From assembly GCA_963719225.1 (NCBI GenBank), contig CAVRAY010000001.1, positions 1,120,001 to 1,184,000 on the forward strand: a stretch of DNA of 64,000 nucleotides. Reading direction: 5' to 3'. This document shows positions 1 to 64,000 of the stretch, piece after piece; the stretch's first letter is position 1; every line of letters starts with the position of its first letter. The DNA comes from Thermoanaerobaculia bacterium (GTDB lineage: Bacteria; Acidobacteriota; Thermoanaerobaculia; UBA5066). Below the pieces are notes generated by a model. It made no database searches and was not told the DNA's origin. It saw nothing but the letters and a program-made list of their open reading frames with translations. The translations under genes and the position numbers were made by a program.

Positions 1-35
1 TTATCTTACAACACGCTGCGCTATCCTCCCTTGCG

Positions 36-2129
36 ATGACGATCACGCCGGCCCAGGCCACGTACTTCGGCTTCCCCGGGACCCTTCTCTTCGCCCTGCT
101 GCTGCTCTCGGCGCTTGCCTTTTTCACGTACACCGTCTCGCGCCGGGTCCAGCTCCTCACGCTCGGCGGCTCCCGCGAAGACCGCCTCGACCGACCGCTC
201 GCGCGCCTCTGGCACATGGTCGAGTACGGGCTTCTGCAGCGGAAGATGTTCCGCGACCCGTACGCCGGCGTCTATCACGCGCTGATCTTCAGCGGCTTCA
301 TCGTCCTCCTCCTGCGCACGCTGACGCTCGTCTTCGAGGGCCTGTTTCCCGGGGCCGGCCTGCCGTTCCTTCCGGCGGGATTCTGGCGGGGATATCTCCT
401 TCTCAAGGACCTCGTCCTCGTGACGACGTTCGCCGGCGTCGTCCTCGCGCTCGCGCGCCGCCACGTCGTGAAGAAAGAGCGGCTCGATCCGTCCTTCGAC
501 GCGGACCTGATCCTCCTCCTCATCGGCTTTCTGATGGTGACGGACTTCGGCGCCGGCGCCGCGAAGATGGCGCTGGAGGCGGCGAAGACGCCCGCTTCGG
601 CCTTCGCCGCCCTCGCGGGAAACGCTCTCTGGGAGCCCCTGACCTATTCGCTCTCGAAGCAATTCTTTTCTTCTCTTTCTCCTTCTTCTCTCAACTCAAT
701 TTATTTCGGTTGCTGGTGGGCGCATCTCGTCGCGATCTTCGTGTTCGCGAACTACCTGCCGTTCGCGAAGCACTTCCACGTGATCACGGCCCTTCCGAAC
801 CTGTTCTTCGCGAAGCTCGAGCCCGCCGGGAAGATGACGACGTTCGACATCGAGAAGGCGGCCGAGGCCGAGAAGTTCGGCGTGTCGAAGATCGAGGACT
901 TCACCTGGAAGCAGAAGCTCGACATGTTCACGTGCACCGAGTGCGGGCGCTGCCGCGAGGTGTGCCCGACGCACCTCACGGGGAAACCGCTCACGCCGAA
1001 GGGCTTCATGGTGGACCTGCGCAACGCGCTCTACACGGACGCGGACGCGCTGATCGACGCCGACGCGGGCCGCGGCGACGGCTCGGCCGAGAAGGCGCTC
1101 GCGGCGCGGACGCCGCTCATCGGAGGCTGGATCGACGAGGAGACGATCTGGGCCTGCACGACGTGCCGCTACTGCGAGCACGCGTGCCCCGTGGGGATCA
1201 CGTACGTCGACAAGATCACCGACCTGCGCCGGCACCTCGTCCTCGAGAAGAGCGAGTTCCCGAAGGAGGCGCAGACCGCCTTCAACGGCATGGAGCGCCA
1301 GGGAAACCCGTGGAACCTCGCCGCCTCGGACCGCGCGGCGTGGACGAAGGAGCTGCCGTTCCCCGTCCTGACGATGGCCGAAGCGGGCGACGCGAAGGTC
1401 GACGTCCTCTTCTGGGTGGGCTGCGCCGGGTCGTACGAGGACCGGGGCAAGCGCGTGTCGCGGTCGCTCGCGCTCCTCCTCCACGAGGCCGGCGTGACGT
1501 TCGCGATCCTCGGGACCGAGGAGACGTGCACGGGCGACGCGGCGCGCCGGCTCGGGAACGAGTACCTCTTCCAGACGCTCGCGCAGCAGAACGTCGAGAC
1601 GATGAAGGGCTACGGCGTGACGAAGATCGTCACGAACTGCCCGCACTGCTTCAACACGCTCGCGAACGAGTATCCCGACTTCGGCGGCAAGTTCGAGGTG
1701 ATGCACGGGACCGAGCTCGTGTCGCGGCTCGTCACGGAGGGGCGGATCCGCCTCGTGAACGGGAAGGCGAGGTCGATCTCGTTCCACGATCCCTGCTACC
1801 TCGGGCGCCACAACGGCATCTACGACGCGCCGCGCGAGCTCCTGAACGCGATCCCTGGCATCCAGCTCAAGGAGCTGCCGAGAAGCCGCGCGAACGGCAT
1901 GTGCTGCGGCGCGGGAGGCGGGCGCATGTGGCTGGAGGAGACGATCGGGGCGCGCGTGAACCAGTCCCGTTTCGCCGAGATCGAGGCGAACGGGACCGAC
2001 GCGGTCGGCGTCTCGTGCCCGTTTTGCATGGTGATGCTCGGCAACGCGAAGACTGAGCTCGCGGGCAGGACCGAGGCGTACGACGTCCTCGAGCTGGCCG
2101 CCCGCGCGCTGCCCGTCCACCCGGCCTGA
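36..2129 (+). CDS. Membrane-bound Fe-S oxidoreductase, FadF/HdrD-like (TM domain, 2x[4Fe-4S], 2 CCG domains)
   Basis: N-terminal TM helices; CTECGRCREVCP and CTTCRYCEHACP ferredoxin motifs; WVGC...CTGD...CPHC and HDPC...CCGAGGG...CPFC CCG-type domains. Confidence 0.9.
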   Translation: MTITPAQATYFGFPGTLLFALLLLSALAFFTYTVSRRVQLLTLGGSREDRLDRPLARLWHMVEYGLLQRKMFRDPYAGVYHALIFSGFIVLLLRTLTLVFEGLFPGAGLPFLPAGFWRGYLLLKDLVLVTTFAGVVLALARRHVVKKERLDPSFDADLILLLIGFLMVTDFGAGAAKMALEAAKTPASAFAALAGNALWEPLTYSLSKQFFSSLSPSSLNSIYFGCWWAHLVAIFVFANYLPFAKHFHVITALPNLFFAKLEPAGKMTTFDIEKAAEAEKFGVSKIEDFTWKQKLDMFTCTECGRCREVCPTHLTGKPLTPKGFMVDLRNALYTDADALIDADAGRGDGSAEKALAARTPLIGGWIDEETIWACTTCRYCEHACPVGITYVDKITDLRRHLVLEKSEFPKEAQTAFNGMERQGNPWNLAASDRAAWTKELPFPVLTMAEAGDAKVDVLFWVGCAGSYEDRGKRVSRSLALLLHEAGVTFAILGTEETCTGDAARRLGNEYLFQTLAQQNVETMKGYGVTKIVTNCPHCFNTLANEYPDFGGKFEVMHGTELVSRLVTEGRIRLVNGKARSISFHDPCYLGRHNGIYDAPRELLNAIPGIQLKELPRSRANGMCCGAGGGRMWLEETIGARVNQSRFAEIEANGTDAVGVSCPFCMVMLGNAKTELAGRTEAYDVLELAARALPVHPA

Positions 2130-2161
2130 AACGGATTCGCGCGAGGGTGTAACCTTTCTGC

Positions 2162-2596
2162 ATGGCGGAGGACCCGAAAGTCCCGCGTGCGCCGACCCCG
2201 GCGGGCGGCACGCGGCCCGTACCGCGCATCGTGGGGCCCGTGGCGCCGCCCGTTTACACGGCGGGCGCGAAGCCCGGCGCGGCGCGCATCGCCTCGGAAG
2301 GGGCCGAGCCGCTCGTCACCGAAGGGATGAAGGCCCGTCGGCGCGACCTCGAGAAGAAGCGTCGCGTCGTCGCCTCGCTCCGCCAGGTCGAGGAGGAAGA
2401 AGCGACCGAACGCTGGCGGCGCGCGCGCGCCTGGATCTTCCGGCTCGTGGGCATTCTCGTCGCGCTCGGCGTTTACGCGAAGATCCAGTCGATGTACGGC
2501 AACCGGTGGCCGATGATGGCCGTGTGGATCTTCCTCGCGGTCGTCCTCGGCGTCGCCGTGTCCTGGCTGCTCTGGTACCTGGACTACTCCGACTAG
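2162..2596 (+). CDS. Hypothetical membrane protein with two C-terminal TM helices
   Basis: 144-aa ORF; TAACCT -10-like hexamer 6 nt upstream of ATG; hydrophobic C-terminal pair. Confidence 0.65.
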   Translation: MAEDPKVPRAPTPAGGTRPVPRIVGPVAPPVYTAGAKPGAARIASEGAEPLVTEGMKARRRDLEKKRRVVASLRQVEEEEATERWRRARAWIFRLVGILVALGVYAKIQSMYGNRWPMMAVWIFLAVVLGVAVSWLLWYLDYSD

Positions 2597-2886
2597 TCGT
2601 CGTCGAAGATCCCCTTCGGCTTCCCGGGATCGGCCTTCGCGCGCTCGAGCGCTTCCTTGAACGTCTTCTCGAGGATGCCGGCCTTGTTCTTCTCGCGCTC
2701 GACCGTCGCGGCGAAGAGGTCCTCGGCGCGCTCCTTGCGCCGCACGTTCTCCTTCGCGGCCTCCTCGAGCGACCCGAGCTTGTTCTTGGAGGACAGGGGC
2801 TCGTGCGACAGGACGGCCCCGGAGTCGGGGTCCACCTTCAGCGTCGAGCCGCAGTCGGGGCACAGCACGAGGAGGGTGTCGCTCAT
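2593..2886 (-). CDS. Small hypothetical protein with N-terminal CPDCG zinc-knuckle and coiled-coil tail
   Basis: CPxCG..L.VD motif followed by charged helical region; stop overlaps the convergent gene. Confidence 0.75.
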   Translation of the reverse strand: MSDTLLVLCPDCGSTLKVDPDSGAVLSHEPLSSKNKLGSLEEAAKENVRRKERAEDLFAATVEREKNKAGILEKTFKEALERAKADPGKPKGIFDDD

Positions 2887-2993
2887 GTCCGGGGGGAATT
2901 ATCCTCCGAACGTGAATTCCGAAGAAGGTACGGACTGGAAGAAGCGGCTGAAGGCGCTGGGAATCGTCAGAAAGAGGAAGAAAGGGAAGAAGA

Positions 2994-3030
2994 GAGAAGA
3001 TTCTCTTAGAAGGGAAGAGGGGAAGGGCGG
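2994..3030 (+). repeat. Copy of the dispersed purine-rich motif (34/37 identical to 39383-39419)
   Basis: GAGAAGATTCTCTTAGAAGGGAAGAGGGGAAGGGCGG. Confidence 0.8.
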
Positions 3031-3127
3031 CGCGGCCGCAGGCGTCCCGCATCGAAGCGAGGCGCCGGCGGCAGTCCCTCTTTCATTCGAAGAAAACCCC
3101 GGTGGTTCTCTTCGGACCTTACAGAAA

Positions 3128-3475
3128 GTGAGAAGCGGACAGGAAGGCGAAGACATCGCCTGCGCCCTACTAGCAGAGAATTCTCTCCTCGTCCTCGATC
3201 GAAATGTCCGGTACCGGGACGGGGAGATCGACATCGTCGCCCGGGACGGGGAGACGACCGTCTTCATCGAGGTCAAGCGCCGCCGGGACGCGGCGCTCGG
3301 CACGCCGGCCGAAGCCGTGACGCGGACGAAGCGCGCGCGCGTGTTGCGGGCCGCCCGCCGCTGGCTCGCGGCGCACCCTTCGCGGTCGGGCCTGGTGCGC
3401 TTCGACGTCGTCGCCATCCAGGACGATTCCCCCGACGTCGAATGGCTGCGCGGGGCGTTCGACGCGTCACGGTAA
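3128..3475 (+). CDS. yraN: YraN (UPF0102) family PD-(D/E)xK nuclease-like protein
   Basis: G..GE..A...L, RN.R...GEIDIVA, FIEVK, RFDVVAI motifs; start uncertain (GTG 3128 or ATG 2885 in the same frame). Confidence 0.85.
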   Translation: MRSGQEGEDIACALLAENSLLVLDRNVRYRDGEIDIVARDGETTVFIEVKRRRDAALGTPAEAVTRTKRARVLRAARRWLAAHPSRSGLVRFDVVAIQDDSPDVEWLRGAFDASR

Positions 3476-3485
3476 ATTGGAGCTC

Positions 3486-3517
3486 AAAAAACGGGGCCCG
3501 GCAGACGCCGGGCCCCG
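3486..3517 (-). terminator. Intrinsic terminator downstream of tRNA-Gly
   Basis: 11-bp stem CGGGGCCCGGC/GCCGGGCCCCG, 4-nt loop, followed by T6 on the minus strand. Confidence 0.85.
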
Positions 3518-3527
3518 GATTCGACTA

Positions 3528-3602
<75 letters not shown>

Positions 3603-3659
3603 TCAGGAGTTGCGGAGAATAAGGGACCGCTTCGGAACCGTCAAGGACGCGGAGCGGTC

Positions 3660-4070
3660 CTACGCGCGCTGTGCGCGCGGGTCGCGCGGGTTGGGCGTGG
3701 GCGAGAGGATCTCGCGGGGGCCGGGCGTCGGAGTCGGGACGATCTTGTCCCCCGGATTTCCGCCGGGAGTGCGGCTGATCCCCGGCGTCCTGAGCGGATC
3801 GAGCCTCGGGATTCCCGGCGTGCGCGAACCGCGCAGCTCGGGAGTCGGCATCGGCGTTGGGATGATCTCGCGCGCGGGACTCGCGGGCGGCGTCCCCTCC
3901 GGTCGCGGCGGAGGAGTCGTCTCGGGAGTGAGCTCGAGCCCCGGCACGGCCGTCGGCACAGGCGTCGCCGCGGGCGGAGGCACGGGAGTCGGCGGGGGCG
4001 TCGGCTCCTGCATCAGGCCCGCGATCGCGCTGCCCAGAGTCCCGGCCAGGATCAGCGCTTTGTAATTCAT
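3660..4070 (-). CDS. Pro/Thr-rich low-complexity secreted protein
   Basis: MNYKALILAGTLGSAIAG signal-like N-terminus, then repeated PTP/TPxP motifs; GGGAAGG SD-like upstream. Confidence 0.65.
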   Translation of the reverse strand: MNYKALILAGTLGSAIAGLMQEPTPPPTPVPPPAATPVPTAVPGLELTPETTPPPRPEGTPPASPAREIIPTPMPTPELRGSRTPGIPRLDPLRTPGISRTPGGNPGDKIVPTPTPGPREILSPTPNPRDPRAQRA

Positions 4071-4125
4071 GCCCTTCCCGATGAGCGGGAGGCACGGCAC
4101 ATGCCAGCGATACCTTCCTCGCGCG

Positions 4126-4548
4126 TCACGCGGCGGCGCGGACGACCACGACCGGGCAGAGCGCCTCGCAGACGACGCGCATCGCCACGCTGCCGAAGAC
4201 GAGCCGCGAGACGCCCGTCCGGCCCTGCGTGCCGAGGACGAGGAGCGCCGCGTTCGCCCGGGCCGCCGCTTCCACGATCGCCGTGTGCGGAGTGCCGTCG
4301 AGAAGCTCGATGCGCACCCTGACGCCGGCGGCTTCGGCCCGCCGCCGCAGGGCCTCGAGCTTCTTCAGGCAGATCGCGCGAAGCGGCGCGACTTCGCCGA
4401 TGCCGGTGTCGAGGAGGACGGAGGTCGGGATGACGTGCGCCACGACGAGCTCGGCCGAGCGGAGCCTCGCCTCGTCGAGCGCCGTGAGGAACGCCCGGTC
4501 GGATGCGGGCGAGAAGTCCGTCCCGAAGAAGATCGTTCCGTCGCTCAT
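4126..4548 (-). CDS. Universal stress protein (UspA family)
   Basis: GTDFSPAS start and LLVLGTQGRTG..RLVFGSVA..VV..A.CPVVVV signature. Confidence 0.93.
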   Translation of the reverse strand: MSDGTIFFGTDFSPASDRAFLTALDEARLRSAELVVAHVIPTSVLLDTGIGEVAPLRAICLKKLEALRRRAEAAGVRVRIELLDGTPHTAIVEAAARANAALLVLGTQGRTGVSRLVFGSVAMRVVCEALCPVVVVRAAA

Positions 4549-4570
4549 GAGTCCTCCGATCCCGGCCCGA

Positions 4571-5026
4571 TCAGCCGCGGGCCTTGCCGGCTTTTCTCGG
4601 CCGTCCGATCTTCGCCACGCGCCTGGTCCGGGTCGCGCGCGCCGGCGTCGGCGGCTGCTCGGCGAGGAGGCGGAGGAGGTCGGAAACGGTGACGATGCCG
4701 GCCAGCTTGCCGTCCGCCTCGATCACGGGCAGACAGCCGATGTTCCAGCCGCGCATGACGTTCGCCGCCTGGCGCACGGGCATGCTCGGCGTCGCCTTGA
4801 CCGCGTACGCCGTCATCATCGCGGAGATCGGACGTATGCGGCGGATCTCGTCGCGATCGCGTCCGCCGAGGTCGCGCGCGGAAACGACGCCGACGACTTC
4901 ACCGCCTTCGCCGGTCACGACGAGATGGTGGATTCGCTTCCAGCGCATCAGATTCCACGCCGCCTCCGCGTTCTCCCGATGGGAGACGGTCTGGACGCGC
5001 CTGGTCATGATGTCCTGGACTCGCAT
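4571..5026 (-). CDS. CBS-domain pair protein
   Basis: V.DIMT, IHHLVV...VVGVVS.RDL, IGCLPVI...LAGIVTVSDLL. Confidence 0.92.
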   Translation of the reverse strand: MRVQDIMTRRVQTVSHRENAEAAWNLMRWKRIHHLVVTGEGGEVVGVVSARDLGGRDRDEIRRIRPISAMMTAYAVKATPSMPVRQAANVMRGWNIGCLPVIEADGKLAGIVTVSDLLRLLAEQPPTPARATRTRRVAKIGRPRKAGKARG

Positions 5027-5052
5027 GGGAAACCCCCTCTATACGATCGGGA

Positions 5053-5068
5053 CGTGACGCACCTCACG
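5053..5068. promoter_or_regulatory. CRP/FNR-family-like operator CGTGA-N6-TCACG
   Basis: Perfect 5-bp inverted repeat with 6-nt spacer between the divergent CBS/USP and hemerythrin genes. Confidence 0.55.
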
Positions 5069-5166
5069 CCATGAGCCACCTGAATCAGGCACACTCGCGA
5101 CGGGCGTTCGCCCGGTTGTGCTCACGCCGTATCATTTCGGATGTACAAGGGAAGAGGAGGAGATCG

Positions 5167-5571
5167 ATGGCGATGGCCGCAGGCCGGAAAGACGTTCCCG
5201 GCCTCCCCGAGATCGAGCGGGAGCACGATCTCCAGGTCGCGCTCGTGGATGCGTTCGAGAGAGCCGTGGGGGCGAACGAGCGCATCGTGGCCGGGAAGAT
5301 CCTCGAGGAGATGGCCGATCTCTTCGAGACGCACTTCCTCGCCGAGGAGCTCGTCATGCGGTTGCATCAGTACCCCGCTTTCGAAGAGCACGCCGCCGAG
5401 CACGTGAGGCTGATCCGCGAGATGAACGAGCTCCTGCGCCTGAACACGGCCGGCACGCTCGAGATCACTCTGGACCTCGCCGAGCGCCTCCGGCGCACGC
5501 TCACGAGTCATCTTCGCGGGGCCGACCACGCCTTCGCGACGTTCATGCGCCGCGAACGCGTGGCGACCTGA
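5167..5571 (+). CDS. Bacteriohemerythrin
   Basis: EH..., HFLAEE..M, YP...EH..EH, H...AD iron ligands; GAGGAG SD before ATG 5167. Confidence 0.88.
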   Translation: MAMAAGRKDVPGLPEIEREHDLQVALVDAFERAVGANERIVAGKILEEMADLFETHFLAEELVMRLHQYPAFEEHAAEHVRLIREMNELLRLNTAGTLEITLDLAERLRRTLTSHLRGADHAFATFMRRERVAT

Positions 5572-5593
5572 CCGACCCCAAGAAAAATCCTTC

Positions 5594-8500
5594 CTACCAG
5601 AGCAGGTGGACTCCGAGCTGTACCTGGCGCGGGTCGCCGAGGCCGCTCTGAACGGTGCCGTCGAAGTTGAAGAGCAGTGACGTCGACTCCGGCTTCCTGA
5701 GGTTCTTGCTGTTGAAGAGGTTGAACACCTCGACGATGGGCTCGATCGTGAGCCCTCCGGCGGCGAACGCACGGGAGATCCTGAGATCGAGCGAGTTGAA
5801 CTGGTTGTCCTTGCGGCCGAGGTTGCGCGTCGTGACGGAGCCGTCCGGGTTGATCCGGTCCGTCGGCGGCGACAGAACCGAGTCGGCGCCCGTCCCCGTG
5901 ATCGACTTCGGCTGCGCGGAGCGGTACGACCAGCGCGCGTTCACGTTGACCTCGCCGGGCGCCTTCCAGAGGACGTAGGCGTTCACGCGGTGCCGCTGGT
6001 CGCGGTCCGAGTAGCCGTACTCGGCGTCGAGGTCCGTGACCTTCGCGTAGCGGAGCGTGAAGGGGTCGCGCTCGTTGTCGTCATCCGACTTGTCCCACGA
6101 GAGCGTGTAGAACGCCTGGAACTCGAAGTTGTTCGTGAAGCGCCTGATGAGCCCGAGCGTGATCCCGTTGTAGACGCTGTGGCCCGTCGACTCGACCGTC
6201 GTGAGCGAGCCGACGCCGTTCGTGCCGTCGGCGCCGAGGCCCGTCGACCAGGGCGAGCCGAGGAGAGGGTCGTTGCGGTCGATGAACCGCGTGATGTTGA
6301 CCGTGTGGGCATAGTTGTACTTGAGCGAGACGGCGACGTCGGGCGCGACCTCGCGTTCGATCGCCAGAGCGGCGCTGTACGTCCGCGGGTTCTTGAAGTC
6401 CTTGCTGAACACGTACACGCCCGGGTGGTCGGGGACGGCCGGCAGGGAGGAGAGCGGAATGAGGTTCGGATACGCGGGAACCGGCAGGCCGAACGGCGTC
6501 AGGAAGCTCGCGCGGAACACGTCGTACCCGAGGCTGCCGTTCGTCGAGCGCGTCGAGGCGAGGTTCAGTCCGGGCACGCGGCCCGAGAAGATACCGGCGT
6601 TCGCGCGCAGGACCGTCTTGCCGTCGTTCTTCGGGTCGAACGTGATCCCGAGCCGGGGCTGCCACATCGAATAGTCGGACGGGATCTTGCCGTCGGACGG
6701 GAATTCCTGGCCCTTCGAGGTCTTGCCGATGAAGCCGGCGAAGAAGACCTTGTCGGGCGGCGTGATCGGGTCAGGCTCGATCTGCGCCTCCCAGCGCAGG
6801 CCGACGCTGATCGTGAGGTTCGGCAGCGGCTGCCATTTGTCCTGGAGGAACACGGCCGGCTCGTGCTGGACGATGTCCTGAGTGCCGGCCTCGTCGATCG
6901 TGAGGCCCGGTCCCGGCACGTGCTGCAGGTAGAGCGCGACGGGCCCCGTGATCGACGCTCCCGCCGGGCAGTTCCCGGTGTTGTTCGACGTGCCGTCCGA
7001 GCACTCGACGTACAGGTTGTTCTTCGTGAAGTTCAGGAATCCCTGGACCGAGCCGAAGATGACGCGGCCGTTCGCGAAGCCCCGGAACGTCTGCGCCGCG
7101 TTCGTCCGGTTGTACTCGACGCCCGCCTTGATCGTGTGGCTGCCCATGAGGAACGTGACGTTCTCGTTGAGCTGAAGGCGCGTGTCGTGGTAGTCGACGG
7201 GGATGAAGAACGGCTCGCCGAACCGGTAACCGTGGGCGAAGTCGACACCCGTGTCGGGGAAGGGGCGCTCGCCGCCGGGCACCGTCGGACCCTCGTACGG
7301 GCGAGGCCTGTCCTCGCGCGCCCACTGGAAACGAAATTCGTTCAGGAGGTTGCTCGTGAAAGTCGAGTTCAGAGAGCCGCTGCCGGCGTTCGAGTTCACG
7401 TCCTCGATCGCGTTCGAGCTGCGCGCCCATGGATCCACGTCGAACGTGCCGTTCACCTGCTCGGACCACGTGTAGTTGTACTTGAGGGAGAAGAGGTGCT
7501 GCTCGCTCGCCTGCCAGTCGAACTTCGCGAGGAAAACACGCGCGTCGTTCGTCCGGTCGATCGGACCGTTCTCGTTCGGTGCGCCGACCGAGGCGAAGTA
7601 CGACACGAGAAGAGGATCGATGCGGTTCGGGTCCGTCTGCTTCGTCGAGCGCCCGCGCTGGTAGTCGAAAGCCGTGAAGAAGAAGATCTTGTCCTTCACG
7701 AACGGCCCGCCGAGCGTGAAGCCGGCCTGGAGCTGGTTCGAGTCGAACTTCTCGGCGGAGCTGCCGTCCGGCTTGACGGCGGCCGAGGACAGGCTGTCGT
7801 TCTTGAAGTAGCCGTGGACGCTCCCGTGGATCTCGTTCGTGCCGGACTTCGTCACGACGTTCACGAAGCCGGAGCTCGCGCGCCCGAACTCCGCATTCGC
7901 GCCGTCGGAGACGACCACGACCTCCTTGACCGCGTCGAGGTTGAACGTGAAGGCTGGCCGCTGCCCGCCTCTCTGCTCGCCGAAGAACGGATTGTTGTAG
8001 TCCGCGCCGTCCACCGAGACGTTGTTGTTGATGCCCTTCTGACCGTTCACCGAGAGCTCGTCGCCGTCGGGGCCCTGGACGATCGTCACGCCGGGCGTCA
8101 GCTTCGTGAAATCGAGGTAGTTCCGGCCGTTGTTCGGAAGGCCCTTGATCGCGGCTGAGTCGATCTGCGTCGAGCCCTCGGTCCGCGTCGTCTCGACGAC
8201 GGGAGCCGCGCCGGTCACGGTCACGGACTCAGCCCTCTGGGAGAGCCTGAGTGCGAGTCCGGTGAGGTTGATCGTCTGGCCGACGCCGAGGTCGAGTCCC
8301 TCGCGGACGAGCGTCGTGAAGCCCGCGAGGCTCACGGTCACCCGGTAGGGGCCGAGAGGCAGGGCCACGCCGCGGAAGCGGCCGTCGGGGCCCGTCGTCG
8401 TCGCCTTCTCGAAGTTCGTGGCCGTGTTCCGGAGCGCGACCGAGGCTCCCGGAAGAGGAGCACCGGCCTCGTCGGAGACGGTGCCCTCGATGACGCCCGT

Positions 8501-8602
8501 CGTGGCCTGTGACTGGGCGAGCACGACTCCCGGCAGCGCCGCGAGGAGAAGGAACAGACCGACGACTCCCGTTCGAAAACATCGCATGACAGCCTCCGAC
8601 AC
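5594..8602 (-). CDS. TonB-dependent receptor, Oar-like, with carboxypeptidase-regulatory N-domain
   Basis: Signal peptide, G.I.GTV.D..GA.LPGA.V, LP.NGRNYLD, VVTKSGTN..HGS, C-terminal PRQVQLG..L.W; start may be 8587. Confidence 0.93.
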   Translation of the reverse strand: MSEAVMRCFRTGVVGLFLLLAALPGVVLAQSQATTGVIEGTVSDEAGAPLPGASVALRNTATNFEKATTTGPDGRFRGVALPLGPYRVTVSLAGFTTLVREGLDLGVGQTINLTGLALRLSQRAESVTVTGAAPVVETTRTEGSTQIDSAAIKGLPNNGRNYLDFTKLTPGVTIVQGPDGDELSVNGQKGINNNVSVDGADYNNPFFGEQRGGQRPAFTFNLDAVKEVVVVSDGANAEFGRASSGFVNVVTKSGTNEIHGSVHGYFKNDSLSSAAVKPDGSSAEKFDSNQLQAGFTLGGPFVKDKIFFFTAFDYQRGRSTKQTDPNRIDPLLVSYFASVGAPNENGPIDRTNDARVFLAKFDWQASEQHLFSLKYNYTWSEQVNGTFDVDPWARSSNAIEDVNSNAGSGSLNSTFTSNLLNEFRFQWAREDRPRPYEGPTVPGGERPFPDTGVDFAHGYRFGEPFFIPVDYHDTRLQLNENVTFLMGSHTIKAGVEYNRTNAAQTFRGFANGRVIFGSVQGFLNFTKNNLYVECSDGTSNNTGNCPAGASITGPVALYLQHVPGPGLTIDEAGTQDIVQHEPAVFLQDKWQPLPNLTISVGLRWEAQIEPDPITPPDKVFFAGFIGKTSKGQEFPSDGKIPSDYSMWQPRLGITFDPKNDGKTVLRANAGIFSGRVPGLNLASTRSTNGSLGYDVFRASFLTPFGLPVPAYPNLIPLSSLPAVPDHPGVYVFSKDFKNPRTYSAALAIEREVAPDVAVSLKYNYAHTVNITRFIDRNDPLLGSPWSTGLGADGTNGVGSLTTVESTGHSVYNGITLGLIRRFTNNFEFQAFYTLSWDKSDDDNERDPFTLRYAKVTDLDAEYGYSDRDQRHRVNAYVLWKAPGEVNVNARWSYRSAQPKSITGTGADSVLSPPTDRINPDGSVTTRNLGRKDNQFNSLDLRISRAFAAGGLTIEPIVEVFNLFNSKNLRKPESTSLLFNFDGTVQSGLGDPRQVQLGVHLLW

Positions 8603-8626
8603 TTCGCTTCGCGGAATGGCGGAACC

Positions 8627-9952
8627 CTATGGGGAGGCCAGTTTCGAGTCAAGTAAATTTGTTTGAGGCTCATTCGCAAGCGCCTTCTGCTTCCGCCCGA
8701 GCGCGAGCGCGTTCGCGACCCACACGCCGGCCACGGGGAGGAAGAGCCACGCGAAGCCCAGCGGCGAGAGCCCGAGGAAGGCCACGAGCCGGTCGGCGAG
8801 CGCGCCCAGCGCATCGCCGCTCCGGTAGACGAACGTGTCGATGAAGCTCTTCGCCGTGTATTTCTCCTCGCGGGGCACGACGGTGAAGAGGGCCTCGCGC
8901 GCCGGCTTCACGAGCGCGAACTCGCTCGCCCGCCGGAGGACCTGGACGGCGAAGAGCGTGTTCGCCGTCGACGAGGCGCCGAGCGCGAAGAAACCCGCCG
9001 CTGTGACGGCCGGCAGCAGCGCGAGCGCCGGACCGAGGCCGACGGCCGGCAGGAGGCGCCCCGTCAGGAAGAGCTGCGTGACGGCGGTCAGGACGTTCAC
9101 GACGAGGTCCGCCTTGGCGAAGAAGGCGGTACGGGAGCCGGCGTCGTGGAACTCGCTCCGCACGATTCGCGCCTGCGCGAGATACAGGAAGGTCGAGCCG
9201 ACCGTGAAGAGCAGGAGGAAGCCCGCGATGCCCAGGAGGTACCGCGACTTCAGGAAGAGCGTCAGGCCCGAGAGCGCGCCCGTGCCGGGCGGAAGGCCGT
9301 CGCCGCTCCCGGCCGCCCGCTCGGCGGCGCCCGCGTCCACGCCGTAGATCGCCGCGAGCCGGTGGAGGCAGACGACGCCGGCCTCGAAGAGGGCCGCCGC
9401 GACGAGGAGCAGCGGGACGGGGCCGAGGCGCCGCGCGAGCACGACCGTCACGGCGCCGCCCAGGATGCCGCCCAGCGTGCCGCCGAGGCCGATGGCTCCG
9501 AAGAGGCGCTTGGCCTGCTCGGAACGGAAGAGGTCGGCGAGGAAGCCCCAGAAGACCGACACGACGAGGAGGTTGAAGACGCTCGCGTACACGAAGAAGA
9601 ACCGCCCCGCGGCGAGGCGCGCGGGGCCGCCGAGGAACGTGAGGAGCCCGTAGAACGCCACGAAGCTCGCGGCGAACGCGTGCATGACCGCCGGGACGAA
9701 CACGCGCCGGGGGGTGCGCTCGACGAGGGCTCCGAACAGCGGATTGACGACGAGCGTGCCCGCGAGCGTTCCGAAGAAGAGCCAGTTCAACGCGAAGCCG
9801 CTTCCCGTCGAGGCACCCATCTCGTCGCGGAGGGGCCGGATGACGTAATAGCCCGCGAGGATGAAGAAGAAGGAGAGCGCGGACCAGACGAGGCCCGCGC
9901 CCTCTCCGGGCTCGATCTTCACGAGGCGGGAAAGCGCGCGCCGCCCCCGCAC
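8627..9952 (-). CDS. Npt1/TLC (ATP/ADP-translocase-like) MFS transporter
   Basis: YYVIRPLRDEM, VSVFW....D.F..EQAKRLFG.I, KPARE.LFTVV.REEKY.AK.FIDT.VYR. Confidence 0.88.
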   Translation of the reverse strand: MRGRRALSRLVKIEPGEGAGLVWSALSFFFILAGYYVIRPLRDEMGASTGSGFALNWLFFGTLAGTLVVNPLFGALVERTPRRVFVPAVMHAFAASFVAFYGLLTFLGGPARLAAGRFFFVYASVFNLLVVSVFWGFLADLFRSEQAKRLFGAIGLGGTLGGILGGAVTVVLARRLGPVPLLLVAAALFEAGVVCLHRLAAIYGVDAGAAERAAGSGDGLPPGTGALSGLTLFLKSRYLLGIAGFLLLFTVGSTFLYLAQARIVRSEFHDAGSRTAFFAKADLVVNVLTAVTQLFLTGRLLPAVGLGPALALLPAVTAAGFFALGASSTANTLFAVQVLRRASEFALVKPAREALFTVVPREEKYTAKSFIDTFVYRSGDALGALADRLVAFLGLSPLGFAWLFLPVAGVWVANALALGRKQKALANEPQTNLLDSKLASP

Positions 9953-9956
9953 GCCG

Positions 9957-11063
9957 TCAGCCGGCCTTCGGCGTCTTCTTCGCCTGCGCCTCGTGCCAGG
10001 CCGCGAGGACCGCGGCTTCCCGCTCGGGCGAAAGGCCGCTCTTCAGCTTGGACGTCCGCTCTTTCGGGAGGGTCTTCCACCAGGCGAGCGTGTCCCGGCA
10101 CGTGTCCTTCAGGGGCCGGAACGACAGGCCCTTGCCTGCGGCCTTCGCGTTGGAGACCTTGTTGCCGCCCGCGTCGTCGCCCGTCGGCGGGAGCCAGCAG
10201 GGGAGATCGCCCCAGGCGTAGACCTTCTGGGAATCGAGGAAGGCGGCGTCGACCCACGTGAACTTCGCGTCGCTCGAGCTCACGGCCTTGCACGTGTCGA
10301 GGAGGGTCCCCACGGGAAGCGGATTGCCGGTCGCGTTGAAGACGCCGACGGTCTTCGTGTCGAGGCATTTCACGATCCACGTCCCGAGGTCGCGGACGTC
10401 GATGAACTGGACCGGGTCCTCGGGCCGGTTCGGGGCGAGGACCTCGCCCCCCTTCGCGACGCGGACGGGCCAGTACGTGAAACGGTCCGTCCCGTCGTCC
10501 GGGCCGACGATGAGGCCGGGGCGGACGTTCGTGACCCGGCCGGGCATCGCGGCCTCCGCCGCCTTCTCGCAGAGCGCCTTGAGCCCGCCGTACGTCTTCT
10601 CGTCGATCTTCTCGACGGTCGGGTCCGGGAGGATCGCGACGGGCCCCGTCTCATCCACGCCGGGCTTCGACAGGTCCGAGAACACCGAGATCGAGGAGAT
10701 GTAGACGTACTGCTTCACGTGCGGGCCGAGGAGGGTCGCGGAGTCCTTCACCTGGCGCGGGAAGTAGCCCGAGGTGTCGACGACCGCGTCCCAGGAGCGG
10801 CCCTCGAGCGATTTGAGATCTCCGTTGCGGTCGCCCTGCAGCTTCTCGAGGTCCGGAAAGAGGCCGGGGTTGGTCTTGCCCCGGTTGAAGAGCGTGATCG
10901 TCCAGCCGCTCTTCTTCGCGGCGTCGACGACCGCGGGGCCGAGGAAGCGCGTGCCCCCGAGGATGAGGAGGGTCTTCTTCGTTTCGGAAAAGGCCGGGAG
11001 CCCGCCGGCGAGCAGGCCCGCGGAGGCGGCCGTTTTCCAGAGGAAATCGCGTCGCGTCGTCAT
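9957..11063 (-). CDS. Tat-exported NAD-dependent epimerase/dehydratase (extended SDR)
   Basis: MTTRRDFL twin-arginine signal; LILGGTRFLG Rossmann fold; YGGLK; AGGAGA SD region. Confidence 0.88.
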   Translation of the reverse strand: MTTRRDFLWKTAASAGLLAGGLPAFSETKKTLLILGGTRFLGPAVVDAAKKSGWTITLFNRGKTNPGLFPDLEKLQGDRNGDLKSLEGRSWDAVVDTSGYFPRQVKDSATLLGPHVKQYVYISSISVFSDLSKPGVDETGPVAILPDPTVEKIDEKTYGGLKALCEKAAEAAMPGRVTNVRPGLIVGPDDGTDRFTYWPVRVAKGGEVLAPNRPEDPVQFIDVRDLGTWIVKCLDTKTVGVFNATGNPLPVGTLLDTCKAVSSSDAKFTWVDAAFLDSQKVYAWGDLPCWLPPTGDDAGGNKVSNAKAAGKGLSFRPLKDTCRDTLAWWKTLPKERTSKLKSGLSPEREAAVLAAWHEAQAKKTPKAG

Positions 11064-11119
11064 GTCCTTTCTCTCCTGTCCGGGGAGATACGGGCGCGCC
11101 CGCGCCCCGGTTGCGCTCT

Positions 11120-11992
11120 TCAGCCGATCCCGTCCTCCAGCATCTGGAGAAGGTAGCGGCCGTAGTCGCTCTTCATCTGCTTCGCGAGCCGGGTCACGTC
11201 GGCCGCCGAGATCCAGCCGGCCTTGTGAGCGATCTCCTCGGGGCACGCGATCTTCAGGCCCTGGCGGGCTTCGATGGCCTGGATGAAGTTCGAGGCCTGG
11301 AGAAGAGCCTCGTGCGTGCCCGTGTCGAGCCAGGCCATGCCCCGGCCGAGGAGCTCGACGTGGAGGTCGCCGGTCTCGAGGTAAGCCCGGTTGACGTCCG
11401 TGATCTCGAGCTCGCCGCGCGGCGAAGGCTTGAGCGCAGCCGCGATGTCGAGCACGCGGTTGTCGTAGAAGTAAAGGCCCGTGACGGCGTAGCTCGAGCG
11501 CGGCTCCTTCGGCTTCTCCTCGAGGCCGATCGCGCGCCCCTTCGCGTCGAACTCCACGACTCCGTAGCGCTCGGGGTCGAGCACGCGGTAGGCGAACACG
11601 GTGGCGCCCGCCGCGCGGGAGGCCGCGCGCTGGAGCATCTCCGGCAGGCCGTGGCCGTAGAACAGGTTGTCGCCGAGGGCGAGCGCGACGCCGTCCTCGC
11701 CCACGAACGAGCGCCCGATGAGGAATGCCTGCGCGAGGCCCTCGGGTTTCGGCTGCGTCGCGTAGGAAATCCGGATGCCGAACTGCGCGCCGTCGCCGAG
11801 GAGGCGCACGAATCCCGTCTCGTCCTCGGGCGTCGTGATGACGAGGATGTCGCGCAGGCCTGCGAGCATCAGCGTCGAGAGCGGGTAATAGACCATGGGC
11901 TTGTCGTAGACGGGGCAGAGCTGCTTGCTGACCGCGAGCGTGAGCGGATAGAGGCGCGAGCCCGACCCGCCCGCGAGGATGATTCCTTTCAC
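11120..11992 (-). CDS. rfbA: Glucose-1-phosphate thymidylyltransferase
   Basis: [42 protein letters not shown]; GTG start overlaps rfbB stop. Confidence 0.96.
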
Positions 11993-13089
11993 GCGCGGAC
12001 TCCGAGACCGAGACGCTCGCGTCCATAGTTTTCCGCCTGGACGACGGCGCACCACTCCGGGTGATCGACGTACCACCGCACCGTCCGAAGAAGACCTTCT
12101 TCGAATGAGTAAGAGGGGCTCCACCCGAGCTCGCGGCGGATCTTCGAGGCGTCGATGGCATACCGGCGGTCGTGGCCCGGCCGGTCTGGAACGAACGTCT
12201 TCAGTTCCGAATAGCCTCTCAGCACCTTCGAAGAAATCTTTTCCGAGATCTTCTCGTTCTCTTCGAACGGCACGGTTTGCTCCAGCGCCGCACAGAGCGC
12301 GTCGACGACCTGGAGGTTCGTCCTCTCGTTGCCGCCTCCGATGTTGTACTTGCTCCCGGGCGCGCCCCTCTCGAGGACGAAAAGGATGCCCCTGCAGTGG
12401 TCCTCGACGTGGAGCCAGTCGCGTACGTTGCCGCCGTCGCCGTAGATCGGAAGGGGCTTCCCCTCGAGCGCGGTCAGGATCATGAGCGGAATGAGCTTTT
12501 CGGGGAACTGGAACGGCCCGTAGTTGTTCGAGCAGTTCGTGAGGAGAGTCGCGAGGCCGTACGTCTCGCGCCAGGCGCGGACGAGGTGGTCCGCGGCGGC
12601 CTTCGACGCGGCGTACGGCGAGTTCGGGGCGTACGGCGTCTCCTCGGAAAAGAGCCCGCTTTCTCCCAGCGTGCCGTAGACCTCGTCGGTGGAGACGTGG
12701 AGGAAGCGGAAGCGCTCCGCGTCGGCCGGGCGAAGGGCCGAGACGTGGGCACGGGAGGCCTCGAGGAGCTCGTACGTGCCGTTCACGTTCGTTCTGACGA
12801 ACGCCCCGGGCCCGTCGATCGACCGGTCGACGTGCGTCTCGGCCGCGAAGTTCAGGACGGCGCGAGGCCGGTGAGCCTCGAAGACCGCCTTCATAGCGGC
12901 GGCGTCCGCGACGTCCGCCTTCACGAACGCGAAGCGCGGGTGCTTCTCGACGTCCGCGAGGCTCGCGCGGTGACCCGAATACGTCAGCTTGTCGACGACG
13001 ACGACGCGGTCGGGCGTGTCGGCGAGCGCGAGCCGCACGAAGTTCGAGCCGATGAAACCGGCCCCGCCGGTGACGACGATCGACTCCAT
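11989..13089 (-). CDS. rfbB: dTDP-glucose 4,6-dehydratase
   Basis: [49 protein letters not shown]. Confidence 0.96.
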
Positions 13090-13159
13090 GCGGCGGCAAG
13101 GATAACGGACTCGGCCGCCGACTGCGCTATCGTCGCGCCTTTCGACCCGGGAGGTGCGC

Positions 13160-14529
13160 ATGAGCGAAACCGGACGGTTCCTGCTGGACGAATCCAGGCT
13201 GCCGAAGGCCTGGTACAACGTGAACGCGGACATGCCGGTGGCGCCGTCGCCGGTCCTGCATCCCGGCACGATGGAGCCCGTCACGCCGGACTTCCTGTCG
13301 GTCCTCTTCCCGATGTCGATCGTGATGCAGGAGGTTTCGCCCGAGCGCTGGGTCGAGATCCCCGAGCCGGTGCGCGACATCTACCGGCTCTGGCGCCCGA
13401 CGCCGATGTGCCGCGCCCTCAGGCTCGAGAAGGCGCTCGACACTCCGGCTCACATCTACTACAAGAACGAGAGCGTGAGCCCCGTCGGCTCACACAAGCC
13501 GAACACGGCGGTCGCGCAGGCCTTCTACAACAAGGAAGCCGGCACGAAGGCGCTGACGACCGAGACCGGCGCCGGGCAATGGGGCTCGGCCCTCGCGATG
13601 GCCTGCAGCTTCTTCGGCCTCGACCTCGAGATCTTCATGGTGAAGATCTCGTATCAGCAGAAGCCTTACCGCCGGTACATCATGGAGAACTTCGGGGCGC
13701 AGGTCTTCGCGAGCCCGACGGACCGGACGCAATTCGGCAGGAAGCTCCGGGCCGAGTCGCCGGACTCGCCGGGCTCGCTCGGGATCGCGATCTCCGAGGC
13801 GGTCGAGGTGGCGGCGACGAGCGGCGGGACGAAGAAGTACAGCCTCGGCTCGGTCCTCGGCCACGTCCTGATGCACCAGACGGTCATCGGGCTCGAGGCG
13901 CTCGAGCAGATGGAGATGGCGGGGGAGTATCCCGACGTCGTGATCGCCTGCGCGGGCGGCGGCTCGAACTTCGCTGGCTTCGCATTCCCGTTCCTTCACA
14001 AGAACCTCACGGAAGGGAAGAGGACGCGGATCGTGGCCGTCGAGCCCGCCTCCTGTCCGACCCTCACGAAGGGGCGGTACACGTACGACTACGGCGACAC
14101 GGCCGCGATGGCGCCCATCGTGAAGATGCACACGCTCGGGCACACGTTCGTCCGCCCGGAATCCACGCGGGCGGCCTGCGCTACCACGGGATGGCGCCCT
14201 CGGTGAGCGCGCTCGTCGCGCACGGCGACATCGAGGCCCGCTCGGCCCGTCAGCTCGAGACGTTCGACGCGGCCGTCCGGTTCTCGAAGGCCGAGGGGAT
14301 CATTCCGGCTCCCGAGTCCGCGCACGCGATCCGCGCGGCGATCGACGAGGCGCTGCGGTGCAAGGACATGGGGGAGAAGAAGGTCATCGCCTTCAACCTC
14401 TCGGGTCACGGCCACTTCGACATGACCGCCTACCAGAGCTATCACGCCGGGCACCTGCAGGACTTCGAGTATCCGGACCACGCCGTCGAGGAGGCGATGA
14501 CGCACCTCCCGAAGGTACCGGGGGCCTGA
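13160..14529 (+). pseudogene. trpB2: TrpB2-like PLP-dependent enzyme with a single -1 frameshift near 14152 (pseudogene or sequencing error)
   Basis: [21 protein letters not shown] in one frame up to LGHTFV; [13 protein letters not shown]...PESAH...FNLSGHG continues in another frame to TGA 14529. Confidence 0.85.
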
Positions 14530-14588
14530 GCCGAGGGCTAGAATCAGGGGCTGACCGAAAATTCTGTCCCTTCATCAAAGGAGATTCC

Positions 14589-15383
14589 ATGAAGAGAGTT
14601 CTCTTGAACGTCCTCGCGGGCGCCGCCCTGGCCGCGGCCCCGGCGCTCGCCCAGTTCGAAGGCGAGGTCGACATGAAGATCACGAGCCAGGGCATGACGG
14701 GCACCGGCAAGGCGTTCGTGTCGAAAATGGGCTCACGAACCGAGATCGACATGCAGACGGCGCAAATGCCCATCCACATGGTCTCGCTCATGAAGTTCGC
14801 GACGCCGGACATCGTCTACCTCATCAACGACAAGGCGAAGACGTACACCGAGATGGACGTCAAGAAGGCCCGGGAGACGACCTCGAAGATGAGGGACAAG
14901 GAGCCTTATACCGCCAAGGTCCTGGGCTCGGAGAAATTGCTCGGCTATTCCACGAAGCACGTCCTTCTCACCCGTGCGGGCGACCGCTCGGAGATGGAGC
15001 TGTGGACGACGAAGGACATTCTCGGCCTGAACTACGAGGCCGTGCGCGGCCTCATGCGGCGCGGCTCGAGCCAGGATGACGGCTCGTTCCTGAAGGCGCT
15101 GAGGGACGCCGGGGCCGACGGTTTCTTCGTGAAGATGGTCACCCGCGAAAAGGGCAAGACCGAGCCCCTGTCGACGATGGAGCTGACGAAGGCCGAAAAG
15201 AAGTCGCTGTCCGCGTCGCTCTTCGAGATCCCGCCCGGCTACACGAAGCAGGAAGGGATGATGGGCGCGGCCGGAGTCGTCTCGCCGGAAGCGGCCGAGG
15301 CGATGCGCAAGGCGATGGAGAACATGACCCCCGAGCAGCGCAGGCAGCTCGAGGAGGCGATGAAGCAGAGGCAGAGAAACTGA
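14589..15383 (+). CDS. Secreted DUF4412-like protein
   Basis: Signal peptide ending ALA-QFEG; G.EK..GY...H, E.W, LFEIPPGY; AAGGAG SD. Confidence 0.75.
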   Translation: MKRVLLNVLAGAALAAAPALAQFEGEVDMKITSQGMTGTGKAFVSKMGSRTEIDMQTAQMPIHMVSLMKFATPDIVYLINDKAKTYTEMDVKKARETTSKMRDKEPYTAKVLGSEKLLGYSTKHVLLTRAGDRSEMELWTTKDILGLNYEAVRGLMRRGSSQDDGSFLKALRDAGADGFFVKMVTREKGKTEPLSTMELTKAEKKSLSASLFEIPPGYTKQEGMMGAAGVVSPEAAEAMRKAMENMTPEQRRQLEEAMKQRQRN

Positions 15384-15433
15384 ACGATTTCGCCACGTCC
15401 CGGGGCCTTGGTGCCCTTGCCTCCCTGATTCTC

Positions 15434-17131
15434 GTGTCCGTGCCTTCCATCCTCGCCGCCGGCGCGCCGCCCCCGGCGCCCGTCGCGTCTCCCGCGGCGC
15501 TCCGGGCGCTCGCCTCGGACTACTACCGGTGGCGGAACGAGGAGTACCCGGTCGCGGCGAGCGACCAGGGCCTGCACGCGGGCGACGCGCGGCTGACGGA
15601 CTGGTCGGCCGCGGCGGTCGCGGCGCGTCGGGAGCACGTGCGAAGCGTTCTGGAGGCGATTCGAGCAGCGAAGACGGCCGCCTGGACGAAGGACGACCAC
15701 ATCGACGCGGTCCTCTTCCGCGCACAGCTGGAAGGAGCCGACCTCTTCGACCGTTTCCTCTCCTTCCACGAGACGAATCCGGGGCTTTACGTCGAGGAGT
15801 GCAGCAACGCCATCTTCTCGCTCCTGAAGAAGGACTACGCGCCGGCACGGACGCGCGCCCTCGCGGCCGCGTCGCGCCTCGAGCGGATGCCCGCCCTTCT
15901 CGCGCAGGGCCGGAAGAATCTGAAGCGCCCCGTGGCGCTCTACGCGCGGCTCGCGATCGCGTCCGCGCGGGGGATGGACGGGCTCTTCAGGGACAGCCTC
16001 ATGACGCTCGCGGGCGGCCTGTCTCCCGCCGAGCACGGGCGGCTCGTGAAGGCTCGGGACGAGGCTCTCGCCGCGCTGGGCTCCTTCGCCGACACCCTCG
16101 AGAAGGACGTGCCGAAGATGGTCGCGTTCGCCCCGATGGGGGAAGGGAACTACAACGAGCTCCTGAAACGCGCGTACCTGCTCCCGATCGACGCGCGGGA
16201 GCTCGCGATGCTCGGCGAGGTCGAGCTCGCGCGCTTCCGCGCTCTCGAGGCGCTCCTCGCGGACCCGTCGATGGCGGATCCCGACCCGGCGCGGGCCGCG
16301 AACGTCCCGAAGGACCAGGAGTCGTTTCTGAGAGCGTACGAAAGCCGGCAGGCGGAGATGATCCGCTTCCTCGGAGAGAAGCGGCTCGTCACGCTGCCCC
16401 CCTCGCTGGGGGTGTTCCGCATCCGCCAGCTTCCGGAGGCGTTCAAGCCGACGAGCCCGGGCGGCTTCATGAACCCTCCCGGCCTCTACGACACGGACAG
16501 CGGGGGCTTCTACTTCATCCCGACGTACGACCCGAAGAGCCGGAACTTCTACATTCGCGCGGCGATCGAGGACCCGCGTCCGATCCTCGGACACGAGGGC
16601 ATCCCCGGGCACTTTCTCCAGCTCTCGATCTCGAAAGGCGTCGCGAGCGAGATCCGGCGCGAGCACTCCGACGGCGTTTTCGTCGAAGGCTGGGCGCTCT
16701 ACGGCGAGGAGATGCTGATGCGGCAGGGCCTTTATGCCGAGGGGTCTGCGGGGCAGGGACAGATCCTGCGCCTCGCGCGCTACCGCGCCGCGCGCATCGG
16801 CGTCGACGTCAACCTCCACACGGGACGCTGGACGTTCGACGAGGCCGTGAAGTCTTTCATGGAGGCGGGCGGTCTGGACCGCGAAGCGGCGGAAGGGGAG
16901 GCCGCGGGCGCCGCCGCGAGCCCGACGCAGAAGATGACCTACATGACCGGCAAGTGGCAGATCATGCGGCTCCTCGGAAAGTGGCGCGAGAAGAAGGGCG
17001 CCGCCTTCCGCCTCGGCGAATTCCACGACGCGCTGCTCGCGAACGGAAGCCTGCCGCTCTCCGTCGTGGAGTGGATCCTCTTCGACGACACGTCGTCGGT
17101 CGAGAAGGCGCTCGGCAACCCGAAGCCCTAG
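15434..17131 (+). CDS. DUF885 family protein (M3-like metallopeptidase fold)
   Basis: HEGIPGHFLQ, FVEGWALYGE, R.ARI.VD..LH, PTQ..TY..G; real start probably upstream (CTG 15380). Confidence 0.9.
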   Translation: MSVPSILAAGAPPPAPVASPAALRALASDYYRWRNEEYPVAASDQGLHAGDARLTDWSAAAVAARREHVRSVLEAIRAAKTAAWTKDDHIDAVLFRAQLEGADLFDRFLSFHETNPGLYVEECSNAIFSLLKKDYAPARTRALAAASRLERMPALLAQGRKNLKRPVALYARLAIASARGMDGLFRDSLMTLAGGLSPAEHGRLVKARDEALAALGSFADTLEKDVPKMVAFAPMGEGNYNELLKRAYLLPIDARELAMLGEVELARFRALEALLADPSMADPDPARAANVPKDQESFLRAYESRQAEMIRFLGEKRLVTLPPSLGVFRIRQLPEAFKPTSPGGFMNPPGLYDTDSGGFYFIPTYDPKSRNFYIRAAIEDPRPILGHEGIPGHFLQLSISKGVASEIRREHSDGVFVEGWALYGEEMLMRQGLYAEGSAGQGQILRLARYRAARIGVDVNLHTGRWTFDEAVKSFMEAGGLDREAAEGEAAGAAASPTQKMTYMTGKWQIMRLLGKWREKKGAAFRLGEFHDALLANGSLPLSVVEWILFDDTSSVEKALGNPKP

Positions 17132-17625
17132 GCTTTCTCGGCCGCGGCGCCGATGCCCTTCTGGTGCAACAGCACGAGCGAGCCCGTGAGAGCCACGATC
17201 AGGACCGTGAGGATGCCGAGCTCCCACGCGAGGTGCTGGAACGAGGCCGACGTCTCCACCTTCAGCTCGGTGAACTGCGCCGTGAGGAGCAGCACGCGGC
17301 GGATCGCCGCGATCAGGCCGACGAGGAGGAAGGGCTCCGGCACGACCCGGTGCTCGCGGAACGAGACCTGGAGCGTGTACAGGAGCTCCACGATGAGCAG
17401 CACGAGAAGGCTCTGGTCGAGGAGCGAGACGATCGAGCCGGGCAGCGTGCCCGCCGCGACGCTCTTCACGAAGGCGACCAGGCTGAACACGAGGAGGACC
17501 GTCGCGCTCGCCCCGAGAAGCAGGCCGAGCCCCACGTAGGCGACGTCCTCCACGAGCGAGAAGCCGCGCGCGATCAGGTTACGGGTCGGCTGCGGACTCG
17601 CTGTCGGCAACCGGTGCTCCGTCAG
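17128..17625 (-). CDS. PsiE-family (phosphate-starvation-inducible E-like) membrane protein
   Basis: LLVLLIVELLYT, EPFLLVGLIAAIRRVLL; start inferred at CTG overlapping the upstream TGA. Confidence 0.8.
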   Translation of the reverse strand: MTEHRLPTASPQPTRNLIARGFSLVEDVAYVGLGLLLGASATVLLVFSLVAFVKSVAAGTLPGSIVSLLDQSLLVLLIVELLYTLQVSFREHRVVPEPFLLVGLIAAIRRVLLLTAQFTELKVETSASFQHLAWELGILTVLIVALTGSLVLLHQKGIGAAAEKA

Positions 17626-18548
17626 ATCGCTTCCGCGGAGGGAAGCGCGGGCGCCTTCGATGCCGCGGCCAGGAACTCCACCGTGCCCGAGATGACCTCG
17701 GGGGCACGCAGGATGCGGTGATGTCCGACCCCTCGCAGCGGAACGAACCGGGCGTTCGGCCACGTCGCGGCGATCGCGCTGCCCTCGCGGAAGGGGACCT
17801 TTGTGTCCTTCCGGTCGTGGTAGACGAGCAGCCTGGCCGTCATCTTGTGCGCGAACGAGATGACCGAGACGTCGTTCCAGCGGATGCCGTAGCGCGTCAG
17901 GAGCCGTCGCTTCATGAAATCGCAGCCCTCCTCCGGCATTCCCAGAAACCGCCCGAAGCGGCCCGGGTAATTCTCCGGCGTCGCCGCGGGCGCGAGGAAA
18001 ACGGCATGGAAAAAGCAGGCGCCGTCGCGTGCCGCGAGCGCCGCCGCTGTCGCTCCAAGGGAGTGCCCGACGATGGCGAACGGGTTGATCACCGCGGCGA
18101 GGGCGCGGACGGACGCGGCGATCTCCGGAAGCGAGCACAGAGTCCTGTCGGAGTTGCCGTGACCGGGAGCATCGAAGGCCACGACCGAGAAGCCGGCGGC
18201 CGTCAAGGGCGGGACGAAGCGCGCGAGACGTCCGGCATGCCCTCCCCATCCGTGGACGAGGAGGACCGTGGGTCCGGTGCCCCATTTCCAGGTCGCGAGC
18301 CGGCCGGCCGGGCCGTCCGCCCAGGAAAGTGTTCCCCCGTCGAGGACGTCCCGCTCGAAGCGCGTCCGGGGGCAGGGGGGAGGCGTCAGGAAGAGCGCTT
18401 CCGCGCGCTCGGCCGCGAGCGAAGGCGCGACTCGTCCGACGAGCCCGAAGACGCCCTTCAGGACGCTTTTCCCCAGCCGCCGCAGCCGGTACCGCCTTGG
18501 GAACCGGATGAGCTGCGGCGTGGAAGACTTTCCTTTCACGCCTCTCAC
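17622..18548 (-). CDS. Alpha/beta hydrolase
   Basis: LLVHGWGG, FDAPGHG, GHSLG nucleophile elbow, HD..D..VP, GHHRIL. Confidence 0.9.
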   Translation of the reverse strand: MRGVKGKSSTPQLIRFPRRYRLRRLGKSVLKGVFGLVGRVAPSLAAERAEALFLTPPPCPRTRFERDVLDGGTLSWADGPAGRLATWKWGTGPTVLLVHGWGGHAGRLARFVPPLTAAGFSVVAFDAPGHGNSDRTLCSLPEIAASVRALAAVINPFAIVGHSLGATAAALAARDGACFFHAVFLAPAATPENYPGRFGRFLGMPEEGCDFMKRRLLTRYGIRWNDVSVISFAHKMTARLLVYHDRKDTKVPFREGSAIAATWPNARFVPLRGVGHHRILRAPEVISGTVEFLAAASKAPALPSAEAI

Positions 18549-18559
18549 GCCGCGGCTAA

Positions 18560-18576
18560 TGCCAGTTCCGGGCCAA
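18560..18576 (-). promoter_or_regulatory. Candidate sigma54 (-24/-12) promoter
   Basis: TTGGCCCGGAACTGGCA has GG and GC at canonical spacing just upstream of the hydrolase. Confidence 0.35.
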
Positions 18577-18602
18577 CCTCAGGGAGCGATGACGCCGGAC
18601 CC

Positions 18603-20255
<1,653 letters not shown>

Positions 20256-20258
20256 GGC

Positions 20259-20678
20259 TCAGGAAGTCCCGATCACGTCGAGCCCGCAGGCGCGGGCCGC
20301 GCGGGCCAATGCGAGGTCGTGCGTGGTGAAGATGACGGGCTCCGCCTCGACTTCCTGCCAGAGGAGGGCCGTCGAAAGATGGAGGGCGTCGAGGGTTCCG
20401 AGGACGGTGGGAAGAGGCTGAGCGGCTCGCTCGAGGATTGCCGGAACCAAATCGACGAGAACGAAACTCCTGAGCAGGCGAAAGACCGCCTCCCGCCGGA
20501 CCGCCAGCTCTTCGTCGGGGAAATCCTCTTCGAGGCGCACGCGGTCCAGAGTCCTCAAACACTCCACTCGTGTCAGAGCGCTCGTGATCGAATGACCGGG
20601 CTCGACCGATCCGGCCAGCGCTCCTCGCTGACCGAGCACCGCCCTCAGGACGACCGAAGAATCGACGTAGCGAATCAC
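20259..20678 (-). CDS. vapC: PIN-domain (VapC-like) toxin
   Basis: YVDSSV, E, LGTLDALHL, T.D acidic PIN residues; coupled to antitoxin. Confidence 0.88.
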   Translation of the reverse strand: MIRYVDSSVVLRAVLGQRGALAGSVEPGHSITSALTRVECLRTLDRVRLEEDFPDEELAVRREAVFRLLRSFVLVDLVPAILERAAQPLPTVLGTLDALHLSTALLWQEVEAEPVIFTTHDLALARAARACGLDVIGTS

Positions 20679-20938
20679 CGGTGGCTTTGCCGCTCCTCCA
20701 GAAGAATTTCCACGATGTCGCGCTTCGTCTTCAGAGGGGGCGGCAGCTTCACCCTGCCCGGCGGAGGCACACCGGGCTCGGGCCGGTGGACCACGAGTAC
20801 TTCCCGCTTCTCTTCGACCGGGACGAGGCGCGCCACGGGGATGTCCCGGTTTGTGACCGTCACGGTCCTCCCGCGTCGCGCGAGGCGCACGTAATGTGAA
20901 AGCCGCGCCTTCAGGTCCGCGATGGAAACGCTGCTCAT
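20675..20938 (-). CDS. Phd/YefM-family antitoxin
   Basis: VSIADLKARLSHYV...RG..V.VT.R..PVARLVP. Confidence 0.9.
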   Translation of the reverse strand: MSSVSIADLKARLSHYVRLARRGRTVTVTNRDIPVARLVPVEEKREVLVVHRPEPGVPPPGRVKLPPPLKTKRDIVEILLEERQSHR

Positions 20939-20991
20939 GACCAGATCATAGTCCTTTCTAGTCATCCGGCGCAGCAAGATTCCCCGTCCCC

Positions 20992-22848
20992 CTATGCCGC
21001 CGCCTCGCGGTCCTTGAGCTGGAGCGCGTAGAGGCGGGCGTAGAGGCCGTTCTTCGCGAGGAGCTCCGCGTGCGTGCCGGACTCCTTCACCTCGCCGTGG
21101 GAGAGGACGAGGATCTCGTCGGCCCGCACGATCGTCGAGAGGCGGTGGGCGACGACGATCGACGTGCGGCCCGAGAGGACCCGTTGGACGGCGCGCTCGA
21201 TCGTCTTCTCCGTCTCGGGATCGACGGAGGACGTCGCCTCGTCGAGGATGAGGACGCGCGGATCGCGCGCGAGCGCGCGGGCGAAGGCGACGAGCTGCTT
21301 CTCGCCCACCGAGAGGCCGCCGCCGCGCTCGGAGAGCTTCGCGTCGAGGCCTCCCGGGATGCGCGCGAGGAGCGGCGCGAGGCCGACCTCGATGCAGGCC
21401 TCCTCGATCCGCGCGCGCGGCATGTCGGGATCGAAGAAGGAGACGTTGTCCGCGATCGTCCCGGTGAAGAGGAACGTGTCCTGCAGGACGATGCCGAAGT
21501 GCTCGCGCAGGCGGACGGGGTCGTACCGGCGGACGTCCGTGCCGTCCACGAGGACGCGCCCCGAGGTCACGTCGTAGAAGCGCAGGAGGAGGTTCAGGAC
21601 CGTGGACTTGCCCGCGCCCGTCGCGCCCACGAGAGCGACCGTGCGCCCGGGCGGCACCTGGAAGGAGACGCCCTTCAGGATCTCCTCGCCTTTCTTGTAG
21701 GAGAAGCGCACGTCTTCGAAGGCGACGTCGCCGCGAAGGGGTCCCCTCGGGGCGACCGGATCCGCGGGCACCGCGATCTCCGGCTGCGCGTCGAGGAGCT
21801 GGAAGATCCGCTCGGAGGACGCCATCGCGGCCTGCAGGATGTTGTACTTCTCGGAGAGGTCCATGAGCGGGCGGTAGAAGCGCTTGCTGTACTGGAGAAA
21901 CGCGACGACCGCGCCGATCGTCATGCGGCCGCGGAGCACCTCGCCGCCGCCGTACCACACGATCGACGCCATGCCGACCGCCGACAGGAAGTCGAGAGCG
22001 GGATAGAAGACCGAGTAGTAGAAGATCGAGTCGATGTTCGCCTGGCGGTGCGCGTCGTTCACCGCGGCGAAGCTGCGGCGCGACACCGGCTCGTGGCGGA
22101 AGAGCTGCACGACGTTCATTCCGGAGATGTGCTCCTGGAGGAACGCGTTCACGCGGGCGATCTTCACGCGCACGTCGCGGTAGGTGTCGCGCGCTCCCTT
22201 GCGGAACCAGTTCGTCACCCAGAGCATCGGGAGGAGGATCGCGAACGTGATCGCGGCGAGCTTCGTATCGAGCGCGAAGAGGACCGCCACGATCCCCGCG
22301 AGAGCCGCGACGTCGCCGAGGAGCGCGACGAAGCCCGAGGTGAAGAGCTCGTTCAGGGCGTCGACGTCGGTCGTGAGGCGCGTCATGAGCCGGCCCACGG
22401 GCGTCCGGTCGAAAACGGCGATGTCGGCGCGCTGGAGGTGCGAGAAGATCCTCGTCCTGAGGTCGTACATGACGCCCTGGCCCATCTGCGAGGTCCAGGC
22501 GACCATGACCATCATGAAGACGAACGCGAGCGCGGCCATGAGGACCGAGAGCGCCGCGATCCATTCGATGCCGTGCCCCGCCCTCAGGTCGATGCCGAAA
22601 AACCGGAAGAAGCCGTCGACGCCGTGCGCCGCCGGGCCGGCTCCCGTGGCTCCCTTCGTGAACAGGAGATCGATCGCCGCCGCCATGAGGAGCGGCCCCG
22701 CGAGCTGGGCGAGCGACTCGAGGAGCAGCACGACGACGGACCCGACCACGTAGCGGCGGTACGGCCGCGCGAGCGAGAAGAGCCTCTTCGCGAGGCGCAG
22801 CTCGAAGGCTTTCCCGAGGACCTCCTCGTCGTGAGCGGTTTCGGGCAT
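20992..22848 (-). CDS. ABC exporter subunit (TMD+NBD), consensus-site half
   Basis: GATGAGKS, LSVGEKQ, ILDEATS, VAHRLS. Confidence 0.93.
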   Translation of the reverse strand: MPETAHDEEVLGKAFELRLAKRLFSLARPYRRYVVGSVVVLLLESLAQLAGPLLMAAAIDLLFTKGATGAGPAAHGVDGFFRFFGIDLRAGHGIEWIAALSVLMAALAFVFMMVMVAWTSQMGQGVMYDLRTRIFSHLQRADIAVFDRTPVGRLMTRLTTDVDALNELFTSGFVALLGDVAALAGIVAVLFALDTKLAAITFAILLPMLWVTNWFRKGARDTYRDVRVKIARVNAFLQEHISGMNVVQLFRHEPVSRRSFAAVNDAHRQANIDSIFYYSVFYPALDFLSAVGMASIVWYGGGEVLRGRMTIGAVVAFLQYSKRFYRPLMDLSEKYNILQAAMASSERIFQLLDAQPEIAVPADPVAPRGPLRGDVAFEDVRFSYKKGEEILKGVSFQVPPGRTVALVGATGAGKSTVLNLLLRFYDVTSGRVLVDGTDVRRYDPVRLREHFGIVLQDTFLFTGTIADNVSFFDPDMPRARIEEACIEVGLAPLLARIPGGLDAKLSERGGGLSVGEKQLVAFARALARDPRVLILDEATSSVDPETEKTIERAVQRVLSGRTSIVVAHRLSTIVRADEILVLSHGEVKESGTHAELLAKNGLYARLYALQLKDREAAA

Positions 22849-24575
22849 CAGGCGGCCTCCATCTCCTCGGCAAGGCGCTGCCGCTCGGCGATCGCCGCGT
22901 AGACGCCGCCTTTCGCGAGGAGCTCCGCGTGCGTGCCCATCTCGGCGATCCGGCCGCCCTCGAGGACGGCCGCGACGTCCGCGTTCTGGAGCGTGGACAG
23001 GCGGTGCGAAACGAGAAAGACGGTCCGCCCTCCGGCGGTGGCCTTGAGCGCGTCGAGGATCTTCGCCTCGGTCTCCGTGTCGACGGACGAGAACGCGTCG
23101 TCGAGGACGAGGACGGGGGCGTCCGTCAGGAGAGCGCGCGCGAGAGCCGCTCGCTGTTTTTGTCCTCCGGAGAGCGTGATTCCGCGCTCGCCCACGAGCG
23201 TGTCGAGGCCCCTGGGAAACCGCGCGACGTCCGGCGCGAGCCCGGCGGCCACGACGGCGCCCTCGATCTCCCCGCGCGTCGCCGTCGGGCGCCCGAAGGC
23301 CACGTTGTTCGCGAGTGTGTCGGAGAAGAGGAACGTCTCCTGCGGCACGACGGCGACGTTCCGGCGGACGACCGGCAGCGGGATCTCCGTCAGGTCGCGG
23401 CCGCCGATGAAGATCGTGCCCTTCGGCGGATCGTCGAGCCTCAAGAGGAGGTTCAACAGCGTGGACTTGCCGGCTCCCGTACGGCCCACGACGGCGACGG
23501 TCGTGCCGGGCGACACCCGGAAGGTGACGTCCGAGAGGATCGGCCGATCTCCGTGCGCGAACGAGAGCCCCCGGAACTCCACCTCTCCCGAAAGGCGCTC
23601 GCCGCTGTCCGCCTCGGAGGGTTGCGGCGCGGCCTCCCAGATGTCCACCATGCGGTTCCACGACGCCGACCCGCGCTGCCAGAGGTTCACGACCCAGCCC
23701 AGCGCGGTCGCCGGCCAGATCAGCTCGATCATGTAGAGGTTGAACTCCACGTACCGCGCGACCGAGAGCTTCCCCGCGAGGATGAAGTGTCCCCCGGCCC
23801 AGAGCGTGAGAGCGAAACCGACGCCGACGAGGAGCTGGAGGAGCGGGAAGTAGAGCGCGTTCAACCGCGCGAGGCCGAGGTTGCGGCGCTTGAACTCGCG
23901 GTTCTTCGCGTCGAACCGCGATTCCTCGCTGGCCTCGCGCGCGAAGGCGCGTACGAGGCGGGCGCCGGAGAAGTTCTCCTGTGCTTCGGCGGAGATCTCG
24001 GCGAAGAACTCCTGGATCTTCGTGAAGCGCCGGTGCGTCGCCTGGCCCATCACCTTCGTCGCGATGGCGACGATCGGCAGCACCGCGAGGGCGACGCCCG
24101 TCAGGGCGGGCGACACCATGAACATGAGCGCGAGCGCCACGCCGCCGACGAAGAACGTGTTCGCGGCCTGCATGATCCCGGGACCGAGCAGCATGCGCAC
24201 GGCCGAGAGGTCGTTGACGGCGCGGCTCATGAGGTCGCCCACGCGGTTCTTCCGGTACCACGGCGCGGGAAGGCGCAGCAGGTGCTCGAAGAGGTCCTGC
24301 CGCATCTCGTACTCGATGTGGCGCGAGGCGCCGATCAGGATGCGCCGCGTGAGGAAGAGGGCGATCGCGTCGCCCACGGCGAGGAGCACGATGAGCGCCG
24401 CGAGGCGGAAGAGCCGCTCCGGGGTCACGCCCGCGTCGAGCTCCTCGATCGCACGGCGCACGATGCCCGGCATCGCGAGGAAGAGGCCCGTCGAGGCCAG
24501 GATCGATGCGAAGCCGGCCGCATAGGCGCCGGGACGGCGACGGAAATAGCTCAGGAAGCGGGGGAGGTCTCTCAT
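22848..24575 (-). CDS. ABC exporter subunit (TMD+NBD), degenerate Walker B; YheI/TmrB-like partner
   Basis: GRTGAGKS, LSGGQKQR, VLDDAFS (E to D), SHRLS. Confidence 0.93.
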   Translation of the reverse strand: MRDLPRFLSYFRRRPGAYAAGFASILASTGLFLAMPGIVRRAIEELDAGVTPERLFRLAALIVLLAVGDAIALFLTRRILIGASRHIEYEMRQDLFEHLLRLPAPWYRKNRVGDLMSRAVNDLSAVRMLLGPGIMQAANTFFVGGVALALMFMVSPALTGVALAVLPIVAIATKVMGQATHRRFTKIQEFFAEISAEAQENFSGARLVRAFAREASEESRFDAKNREFKRRNLGLARLNALYFPLLQLLVGVGFALTLWAGGHFILAGKLSVARYVEFNLYMIELIWPATALGWVVNLWQRGSASWNRMVDIWEAAPQPSEADSGERLSGEVEFRGLSFAHGDRPILSDVTFRVSPGTTVAVVGRTGAGKSTLLNLLLRLDDPPKGTIFIGGRDLTEIPLPVVRRNVAVVPQETFLFSDTLANNVAFGRPTATRGEIEGAVVAAGLAPDVARFPRGLDTLVGERGITLSGGQKQRAALARALLTDAPVLVLDDAFSSVDTETEAKILDALKATAGGRTVFLVSHRLSTLQNADVAAVLEGGRIAEMGTHAELLAKGGVYAAIAERQRLAEEMEAA

Positions 24576-24700
24576 CTCGGGAGAAGCGGGGCGCGAGGAA
24601 ACGGACGTTCCAGGGCCGCCTTGCGAAATATACAGGACGTTGATGCCGACGCATCATGGACGCCCGGGCCCGAAAGGCCCCAATAGAGAAGGGGGATCCT

Positions 24701-25255
24701 ATGAGTATCCCGTTCGTCCTTCTCGCCCTCCTGGTTCTCGGCCTCCTGACAGCGCTCGTGCTGATTCCGATCGTGCGCGTTTACCGCGGCACGCGCCTCG
24801 TGGCGTGCCCCGAGACGAAGCGGCCGGCCGCCGTGGAGCTCGACGCGATGCGCGCGGCCTTCACGCTGCTCGGGGACGAGCCCGGGCGGTTTCGCCTGAC
24901 GAGCTGCTCGCGCTGGCCCGAAAAGGCGGGGTGCGGGCAGGAATGCCTCTCCGAGGTCGAGCGCGATCCCGGCGCGTGCCTCGTGAGGACGATCGTGGCG
25001 GGATGGTACCGGGGACGGTCGTGCGCCTTCTGCGGGAAGCAGATTCCCGAGGTGACGTGGACGGAGCACCGGCCGGCGCTCGTCGCGCCCGACGGGGTCA
25101 CGGTCTCGTGGACGGATGTGAAGCCGGAAACGCTGCCCGAACTCTTCGCGACGCACAAGCCCGTGTGCTGGGACTGCCACGTCGTGCAGAGCCTCATTCG
25201 CGAGCGCCCGGACGCCATCACCGTGCGCCCGGAGCGGGAGCATCTCTGGAGCTGA
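24701..25255 (+). CDS. Membrane-anchored Cys-rich hypothetical protein (long paralog)
   Basis: N-terminal TM; CPET, CSRWPE, CGQEC, CAFC, CWDCH; AAGGGGG SD. Confidence 0.8.
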   Translation: MSIPFVLLALLVLGLLTALVLIPIVRVYRGTRLVACPETKRPAAVELDAMRAAFTLLGDEPGRFRLTSCSRWPEKAGCGQECLSEVERDPGACLVRTIVAGWYRGRSCAFCGKQIPEVTWTEHRPALVAPDGVTVSWTDVKPETLPELFATHKPVCWDCHVVQSLIRERPDAITVRPEREHLWS

Positions 25256-25280
25256 GGAAGCGGGGTTCGGGAGGTACGTC

Positions 25281-25550
25281 ATGACCATGCTCGTCGCGGG
25301 ACTGATCATTCTCGCCATCGCCTTTTCCGTGATCGGCTTCCTGTGGGTTCTGCCGGCCTGGCGCGACTACAAAGGGACGAAGAGCGTCACGTGCCCGGAA
25401 ACAGGCCAGTCCGCGACCGTGGAGGTCGACGCCGCCCGCGTCGCGCGCACCGCGTGGGCCGGCGTGCCCGAGGTCCGCCTGAAGAACTGCACGCGCTGGC
25501 CCGAGCGCGCCACGTGCGGGCAGGATTGCCTGCTCCAGGTGGAGGGGTAG
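25281..25550 (+). CDS. Membrane-anchored Cys-rich hypothetical protein (short paralog)
   Basis: GGAGG SD; TM; VTCPET, CTRWPE, CGQDCL aligns to the N-half of the upstream gene. Confidence 0.8.
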   Translation: MTMLVAGLIILAIAFSVIGFLWVLPAWRDYKGTKSVTCPETGQSATVEVDAARVARTAWAGVPEVRLKNCTRWPERATCGQDCLLQVEG

Positions 25551-25878
25551 AAGCCGACCCAGGCTTTCGTGCCCCTCGGGGAGATCGAGGCCTGGATCTC
25601 GGGCTACCCGAGCGAGAAGAGGATCCTCCGCAAGGCACGAGAGCGGACGGCAGCCGTCGGCGCCGATGCGCTCGTCCTCGACCGCGAGCGCGACATGCTG
25701 TGGGGACCGCCGACCGTCGGAAATACCGGCGAATCAGACAGAAACATGAAGCTGATCTATGTCAGATTCGCGGCAATCCGGTTTCTTCCCGAAGGCCCAT
25801 CCCAAAACCCGTAGCGCCCGGCCGAGCGGCACCGAAGACAAGGAGGTAAAGACCTCGTAGAATTCGTGCCGAGGGCTT

Positions 25879-26148
25879 ATGAGTCGTGTTGCTGCCAAGA
25901 CCGGCAAGAAAAGAACATCCACCGCGGGCACATTCGTCATGACGAAGTCGGCTACCGGGCGTTTTCTCGACCGAGACCGTCTGGTCCTTCGTCGAGGGGG
26001 CAGGGCCGTGGGAGTCGTAATCTCGATGGACGAGCTGCATTACTTTGAGGAGCTCGAGGACCGGCTGGACGTCCGAGATGCCGAGAAAGCTCTGGCCGAC
26101 CCCAAGCGGATTCCCTACGAAGAGGTCCGACGCAAGCTCGGTCTGTAG
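25879..26148 (+). CDS. Antitoxin, Phd-like C-terminal half
   Basis: LVLRRGG.AVGVVISMDE...EELED..D....A......IPYEEVRRKLGL; overlaps relE start. Confidence 0.75.
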   Translation: MSRVAAKTGKKRTSTAGTFVMTKSATGRFLDRDRLVLRRGGRAVGVVISMDELHYFEELEDRLDVRDAEKALADPKRIPYEEVRRKLGL

Positions 26149-26414
26149 TGGCCTACGAACTCGAGGTCACGAACACCGCGGAGCGGGATCTACTGGCTCT
26201 ATCTCGGAAAATGAGGCTGCGGGTCGACGCCAAGATCCTCACCCTGGCTGATCAACCGCGCCCCGACGGCGTCGTTAAGCTCAAGGGCACCAAGGGTGAT
26301 CTCTGGCGCGTCCGCGTCGGCACCTTTCGGATTCTCTATGCTGTCGACGACGTAAAGAAGATCATCGAGATCTCGCGTGTCCTCGACAGAAAAGAGGCCT
26401 ACCGCGGCCTCTGA
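26148..26414 (+). CDS. relE: RelE/ParE-family toxin
   Basis: YELEV...AERDL, PRPDGVVKLKG, WRVRVG.FRILY.VDD, RKEAYR. Confidence 0.92.
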   Translation: MAYELEVTNTAERDLLALSRKMRLRVDAKILTLADQPRPDGVVKLKGTKGDLWRVRVGTFRILYAVDDVKKIIEISRVLDRKEAYRGL

Positions 26415-26427
26415 CGCGTTCTCCCCC

Positions 26428-26727
26428 CTACCGCCCCGGCACACCGAGCCAGCCGCGCGTGCCGTAGTCCGCGGCCAGGAGCAGGAAGAGGATGAACAGG
26501 AAGAACAGGCCGGACATGATGACGACCGGCACGAGCTTCGTGTTTCCCTTCACGTGCATGAAATAGAGGATGACGAGCGTGGCCTTCGCGACCGCGATGC
26601 CGAGGGCCACGAAGTTGTTCGCGGGCCCGAGGTTCACGAAGGCCGCGAAGACCGTCAGCGCCGTGAACGCCATGAGCGCCAGGAACACGGCGAAATACGT
26701 CTTGAGAGGCTGGACGTGCACCGACAT
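26428..26727 (-). CDS. ctaF: Cytochrome c oxidase subunit IV (caa3 CtaF-like)
   Basis: Y.AVF.AL...TALTV, IAVAKA.LV.LYFMH. Confidence 0.9.
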   Translation of the reverse strand: MSVHVQPLKTYFAVFLALMAFTALTVFAAFVNLGPANNFVALGIAVAKATLVILYFMHVKGNTKLVPVVIMSGLFFLFILFLLLAADYGTRGWLGVPGR

Positions 26728-27374
26728 CAGTGCCTCCCGATGAGATAGAGGAGCGGGAAGAGGAAGATCCACACGAGGTCGACGAAGTGCCAGTAGAGGC
26801 CCGTCCCCTCGAGGAAGTTGTGGTTCTCGGGCGTGTACGCGCCGCCGGCGGCCCGCTTCGCGACGTACACCACGAGGACGATCCCGATGACCATGTGGAG
26901 CGCGTGGAGCCCCGTCATCAGGAAGTAGAGGCTGAAGAAGAGCTGCGCGTGCCCGGCGTCGGGCCCCTCGAAGTGGAAGCTCGCGCCCGGGACGTGGTGC
27001 TCGACGAACTTCTCGTGGTATTCGAATCCCTTCACGACGAGGAAGGTCGTCCCGAGGAGAAGCGTGAGAACGAGGAAGAGAGCCGAGAGCTTTCCCTTGC
27101 CGGTCTGGCCCCCGCGCACGGCGAGCGCCATCGTGAGCGAGCTCGCGATGAGGACGACGGTGTTGAACGTGCCGAGCTGGATCGAAAGCGTGTGGCTGGA
27201 GGCCCGGAAGACCTCCGGATAGAGCGAGCGGTAGAGGGCGTACGCCGCGAAGAGGCCGCCGAAGAACAGGATCTCCGTGACGAGAAAGATCCAGATCCCG
27301 AGCGAGGCGGAGTCCTTCTGCTGCTCGTAGCTGTCGAAATGGTGTGCGAGCGTCCCGTGCGCGTCAGGAGCCAA
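26727..27374 (-). CDS. ctaE: Cytochrome c oxidase subunit III
   Basis: [31 protein letters not shown]. Confidence 0.95.
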
Positions 27375-29034
27375 CGGCCACCTCCGGGGAAGGTCCTCGC
27401 GCCGGATAGGTGTACGGCGGCGCGATGACGACCGGTTGGACCTTGAAGTTCTCGACGGGCGGCGGCGACGTCGTCTGCCACTCGAGGCCCGTCGCCCCCC
27501 ACGGGTTCGGAGGGGCCTTCGGGCCGTAGCGCATCGACCAGATGAAGTAGACGAGAGGCATGAGGTAGCCGAAGCCGAGGATCGTCGCGCCCGCGGACGA
27601 CATGACGTTCAGGACCTGGAACTCCGGCGGGTAGGCGTGATAGCGCCGCGGCATTCCGAGGTAGCCCAGGATGAACTGCGGGAAGAACGTGACGTTGAAC
27701 CCGACGAAGACGGTGAGCGCCGACAGCTTCGACCAGAAAGCCGGATAGAGCCGGCCCGTGATTTTCGGCCACCAGAAGTGCAGGCCGCCGAGGTAGCCCA
27801 TGATCGCGCCGCCCACCATGATGTAGTGGAAGTGCGCGATGATGAAATACGTGTCGTGCACGTGCGCGTCGATGCCGAGCGTCGCGAGCATGACGCCGGT
27901 CAGCCCGCCGATCGTGAAGAGGCCGATGAACCCGAGCGCGTAGATCATCGGCGTGTCCCACGAGATCGAGCCCTTGTAGAGCGTGGCCGTCCAGTTGAAG
28001 ACCTTGATGGCCGAGGGCACCGCGACGAGCATCGAGAGGACCGAGAAGACGACGCCGGCGTAGATCGACTGGCCCGCCACGAACATGTGATGGCCCCACA
28101 CGAGGAAGCCCAGGACCGCGATGCCGATGGAGGCGAAGGCGACGAACCTGTAGCCGAAGATCGGCTTTCGCGCGAACGTGGCCACGAGCTCCGAGATGAC
28201 GCCCATGGACGGCAGAATCATGATGTAGACGGCGGGATGCGAGTAGAACCAGAAGAGGTGCTGGAAGAGGACGGGATCGCCGCCGAGCTTCGGGTCGAAG
28301 ACCCCGATGTGAAGCGCGCGCTCGGCCGCGACGAGGAGGATCGTGATCGCGATGACCGGCGTCCCGAGGATCTGGATGATGCTCGTCGCGTAGTGGCCCC
28401 ACACGAAGAGCGGCAGCCGGAACCACGTGAGGCCCGGCGCGCGCATGCGGTGGATCGTGACGACGAAGTTCAGGCCCGTCAGGATCGACGAGAAGCCGGC
28501 GATGAAGATGCCGACCCCCACGGTGATCACGGACGTATTCACGTAGTTCGTCGAGAGCGGCGTGTAGAACGTCCATCCCGTGTCGACGCCGCCGTGGAGG
28601 AGAGCCCAGAGCGTGAGCGCGCCGCCGATCGTGTAGAGGTACCAGGAGAAGAGGTTGATGCGCGGGAACGCGAGGTCCTTGGCGCCGATCATGAGCGGGA
28701 TCAGGAAATTCCCGAGGACGGCGGGGATCCCGGGGATCAGGAAGAAGAAGATCATCAGGACGCCGTGCATCGTGAACAGGCGGTTGTAGATGTCCGGCTG
28801 GAAGAGATCACCTTCCGGCGTCGCGAGCTCCATGCGGATGAGGACCGCCATGAGGCCGCCGAGCGCGAAGAAGACGCTGATCGAGACGAGATAGAGAAGC
28901 GCGATCCTCTTGTGGTCCCTCGTCAACAGCCACGATTTCAAGCCGTACGCGGCGTTGAGGTAATGGACGCGCGGGCTGCCGTCCGCGTGCGTCGTCCCCG
29001 GCGCGGGGTCCCGGGGCGCTTTCGCCGCGGTCAT
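27364..29034 (-). CDS. ctaD: Cytochrome c oxidase subunit I, A2-type
   Basis: [23 protein letters not shown] (YS motif of A2), WGHH, HFH, GMPRRY. Confidence 0.97.
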
Positions 29035-30002
29035 TTCCGGACCTCCGCCGTCGTGGCCGAAGCGGCCTTGAGCGATTTGACGTAGTTGACGAGCTGGATG
29101 AGCTCCTCCTCGGAAACCTGCCCCTTGAACGTGGGCATGACGGGCTGGTAGCCCGCCACGACCTTCGCGGCGGGGTTCAGGATCGATTCGCGGACGTAGT
29201 CCTCGTTCACGAGGGCCTTCGTGCCGTCGTTCAGGGAGGCGTGCGTCCCGAACACCCCGTTCAGGATCGGCGCGCGCGCCGAGCTGTCGGGCCGGTGGCA
29301 CGTGTTGCAGGACTTCGCGACGAACAGATCCTCGCCGGACGCGACCGCGGAGGGCCCCGTCTTCTCGCCCGCGAGCCAGGCCTCGTAGGCGCGCGGCTCC
29401 ATGACGACGATGTGGCCGACCATCTTCGAGTGCTCGACGCCGCAGTACTGGCCGCAGAAGAGATGGAACGAGCCGGTGCGGTTCGCCTTGAACCAGTACG
29501 TCGTGTAGCGCGAGGGGAGGACGTCCACGTGGACGCGGAACGCCGGCACGTAGAAGTCGTGGATGACGTCCTCGGAGATCATCCTCAGCCGCACCGCCCT
29601 GCCGACCGGGACGTGAAGCTCGTTGATCTCGCGCCGCCCGTCGGGATGCTGGATCTTCCACATCCACTGGCGGCCCGTGACCCAGTACTCCACCGCGCCC
29701 GCGGGCGGCCGGTTCTGCTCGAAGAAGACCTTCGTGCCCCACCCGAAGAGGACCAGGAGAAGGGTGAGCGGGATGACGGACCACACGAGCTCGAGGACGT
29801 GGGATTTCGGGTTCGTCTCGTAGATGTCGACCCCGACCTCGTCGTCCTTCCGGCGCCGGTACTTCACCATGAAGACGAGGACGAGAATCGCGATGAGGGC
29901 CGAGAAGAAGACGAGACCCGAGAGCGCGAAGAGCATGAGGTGGTCGACGGACCTGGCGACGTCCGAAGCCTGCTCGGGGAGGAGCGGCGAGCCCGGGATC
30001 AT
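29031..30002 (-). CDS. ctaC: Cytochrome c oxidase subunit II with fused cytochrome c (caa3)
   Basis: DVIHDF and [12 protein letters not shown] CuA motif; C-terminal CNTCH heme motif with MP ligand. Confidence 0.95.
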
Positions 30003-30832
30003 CGGGGCGCCCCCGCGCGCTCGCGCCGCAGCATGATCGTCACGAAGCCCGCGACGAGGACGAGCGTGATCACCGCGCCGCCCCGCACGAGGTTGCGCAC
30101 CGTGGCCGTGTAGCGGCCCGCCTTCGGGTCGTAGTGGAAGCAGAGAAGGAGGAGCTGGTCGACGACGTTGCCGATCCTCTCCTCCGACGCCTCGATGAGC
30201 GCGAGGCGGAGGTCCTTCGCCGGGTATTCGATCCCGAAGAACACCTTCGCGATGCGCCCCTGCGGAGTCAGGACCGTGATGCCGGTCGCGTGCGCGAATT
30301 GCTTCTGTTCCGCGTCCCAGACGTACCGGAACCCGAGGGCCTTCGTGAGCGCCGCGACGGATGCGGCGTCGCCGGTCAGGAAATGCCATCCGCCCGGCCC
30401 GCTCTGCCGCCCGTATTGCGCCATGACCGTGCGCTTCTTCTCGGACGCCATCTCGGCCGTCTCGCGCGGGTCGAAGCTCACGGACAGGATCTCGTAGTCG
30501 GCGCCCGGCTCGAACCTGAGGGCGCGCACGCTCCTCACGAGGCCGTCGGTCGTCATGCCGCAGAGCATCGGGCAGTTGAAGTAGACGAGGGACAGGACGA
30601 CGGGACGTTTCCCGAAGTACTTCGAGAGGCGGACGCTTGCACCGGTCTCGTCGCGGAAGACGAGATCGAGCGGAACCGACTCTCCGAGCCGCTGGTCGAA
30701 TCCGACGTCCTTGACGGGAGGCGGAGGAAGCGGGAGGTCCGGCGGCGGGGAGCCGGGAGCTCCCGAGGCGTCCGCTCGCACGGCGGGAAAGAGGATGAGC
30801 CCGAGGAGCGCGAGACGCACGATGCGCGTCAT
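29999..30832 (-). CDS. SCO1/SenC copper chaperone
   Basis: YFNCPMLC (CxxxC), SFDP, WHFLTG, FAH. Confidence 0.92.
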
Positions 30833-31260
30833 GGCGCAGCCACCGCGGCGGGAGCGGGCGGCATGGGCGGTCGCGGGGGCAGGCCGCGCGCGGTGACGAT
30901 CTCGAGAGCGCGGTCCACCGGGACGCGCGCGACGGACTTCTCGCGATCGACCCAGGCCCACGCCTCAAGCTCTGCGTCCTCGGCGGCGCGGAAAGCCGCG
31001 AGGTCGGAGCTGGGATTCGGCTGCAGGTTCGGCGCCGGGGGCACGCGCGCCTCCCGGGCCTGCGCGAGAGCGGGCGGAGCGGGGTCCTTCCGCGCGAGCG
31101 AGCCCCTGAAGAGCATCGCGACGCCCCACATGAGGCCCATGACGACGAGCGTCACGGCGACGAGCCCCCCGACGAAGGCGAAGATGCCGCGGAAATTCAG
31201 CTCGCCATCGACGGGGCCGCCGGAGGAATCGGGAGCGTGGGACGCCGGCCGCTCAACCAT
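30829..31260 (-). CDS. Single-TM accessory subunit of alternative complex III (ActG-like)
   Basis: Position between actF and SCO; one TM; PPAP.LQ..P and W.D......R.P...A motifs. Confidence 0.65.
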   Translation of the reverse strand: MVERPASHAPDSSGGPVDGELNFRGIFAFVGGLVAVTLVVMGLMWGVAMLFRGSLARKDPAPPALAQAREARVPPAPNLQPNPSSDLAAFRAAEDAELEAWAWVDREKSVARVPVDRALEIVTARGLPPRPPMPPAPAAVAAP

Positions 31261-32440
31261 GTGCGTGCGCCTCGAGCGCGACGGCGAGGTTCGGGTCGTT
31301 CGCCGGAATCAGGGACCGCGTTCCGAGCTCGCGCGCGAACGCCGCGAGCCAAAAGCCGAAGAGCGCGACGGGCGTCGTGAGGTCCAGCCAGTGGACGTTC
31401 AAGCTGCCGGGATGGAACGCGGGAGAAGCGAGCCAGAAGAGATCCACCCACCGCATGAAGAGGAGGAGGCCCGCGGCCCACGCCAGCTTGCGGATGTCGC
31501 GCTTGAAATCTCGAGAGAGGAGGAAGACGAAAGGCACGGCGAATTGAAAGACGGCGAGGAACACCGACAGGGCTCCCCAGAGGCCGTTGAGGCGGGAATG
31601 GAAGAAGCCGATCTCCTCAGGCAGGTTTCCCGACCAGATGATGATGAGCTGCGAAACCGCGAAGTACGCCCAGAGCATCGTGAAAGCCAGAAGGAGGTTT
31701 CCGTGGTCGTGCACGTGGCGGGGCTGGAGGACGCCGCGCATCGGCCCCTTTCGCACGAGGAAGAGGCTGATGAGGAGCGTGAACGACATGCCCGAAATGG
31801 CCTGGCCGCCGACCACGTACATGCCGTAGATCGCCGAGAACCAGTGAGGGTCGAGCGACATGAGGAGGTCCACGGAGGCGATCGTGACGAGGAGGCAGTA
31901 GACGACGAGGCCGGGAGCGGCGACGAGCTGCATCCGGCGCTCGAGGCCCGGCACGGGCGCGTCGTCCTGCTTTTTCGAGAGGCGGCTCAACGCCTGCGCG
32001 AGGACCGTCCAGAGCAGCAGGCAGATGGCGAGCCGTACCGCGAAGAACGCCGGATTCATGTAAGGCGCGCGGTGCCGCAGGATCTCATCGCCCGCGACGC
32101 GGGCCGGATCGGCCCACGGGTAGAGATGCTTGAGCCCGAAGAGGAGCGGGACCGCGAAGAGCGCGACGAGCGGCAGCGTGCGCGCCGAGGCCTCGAGGAT
32201 CCGGCGGATGACGAGCCCCCACGCGCCGCCCGACATGTGGTGGAGCATCGAGATCGCAAGGCTTCCGAGGGCGATGCCGAGGACGAAGACGAACGCCACG
32301 AGGTACGAGCGGTAGAACTGCGCGGGATTCGCGATGAGGCCGGCCGCCGAGACGACGCCGGCGAGCGTGCCGGCGACGAGGCTGCGCCGCCCGAGGGCGG
32401 CGAGATCGGCAAGGGGCGGAGCCCAGCGGGATTCGGTCAT
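31253..32440 (-). CDS. actF: Alternative complex III subunit ActF (NrfD-like membrane protein)
   Basis: About 10 TM; D..MSL.PHWFS.IYG, WAYF..SQ..IIWSGNLPEE. Confidence 0.9.
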   Translation of the reverse strand: MTESRWAPPLADLAALGRRSLVAGTLAGVVSAAGLIANPAQFYRSYLVAFVFVLGIALGSLAISMLHHMSGGAWGLVIRRILEASARTLPLVALFAVPLLFGLKHLYPWADPARVAGDEILRHRAPYMNPAFFAVRLAICLLLWTVLAQALSRLSKKQDDAPVPGLERRMQLVAAPGLVVYCLLVTIASVDLLMSLDPHWFSAIYGMYVVGGQAISGMSFTLLISLFLVRKGPMRGVLQPRHVHDHGNLLLAFTMLWAYFAVSQLIIIWSGNLPEEIGFFHSRLNGLWGALSVFLAVFQFAVPFVFLLSRDFKRDIRKLAWAAGLLLFMRWVDLFWLASPAFHPGSLNVHWLDLTTPVALFGFWLAAFARELGTRSLIPANDPNLAVALEAHAHG

Positions 32441-33108
32441 TTTGTTTCGGAAGAAGACGAAGGAAGAGAAGAATTCTTGGAAGGTGAATGTCCGGAGGCG
32501 GCGGGTTTCGCCTCGCCCTGGCCCGCCACGAGAGCGGCTTTGTCCAGCGCCACTCGATCTTCCTTTCCAAGGAAATCTTCGGGCATGTGCCGGGAGGCCT
32601 GGAGGGTGCGGATCCACGCGACGATCGCCCAGCGGTCTTCGGGCGTCACCTGCACGGCATAGCCAGACATCTGGCCGAAGCCGTTCGTGATGACGTCGAA
32701 GAAGTAGCCCGCGCGCTCGGCTCTGAGTCGCTCCACGTGGTAGGAGGCCGGCTGCTTGAAGCCGCGGTGGACGATCATGCCCTGTCCCTGGCCGGTCCGT
32801 CCGTGGCACGGCGAACAGAAGATGTTGAAGCGCTCCTGGCCGCGCAGGAGAAGCTCGCGCGTGACAGGCACGGGGATCTCCTCGACGAACTTGCCGTCGG
32901 GGCCCTGGCCGCGCGAGAGAGCCGCGTCGCCGCGGAGGAACCCGCGCGCGACGGTGCCCTCGGGCAGCGCGCGTGCCGAGGCGCCGTCCGAAAAGAACGT
33001 GCTTTCGCGGAACGGCTTGATCTTGGCCTGGTGGTGCATGTCGTTCCGGCAGCCCGAGAGCGCGAGCGCGAGAACTGGCGCGGCGGCGAGGAGGAAGCTG
33101 CGGCGCAT
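32437..33108 (-). CDS. actE: Alternative complex III monoheme lipoprotein ActE
   Basis: LSGC lipobox, DM..Q.K, CSPCH, M..YA..V..EDRWAI. Confidence 0.9.
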   Translation of the reverse strand: MRRSFLLAAAPVLALALSGCRNDMHHQAKIKPFRESTFFSDGASARALPEGTVARGFLRGDAALSRGQGPDGKFVEEIPVPVTRELLLRGQERFNIFCSPCHGRTGQGQGMIVHRGFKQPASYHVERLRAERAGYFFDVITNGFGQMSGYAVQVTPEDRWAIVAWIRTLQASRHMPEDFLGKEDRVALDKAALVAGQGEAKPAASGHSPSKNSSLPSSSSETK

Positions 33109-33718
33109 CAGTCCTCCACGTCCGAGACGAGGCTCGCGCCGAGCGTCTCCATGAAGCGGAAGGTGTCGCCGGCGCGGAAGCGCGGGTCGCGCGCGAGGAT
33201 CATGAGGAAGTACCGGTCGCGCGAGGCGAGCTGGAACCGCGGCACGGAGAAGACCGGGTGGTACGGCATCGGCAGGCCGTTCAGCACGAGCATGCCGAGC
33301 ACGGCCGCGATCCCCGCGAAGAGGATCGTGCACTCGAACGTGATCGGAATGAAGGACACCCAGCTGTTGTACGGGCGCCCTCCGATGTTCAGCGGGTAGT
33401 CGACGGCCGAAGTCCAGTACTGGAGGAAGAAGCCGAAGAAGCCCCCCAGGATCCCTCCGATCAGGACCAGGAGGGGAACCCGGGACGGGCCGTGCCCGAT
33501 CGCGTCATGCAGCTCCTCGATCGGATAGGGCGTGTAGGCCTCGATGACCTGGTAGCCCTCTTTGCGGACCGCGTGAACCGCGTGGACGAGCGCTTCGGGC
33601 TTTCCGAACTCGGCGATCACGCCGTAGAGGTGCGGGGGCAGATCGCCGCCCTCCTCGCGCGGGCCGGGCGTTCCGAACTCCGGCTTGACGTGGCGGGTGA
33701 ACAGCCGCGACAGGAAGC

Positions 33719-33722
<4 letters not shown>
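33108..33722 (-). CDS. actD: Alternative complex III subunit ActD (DUF3341)
   Basis: AYTPYP, YPLNIGGRP, FIPITFE. Confidence 0.9.
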
Positions 33723-35095
<1,373 letters not shown>

Positions 35096-35100
35096 TCGCC

Positions 35101-38009
<2,909 letters not shown>

Positions 38010-38013
<4 letters not shown>

Positions 38014-38666
38014 CGGTGGCACGTGCTGCAGTTCGTGAGCGCGATGGTGGATCGGAGGTTGTTCTGCTTCGCGAGCTCTCGTCCCAGCGTCTCCTGATCG
38101 GCCGCGGCCCAGGTGAGGTCGAAGATCCTGTCCTTCGGGCGCAGGGACTTCTCCGGGTTGCGGTGGCAGGCGATGCACCACTCCATCTGGAGCGACGGGA
38201 ACTGCGCCGTGAGGCGCATCTTGTCGACGCGGCCGTGGCAGGAGACGCACCCGACTCCTTTCGCCACGTGGATGCTGTGGTCGAAATACACGAAGTCCGG
38301 CAGGTCGTAGACCTTTCTCCAGTTCAGGGGCTTTCCGGTCCGGAAGCTCTCGCGGACCGGCTCGAGCATCGGGCTGTCGTTCCAGATGAGCTTGTGGCAG
38401 TTGATGCAGGTCGCCGTCGGCGGAATTCCGGCCGAGGCGCTCTTCTCGACGAAGGAATGGCAGTAGCGGCAGTCGATCCCGAGGCCGGCCACGTGATGCT
38501 CGTGGCCGAAGGGCACGGGCTGCTTCACCGTAACGCCCTGGTTCGTGTTGTAGGCGGATCGGTTCAGGATGGACGCCCCCCACCCGACGCCACCGAGGAT
38601 GAACACCGCGCCCCAGATCGAGAGGCGCGAGATGGCGTTCGTGCTCCGATTGAAGATCTGTGGCAT
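38010..38666 (-). CDS. actA: Alternative complex III pentaheme cytochrome ActA
   Basis: N-terminal TM and five CxxCH motifs (CRYCH, CINCH, CVSCH, CIACH, CSTCH). Confidence 0.95.
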
Positions 38667-38690
38667 CGAGGCGCCGGGAATTTACCAGAT

Positions 38691-38720
38691 AAAGGAAAGG
38701 CCGCCGGTCGCCCGGCGGCC
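38691..38720 (-). terminator. Intrinsic terminator after the small Cys-rich peptide gene
   Basis: GGCCGCCGG-GCGA-CCGGCGGCC then TTTCCTTT on the minus strand. Confidence 0.65.
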
Positions 38721-38745
38721 CTTCGAGAACACGGCGATTGCCGCG

Positions 38746-38871
38746 CTATTTCGCGGGGCAGGTGGAAGCGCCGCAGCAACCACCGCCGCACGTTGCACTC
38801 GAGGTCGCGGAGGCGACCGTGCCGAGGGCGGCGACGAAAACGAGCAGCAGCGCGAACAGGGTCTTCTTCAT
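38746..38871 (-). CDS. 41-aa secreted Cys-rich peptide (MKKTLFALLLVFVAALGTVASATSSATCGGGCCGASTCPAK)
   Basis: GAGGAG SD 7 nt before ATG, classic signal peptide, upstream TATGCT hexamer, downstream terminator. Confidence 0.75.
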   Translation of the reverse strand: MKKTLFALLLVFVAALGTVASATSSATCGGGCCGASTCPAK

Positions 38872-38964
38872 GATTCTTCTCCTCGGAGCTCTTGCTCCGA
38901 TGTTTTCGGAAATCAGGAGATTCGGATTTTCTTCACGGAAGAAGCATACCCCTAGAATCCCCGC

Positions 38965-40674
38965 GTGACTTCCCGTTTCACTCGCTCGCGCTTCATGGCG
39001 CCCGTCGTCGTGCTGTCGATCGTCCTCGCGCTCCGCGCCGCCTCGCTCACCTCGCTCCTTGCCACCCCGCTCGCGTCGTGGCACCTCTGGATGGAGACGG
39101 ACGAGCACGCCTACGTCGAGTGGTCGGCCCGCCTCGCGGCGGGGAACTGGGCGGACGTGCCCGCGTACCGGGCGTACTTCAACTGGCAGAAGGAGTACGG
39201 CCCGCCGGAGACGTGGGAGCGCTGGTACCAGAAGAACGCGTACTATGCCGGGCCGCTCTATCCCTACGGCCTCGCTGTCCTCAGAAAGATCTTCGGCTCG
39301 CCTTTCCTGCCGGCGCGCGTTCTGCAACTTCTTCTGGCGTGTCTCGCATCCGCATTTCTTGCGGCGGCAATTCAAGGAGTCGGAGAAGATTTTCCTAGAA
39401 GGGAAGAAGGGAAGGGCGGGCGTGCGGTCTTGTGGTCGGCGATCGCCGGAGGCGTTCTCTACGGAGCGTACGGCCCCCTCGTCTTCCACGATTTCTTCCT
39501 TTACCGCGACGGCCCCGTCGCGCACCTCTCGACGCTCCTCGTGGCGTTGCCGCTGATAGCACGGGGAGGGAGCGAAGGGAAGATTTCTTCGAATGGTGAA
39601 GAGGGGAACGGCAAGCGGCGGGGATGGGCCGCGCTTTTTCTGGGCCTGCTGGGGGGCGCGGCAACCCTGATGAAGCAGACGGTGCTTCCCCTCGCGCTCT
39701 TCTCTCTCTATTCACTTTCAAAGAAATCCGAGTCCCCCGGCGGCCGCGGACGCGGCCGCTCCCTCCTCTTCGGACTCATCGGTCTCGCTCTTCCTCTCTC
39801 CGTCCTCTGCATCCGAAACGTCTCCGTCGGCGTCCCGCCGCTGACGTTCGACACGCGCCAGTCGATCGGCCTCGCGTGGGGAAACGGGTTCGGAGCCGAC
39901 GCGACGACGAATCCGGCGCCGGGAATGAAGGAGATCCTGGAGGAGGCCGGCGGGTCCACGTCGAAGACGGCGAAGCTCGTCCTCGCCGGCTACCGGGATC
40001 AGCCGCTCGAGCTGCCGAAGCTGTTCCTGAAGAAGACCGCGACTTTCTTCAACGTCTACGAGGTCCCCGACAACGCGAACTTCTACTTCTTCCGCGACCG
40101 GCTTCCGCTGCTGAAGGTACTGCCCGTCTTTCCCTGCCTCCTCGGCACCGGACTGGTCGGGCTGTTCGCCGCGCTCGCGCGCGGCGTGCTGAGAAAGGAA
40201 GAAGGGCTTCTGGCGGCCGTCGGCATCGTCGGGCCGCTCGCGGCGTGCTTGCTGGTTCAGACGACGTCCCGATATCGCGTGGGAGCGGCCGGGCCACTCG
40301 CGCTCGGAACGGGTCTCTTCTTCCTCTTGACCTTCGAAGAAATACGCGCGCGCCGGCAGCGAAACGCTTTCCTTCTGGCTGCGGCCGCGGGAGCACTGTC
40401 TCTCGTGACATTGCTTCCCTCGGTGATCCCGACGCGCAAGCACCGCTTCTCGGATACGCTCGTCTACGCGACGATCGTCGAGGCGCAGGAGGGGCCGGCG
40501 GCCGCGGCCGCCGAAGTGCGCCGGTATCTCGATGAAGGAGGCGATGACGAAAGCCGGGCAACCGGCATCGCGGCCCTACGCTACTGGGCGGAAAGCGGCG
40601 ACCGCTCGGGGTCGCTCGTCGAGCCCCCCGGCATCGCGCCGCCGGAGCGGCGCGTGCGGAAGAAAGAGAATTAG
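38965..40674 (+). CDS. Polytopic membrane protein, GT-C (PMT/ArnT-like) glycosyltransferase-like
   Basis: TM1 followed by DE..Y..W; PLYPY.LA, RVLQ, RN......, GN, E.PDN, RYR motifs typical of GT-C/PMT_2-like proteins. Confidence 0.7.
   Translation: MTSRFTRSRFMAPVVVLSIVLALRAASLTSLLATPLASWHLWMETDEHAYVEWSARLAAGNWADVPAYRAYFNWQKEYGPPETWERWYQKNAYYAGPLYPYGLAVLRKIFGSPFLPARVLQLLLACLASAFLAAAIQGVGEDFPRREEGKGGRAVLWSAIAGGVLYGAYGPLVFHDFFLYRDGPVAHLSTLLVALPLIARGGSEGKISSNGEEGNGKRRGWAALFLGLLGGAATLMKQTVLPLALFSLYSLSKKSESPGGRGRGRSLLFGLIGLALPLSVLCIRNVSVGVPPLTFDTRQSIGLAWGNGFGADATTNPAPGMKEILEEAGGSTSKTAKLVLAGYRDQPLELPKLFLKKTATFFNVYEVPDNANFYFFRDRLPLLKVLPVFPCLLGTGLVGLFAALARGVLRKEEGLLAAVGIVGPLAACLLVQTTSRYRVGAAGPLALGTGLFFLLTFEEIRARRQRNAFLLAAAAGALSLVTLLPSVIPTRKHRFSDTLVYATIVEAQEGPAAAAAEVRRYLDEGGDDESRATGIAALRYWAESGDRSGSLVEPPGIAPPERRVRKKEN
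39383..39419 (+). repeat. Copy of the dispersed purine-rich motif (34/37 identical to 2994-3030)
   Basis: GAGAAGATTTTCCTAGAAGGGAAGAAGGGAAGGGCGG. Confidence 0.8.
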
Positions 40675-42920
40675 CGCGGGCGGAAGCCGCCGCCGCCCGG
40701 CCTGCCGCGGAAGCCGCCGCCGCCGCCAGGCCGCCGGTCGCGGTCGAAGTGGCGCGGGCGGTCGTCGCGTCCACCGTCTCCCTCGCCCGCCACGACCGCC
40801 GCCGTGAGGCCGAGCCGCTCGATCTCGGCGGCCGTCTCCTCGGGCGTGAGCGCCTGGCGGCGCGAAAGCTTGATCTTCCCGTTCACGGGGTCGATCGCGA
40901 TGATCTTGACCTTGACCTTGTCGCCCATCTTCACGACGTCGGTCGTCTCGCGCACGCGTCCCGGCGCGAGCTCGGAGATGTGGACGAGGCCGTCCATGCC
41001 CGGAAGGATCTGCACGAAGCAGCCGTAGGGCTCGATGCGCATGACCGTGCCGAGGTACTCGGTGCCGATCTCCGGGACCGTCGTGAGCTGGCGGATCGCC
41101 TCGATGCACTTCTCGGCCGTCGGCATGTCGCTGGAGGCGACCGTGACGGTGCCGTCGTCCTGCACGTCGATCTTGCAGGAGTATTCCTTCTGGAGCGCGC
41201 GAATGGTCTTGCCGCCGGAGCCGATGACGTCGCGGATCTTCTCCTCTGGCACCGTGATCGTGAGGAGGCGTGGCGCGAACGCGGAGAGCTCGGGGCGGGC
41301 GGCGTTCAAGGTCTGCTCCATCTTGTCGAGGATGAAGAGCCTGCCGTGGCGCGCCTGCTCGAGGGCCTGCTGGAAGATCTGCGGCGTGATGCCGCCGATC
41401 TTGATGTCCATCTGGAGGGCCGTGATGCCCGTGCGCGTGCCCGCGACCTTGAAGTCCATGTCGCCGTAGTGATCTTCCTGTCCGGCGATGTCCGTCAGGA
41501 CGGCGAACGCGTCGCCTTCCTTCACGAGGCCCATCGCAACGCCCGCGACCGCGCCCTTGACGGGCACGCCGGCGTCCATGAGCGCGATGGAGGCGCCGCA
41601 GATCGTCGCCATCGACGACGAGCCGTTCGACTCGAGGATGTCGGATACGACGCGGATCGTGTACGGGAACTCCTTCTCGTCCGGCAGGACCGCCTGGAGA
41701 GAGCGCCACGCGAGGCGGCCGTGGCCGATCTCGCGGCGGCCGGGAGAGCCGAACCGCTTGACCTCGCCGACGGAGAAGGGCGGGAAGTTGTAGTGAAGGA
41801 GGAACGCGCGCTCGGACTCGCCCTCGAGGTCCTCGATGAGCTGGGTGTCGTCGGAGGTGCCGAGCGTCACGGTGACGAGCGCCTGCGTCTCGCCGCGCGT
41901 GAAGAGCGACGAGCCGTGCGTCCGCGGGAGGACGCCCGCCTCGATCGTGATGGGGCGGATCTGGTCGAAGGCGCGGCCGTCGAGGCGCTTCCTCTGCTTG
42001 ACGATCGTCTCGCGCGTGAGCGTCTCGACGAGCTCGGAAAGCGCGCGCTTCGCCAGCTTGCGCGTCTCCGGCTGGTCCTCGGGGATCAGCTCGACGCCGT
42101 ATTTCTTGACTTCCTTGATCTTCGCGTACGACTCGATCTTCCCGGGATGCGTGAGGGCCTCCATCATCGGACCCTCCCACTGGCCGCGGACGGCCGCCGC
42201 GAAGTCCGCGGGGACGGGCGCCAGAGGCGTGAACGGCGCCTTCACCACGTTGCGCCGCGCGGCCATCGCGGCGATGGCCTCGACGATCTTCCTCACCTGC
42301 GCGTGCCCGCTCAGGATCGCCTCGAGCATCACGGCCTCGGAGACCTCCTTCGCGCCCGCCTCGACCATCGAGACCGCGTCGTGCGTGCCGACGACCATGA
42401 GATCGAGCTCGGATTCCTTGCGCTCCTTCGCGGTCGGGTTGAAGACGAAGCGCTCACCGATCTTTCCGACGCGGACGGCGCCGAGGATGTGGTGAAAGGG
42501 GATCGTGTTGATCGCGAGCGCCGCGGCGGCGCCGTTGATCGCGAGGACGTCGGGATCGTTCTCGCCGTCGGCCGAGAGGACGAGGCCCACGATCTGGGTC
42601 TCGTGGTTGAAGCCCTCGGGGAAGAGCGGGCGGAACGGCCGGTCGATCATCCGGCACGTGAGAATCTCCTTCTCGGTGGGGCGCCCCTCGCGCTTGAAGA
42701 AGCCCCCCGGAATCCGGCCCGCCGCGTACGCGTATTCCTTGTACTCGACGGTGAGCGGAAGGAAGTCGATGTCCTTCGCTTCCTTCGCGTAGCAGGCGGT
42801 CACGAGAACCATCGTGTCGCCGCACTTCACGACGGCGGCGCCGTCGGACTGCTTGGCGATCTTGCCGGTTTCGATCGTGAGGGGACGGCCATCGAGATCG
42901 ACGGTCAGGGTGTCGTACAT
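40671..42920 (-). CDS. pnp: Polyribonucleotide nucleotidyltransferase
   Basis: IPGGFFKREGRP, RGETQ, RREIGHG, GDMDFKVAG, KH and S1 domains. Confidence 0.98.
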   Translation of the reverse strand: MYDTLTVDLDGRPLTIETGKIAKQSDGAAVVKCGDTMVLVTACYAKEAKDIDFLPLTVEYKEYAYAAGRIPGGFFKREGRPTEKEILTCRMIDRPFRPLFPEGFNHETQIVGLVLSADGENDPDVLAINGAAAALAINTIPFHHILGAVRVGKIGERFVFNPTAKERKESELDLMVVGTHDAVSMVEAGAKEVSEAVMLEAILSGHAQVRKIVEAIAAMAARRNVVKAPFTPLAPVPADFAAAVRGQWEGPMMEALTHPGKIESYAKIKEVKKYGVELIPEDQPETRKLAKRALSELVETLTRETIVKQRKRLDGRAFDQIRPITIEAGVLPRTHGSSLFTRGETQALVTVTLGTSDDTQLIEDLEGESERAFLLHYNFPPFSVGEVKRFGSPGRREIGHGRLAWRSLQAVLPDEKEFPYTIRVVSDILESNGSSSMATICGASIALMDAGVPVKGAVAGVAMGLVKEGDAFAVLTDIAGQEDHYGDMDFKVAGTRTGITALQMDIKIGGITPQIFQQALEQARHGRLFILDKMEQTLNAARPELSAFAPRLLTITVPEEKIRDVIGSGGKTIRALQKEYSCKIDVQDDGTVTVASSDMPTAEKCIEAIRQLTTVPEIGTEYLGTVMRIEPYGCFVQILPGMDGLVHISELAPGRVRETTDVVKMGDKVKVKIIAIDPVNGKIKLSRRQALTPEETAAEIERLGLTAAVVAGEGDGGRDDRPRHFDRDRRPGGGGGFRGRPGGGGFRPR

Positions 42921-43014
42921 GGGCAATTCCTTTCGCGTGGCCCTGCCCGGCGCGCACGAGAATCCAGCCGCGGAATGCGGGCCGGGGCGTGCCGCCGAAC
43001 GTGAGGAAGAAGGA

Positions 43015-43284
43015 CTACTTGCGGAGTCCGAGGCGTTCGATCAGGGCCCGGTACCGCTCCGCGTCGCGCCTCTTCACGTAATCGAGCAGGCGCCGCCGCC
43101 GGCCGACCATCTGGAGGAGCCCCCTCCTCGAGTGATGGTCCTTGGCGTGGGCCTTGAAGTGCTCGGTCAGCTCGGAGATGCGCTTGGAGAGAAGGGCGAC
43201 CTGGACCTCAGGGGATCCCGTGTCGCTCTCATGGCGCCGGTAGCTGGTGATCGTTTCCGCCTTCTTCGTGGTGAGCTGGGCCAA
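43015..43284 (-). CDS. rpsO: 30S ribosomal protein S15
   Basis: [26 protein letters not shown]; TTG start. Confidence 0.98.
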
Positions 43285-43432
43285 TGTCTTTTTTTCCTTA
43301 GATATCTCTAATTTTTCAGCCCGCGAAGTCTACCGGGAACGCGGAAGGCGGTCAATCGGGCGGCAAGTGATGGTGAGGGAGCGGTTTGGCATGACCTCTT
43401 TGCTCTAGAACGCGATCGAGGTCTCATCCGCC

Positions 43433-43750
43433 TCATCCGTCGCAGCCCACGGCAATGGCGAGTGCCCGACAGACATCCCGCATTCTCCCCGGCGAGAGAC
43501 GACCGACGTAGCCCCTGAGGCGCGAGCGCTCGATCGTCTGGACGTGGTCGAGGTTCACCGCTGATTCGAATTTCAAGCCCTCGGGCACCCCGACACTCAC
43601 CTCGCTCGGGGCCCCTCGAATCGTCGAGGTGACGGGCGCGACCATGACGGTGTGAAGGAGCGGAATCACCTCGTCCCGCGTGAGAATCAGAACGGGCCGG
43701 ATCTTGTCGGGCGCCTTGAATCCATAGCGCCAGATCTCGCCCCGGCTCAC
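43433..43750 (-). CDS. mazF: PemK/MazF-family toxin
   Basis: RGEIW, RPVLIL, VAPVTS, VN.D..QTI...RL; GTG overlaps the antitoxin stop. Confidence 0.9.
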   Translation of the reverse strand: MSRGEIWRYGFKAPDKIRPVLILTRDEVIPLLHTVMVAPVTSTIRGAPSEVSVGVPEGLKFESAVNLDHVQTIERSRLRGYVGRLSPGRMRDVCRALAIAVGCDG

Positions 43751-43980
43751 TTCGCGGGCCACGACCCCTCGCGCTCCCATCCGCTGAACTCGTCGGAGAT
43801 TCCCAACCGGGTTCCGTAGGCTCGTTGATACGCTGCGGCGATTCGGCGCTTGCGGCTCCGGCTCAAGTACTCCGCGGCGGCCCGCCGCAATACCGCGGAC
43901 CGTCCCACCTGGCGGACCTCGGGGTCGGCGTCGAGCTTCTTGAGGAGCGGCTCATCGAGGACGACCTGTACAGCTTTCAT
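43747..43980 (-). CDS. Ribbon-helix-helix (CopG-like) antitoxin
   Basis: MKAVQVVLDE.LL..LD...RSAV.R.A; directly upstream of mazF. Confidence 0.85.
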   Translation of the reverse strand: MKAVQVVLDEPLLKKLDADPEVRQVGRSAVLRRAAAEYLSRSRKRRIAAAYQRAYGTRLGISDEFSGWEREGSWPAK

Positions 43981-43986
43981 GTTGAC

Positions 43987-44014
43987 AGTATATAAACAGT
44001 GAGGGGAAGGTCAA
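43987..44014 (-). promoter_or_regulatory. Sigma70-type promoter for a leaderless antitoxin mRNA
   Basis: TTGACC-N16-TATACT-N6-ATG. Confidence 0.75.
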
Positions 44015-44086
44015 AGGCGAAGCGCACCTTCCGCGCGGTCGGACGGTACGGTCAGCGCCACCGCCCGAGCAGAACAATGTTCGAAA

Positions 44087-45019
44087 TCACTCCGCGAGGA
44101 CGATCTTCGGCCGGGCGAGCGCGAGGACGCCCCTGCCGAGCGGCTCGAGGATGCCGAGGGCGAGGAGGTCGCCGCCCGCCGTCAGGCGCACCATCGGCGC
44201 GCCCGCGGCGTCGGGCGGGACCCGGACGGGCACGCCGTGCCCGCTCTTCACCTTCGCCGCTTCGGCGGGAGCGAGAGGGACCGCCGGGAACGGGAGCGGG
44301 ATTTCCGAGAGAGAGAGCCAGAACGGCTTAGACAGGCGCTCCGCGGGCGCGAGCGCCTCGAGCTCGGCCAGAGTGCGCGCGTCCTCGAGTCGGAAGGGCC
44401 CGATCGAGGTGCGGCGGAGCGACGCGAGATGGGCGCCGAAGCCGAGCGCTTTTCCGACGTCGTGCGCGAGCGAGCGGATGTACGTGCCCGACGTGCACGA
44501 GATGCGGAAGCGGGCGACATCGCCCTCGAGGGCGAGGATCGCGAATTCGTGGACGGTGACCGTCTTCGGGAGGTCGGGCACGGCCTCGCCTTTTCGCGCC
44601 AGTTCGTAGAACTTGCGGCCTTCGAACTTTTTCGCGGAGAAAGGCGGCGGCGACTGCCGGATCTCGCCCGTGAACGAGCGGCAGACCTCCTCGAGGCGCG
44701 CGCGCTCCGGACGGGGATCGGGGTGCGGCTCTCCGGCGGGCGTCCCCTCGGTGTCGTACGTGTCCGTCACGATGCCGAAGCGCATCGTGCCCTCGTACGT
44801 CTTCTCCCAGCCCGTGAGGAACGACTGCAGCCGCCCGGCGCGGCCCACGCACAGGACGAGGAGCCCGGTCGCCGCGGGATCCAGCGTTCCCGTGTGTCCG
44901 ATGCGCCGCGTGCCGAGGAGCCGGCGCGCCACGTCCACGACGTCGTGGGACGTGAGCTTCGCGGGCTTGTCGACGAGGAGGAGGCCGGAAGGACCCTCGG
45001 AGCGCGGCGATCCCGTCAC
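44087..45019 (-). CDS. truB: tRNA pseudouridine(55) synthase
   Basis: DKP...TSHDVV, GHTGTLDP.ATG, Q.PP.FSA.K, GTYIRSLA.D.G. Confidence 0.96.
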   Translation of the reverse strand: MTGSPRSEGPSGLLLVDKPAKLTSHDVVDVARRLLGTRRIGHTGTLDPAATGLLVLCVGRAGRLQSFLTGWEKTYEGTMRFGIVTDTYDTEGTPAGEPHPDPRPERARLEEVCRSFTGEIRQSPPPFSAKKFEGRKFYELARKGEAVPDLPKTVTVHEFAILALEGDVARFRISCTSGTYIRSLAHDVGKALGFGAHLASLRRTSIGPFRLEDARTLAELEALAPAERLSKPFWLSLSEIPLPFPAVPLAPAEAAKVKSGHGVPVRVPPDAAGAPMVRLTAGGDLLALGILEPLGRGVLALARPKIVLAE

Positions 45020-46044
45020 TCGGGACCCGGCACGGCGGCTGTTCCGTCTGTGGCGGCTTCCACCGCCGCGGCGATCTCCGGAACGAGCGCCGCCTTCGCC
45101 GAGGCGAGCGTGCCGGCCACGCGGCAGCCCGAGGCGTTGCGGTGGCCGCCGCCGGCGTGGCGCGCCGCGACGCTCCGGATGTCCACGACGCCCTTGCTGC
45201 GCAGCGAGCAGCGGATCTCCCCGTTCTCGCCTTCCCTCAGGAGCACGGCGGCGCGGACGCCTTCGATGCCGCGCGCGCGGTTCACGAGCCCTTCCGTGTC
45301 CGAATCCTTCGCGCCGCTCTCCTCGAAGAAGCGGCGGGGGAGCTCGACCGTCGCGACGCTTCCGCCCGCGTGGAGCTCGAGCGTCCCGAGAACGAGCGCC
45401 TCGAGCTTCAGCGTCGAGAGCGGAGCCGCCTCGAAGAGAAACTCGTTCACCGGACCGGGCTCGGCCCCTTCGGCCACGAGCCTCGCCCCGAGCGCGAGCG
45501 CCTTCGGCGTCGTATTCGAGTAGCGGAACGAGCCGGTGTCGGAGACGAGAGACACCCAGAGGTTCGTCGCGATGTCCTTCGAGAGCGGCCAGCCGAGGAG
45601 GTCGAGGAGGTCGGCGACGATCTCGCCCACGGCCGCGGCCGGAAGGTCCACGAGGTTGAGGGCGCCGTAGCGCGAGTTGCCGGGATGGTGATCGACGTTC
45701 ACGACTCTGCCTGCAAGGAGGTTCGGCCAGCCGGCGCGGTCCGCCTCGGGGCACTCCATCGTGAGGAGCGCGTCCCAGCCCGCGGGCCAGTCGCCGGGCA
45801 ATGCGTCCGCCACGAGGACGCGGGAGATCCCGGGCATCTTCGAATAGGCGGAAGACCACCCGTCGCGCATGACGACGTGCGCCTCCTTCCCCGCGGCCTC
45901 GAGAGCGAGCGCGAGGCCGAGCGCCGAGCCGAGGGCGTCGCCGTCCGGGTTGCGGTGGCCGGTGAGGAGGAAGCGTTTCCCCGACGCGAGGAGCTTTGCG
46001 ACGTCCGCGTAGGCGGCGTCGACCTCGGCGTCCCGCGCCGTCAT
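45016..46044 (-). CDS. nrnA: DHH-family bifunctional oligoribonuclease/PAP phosphatase
   Basis: H.NPDGDALGS, DHH, SDTGSF, GGGH. Confidence 0.93.
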   Translation of the reverse strand: MTARDAEVDAAYADVAKLLASGKRFLLTGHRNPDGDALGSALGLALALEAAGKEAHVVMRDGWSSAYSKMPGISRVLVADALPGDWPAGWDALLTMECPEADRAGWPNLLAGRVVNVDHHPGNSRYGALNLVDLPAAAVGEIVADLLDLLGWPLSKDIATNLWVSLVSDTGSFRYSNTTPKALALGARLVAEGAEPGPVNEFLFEAAPLSTLKLEALVLGTLELHAGGSVATVELPRRFFEESGAKDSDTEGLVNRARGIEGVRAAVLLREGENGEIRCSLRSKGVVDIRSVAARHAGGGHRNASGCRVAGTLASAKAALVPEIAAAVEAATDGTAAVPGPE

Positions 46045-46433
46045 GAGGCGTCCGACTCGTCCGGGCCCTTCGGGATCGAGCGGAGCAGCTCCTCGATGCG
46101 CGCGCCGCGCTCGAGCGTGTGGTCCTCCGCGAAATGGAGCTCGGGCGCGTAGCGCAGGCCGCAGTTCTTCCCGACGAGCGAGCGCAGCCGTCCGCGCGCG
46201 TGGTTCAGGGCGGCCACCGTCTTTTGGAACTGCTCTTTCGGGCCGAAGACCGACACGAAGACCCGCGCCGAGCGCAGGTCGTCGGCCATGACGACGTCCG
46301 TGATCGTCGCGAAGCCGATCGCCGGGTCTCGCAGGTCCTCTCTCAGGAGGCGCGCCAGCTCCGCGCGCACCACGTCCCCGACCTGCCTCGGGCGCCTGCC
46401 CGGCGCCACCGCGGAGCGTCTCTGAGTAGCCAT
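46041..46433 (-). CDS. rbfA: Ribosome-binding factor A
   Basis: DP.IG..TIT.V....DLR.ARVFVS, LRY.PEL.F..D. Confidence 0.95.
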   Translation of the reverse strand: MATQRRSAVAPGRRPRQVGDVVRAELARLLREDLRDPAIGFATITDVVMADDLRSARVFVSVFGPKEQFQKTVAALNHARGRLRSLVGKNCGLRYAPELHFAEDHTLERGARIEELLRSIPKGPDESDAS

Positions 46434-46446
46434 GTCGTTACCTCTT

Positions 46447-46791
46447 TCAGCCGATCGTTCCGGCTCCGAAGGAGCTTCCCGGCGCACCGACGTCCCCGAA
46501 TCCCACGAGCTCGTGCCTTTCGCTCGCGATCTCGGCCCCGTTCTCGTCCGCGTAGGCCTCGATGAAATTGCGGATTTTCTGCAGCAGCGGCTCGAGGGCT
46601 TCCGGGTCGGCCCCGACCGCGGCGATTCCCAGAGTCGCGCGCTGCAGGAGGTCCTGGTGCGCGACCTCGGCCGCCGAGATCTCGAAGTCGCCCCGAAGGC
46701 GGGCTTTCAGCGGCCTGAGGAAAGAGCGTTTCTCCTTCAGCCCCCGGCATCCGGGAAGATGAAACTCGAAAACCGTGAGGGCGACGACCAC
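46447..46791 (-). CDS. ylxP: DUF503 (YlxP) family protein
   Basis: LKEKRS, F.IS.AEV..QD..QRA.LG; conserved position after infB. Confidence 0.88.
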   Translation of the reverse strand: MVVALTVFEFHLPGCRGLKEKRSFLRPLKARLRGDFEISAAEVAHQDLLQRATLGIAAVGADPEALEPLLQKIRNFIEAYADENGAEIASERHELVGFGDVGAPGSSFGAGTIG

Positions 46792-46798
46792 CCAAGCC

Positions 46799-49700
46799 TC
46801 AGGTCAAAGACCCCGCGAGCTCCTCGACGACGAACGCCTCGATGACGTCTCCGACCTTCACGTCCTGATAGCCCGCGATGCCGATGCCGCACTCGAAGCC
46901 CTGCTTCACCTCGGACGCGTCGTCCTTGAAGCGGCGAAGAGAACCCACCTTGCCTTCGTAGATCACGCGGCTGTCGCGAATCAGGCGGACCGAAGCCGAA
47001 CGCGGGATGACGCCGTCCGTGACCATGCAGCCTCCGATCGTCCCGATCTTCGGCACCTTGAACAGCTCGCGCACCTCGGCGTGTCCGCGCGTGACTTCCT
47101 TCTTGACGGTGTCGAGAAGGCCCGTCATGGCCTTCTTGATCTCGTCCGTGAGCGTGTAGATGACTGAATAGAGGCGGATGTCGATGCCTTCGTGGTCGGC
47201 GAGCTCCTGTGCCTTCTTCTCGGGCTTCACGTTGAACCCGATGATGATGGCCTCGGAGGCCGAGGCCAGAAGCACGTCGTTCACCGAGATCGCGCCGACC
47301 CCGGAGTGCAGGACGCTGACCTTCACCTTTTCGGTGGAGAGCTTGCCGAGGGACTGGACGAGCACCTCTTCCGAGCCGTGGACGTCGGCCTTCACGATGA
47401 GGGCGAGATCCTTCATCTCGCCTTCCTTCATCCGGTTGAAGAGCGAGTCCAGCGACATGCGGGAGGATTTCGTGAGCGATTCCTCGCGCTCCTTGAGCGA
47501 CCGGAACTGGGAGACCTGGCGCGCCTTGCCTTCGTCCTCGACGACCTGGAGCGTGTCGCCGGCGTTCGGGATGTCCTCGAAGCCCATGACCTCGACCGGA
47601 GTCGCCGGAGCAGCCGCGGTGACGCGGGCGGCGTGGTCGTCGAGCATCGCGCGCACGCGGCCGACGGCCGTCCCCGCGAAGAAGACGTCGCCGACGTGAA
47701 GGGTGCCCTGCTGCACGAGCACCGTCGCGAGCGTGCCCTTGCCCGCCTCGCGGCGCGCCTCGAGGACGACGCCCCGCGCGGGGCCCGTCGCGACGGCCTT
47801 GAGTTCGAGGAGGTCGGCCTGGAGCAGGATCATCTCGAGGAGCTGGTCGATTCCGATCTTCTTCTTCGCGGAGATCTCGCAGGCGACGACGTCGCCGCCG
47901 AACTCCTCGACGAGGACGCCCTTCTCGGCGAGCTCCTGCTTGACGCGCTGCGCGTTCGCCTCGGGCTTGTCGATCTTGTTGATCGCCACGACGATCGGCA
48001 CCTTCGCGGCGCGCGCGTGGTCGATCGCCTCCTGCGTCTGCGGCATGACGCCGTCGTCCGCCGCAACGACGAGGACGACGATGTCCGTCGCCTTGGCGCC
48101 GCGCGAGCGCATCAAAGTGAAGGCCTCGTGCCCCGGCGTGTCGAGGAAGACGATGGGCTTGCCCTTCGCGACGACGCGGTACGCGCCGATGTGCTGCGTG
48201 ATGCCGCCGGCTTCGCCCTCGGCGACGTGCTCCTTGCGGATCGCGTCGAGGAGAGACGTCTTGCCGTGGTCGACGTGTCCCATGACGGTCACGACGGGCG
48301 CGCGCGGGATGCGCTCGCCGACGACGGGCATCTCCGCCGACTTGGGCCGCGTCGACTCGGCGGCCGCCTGGTCGTTCGCGGTCTGCTGGCGCGAGAGCTC
48401 GAGCTCTTCCTCGAAAGAGACGACCGCCGCCTCGACGCCGAACTCGCGGGCGATCTCCACGGCCACCTTCGGGTCGAGCGGCTGGTTGATCGTCGCGAAA
48501 ACGCCGCGCGACAGGAACGACTTCATGAGGTCCTTCGCCAGGATCCCGAGCTTCTCGGAAAGCTCCTTGATGGTGACGCCTTCCGAAAGGAAGACGGGAC
48601 CTTCGGCCTTCTTCTTGACCTCGACGACTTCGCCGCTCTCGGTGGCCATCGTCTTCTTGCCGGCGCGGCGCTGCGCCGACTTGGACAGGGGCTTGGCCGC
48701 GAGAGCTTCGTCCGTCCCTTCCGCCGAGGGCGTCGGGATGTCCTCGTAGGTGTCCTGCTTGTACGTGCCGAGGTATTCGCGCACGTCCTCCTCGAGCGCG
48801 GAGACCTCCTTCGTGCGCGGCTTCTTCGACGCCGTCTTCTTCGCGTCGTCCTTCTTGACGCCGAGGCCCGGCTTCGTGGCGTCCTTCTTCCGGCGCTCTG
48901 CGGTATCGGGAAGAACGGCGGGCACCACGCCGCCCAGCGGCGGCCGTCCGAAGGAGGGACGAGGTCCGAACCCGGGGCCCGAGGGACCGCCGGGGCGCGG
49001 CGAGAAGCCGGGCCGCGGCGCGAAGCCCGGGCGCGGGGGCATGCCGGGGCGTGGCGAGAAGCCGGGTCGCGGGAAGCCCGTCCCCGCGGGCATCGCCGGC
49101 TGGCCGACGCGGGCGGGACGGACGGTGGGGACCGGCGGCGCCGCGATGACCGCACGGCCGAGCCCGCCGGCGCCGCGGAGAGGCGGGGCGGATGTCGCGC
49201 CGGCCTGCGGGGGAGGGGAAGAGCTCCTCACGTGCGTGACGCCCGGCGAATGCGGTCCGGCGCTCGCGCCGTGGGACATCATCGCGTCGGGACGTGGAGC
49301 GGACGCGGGGGGAGGAGGCGCGGAGACACCAGGCGGGAGATCGCCCGAGCGTTTCATGATGCGGCCGAGCGCACCTCCCGGAGCCGCGGGCGCCGGAGCT
49401 TTCGGCGCGACGGCAGGAGGACCGACGCGGACGGGCGTCGCCGGGACGGCGCGTCGGACGGCCGGCGCCGGAGCGTCGGCGGGCCGCGCCGGACGCGCAG
49501 CCGGAGTCGCGGCCTGAGCAGGCGGAGGCTGAGGCGGCGTGAAGGGCGTGAATGCGACGGGAGGCGCGGCCGGAAGAGGAGCCGGGGGCGCGGAGGACGC
49601 GGGCTCTTCGGCCGCTTCTGACGCGGACGCGGGCGGCGGCACTTCATCTTTCGACGGAGCGGCCGGCGCCTCGGATGCGGCGGAAGCCGCGGCGGCCTCG

Positions 49701-50047
49701 GGCTCGAGAGCCGTTACGGTCTCGCCCGCCTCGCCCTCTTCGGCCTCGAGCGAGCGCTCGACGATCTTGATGCGCTTCAGGGCGGCGCGCTCGGTGCGAG
49801 CCTTCGCCGCCGAAGCGCTCGCGGCCGCGGCAGCCGCGGCGGCCGACGGAGCCTGCCTCACGATGAGCGACTTGGGCGCCTGGGTCTTGCCCATGAGAAG
49901 GGCCTGGGCCGTGGCAGGGTCGAGGACGGACTCGGCCGTCTTGACGTCGACGCCGATGCCCTGGAGGAGAAAGAGGACTTCCTTCGCGGGCTTGCCCATC
50001 ATCTTGGCGAGCTGGGCGACGGTGAATTTGGCGGCTGTCGTCTTCAA
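46799..50047 (-). CDS. infB: Translation initiation factor IF-2
   Basis: GHVDHGKTSLLD, DTPGHEAF, NKID; TTG start overlapping nusA TGA. Confidence 0.97.
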   Translation of the reverse strand: MKTTAAKFTVAQLAKMMGKPAKEVLFLLQGIGVDVKTAESVLDPATAQALLMGKTQAPKSLIVRQAPSAAAAAAAASASAAKARTERAALKRIKIVERSLEAEEGEAGETVTALEPEAAAASAASEAPAAPSKDEVPPPASASEAAEEPASSAPPAPLPAAPPVAFTPFTPPQPPPAQAATPAARPARPADAPAPAVRRAVPATPVRVGPPAVAPKAPAPAAPGGALGRIMKRSGDLPPGVSAPPPPASAPRPDAMMSHGASAGPHSPGVTHVRSSSPPPQAGATSAPPLRGAGGLGRAVIAAPPVPTVRPARVGQPAMPAGTGFPRPGFSPRPGMPPRPGFAPRPGFSPRPGGPSGPGFGPRPSFGRPPLGGVVPAVLPDTAERRKKDATKPGLGVKKDDAKKTASKKPRTKEVSALEEDVREYLGTYKQDTYEDIPTPSAEGTDEALAAKPLSKSAQRRAGKKTMATESGEVVEVKKKAEGPVFLSEGVTIKELSEKLGILAKDLMKSFLSRGVFATINQPLDPKVAVEIAREFGVEAAVVSFEEELELSRQQTANDQAAAESTRPKSAEMPVVGERIPRAPVVTVMGHVDHGKTSLLDAIRKEHVAEGEAGGITQHIGAYRVVAKGKPIVFLDTPGHEAFTLMRSRGAKATDIVVLVVAADDGVMPQTQEAIDHARAAKVPIVVAINKIDKPEANAQRVKQELAEKGVLVEEFGGDVVACEISAKKKIGIDQLLEMILLQADLLELKAVATGPARGVVLEARREAGKGTLATVLVQQGTLHVGDVFFAGTAVGRVRAMLDDHAARVTAAAPATPVEVMGFEDIPNAGDTLQVVEDEGKARQVSQFRSLKEREESLTKSSRMSLDSLFNRMKEGEMKDLALIVKADVHGSEEVLVQSLGKLSTEKVKVSVLHSGVGAISVNDVLLASASEAIIIGFNVKPEKKAQELADHEGIDIRLYSVIYTLTDEIKKAMTGLLDTVKKEVTRGHAEVRELFKVPKIGTIGGCMVTDGVIPRSASVRLIRDSRVIYEGKVGSLRRFKDDASEVKQGFECGIGIAGYQDVKVGDVIEAFVVEELAGSLT
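48990..49079 (-). repeat. Degenerate 18-nt coding tandem repeat (PRPG-F/M-x, five units) in the IF2 linker
   Basis: GFPRPGFSPRPGMPPRPGFAPRPGFSPRPG. Confidence 0.75.
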
Positions 50048-51819
50048 GTCTGCGGGTCTCCCTCGGGGCCCTTCTCGCCCTCGGTCTCGGCCACTTCCTG
50101 GAACTCGAGGCCTTCGTCGTCGGCCTCCTCTTCTTCGGGCGCCTCTTCGAAGGCATGGGCCGCCTCGAGGGCGGCCTCGCGCGCGGGTTTGTCGAGCGCG
50201 ACCGCGGAGAGCGGATCTTCGCCTTCCTTGCCCTCGTCGGCGCTCTCGGCGTCGAGGAGATCGCCGACCGTCGCGAAGCCCGCGGCCGTGAGGGCGGCGG
50301 TCGCCGCCTCGTCGAAGCCCGGGACGTCGGCGAGCGCCGTTCCGCGCCGCTGCGAGACGAGGAGCATCCGCTGGAGGGCCTGGGCGACCTCGGCCTTGAC
50401 GGCCTGCTCGCTCTTGATCTCGATGCGGGCGCCGATCAGGGCCGCGGCGAGGCGCACGTTCTGTCCGCGCTTCCCGATCGCGAGCGAGAGCTGGTCCTCC
50501 TCGACGATGCACTCGAGCGTCGGGACGGACTCCGCGCTCTCGCCGTCGGGGCCGGTCTCCGTCGCGTTCTCATCGTCGGCTGGCATCGCCGAGACCCGGG
50601 TGATCTTCGCCGGAGAGAGCGCGTTCTGCGCGTACGTGATGAGGTCGTCGGAGAACTGGATGATGTCGATGCGCTCGCCGCGAAGCTCGCGCATGATGGC
50701 CTGCACGCGCGAGCCGCGCATGCCCACGCACGCCCCGACCGGGTCCACGTCGCGCTCTCGGGATGAGACGGCGACCTTCGCGCGGTCGCCGGGCTGCCTC
50801 ACGCAGCCGCGGATGACGACCGTGCCGTCGTAGATCTCGGGCACCTCCATCTCCATGAGGCGCATGAGGAGCTCTGGCGCGGTGCGCGAGAGGATGATCT
50901 GCGAGCCCTTCGGGTTCTTGTGGACGTCCGCGAGGACGCCGCGCACGCGCTCGCCCTGCGTGTAGCGCTCCGCGCGCGACTGGTGCTCGCGCGGGATCGC
51001 CGCTTCGGTGCGTCCGAGGTCGACGATCATGTCGCCGCGCTCGAACCGCTTGACGGTGCCGGTGATGAGCTCGCCGAGCTTCGGGTAGTACTCGTTGTAG
51101 ATGTTGTCGCGCTCGGCTTCGCGGACCTTCTGATAGAGGACCTGCTTGGCGCTCTGCGCCGCGATGCGGCCGAGGCCCTCGGTCGAGCGATAAAGACGGA
51201 TCTCGTCGCCGATCTCCATCGCGGAAGGCTCGATGATCGATTCCTCGCCCTCGGATTCCTCGCCCTTCGGATTCCGCACCACTTGCCAGCTCTGCCCCGC
51301 GAGCTCGCCCTGAAGAAGCGCGCTCGCCTCTTCGGGGAGGACCTCGATGTACGGCAGCCGGATCTCCTTCTCGGGGTCGATGGGAGCGGCCGGAGTCGGG
51401 ACCGGCGCGACCGCCTGCCCGAGCGGCACGTCGTCCGGATCGACCGCCGACGCGGGCGCGGCCTCTTCGGGCTTGATCGTCTTTTCCGCCACGATCCGAT
51501 AGGGAGTCCATGCCGTCAGCGTCCCCGTCTTCGGATCGAAGCGGGCCGCCATTTCACGGACCTTGTAGACCTTGCGGGCGGCGGTCGCGATGGCTTCCTC
51601 GAGCGCGGCGACGAGCCGCTCGAAATCGATCTCCTTGTCGCGCGAGGCCGCGCGCAGGGCTTCGATGATCTCGTCGGCGCGCGTCGCGGGCGGAACCTGG
51701 GCCGCTTTCGACGCCTTCACCGCCCGGCCCTTGGCACCGGCGCGCGGGCTCTTGCCCGCTTTCTTCTCGGCTTTTTCCGGCGCCGCGCCGCTTTCCGTCG
51801 GGGGTTGAGTCGCACTCAT
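50044..51819 (-). CDS. nusA: Transcription termination/antitermination factor NusA
   Basis: GRIAAQSAKQV, S1 domain, DPVGACVGMRGSRV, AIGKRGQNVRLA. Confidence 0.96.
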   Translation of the reverse strand: MSATQPPTESGAAPEKAEKKAGKSPRAGAKGRAVKASKAAQVPPATRADEIIEALRAASRDKEIDFERLVAALEEAIATAARKVYKVREMAARFDPKTGTLTAWTPYRIVAEKTIKPEEAAPASAVDPDDVPLGQAVAPVPTPAAPIDPEKEIRLPYIEVLPEEASALLQGELAGQSWQVVRNPKGEESEGEESIIEPSAMEIGDEIRLYRSTEGLGRIAAQSAKQVLYQKVREAERDNIYNEYYPKLGELITGTVKRFERGDMIVDLGRTEAAIPREHQSRAERYTQGERVRGVLADVHKNPKGSQIILSRTAPELLMRLMEMEVPEIYDGTVVIRGCVRQPGDRAKVAVSSRERDVDPVGACVGMRGSRVQAIMRELRGERIDIIQFSDDLITYAQNALSPAKITRVSAMPADDENATETGPDGESAESVPTLECIVEEDQLSLAIGKRGQNVRLAAALIGARIEIKSEQAVKAEVAQALQRMLLVSQRRGTALADVPGFDEAATAALTAAGFATVGDLLDAESADEGKEGEDPLSAVALDKPAREAALEAAHAFEEAPEEEEADDEGLEFQEVAETEGEKGPEGDPQT

Positions 51820-51850
51820 CGTGTCGTGTTCTCCGTGGGCCGCAATCTGT

Positions 51851-52321
51851 TCAGAGCTCGGGGACGAGGCGCGCGAGCCGGACGTCGCCGAACCGCACAG
51901 TGTATCGTCGGTGCTGATCCTCATCAAGGACCGTGAGGGCGTCCCCCTGGACGTCCTCGAGGACGCCCCTGAGGCGCGCGGCGCCTTCCACCTTCGAGGC
52001 GAGCCGCACCATGACGCGTCGACCGCGGAAGCGCTCGCAGTCCTGGAGCGTCCACAGCGGCCGGTCGAGGCCGGGCGAGGAAACCTCGAGCGTGTATTTC
52101 GGGAGTTGTTCCTCGAGCGGGTCGAGGACCTCCGACGCCGCGCGCGACGCGGTCTCGCAGTCCTCCAGCGTCACGCCGGCGGGTTTGTCCACGATGAGCG
52201 TCAGCGTGGCGCGCGATCCCCTCTTCCATTCCGCGTGGCAAAGCTCCAGCCCGGCCGCGGCGATTCGCGCGCGCAGGAGATCGACCGTGTCCTCGTCGAA
52301 AGGGAGTCCCGCCTGTTTCAT
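51851..52321 (-). CDS. rimP: Ribosome maturation factor RimP
   Basis: DK..GVTLEDC..ASR, YTLEVSSPGLDRPL. Confidence 0.95.
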   Translation of the reverse strand: MKQAGLPFDEDTVDLLRARIAAAGLELCHAEWKRGSRATLTLIVDKPAGVTLEDCETASRAASEVLDPLEEQLPKYTLEVSSPGLDRPLWTLQDCERFRGRRVMVRLASKVEGAARLRGVLEDVQGDALTVLDEDQHRRYTVRFGDVRLARLVPEL

Positions 52322-52358
52322 GAAGCCGTTTCGTACCTCTTCCGGGCCTTTTTGGGGC

Positions 52359-52385
52359 AAAAAAAAGAGGGCGTGTGCCCCCTTT
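52359..52385 (-). terminator. rimP leader terminator/attenuator
   Basis: AAAGGGGGC-ACAC-GCCCTCTTT plus U-run between TATACT (52412-52417) and the rimP start. Confidence 0.75.
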
Positions 52386-52604
52386 CAAGACCCTTGAAAG
52401 ACCGCTGGCGAAGTATAGGCCGCGAGGCGTTCCGGGGCAAGGGTCGGCCGCCTGAAAGGCCCTGAAACCGCGTAACATCCGAGGCGGAACGAGCTGGCAC
52501 GGACTTCCCATGAAGGGAGGCCCGGCGCGCCAAGAATCGCCCTCCCGAGGAAACACATCAGCGATCTCATCGTCATCCCTCTGAACGACGAAGTTGTCGA
52601 GGGC

Positions 52605-53687
52605 ATGGAAACCGCCGAGGCCTGGCCTCCGCGGGACGGCCTGCCCCCCGGAGAGGATCCGTTCGACGAGAAAGCGATGCTCCCCGCTCCGGATTTCCTG
52701 CCGCCGGGCGCGGTCGTGCGGCAGGATTCGCGGCGCATCAACGTCGAGCGCGCGTTCGCGCTTTCGGTCATCCTTCACCTGCTCCTCGTCATCGCGCTCC
52801 TCACGGTGAAGCTTCCGTCGCGCACGGCCGCACAGGATGCGATGGATCCGCTCGGCATCCAGACCCTCATGAGCGCGCCCCCGCCCGATCCCGCGATCCC
52901 GATCCAGTTCTTCCCGTCGCCCGGCGAGCGCGCGAAGGAAGCGCCGAAGACCGGATTGCCCTCCGACGTCAACCGGCAGGCTCACGGCGGCGACCGGGCT
53001 CTGCCGGTGTTGCCGGTCCCGAAGGCGTATCCGCAGGCCGGCATTCGCGATCTCGAGGCCGGGAAGCAGGGCCCGAAGGTCGCGGCCGCGCCGGCGGCGC
53101 CGCCACCTCCGGGGAGCCCGGTGGGCGAGCACCGCAAGCTCACCGACCTCGCGTCCGGGGGGGCGCTGCACGACCCGCCGACGGCCGAGGAGCGCGAGCG
53201 GCAGCGGCAGCTGCGCGGGATTCCCGGCCCCGACCTCAATGCGATCACCGCCGAGGTGGCGCGCAAGGCCGCCCAGACCGGTGGCGGCGGAGAGGAGGGC
53301 GGCGGCTTCGAGCGCGAAGGGGGATTCGTCGACTCAGGTCCTCTTTCGTTCGACACGATCGGGTACGACTGGGGAGCGTACGCGGCCGAGATGATCCGGA
53401 AGATCAAGCGGAACTGGGATGTTCCGGCTCTCGCGCGCTACGGCATCAAGGGGCGGATCACGATCCGCTTCTTCATCCTGAAGGACGGGCGGGTTGAAGG
53501 CGAGCTCGTCCTCTCGGGCTCGGGGCATCCCCCGTTCGACAACGCCGCCTTCCAGGCCATCGCGCGCTCGAGCGCGTTTCGTCCGCTGCCCAGCGACCTC
53601 GGACACGACCGCGAGGGCGTGACGGTCACCTTCTTTTACAACATGCGGCCGGAAGACGAGTACGCCGGAAGGGGCCGGCCGCGATAG
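52605..53687 (+). CDS. TonB/TolA-family energy transducer with C-terminal TonB domain
   Basis: SVILH TM anchor, Pro-rich linker, Y...M.RKIKRNW, F.I.KDG, SG...FD.AA..AI, F.PLP. Confidence 0.85.
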   Translation: METAEAWPPRDGLPPGEDPFDEKAMLPAPDFLPPGAVVRQDSRRINVERAFALSVILHLLLVIALLTVKLPSRTAAQDAMDPLGIQTLMSAPPPDPAIPIQFFPSPGERAKEAPKTGLPSDVNRQAHGGDRALPVLPVPKAYPQAGIRDLEAGKQGPKVAAAPAAPPPPGSPVGEHRKLTDLASGGALHDPPTAEERERQRQLRGIPGPDLNAITAEVARKAAQTGGGGEEGGGFEREGGFVDSGPLSFDTIGYDWGAYAAEMIRKIKRNWDVPALARYGIKGRITIRFFILKDGRVEGELVLSGSGHPPFDNAAFQAIARSSAFRPLPSDLGHDREGVTVTFFYNMRPEDEYAGRGRPR

Positions 53688-53695
53688 GGAGCGAA

Positions 53696-54109
53696 ATGGC
53701 AGGCATCAACGACCCGGCCGAGATCGCGCGCGCCCTGAAAACCGCAAAGACGGTCGCCGTCGTGGGCTGCTCGCCCGACGAGACCCGGCCCTCGAACGCG
53801 ATCGCGAGCTATCTGTTGTCCGCGGGGTTCGAGGTGATCCCGGTGAACCCCGGCCATTCGGAGATTCTGGGTCGGGTGTGCTATCCGGACCTCGCTTCGA
53901 TTCCGAAGGACGTGAAGCTCGACATCGTGGACGTTTTCCGTCGCTCCGAGTTCGTGCCCGGGATCGCCGACGCCGCCCTCGAGCGCGGGGCGGGCTTCTT
54001 CTGGATGCAGGACGGCGTCGTCCATCCGGAGTCGGCCCGGCGACTCTCGGCCGCGGGCATCCCGGTCGCGATGGACCGCTGCATCTTCCGGGACCATTCC
54101 GCTCTTTGA
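53696..54109 (+). CDS. CoA-binding protein (YccU-like)
   Basis: VAVVGCS, VIPVNP, DIVDVFR, WMQ.G, MDRC. Confidence 0.92.
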   Translation: MAGINDPAEIARALKTAKTVAVVGCSPDETRPSNAIASYLLSAGFEVIPVNPGHSEILGRVCYPDLASIPKDVKLDIVDVFRRSEFVPGIADAALERGAGFFWMQDGVVHPESARRLSAAGIPVAMDRCIFRDHSAL

Positions 54110-54212
54110 GGATGTCGCTTTGACACGGGAAGTCCGGCACGATCTTTGCCCTTGACCTTAATCAGAGGCGGCAGAAGCCGTCCTCGACGAGGATCTATCA
54201 TCTATGGACGGT

Positions 54213-55784
54213 ATGCGTACGAAAACGAAGGTTCTGTCTCTCGCCGCTCTTCTCACCGGCTCGGTCGTCTTCGGAATGATCCTCGCCGGCACTCTCGATC
54301 TCACGAAGCACGCTTCGGCCCAGAAGTCGGCCGCGGCCCCTGGGGTCAGCACAGCCGCGACGGTCGCCTCCTCCGGCCGGTCTCCACAAATGGTGGCGCT
54401 GCCGTCCTTCGCCGACATCGCCGAGCAGGTCATGCCGGCCATCGTCTCGGTGACGGCGACGGACATCATCAAGGCCGACAAGCTGCGCGGCCGGAATTAC
54501 CACAACTTCTCGAACCCCGACGGCTCCGACCCGTTCGAGTTCTTTTTCGGCCCCGACGGACCGAAGCGCAGGGGCGCGGACGTCGACGAGGACCAGAAGC
54601 AGCTCTCGGGAGGGACGGGCTTTTTCATCGACAGTGAGGGCTACATCCTCACGAACAACCACGTCATCGACGGAGCCGACAAGATCGAGGTCAAGGTCGG
54701 CGACAGGGACGACTACCCGGCGAAGGTCGTGGGACGCGACCCCGCCTCGGACCTCGCTCTCCTGAAGATCACCGGCACCCGCCCCTTTCCGACCGTGAAG
54801 CTCGGCGATTCGGACCGTATCCGCGTCGGCGAATGGGTCATGGCGATCGGCGACCCGCTCAACTTCGACAAGTCGGTCACCGTGGGCGTCATCTCCGGCA
54901 AGGGCCGTTACGCGGGCCTGTCCCGTGCCACCGCGAGTTTCGAAAGCCTCCTGCAGACGGATGCCGCGATCAACTTCGGCAACTCGGGCGGGCCGCTCGT
55001 GAACGTGAACGGCGAGGTCGTCGGGATCAACACCGCGATGGCCCGCACCCAGAACAACTTCGCGCAGAACATCGGCTTCGCGGTCCCCATGAACATGGCC
55101 AAGCGCCTGATGCCGCAGCTCCGGAAGGGCAAGGTCGTGCGCGGCTTCCTCGGCGTGAGCATCGATTCGATCGACAAGAAATGGCAGGAAGCCTACGACC
55201 TGAAGGCGCCTGAAGGCGCCCTCGTGAACTCCGTCGAGCCCGGCAAGCCCGCGGAAAAGGCCGGGCTGAAGCACGACGACATCATCACGAAGGTCGACGA
55301 CGTCCCGGTGAAGAACAACCGCGACCTCATCGACTACGTGTCGGGCAAGGGTCCGGGCACGAAGGTCACGATCGCGTACCTCCGCGACGGCAGGGAGAAG
55401 ACCGCGGTCGCGACGCTCGAAGAGCGGCCGGAGTTCGGCGAGAAACCGGTCCAGGAAGAGGATTCGAAGTCGGGCAAGCAGAAGATGCTCGGCCTCGAGC
55501 TCGACGAGCTTTCGCCGCAGACAAGGCGGTCCTACGGCCTCGACCGCGACATCCAGAAGGGTGTCATCGTCACGCACGTCAAGCCGGTCTCGCCCGCGGG
55601 CGACGCGAATCTCCGGGAAGGGGACGTCATCCTCGAGGTGAACGGCACGCCCGTGGGATCCGTGGACGAGCTGCAGGCGCAGATCCGGAAGGCGCCGAAG
55701 GGCAAGTACATCCGCCTCTACATCCAGCGCGGCGGGGGGCGCGGACAGGCGCTGAAGTTCCTCGCGGCCGTGAAGGCCGAATGA
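54213..55784 (+). CDS. degP: DegP/HtrA serine protease with two PDZ domains
   Basis: TNNHV, DLALLK, QTDAAIN.GNSGGPL triad; two PDZ domains; start 54204 or 54213. Confidence 0.94.
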   Translation: MRTKTKVLSLAALLTGSVVFGMILAGTLDLTKHASAQKSAAAPGVSTAATVASSGRSPQMVALPSFADIAEQVMPAIVSVTATDIIKADKLRGRNYHNFSNPDGSDPFEFFFGPDGPKRRGADVDEDQKQLSGGTGFFIDSEGYILTNNHVIDGADKIEVKVGDRDDYPAKVVGRDPASDLALLKITGTRPFPTVKLGDSDRIRVGEWVMAIGDPLNFDKSVTVGVISGKGRYAGLSRATASFESLLQTDAAINFGNSGGPLVNVNGEVVGINTAMARTQNNFAQNIGFAVPMNMAKRLMPQLRKGKVVRGFLGVSIDSIDKKWQEAYDLKAPEGALVNSVEPGKPAEKAGLKHDDIITKVDDVPVKNNRDLIDYVSGKGPGTKVTIAYLRDGREKTAVATLEERPEFGEKPVQEEDSKSGKQKMLGLELDELSPQTRRSYGLDRDIQKGVIVTHVKPVSPAGDANLREGDVILEVNGTPVGSVDELQAQIRKAPKGKYIRLYIQRGGGRGQALKFLAAVKAE

Positions 55785-56128
55785 CCCGGGGAAGCCGGGG
55801 AGCGCTCGCGCTCTCCGGCTGCCTCCTTCTTCTCGTCTTCACTGCAGGGGATTCGTCCGCGGGCTGGCCTCCGAGTCAAAAACTCCGCGGCGCGAAAGCG
55901 CCGGAGGCGGCGCAGACCAGGGGCGCGGTCTTCACGGCCGAGATCCGCCCGATCCTTTTGGCTCATTGCGCGCCGTGCCACGAGCCCGGCGGGAAGATGT
56001 ACGCGAGGCTGCCGTTCGACGACCCCTCGGTCCTGTCGTCTCACGAGCCGGGCGTGAAGAAGCGCCTCAAGGGCGACGACCTCAAGGCCTTCGAGCGCTG
56101 GCTCGCGATGGCTCCGGAAAAAAGCTGA
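55781..56128 (+). CDS. Secreted monoheme c-type cytochrome-like protein
   Basis: Signal peptide; F..EIRPIL..HCAPCH resembles the planctomycete cytochrome c N-terminus; ATGA-coupled to degP. Confidence 0.65.
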   Translation: MTRGSRGALALSGCLLLLVFTAGDSSAGWPPSQKLRGAKAPEAAQTRGAVFTAEIRPILLAHCAPCHEPGGKMYARLPFDDPSVLSSHEPGVKKRLKGDDLKAFERWLAMAPEKS

Positions 56129-56750
56129 GGCGAGGGCGCGTCGCCTCGCGGAGCTTTTCCGCGAGGGTTCGTTTGCACCTCTCGCAGAAGCCCGACGCTT
56201 CGTCCACGGATTGGATGCTTCCGCCGGCGTCGTTCATGAGGCAGTGACTCGCCGCGCAGTGGGGAAGGCCGAGACTGTGCGCGAGCTCGTGCGCCGCCAC
56301 GCGGCCGAGCCGCGTTTCGAAGACGGATTCGGAAACCTCCCCGGGGCGGAGGTGATTGGCGTGCAGGCGATACGTGGAGATCACGCCCGGCCGTCCCCCG
56401 AGCTTCGCGACTCCGAAGACGCCCCAGTCCGCGACGTCGCCTTTCGGCGCGGAGATGTCCCGCGCGGTGATGCCGATGACGTGCGGGAACCTCGGCCCGG
56501 TCGTGCGATCCAGAAACGCGACGAGGTCCTCGGCCCGATAGCGACGCCGCGGCGCGTAGTACGCCGACTCGGGCAAGGGCTTCGTCGCCAGCACCGTGAC
56601 CTTCAGCCCGAAAAAGGTGCTCAGCTTCCGAGCGAGGTTCTCGACGACGCGCTCGCTCACCTGGCCGAGCGGCTGCAATGCGACCCCGGGAGAGGCGGGA
56701 ATCGACGGGCGAGAGGCCAGCGTGACCGCAAGAATGCATGAGGTCAACAC
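56082..56750 (-). CDS. Archaemetzincin-like (peptidase M54) zinc metalloprotease
   Basis: HELAHSLGLPHC....CLM......CERC; overlaps the convergent gene by 47 nt. Confidence 0.85.
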   Translation of the reverse strand: MLTSCILAVTLASRPSIPASPGVALQPLGQVSERVVENLARKLSTFFGLKVTVLATKPLPESAYYAPRRRYRAEDLVAFLDRTTGPRFPHVIGITARDISAPKGDVADWGVFGVAKLGGRPGVISTYRLHANHLRPGEVSESVFETRLGRVAAHELAHSLGLPHCAASHCLMNDAGGSIQSVDEASGFCERCKRTLAEKLREATRPRLSFFPEPSRASARRP

Positions 56751-56846
56751 GTCTCGCTATTCCCCCGGACCCGTAGGACGACGTTGGAGCCAGAAAATTT
56801 TATCGGCTCTTTCCGCGACCCGCAAGACCTCTTTGCGGAAAAAAGG

Positions 56847-58064
56847 TCAGCTGGAGGCGAGGGCGGCGTCCAGGGGCGAGAGATGCTTCGCAGGACCTTC
56901 TGACGGTGAGGCGGACTCCGCTGCGAAGTCGTGCCGGTTCGCGCGCAGGACGTGGCCGCCCGCGTCCCTGAGGACGCGCTCGTAGAACGCGTCGCGCTCG
57001 AAGGGCTCGCGGCCGGCGCCGCGAATCATCCGCTCCATCTCGGCGCGCGAAAGGCCGGACTCGGTCTTCGCGCCCGCCGCGTGCGTGATCGTCTCCTCCG
57101 TCACGGTGCCCACGAGGTCGTCCGCCCCGAAGTGGAGCGCCACGGGCGCGAGCTTCTCGCCGATCTGTACCCAGTACGCCTTGACGTGCTCGAGGTTGTC
57201 GAGCATGAGTCGCGCGACGGCGATGACCTTGAGATCCGTGAGACCCGTCGCGGGCGGGAGATTCGGGAGCTGCGTCTCCTCGGGATGGAACGCGAGCGGG
57301 ATGAACCCGAGAAATCCGCCCGTCTCGTCCTGCAGCTCGCGGACGCGCACGAGGTGGTCGACGCGCTCCTCGACGGTCTCGACGCTGCCGTAGAGCATCG
57401 TGACGTTCGTCTTGACGCCGTTCTCGTGGCAGAGGCGCGCGACCTCGAGCCAGCGCTCTCCGGAGATCTTGTCGCGGCAGATGACGTCGCGGACCCGCTT
57501 CGCGAAGATCTCGGCGCCCCCTCCGGGGCAGGAGTCCATGCCGGCGGCCTTGAGGTCACGAATGACGTCGACGACGTCCCGCTTGCCGACGCGCGCGATC
57601 CAGTCGAGCTCCACCATCGTCCACGCCTTGAGGTGCACCCCCGGAAAACGGGCCTTCAGCGCGCGGAGGAGGTCGAGGTACCAGGAATACGGGAGAGACG
57701 GGTGGAGCCCGCCCACGATGTGGAGCTCGGTGATCCCGTCGTGCCAGCCGGCGGCGGACTCGGCGACGGCTTCCTCGATGGACATGGTGTATCCGCCGTC
57801 CACGCCGGGCTTGCGCGCCCACGCGCACAGCGCGCAATCCACCCAGCAGAGGTTCGTGGGGTTCAGGTAGCGGTTCACGTTGTAGTAGCCGACGTTGCCG
57901 TGCCTTCTCTCGCGTACGAAGTTCGCGAGCGTGCCGACGCCGAGCACGTCGGGGGACGTGAACAGGGCGACGCCGTCGTCGAACGAAAGGCGGCGGCCTT
58001 CCGCGACCTTTTCGGCGATCGGAAGGAGCGGCGAGCCGGCGAATCGCTCCAGAAGGACGCTCAA
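56847..58064 (-). CDS. mqnE: Aminofutalosine synthase (radical SAM)
   Basis: NPTNLCWVDCALC, ELHIVGGLHP, PGGGAEIF, HVKAYW, FGADD; TTG start overlapping the upstream stop. Confidence 0.9.
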   Translation of the reverse strand: MSVLLERFAGSPLLPIAEKVAEGRRLSFDDGVALFTSPDVLGVGTLANFVRERRHGNVGYYNVNRYLNPTNLCWVDCALCAWARKPGVDGGYTMSIEEAVAESAAGWHDGITELHIVGGLHPSLPYSWYLDLLRALKARFPGVHLKAWTMVELDWIARVGKRDVVDVIRDLKAAGMDSCPGGGAEIFAKRVRDVICRDKISGERWLEVARLCHENGVKTNVTMLYGSVETVEERVDHLVRVRELQDETGGFLGFIPLAFHPEETQLPNLPPATGLTDLKVIAVARLMLDNLEHVKAYWVQIGEKLAPVALHFGADDLVGTVTEETITHAAGAKTESGLSRAEMERMIRGAGREPFERDAFYERVLRDAGGHVLRANRHDFAAESASPSEGPAKHLSPLDAALASS

Positions 58065-58309
58065 TCCGGCATGTCACCCTTGTCGATGGGGCGTGAAAGT
58101 GCGGGCGGGTTCTGCGCCTCGGACACGGCCTTCGGGTTCAGCTCGTCGTACCGTCCCGCGTAGCGGGCGTAGCACGACGCGCAGTAGCGCGAATCAGGCG
58201 TGAACTTGAAGTCGACCACGGTGCCCGAGGCGAAGAGCTCGTCGCGGGTCTCGCCGCAGGCGTCGCAGATTCCCCTGAGGCGGAGGCGTTTCCAGACGGG
58301 TCCTGACAT
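58061..58309 (-). CDS. Small CxxC...CxxC zinc-finger-like protein
   Basis: CDAC and CASC; TAAGAT 6 nt upstream of ATG; stop overlaps mqnE start. Confidence 0.7.
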   Translation of the reverse strand: MSGPVWKRLRLRGICDACGETRDELFASGTVVDFKFTPDSRYCASCYARYAGRYDELNPKAVSEAQNPPALSRPIDKGDMPD

Positions 58310-58318
58310 GCCGGGATC

Positions 58319-59548
58319 TTACCCGGCGGCGCGCGCGCGGGGAAACCGCAGAACGAGGAGGACCGCCGCGGCGACTCCGGCGATCGCCGCTCCCGCCAGG
58401 AACGCCGTTTTCGAGCCGGCGTGCTCCCAGATGAGGCCGAAGCCGACGCTCGCGGGCAGGGCGGCGAAGCCCATGAGGCCGTTCATCCAGCCGAATGCCC
58501 GCCCGCGCGACGCGGCGGGCACGAGGTCCGCGACGAGCGCGCGCTCCGTGCCTTCCGAAAGCGCGTAGTAGATCGAGTACACCCCGACGAGCCCGACGAG
58601 AGGCCACGGCGCGGACACGAACGCGAACCCGACGTAGCAGAGCGCGTAGAGCGTCCACGCGACGAGGAGCAGCTTCCGGCGTCCGAAGCGGTCCGAAAGG
58701 CCGCCGCCCCACATCGACAGCGCGGCCCTCACGGCGTTCGAGAACGCCCAGAGGACCGGCAGCCACGCGGCGGCGATTCCGATTTCCTTCGCCTTGAGGA
58801 GGAGGAACGTGTCGGACGACGCGGAAAGCGTGAAGAACGCGATCAGCCACGCCGCGCGCCAGAAGATCGGAGGAAGAACGGCGGCAGCGGCATCGCTCGA
58901 GGCGCCCTCGGGGCTCCCTGCCCTGTTCACCTTCAAAGAAATCTTCTCTTCTTCTTTTCTTTCCCTAACCCCGAATGCCAGGACCAGCAGCGATAGCCCG
59001 GCCGGAATGGCAGCGAGGAGGAAGACCATCTTGAAAGACAGTCCCATGAGGCCCATCAGTCCCGCCGCGAGGAGCGGGCCGAGGACGGCTCCCGCGTTGT
59101 CGAAGGCGCGGTGGAGGCCGTAGGCCGCGCCGCGCCGCTCTCCCGAGGCGACGGCCGCGATCATCGTGTCGCGGGGCGCCGTGCGAACGCCCTTGCCGAT
59201 GCGGTCGACGAAGCGGATGAAGACGACCACCGGCCACGTCGGCGCGAGGCCGATCAGGGGCTTGGAGAGGGAAGAGAGGGCATAGCCGATGAAGACGAGC
59301 GGCTTCTTCGCCTTCGCGCGGTCCGTCAGCCGGCCCGAGAGGATCTTCGCGAACGACGCCGCCGTCTCCGCGACGCCTTCGATCCATCCGAGGGCCATCG
59401 CGGGCACGCCGGTCAGCGTCGCGACGAACGCCGGCAGGAGCGGAACGATCATCTCGGAGGAGGCGTCGGTCAGGAACGAGACCCATCCGAGCCGCACGAC
59501 GACCGGGGGGAGACGTGCACCGGCGGGCGGAGCAGAATCGCTCCGCAT
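58319..59548 (-). CDS. MFS transporter
   Basis: VSFLTDASSEM, DRIGKGVRTAPRD, G.LSDRFGRR; 12-TM pattern; start inferred. Confidence 0.9.
   Translation of the reverse strand: MRSDSAPPAGARLPPVVVRLGWVSFLTDASSEMIVPLLPAFVATLTGVPAMALGWIEGVAETAASFAKILSGRLTDRAKAKKPLVFIGYALSSLSKPLIGLAPTWPVVVFIRFVDRIGKGVRTAPRDTMIAAVASGERRGAAYGLHRAFDNAGAVLGPLLAAGLMGLMGLSFKMVFLLAAIPAGLSLLVLAFGVRERKEEEKISLKVNRAGSPEGASSDAAAAVLPPIFWRAAWLIAFFTLSASSDTFLLLKAKEIGIAAAWLPVLWAFSNAVRAALSMWGGGLSDRFGRRKLLLVAWTLYALCYVGFAFVSAPWPLVGLVGVYSIYYALSEGTERALVADLVPAASRGRAFGWMNGLMGFAALPASVGFGLIWEHAGSKTAFLAGAAIAGVAAAVLLVLRFPRARAAG
58921..58972 (-). repeat. Copy of the dispersed purine-rich motif inside the MFS central loop
   Basis: Minus strand GAAAGAAAAGAAGAAGAGAAGATTTCTTTGAAGGTGAACAGGG, encoding RERKEEEKISLKVNR. 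Confidence 0.7.
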
Positions 59549-60182
59549 GTCGCTCGTCTCCACCACGGCCTTCATTCTGAAGCTCGACCCTCTCTCGGAG
59601 AAGGACCTCGTCGTGGCTCTTCTCACGAAAGATCACGGCGTCGTGCGCGCGGCCGTGCGCGGCGCACGTGGACGGTCGAGGCGGGCGGCCGCGCTGCAGC
59701 TCCTCACGGAGGTTTCGATGACGTATTTCCGCCGCGAGGGCGCGGATCTCGCGCGTGTCGACACCCTCGAGATCGTCGCGAGCGCGTTCGGCCTCGCGTC
59801 GCGCGCCGAGTCGGCGATGCTTCTCCCGTATCTCGCCGAGAGCGCGCTCACGTTCGTCCCCGAATCCGAGCTCGGAGGCGACGTTTTCCGCCTCGTGAGG
59901 CACGTCCTCGACGCGCTCGAGGCGGGCGTGCCGGCGCCTCTCGCCGCGCGGTACTTCGAAGTGTGGCTCCTGCGGTTCGCGGGCGTCCTCCCCGAGGACG
60001 AGGCTCCGGAGGAGACGCGTGCGCTCCTCAGATCGATGCGGACGCTTCCGCTCGTCACGCTTTCGAAAAGGCCGCCGCCGCCGGCGACCCTCGCCGCACT
60101 CGAGGACCTGGCCCGGGAGGCGCGCCGGAGCTTCCTCGGCCACGAGCTGAAGAGCTACCGTTTCCTCGCAGCGCTCGGCTGA
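59547..60182 (+). CDS. recO: DNA repair protein RecO (short, lacks the Zn-binding segment)
   Basis: E.D.VV.LLT..HG...A.VRGAR, FE..LL..AG..P, ELKS; located before glyQS. Confidence 0.88.
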   Translation: MSLVSTTAFILKLDPLSEKDLVVALLTKDHGVVRAAVRGARGRSRRAAALQLLTEVSMTYFRREGADLARVDTLEIVASAFGLASRAESAMLLPYLAESALTFVPESELGGDVFRLVRHVLDALEAGVPAPLAARYFEVWLLRFAGVLPEDEAPEETRALLRSMRTLPLVTLSKRPPPPATLAALEDLAREARRSFLGHELKSYRFLAALG

Positions 60183-60235
60183 GCGGCTTCGCGCGACGGC
60201 GTGGAGTAGGCTATCCCTCAAGACCCGGGAGGAAC

Positions 60236-61066
60236 GTGCGAAGCCTTCACTTCGTGGCTGCGGGCGTCCTGACGCTCGTGACGGCCCGCAGCGCGTCCGG
60301 AAGGACGACGGCGGAGTTCGACCGGCAGATCGGCGCCGAGCTTCGTGCCCGCGATCCCGCGTCGGCTGCCGTCTTCGACGAGGCGAATGCGCTGCGCGCG
60401 CGGGGGGACCATTCCGGCGCGGAGGCTCGATACCGGAGGGTCTTCGAGGCGGCTCCGTGGTTCGTTCACGCCCGTCGGCGCCAGGGATTCGAGCTGCTCA
60501 TGATGTTCCGGCGGGACGAGGCGCTCGCGATCGCGCGCGAAGTGTGCCGCGCGTCCGCCGCTCCCGAGAATCGCGCCTTTCTTGCGGTCGTTATTGCGGC
60601 CAAAGAGAAGATGTCGAAGGAGGAGTGGAAGGAAGCGAACGATCTGGCGCGAGCGTTGGAGCGTGAGGATCGGGAAGACGCCCCGATCCAGCAGTCCGTG
60701 GCGGGAGTCGCTATGAGGACTGGTGACCTCGCGCTGCTGGACTCGGCCGTCACGAACCTGAAGGTTCTGGCGCCTCGCGATCCCCAAACCCTGAGGCTAG
60801 ACGCCGTCCTTCAGCTCAGCCGCGGCCGGTTTCGCGAGGCGAAGAAGGTCCTCCTCGAGGCCCGGGCCGCGGGCCTTCCCGAAGACGAGTTTCGGAGAAT
60901 GTCGGAGGCTTTCGATCGCGCGCGCCCCTGGCGGTCAAGAGCGCTCGAGATCGGCGGCATCGCCCTCGGGGTCGCCGCGGCGATCCTTCTTCTCGTCTTC
61001 GTCGCGGGCTCGGTTCGTCAGCGGCGCGCTGGCCCGACGACGCCGGATCCCGACGCGGTTTCCTGA
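60236..61066 (+). CDS. Helical-repeat (TPR-like) protein with signal peptide and C-terminal TM
   Basis: GGGAGG SD before GTG; alanine-rich helical repeats; C-terminal hydrophobic helix. Confidence 0.65.
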   Translation: MRSLHFVAAGVLTLVTARSASGRTTAEFDRQIGAELRARDPASAAVFDEANALRARGDHSGAEARYRRVFEAAPWFVHARRRQGFELLMMFRRDEALAIAREVCRASAAPENRAFLAVVIAAKEKMSKEEWKEANDLARALEREDREDAPIQQSVAGVAMRTGDLALLDSAVTNLKVLAPRDPQTLRLDAVLQLSRGRFREAKKVLLEARAAGLPEDEFRRMSEAFDRARPWRSRALEIGGIALGVAAAILLLVFVAGSVRQRRAGPTTPDPDAVS

Positions 61067-61096
61067 ACGCGGATTCGGTACACTCGGCGTCCCCTC

Positions 61097-62005
61097 ATGG
61101 ACCTGCAGACCCTGATCCTGAAGCTCTCGGCGTACTGGGCGTCGAAGGGCTGCCTTCTCGAGCAGCCGTGGGACGTCGAGGTGGGCGCGGGGACGATGCA
61201 CCCGGCCACGTTTCTGCGCGTCCTCGGGCCCGAGCCCTGGCGCGCGGCGTACGTGCAACCCTCGCGCCGGCCCACCGATGGGCGGTACGGCGCGAATCCC
61301 TTCCGGCTCGTCAAGCACCAGCAGTACCAGGTCGTCCTGAAGCCCGCGCCGGCCGACATCCAGGACCTCTACGTCGAGAGCCTCGTCGCGCTCGGCATCG
61401 ACCCGAGCGAGCACGACCTTCGCTTCGAGGAGGACAACTGGGAGTCGCCGACCCTCGGGGCGTGGGGAGTCGGGTGGCAGGTCCTCCTCGACGGCATGGA
61501 GATCACGCAGTTCACGTACTTCCAGCAGGCGGGCGGCATCGACCTCGCTCCGATCACGGGCGAGATCACGTACGGGCTCGAACGCATCACGATGTTCCTC
61601 GCGAAGAAGGAGAGCGTCTACGACATCGAGTGGGCGCCGGGCATCACGTACGGCGAGGCGCGGAGGCAGGACGAGTTCGAAGTCTCGAAATACGGGTTCG
61701 AAGTGGCCGACACGGCCCTCTGGCAGACGCTGTTCGAGCGCTTCGAGGCCGAGGCGGCGCGCTGTCTCGAAGCGGGGCTCGTGCTTCCGGCGTACGACTT
61801 CGCGTTGAAGTGCTCGCACGCGTTCAACATTCTCGATGCGCGCGGCGCCGTGTCGGCGACGGATCGCGTCGGCGTCATCCGGCGCGTGCGCGAGCTCGCG
61901 GTGGGTTGCGCGAACGCGTACGTCGCCTCGCGGGAGGCCCAGGGTTTCCCGCTCCTTCCGAAGCCGGCCCCGGTGGCCGCGCCGGACGAGGCGGCAAGTG
62001 GCTGA
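61097..62005 (+). CDS. glyQ: Glycine--tRNA ligase alpha subunit
   Basis: [40 protein letters not shown]. Confidence 0.98.
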
Positions 62006-64000
62006 ATTTCTCTTCGAGATCCTCGCGGAGGAGATTCCTGCCGGAGTCCTTCCCACGGCCCGCGAAGAGCTCCTCGCGCGGGCGACGGCCGCCTTCGCCG
62101 CCGCGCGGCTCGGGGGCACGCTCGCCGTGCACTCCACCTCGCGCCGGCTGGCGCTCGTGGGCGAGGACATGGCCGAACAGCAGAGAGACTTCGAGGACGA
62201 GGTGACCGGCCCGCCCGCCTCGGTCGGGTTCGACGCCGACGGCAACCCGACGAAGGCCGCGATCGGTTTCGCGAAGGCGCAGGGGGTCGCGGTGGAGGAC
62301 CTGCGCGTCGCGTCGATCCCGAAAGGGGCATACGTCGTCGCACGCAAGGTGACCACGGGGCGTCCCGCGAACGAAGTGATCGGGGAGATCCTTCCGCCGC
62401 TCGTCGAGAAGATGACGTTCCCGCGCATGATGCGGTGGGGCGACGGCACGCCGCAGTGGATTCGTCCGGTCCACTCCGTGCTCGCGCTCTTCGACGGGCT
62501 CGTGATCCCGATGACGCTCTTCGGCGTCGAGAGCGGGCGCACGACGTTCGGCCACCGCACGCTCGCCCCGGGGCGCATCGTCACGATGGGCGTCTCCGAC
62601 TGGTTCCAGAAGCTGCGCGCGGCGCACGTGGAACCCGATCTCGCCGTCCGGCGTCTCCGCTTCGAGGAGCTTTCCCGCACCCTCGCCGCCGAAGTCGGAG
62701 GCGAGCCCGCCGACGATCCCGCCCTTCTCGATACGTGGGCGCACCTCGTCGAGTCTCCGGGCGTGGTGCGCGGCGCGTTCGATCCCGCCTTCCTCGAGCT
62801 TCCGGAGGAAATCCTCGTCACGTCCATGCGCGAGCACCAGAAAATGCTCCCCGTCCGCTCGGGCGGGGCGCTCGCGGCGTACTTTCTCGCCGTCTGCGAC
62901 CAGGCGGGCGATCCGAAAGGACTGATCGCGCGCGGCAACGAGTGGGTCACCGCCGCGCGCTTCTCGGACGCGCGCTTCTTCTGGGACGACGACGGGAAGG
63001 CGAGGCTCGAGGACCGGCTCCCGCGGCTCGGCAGACTCCAGTTTCAGGAATCGCTCGGCGACTACCTCAAGAAGACGGGCCGCATCCAGGATCTCACCGA
63101 AAAGCTCGCCGCGCGGCTCGGCCTTTCGCACCTCGACGCGATGCTCGTGCGCGCGGCGAGGCTCGTGAAGGCGGACCTCGTGACCGACATGGTGCGCGAA
63201 TTCCCCGATTTGCAGGGCATCGTGGGCGGCCTTTACGCGCGTCGCGACGGCGAGCGCGAGGAAGTCTGGCAGGCTTTGTACGACCACTATCGTCCCACTT
63301 CGGCCGAAGACGGCGTGCCGCGTGGGGACGTGGGCGGCGCCGTGGCGCTCGCCGACCGCCTCGACACGCTCACGGGTCTTTTCGGCCTCGGCCTCGCGCC
63401 GACCGGCTCGCGGGATCCGTATGCCCTGCGGCGCGCCGCTCTCGGCGTCGTGAGGATCATTCTCGACAAGAAATGGCGGCTCGATCTGCCCGCCGCCTGC
63501 TCCGACGCCGCTGCGCTGCACGGCGGGCTGCCGCGCGCCAAGGACGAGATGCTCGAGGATCTGTCGGCGTTCCTCCTCGAGCGCCTGCGTTTCCTCCTCG
63601 AGAACGAGGGGCACGCGCCCGACACGGTCGCCGCGGTCCTCACGACTTCGTGCCCGGACCTCGCGGATGCCGCCGAGCGCGTCGAGGCCGTCGAGGCGCT
63701 GCGCACGGAACAGGACTTCGCTCCGCTGGCGACCGCGTTCAAGAGGATGCAGAACATCCTCGAGAAGGCTTCGGACGAAGGCGCCGAGATCGATCCCTCG
63801 AAGATGACCGACGACGCCGAGAAGGCGCTCGCGCTCGACTATCTGCAGGCGCGCGACGTGCTCGACGACCTCGTGGCGAATCGAAGGTACCGCGACGCGC
63901 TCTCCATCATGGCGTCCCTCGGCCCGAGCCTCGACCTCTTCTTCACGGAGGTCCTCGTCATGGCCGAGGATCCGGACGTGAGGGCGAACCGCATCGCGCT
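61998..64000 (+). CDS. glyS: Glycine--tRNA ligase beta subunit (runs off the window end)
   Basis: [48 protein letters not shown] read from the sequence. Confidence 0.95.

Follow-up and report, generated by a model that had tools for sequence, protein, structure and literature searches.

Facing pairs of an asymmetric DNA motif in two genera of Thermoanaerobaculia: candidate sites for a chromosome-organising protein

Why do unrelated genes of a GC-rich bacterial chromosome carry the same short purine-rich patch? The question was raised by the window, the whole 64,000-nucleotide stretch of Thermoanaerobaculia DNA analysed here. Its first-pass annotation described a motif dispersed through coding genes and proposed a binding site for a chromosome-organising protein, an uptake-type signal or the scar of a small in-frame mobile element. 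To our knowledge, few DNA signals are strong enough to reshape a proteome, the classic case being uptake sequences. The host of the present motif is an uncultured bacterium.

A lopsided motif and its facing pairs

The motif is about 28 bases long and asymmetric, with a core TTCTTNGAARG and purine-rich flanks. Eight positions within TTCTTNGAA carry 1.4–1.95 bits in a matrix trained on the genome, and a further G lies two bases past TTCTTNGAA; the positional consensus is thus real and exceeds mere purine skew. We found no published description of the motif in a literature search. All 12 main copies reported at first pass lie at the coordinates and on the strands given there, scoring 13.8–29.9 bits on this matrix, and the host peptides quoted for them are correct (Table 1). 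The two copies called weaker at first pass part ways: the one at 35101-35125 is a minus-strand site of 31.6 bits and among the strongest, whereas the one at 5578-5596 reaches at best −4.4 bits and does not match the motif.

Genome-wide, 799 sites score at least 14 bits in 4.75 Mb, against 136 in a reversed-sequence control, and sites occur at about 1 per 6 kb all round the chromosome. Coding DNA contains 514 sites of at least 16 bits compared with 28–52 in codon-preserving shuffles; three within-gene synonymous shuffles gave 34, 38 and 52, and two codon-usage resamplings gave 13 and 17 with 0 facing pairs. Predicted genes hold 587 of the 799 sites, but the 212 sites in the 517 kb between genes are about three times denser per base. 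The motif is kept even within essential genes, and it biases protein sequences toward the strings FLEG, SKKS and FEEI.

The copies are dispersed genome-wide, as first described, but they are not independent and mostly form facing pairs. A facing partner (at least 8 bits) lies 30–300 bp downstream of 512 of 665 strong sites, against 15 in a divergent control, and 258 of 283 plus-then-minus neighbours are no more than 300 bp apart, compared with 10 of 283 minus-then-plus neighbours. Coding DNA contains 155 such pairs compared with 1–3 in the three synonymous shuffles. Slices of relatives show the same geometry, with a facing partner for 43/46 sites in G019, 21/26 in G007, 24/27 in G017 and 5/5 in G174. 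Spacing has a floor at about 63–70 bp (10 of 280 independent pairs fall below 63 bp) and a mode at 74–79 bp (about 76 bp), with 43 of the 280 at 73–79 bp. Among independent pairs with perfect cores, 32 of 61 are spaced at 74–77 bp within an allowed range of 58–88, and the fraction of pairs at 73–79 bp climbs with arm strength from 11% through 16% to 23%.

Both arms lie in a single gene in 214 of 327 pairs, and the spacers are mostly ordinary gene sequence, native and mostly unique; pairs of 74–78 bp lack a conserved midpoint sequence. The arms of one pair fit the consensus and resemble each other no more than arms drawn at random do. Among the 15 joints listed, all on contigs of relatives, no strand change indicated inversion of the segment between arms, and in 24 of 24 genomes the rfbB spacer lies the same way round. 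Retention is similar for unpaired sites (45/55) and for paired ones (110/129; p=0.66), so the pair may not be the sole functional unit. Within the window, the 3007/3090 pair is probably intergenic, upstream of yraN and not within it, a placement that follows from a Pfam match beginning near 3146, where the gene call is weak.

Table 1. Motif sites in the window, with scores on the genome-trained matrix
Position	Strand	Feature	Bits	Context
642..669	-	unpaired site	19.3	antisense, Fe-S oxidoreductase gene 36-2129 (CCG/Fer4); G019 counterpart has facing partner ~75 bp away
2995..3022	+	left arm	29.9	facing pair with centres 83 bp apart; arm missing from G007
3075..3102	-	right arm	23.5	partner of 2995..3022
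12089..12116	+	left arm	21.6	130-bp pair; antisense (SYSFEEGLL) in minus-strand rfbB-like dehydratase gene 11989-13089
12117..12215	.	rfbB pair spacer		native conserved coding sequence
12216..12243	-	right arm	23.5	rfbB pair; sense, KISSKV, length-variable loop
32466..32493	+	left arm	21.9	91-bp pair, C-terminal tail of cytochrome c gene 32437-33108 (minus strand, alternative complex III cluster); 32442-32558 missing from one related contig
32554..32581	-	right arm	13.8	partner of 32466..32493; sense, EDFLGKE
35098..35125	-	unpaired strong site	31.6	overlaps stop codon of 35101-38013 gene; additional facing arm in G007
39384..39411	+	site	29.8	gene 38995-40674, without Pfam match; 325 bp to nearest facing site
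39577..39604	+	left arm	26.2	132-bp pair in 38995-40674 gene
39706..39733	-	right arm	28.5	partner of 39577..39604
40322..40349	-	site	17.0	antisense, LTFEEI; facing partner centred at 40191 is weak (5.4 bits)
58921..58948	-	site	27.0	sense, KISLKV, central loop of MFS transporter gene 58319-59548; unpaired; G019 has facing site nearby

Maintenance, origin and chromosomal distribution

The rare A/T third-codon positions within the core are retained in relatives at 60/64, 75/83 and 54/65 (83–94%), compared with 309/858, 484/1330 and 160/870 (18–36%) far from sites in the same genes. Together with the lack of any RNA-strand signature, this upholds the original view that the constraint acts on DNA. 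Sites hold their position across species and across two genera. In the rfbB-like gene, each arm occurs in 23 of 24 genus genomes, the left one with its rare codons fixed, and the spacer sequence also occurs in site-free outgroup homologs. A search of relatives, which the first-pass annotation had proposed, found the motif in 36 of 36 genomes of two sister genera of Thermoanaerobaculia and in 0 of 26 other genomes of the family. Motif-positive genomes carry from 1 to 235 strict copies, and this roughly 100-fold range is an odd fit for an essential structural role.

Substitution at positions where the protein tolerates change gave rise to most sites. Aligned coding gains lack an indel in 37 of 57 cases and are at least 3 aa longer in 13 of 57, and some lineage-specific sites accompany insertions of 20–80 bp in intergenic DNA, tails and loops. 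Of the 25 lineage-specific sites, 21 belong to a pair, and 13 lie opposite a site that G000 already has (background 4%). Genes with an ortholog in G082 contain 34 sites in 127 kb, compared with 3 in 52.5 kb for genes without one. Site density is highest at 50–70% ortholog identity and lowest at 80% or more, and amino-acid identity is 46% locally at sites vs 63% gene-wide. Accumulation is seen in vertically inherited, moderately conserved genes, a pattern that uptake drive also predicts.

Plotted against origin and terminus, a further check proposed at first pass, site density roughly doubles near dif, and there is no strand polarity, 361 of 733 sites lying on the leading strand. Contig C1 contains 25.3 sites per 100 kb within 800 kb of dif vs 14.4 beyond (p=4e-14), strict sites in G231 number 51 near and 38 far (p=7e-4), and core genes hold 51 in 231 kb near vs 21 in 228 kb far (p=5e-4); the genomes showing this gradient have many sites in common and are not independent. 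The gradient is 2–4-fold overall, only about 2-fold among core genes, and not clear in G174 of the sister genus. GC3 dips slightly near dif (0.866 vs 0.896), so part of the gradient may be mutational, and a chimeric contig underlies some of the origin-side geometry. In G000, dif itself is flanked by two pairs.

A putative chromosome-organising reader and its rivals

We propose, at a probability of about 0.5, that these are paired sites for a DNA-bridging, chromosome-organising protein, which makes the chromosome-organising site the best of the three options offered at first pass, given the gradient toward the terminus. The asymmetric double-stranded signal would be recognised by a clade-specific protein, two bound units of which could bridge, loop or clamp the intervening DNA and organise the chromosome, chiefly its terminus half, perhaps in compaction or segregation. 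Each bound unit would extend about 35–38 bp toward its partner, setting the minimum and preferred spacing, whereas longer spacings may act through looping that needs no helical phasing. Single sites would bind weakly enough to persist and to seed new partners. No reader protein was found among the candidates examined, namely a dif-linked ParB paralog, an HTH-TPR protein and MatP. The ParB paralog does not track the motif: it occurs in 121 of 121 genomes of the class and the motif in only two genera, and its recognition helix does not vary among 32 aligned sequences from genomes with and without the motif. The HTH-TPR candidate is present in 58 of 62 family genomes, and MatP gave 0/5 genomes in a search whose control matched in E. 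coli.

More tentatively, and with the odds somewhat against it, the motif may be a newly evolved code for chromosome architecture in the two sister genera. Each of the several hundred convergent pairs would load a two-headed protein that clamps or loops at least ~70 bp, 76 bp being the preferred unit; the pairs would follow an origin-to-terminus gradient and rewrite even essential proteins such as tRNA synthetases. Such a sequence-positioned nucleosome-scale or convergent-anchor unit would have no described bacterial counterpart.

An uptake-type signal is still a serious contender, ranked below the chromosome-organising reading and, in our judgement, rather unlikely. Under such molecular drive, of the kind proposed for uptake sequences, DNA with facing pairs would be favoured in uptake, packaging or export and then recombined, with better matches spreading although no benefit is needed at each locus and with the pair rule supplied by a two-site receptor or processing enzyme. 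Known pairs of the uptake sequences USS and DUS are short terminator stems. The present pairs, unlike USS/DUS, are mostly intragenic and grow denser toward dif, and drive alone predicts neither the spacing floor, the 76-bp mode and the facing-only geometry in genes nor the terminus gradient among core genes. It does account for the wide copy-number range and fits hundreds of copies that lack strand bias, lie in many genes and several frames, arise by point changes at tolerant positions, favour poorly conserved genes and positions, are scarce in acquired and highly conserved genes, and accumulate after gene acquisition. This signature equals that of USS (Pasteurellaceae) and DUS (Neisseriaceae), clade-specific asymmetric motifs with hundreds of copies on both strands (PMC2817400). 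The competence gene comEC is present in G000 and in 26 of 28 genus genomes, but it is equally frequent in motif-negative genera (56 of 62 family genomes overall). A ComP_DUS search gave 0/63 matches, its control also being without a match.

It is improbable that the pair is the substrate or self-mark of a two-site motor or nuclease, loaded from both sides, with Chi-like protection or processing between the arms. Type III restriction-modification sites, the nearest model, are 5–6 bp long. The motif, by contrast, spans ~28 bp and is enriched rather than avoided in its host, which would be expected to lose cleavage sites rather than gain them. What does fit is the geometry of asymmetric, facing sites at flexible, phase-independent spacing, since type III enzymes require two inversely oriented asymmetric sites (PMC6158743 and PMC3333885). 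Against such an enzyme also stand the featureless midpoint of 74–78 bp pairs and the lack of replichore polarity of the Chi or KOPS kind. The 16 pair matches in IMG/VR, at 24–59% GC, look like chance and thus give no sign of phage mimicry, the clade's own phages not being identified.

The in-frame scar proposed at first pass would make the arms terminal inverted repeats of a small inserting element (a REPIN, a MITE or a Rickettsia-type in-frame element). This is highly improbable overall, and a mobile-element origin is largely refuted for coding sites. MITEs and Rickettsia-type palindromic elements are insertions over their full length when compared with orthologs; here the spacers are native and conserved and most aligned gains lack an indel, the 20–80 bp insertions and the lengthened gains being the exceptions that speak for a relic. 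Inverted doublets, hundreds of copies, a preferred spacing of 70–110 bp and lineage restriction are shared with REP, BIME and REPIN sequences, and the ~76-bp doublets resemble REPIN doublets of 71 and 110 bp (PMC3116915). REPINs with RAYT are almost wholly extragenic, however, whereas most of our pairs sit inside one gene, arose by substitution and have arms that are not selected to pair. RAYT is missing from the motif-rich G000 and G019, with Y1_Tnp absent from both and present in motif-poor G082, motif-free G130 and G174, and the sites persist over two genera.

Scarcely credible is an RNA or single-strand hairpin, with arms pairing in mRNA or exposed DNA into a stem that a nuclease or an RNA-binding protein would recognise: any inverted pair can fold, purine-rich then pyrimidine-rich arms give duplexes near −26 kcal/mol, and before paralog removal partners resembled each other in their 9-base cores slightly more than expected by chance (7.72 vs 7.60±0.03), but with the kinase family removed duplex energy is −26.2 for real vs −26.0±0.3 for shuffled partners and the variable base is identical in 125 vs 116±7.5 of 310 pairs, the mRNA strand shows no excess of G-U over A-C (706 vs 678), sense and antisense stability are equal, one rfbB arm varies with no compensatory change in the other, and a spacing floor near 65 bp is opposite to hairpin preference.

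Relation to described chromosome signals

The first-pass annotation drew analogies to parS, matS and Noc/SlmA sites and missed the convergent pairing with a minimum and preferred spacing, which we know of in none of these. The half-site letters TTC...GAA resemble those of parS and NBS half-sites, and the clade has a second ParB-family gene adjoining dif; the motif differs in its three-base rather than four-base centre, asymmetric flanks and pairing, and is limited to two genera whereas the second ParB is class-wide. Chi and ter are polar chromosome motifs and, like KOPS, share with ours a short asymmetric form and DNA-level selection inside genes. Orientation here is set by the partner site and not by the replichore, which KOPS orientation follows (PMC3603311). 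In the same paper, matS is described as a 13-bp palindrome at ~1 per 49 kb, confined to Ter. Our sites are similarly dispersed and terminus-biased and are read as putative docking sites for chromosome structure, but they are asymmetric, paired, far denser and spread over the whole chromosome, in genomes without a MatP match. Strong gyrase sites, a 130-bp motif with phased 10-bp G/C variation that is under-represented in Ter (PMC6379681), were rejected because the motif spacers show no clear phased G/C pattern.

These failed membership tests, together with the pair geometry, set the motif apart through a rule absent from the compared families, namely how two sites are oriented and how far apart they lie. 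Should a protein recognise ~76-bp facing pairs, these would define a new bacterial chromosome-structure unit or a new two-site DNA-transfer machine. The range of copy numbers in the 36 motif-positive relatives, set beside the 26 motif-free genomes, is a natural experiment in which phylogenetic profiling should be able to find the reader gene and the spread of a DNA code through coding sequence can be measured. The bias that the motif imposes on protein sequences also matters for annotation and phylogeny of the group.

A facing-pair motif and its taxonomic range

We identify an asymmetric ~28-bp signal throughout the source genome (G000), an assembly of 4.75 Mb and 68% GC in two contigs (C1 and C2). 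All 12 main copies reported by the first-pass annotation were found in the window as it described them, and the motif dominates the most over-represented 10- and 12-mers in a k-mer scan of the whole genome. The consensus from a genome-trained matrix is GAGAAGATT-TTCTTNGAARG-KGAARRGGG; at ≥14 bits the genome has 799 sites and its reversed sequence 136, and at ≥20 bits the counts are 604 and 31. The family is missing from the top list of the repeat finder because its copies are degenerate, and Rfam at gathering threshold returns one tRNA and nothing else across the window. Genes were predicted with a Markov-model finder of our own, which called 3939 genes (89% coding), so that gene borders are approximate; 587 of the 799 sites lie inside predicted genes, 301 sense and 286 antisense. 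The excess persists under the codon shuffling that had been proposed as a check: codon-preserving nulls, which keep motif-shaped amino acids, retain 13–52 of 514 strong coding sites and 0–3 of 155 pairs. The k-mer scan also returned a separate over-represented word, TTGATATCGTTAG, which with its neighbours occurs in 15–21 copies.

Sites face one another. Gaps of ≤300 bp separate plus-then-minus neighbours in 258 of 283 cases and minus-then-plus neighbours in 10 of 283; a facing partner of ≥8 bits lies 30–300 bp from 512 of 665 strong sites, with 15 in the divergent control. A looser cut-off yields 327 distinct pairs at a median spacing of 118 bp, 214 of them within a single gene. With orthologs and paralogs removed, 10 of 280 pairs are <63 bp apart and 43 fall at 73–79 bp, perfect-core pairs concentrate at 74–77 bp (32 of 61), and 136–138 bp is a possible second peak (13 of 280). 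Pair spacing displays no helical phasing at 10–11 bp or 10.5-bp periodicity, no conserved sequence was found at the pair midpoint, and orthologous pairs can differ in spacing. Slices of four relatives (G019, G007, G017 and G174) have the same facing geometry. Most simply, the asymmetry, hard minimum, sharp optimum and unphased longer distances suggest two putative protein units on facing sites. Each unit would project ~35–38 bp inward from its own site, and the two would make contact at ~76 bp or form a bridge over a loop.

The strict pair pattern occurs at no fewer than 119 loci in GTDB, and the 80 records listed are all titled Thermoanaerobaculia, Acidobacteriota or Acidobacteria. Among 300 class genomes drawn, a strict 15-mer has 68–218 copies in all 16 genomes of the motif-rich genus, 32 in G174 of the sister genus and 0–3 in the other 283. 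Within the family it is present in 28 of 28 genomes of the motif-rich genus (34–235 copies) and in 8 of 8 of the sister genus (1–32), and it is absent from all 26 genomes representing eight other genera. Unpublished G025 and G196, on which no conclusion rests, are among the background rows of several comparisons, including the 300-genome draw and those of rfbB and the ParB paralog below. Motif-poor G082 has one perfect pair, and G315 and G316 have a single strict site each; these do not fall at a common locus. De novo detection found no other paired motif in 180 kb of motif-free G130 or 400 kb of G082, with a detector that also missed the sparse G174 motif. Of 16 pair matches among phages in IMG/VR, none is at host-like GC. 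The facing-pair motif is a real, selected, clade-specific DNA code that fits none of the families tested. For comparison we used parts of PMC2817400, PMC6379681, PMC3603311 and PMC3116915. The portions of the literature covered by topic, on Thermoanaerobaculia repeat motifs, on Acidobacteriota repetitive elements and on head-to-head motifs within coding sequence or near the terminus, do not describe the element; its novelty could still be affected by subscription journals or by repeat tables in genome-paper supplements.

Chromosomal placement and candidate readers

The first-pass annotation had proposed a binding site for a chromosome-organizing protein and a plot of density against origin and terminus. 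With landmarks located by dif, parS and KOPS patterns, site counts climb toward the terminus: the origin bin has 36 and the terminus bin 137. On C1 alone there are 25.3 sites per 100 kb within 800 kb of dif versus 14.4 beyond. Genes that have outgroup orthologs show the gradient as well (51 sites in 231 kb versus 21 in 228 kb, a comparison based on 400 kb of origin-side outgroup DNA), as does intergenic DNA (6.4 versus 1.0 sites per 10 kb). It is also seen in G231 and G019 and is unclear in G174, these genomes being kin that share sites. Site orientation in G000 has no replichore polarity. Genes without an outgroup ortholog have fewer sites, head-on genes slightly fewer (1.33 versus 1.68), and ribosomal-like codon use, a crude proxy, gives 0.9 versus 3.2 sites per 10 kb across quintiles. 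One contig of G019 (C2; loci L254 and L189) places dif only ~730 kb from dnaA although the assembly spans 3.9 Mb; either the replichores are very unequal or the contig is misassembled.

Because density rises toward the terminus and pairs surround dif, we propose, at a probability of roughly one half, that the motif serves chromosome organization or segregation. The placement agrees with the earlier proposal. None of the candidate proteins tested as its reader is supported. The motif core resembles parS and Noc half-sites. A second ParA-ParB pair adjoins dif in 15 of 15 family genomes aligned, and its ParB paralog, whose helix-turn-helix is invariant and whose C-terminal domain is distinct, is present in 121 of 121 class genomes (loci L261 and L282–L311). 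A role for this paralog as reader is not supported, because it occurs across the class with the same recognition helix whether or not the motif is present. This terminus-linked ParAB system may be undescribed; the literature covered on ParB paralogs at dif in Acidobacteria contains nothing on it. A motif site lies upstream of the second parA-parB operon, ~2.3 kb upstream of the end of the parB paralog, in 7 of the 9 loci compared within the genus (L283–L289). MatP, the REP/REPIN transposase RAYT and an HTH-TPR protein likewise fail as readers; GyrA and ParC are encoded in all 5 genomes searched for them, and comEC is present throughout the family. No convincing candidate emerged when 848 basic cytoplasmic proteins were screened against ~1.1 Mb from the sister genus, roughly a quarter of the genomes concerned; 180 had orthologs there, and 28 were taken to Pfam.

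Coordinates of landmarks and associated loci in G000 and the window
Feature	Coordinates	Observation
dnaA and parS-like site	C2:326-334 kb	
dif-like site	C1:2.0376 Mb	Close to GC-skew maximum
dif-side parA-parB (L261)	C1:2037865-2039524	
Tandem kinase array	C1:2290737-2319827	About 10 Ser/Thr kinase genes of 550-940 aa
N-terminal extensions	C1:2111466-2112368; C1:2101491-2102933	Motif supplies new extensions of predicted proteins
Inverted copy of C2:6000-223000	C2:610000-801000	~75% identity; probably a related species' DNA joined into the contig, fitting a 6.2% contamination figure
Weakly called gene	window:60236-61063	Faint sub-cut-off HrpB1_HrpK Pfam match; likely a TPR-type protein
Respiratory genes	window:26428-38666	Alternative complex III, then cytochrome c oxidase; ordinary for the group

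Turnover, constraint and alternative origins

Relatives share most sites with G000: 57 of 73 in G007, 64 of 84 in G017 and 71 of 96 in G019. Among 25 sites specific to a relative, 21 belong to pairs and 13 lie opposite an existing G000 site (background 4%). The manner in which sites accumulate matches uptake-sequence drive, an account that we regard as unlikely. Retention is similar for unpaired sites (45 of 55) and paired sites (110 of 129), which opposes a strict pair model. That the sites serve a two-site motor or nuclease is, in our judgment, quite improbable. Pairs common to the sister genus lie in alaS, alr, rpmC and kinase genes and beside mutS, with gene names read from sequences. Nine kinases of the tandem array carry a 93-bp pair of sites at one shared position in the kinase domain (EEFFEGEE, YSFEEI), and the kinase family totals 39 sites in 151 kb.

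The suggestion that constraint acts on DNA rather than protein is borne out: within the core, G007, G017 and G019 retain 94%, 90% and 83% of A/T third-codon bases, compared with 36%, 36% and 18% far from sites. A relic of a mobile element is very doubtful. The in-frame scar envisaged by the earlier annotation is not supported for coding gains against motif-poor orthologs, where 37 of 57 aligned sites show no indel and 13 are ≥3 residues longer; the remaining 7 are neither, 22 more sites lie outside the alignment and 11 are shared. At no-indel sites protein identity is 46% versus 63% gene-wide. In intergenic DNA and gene tails, arms are present or absent together with 20–80 bp indels. Sequence may also be copied from site to site: long shared stretches are slightly in excess, 19 sites sharing ≥30 bases versus 0 simulated, paralogs included. 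Collapsed core-to-core forms number 0–1 per pattern in the genome. In the rfbB-like dehydratase gene, the spacer of the 130-bp pair is native sequence of the catalytic region. Taken singly, either arm occurs in 23 of 24 genus genomes; both occur in 22, and neither occurs in 6 outgroup homologs, which are only ~50% identical. An RNA stem is scarcely credible, as true partners pair no better than shuffled ones, the mRNA strand shows no preference for G-U over A-C, and stems do not differ in stability between sense and antisense. The motif is a DNA signal, neither hairpin nor insert.

A nucleoside phosphorylase-like gene has the N-terminal extension MKKEKKKISSKGKRGERR; its G082 ortholog is without such an extension. 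In two relatives (L024 of G020 and L025 of G008), rfbB has an apparent frameshift at a G run adjoining the antisense arm. Sequencing errors can cluster at modified bases, and both frameshifts are probably long-read homopolymer errors.
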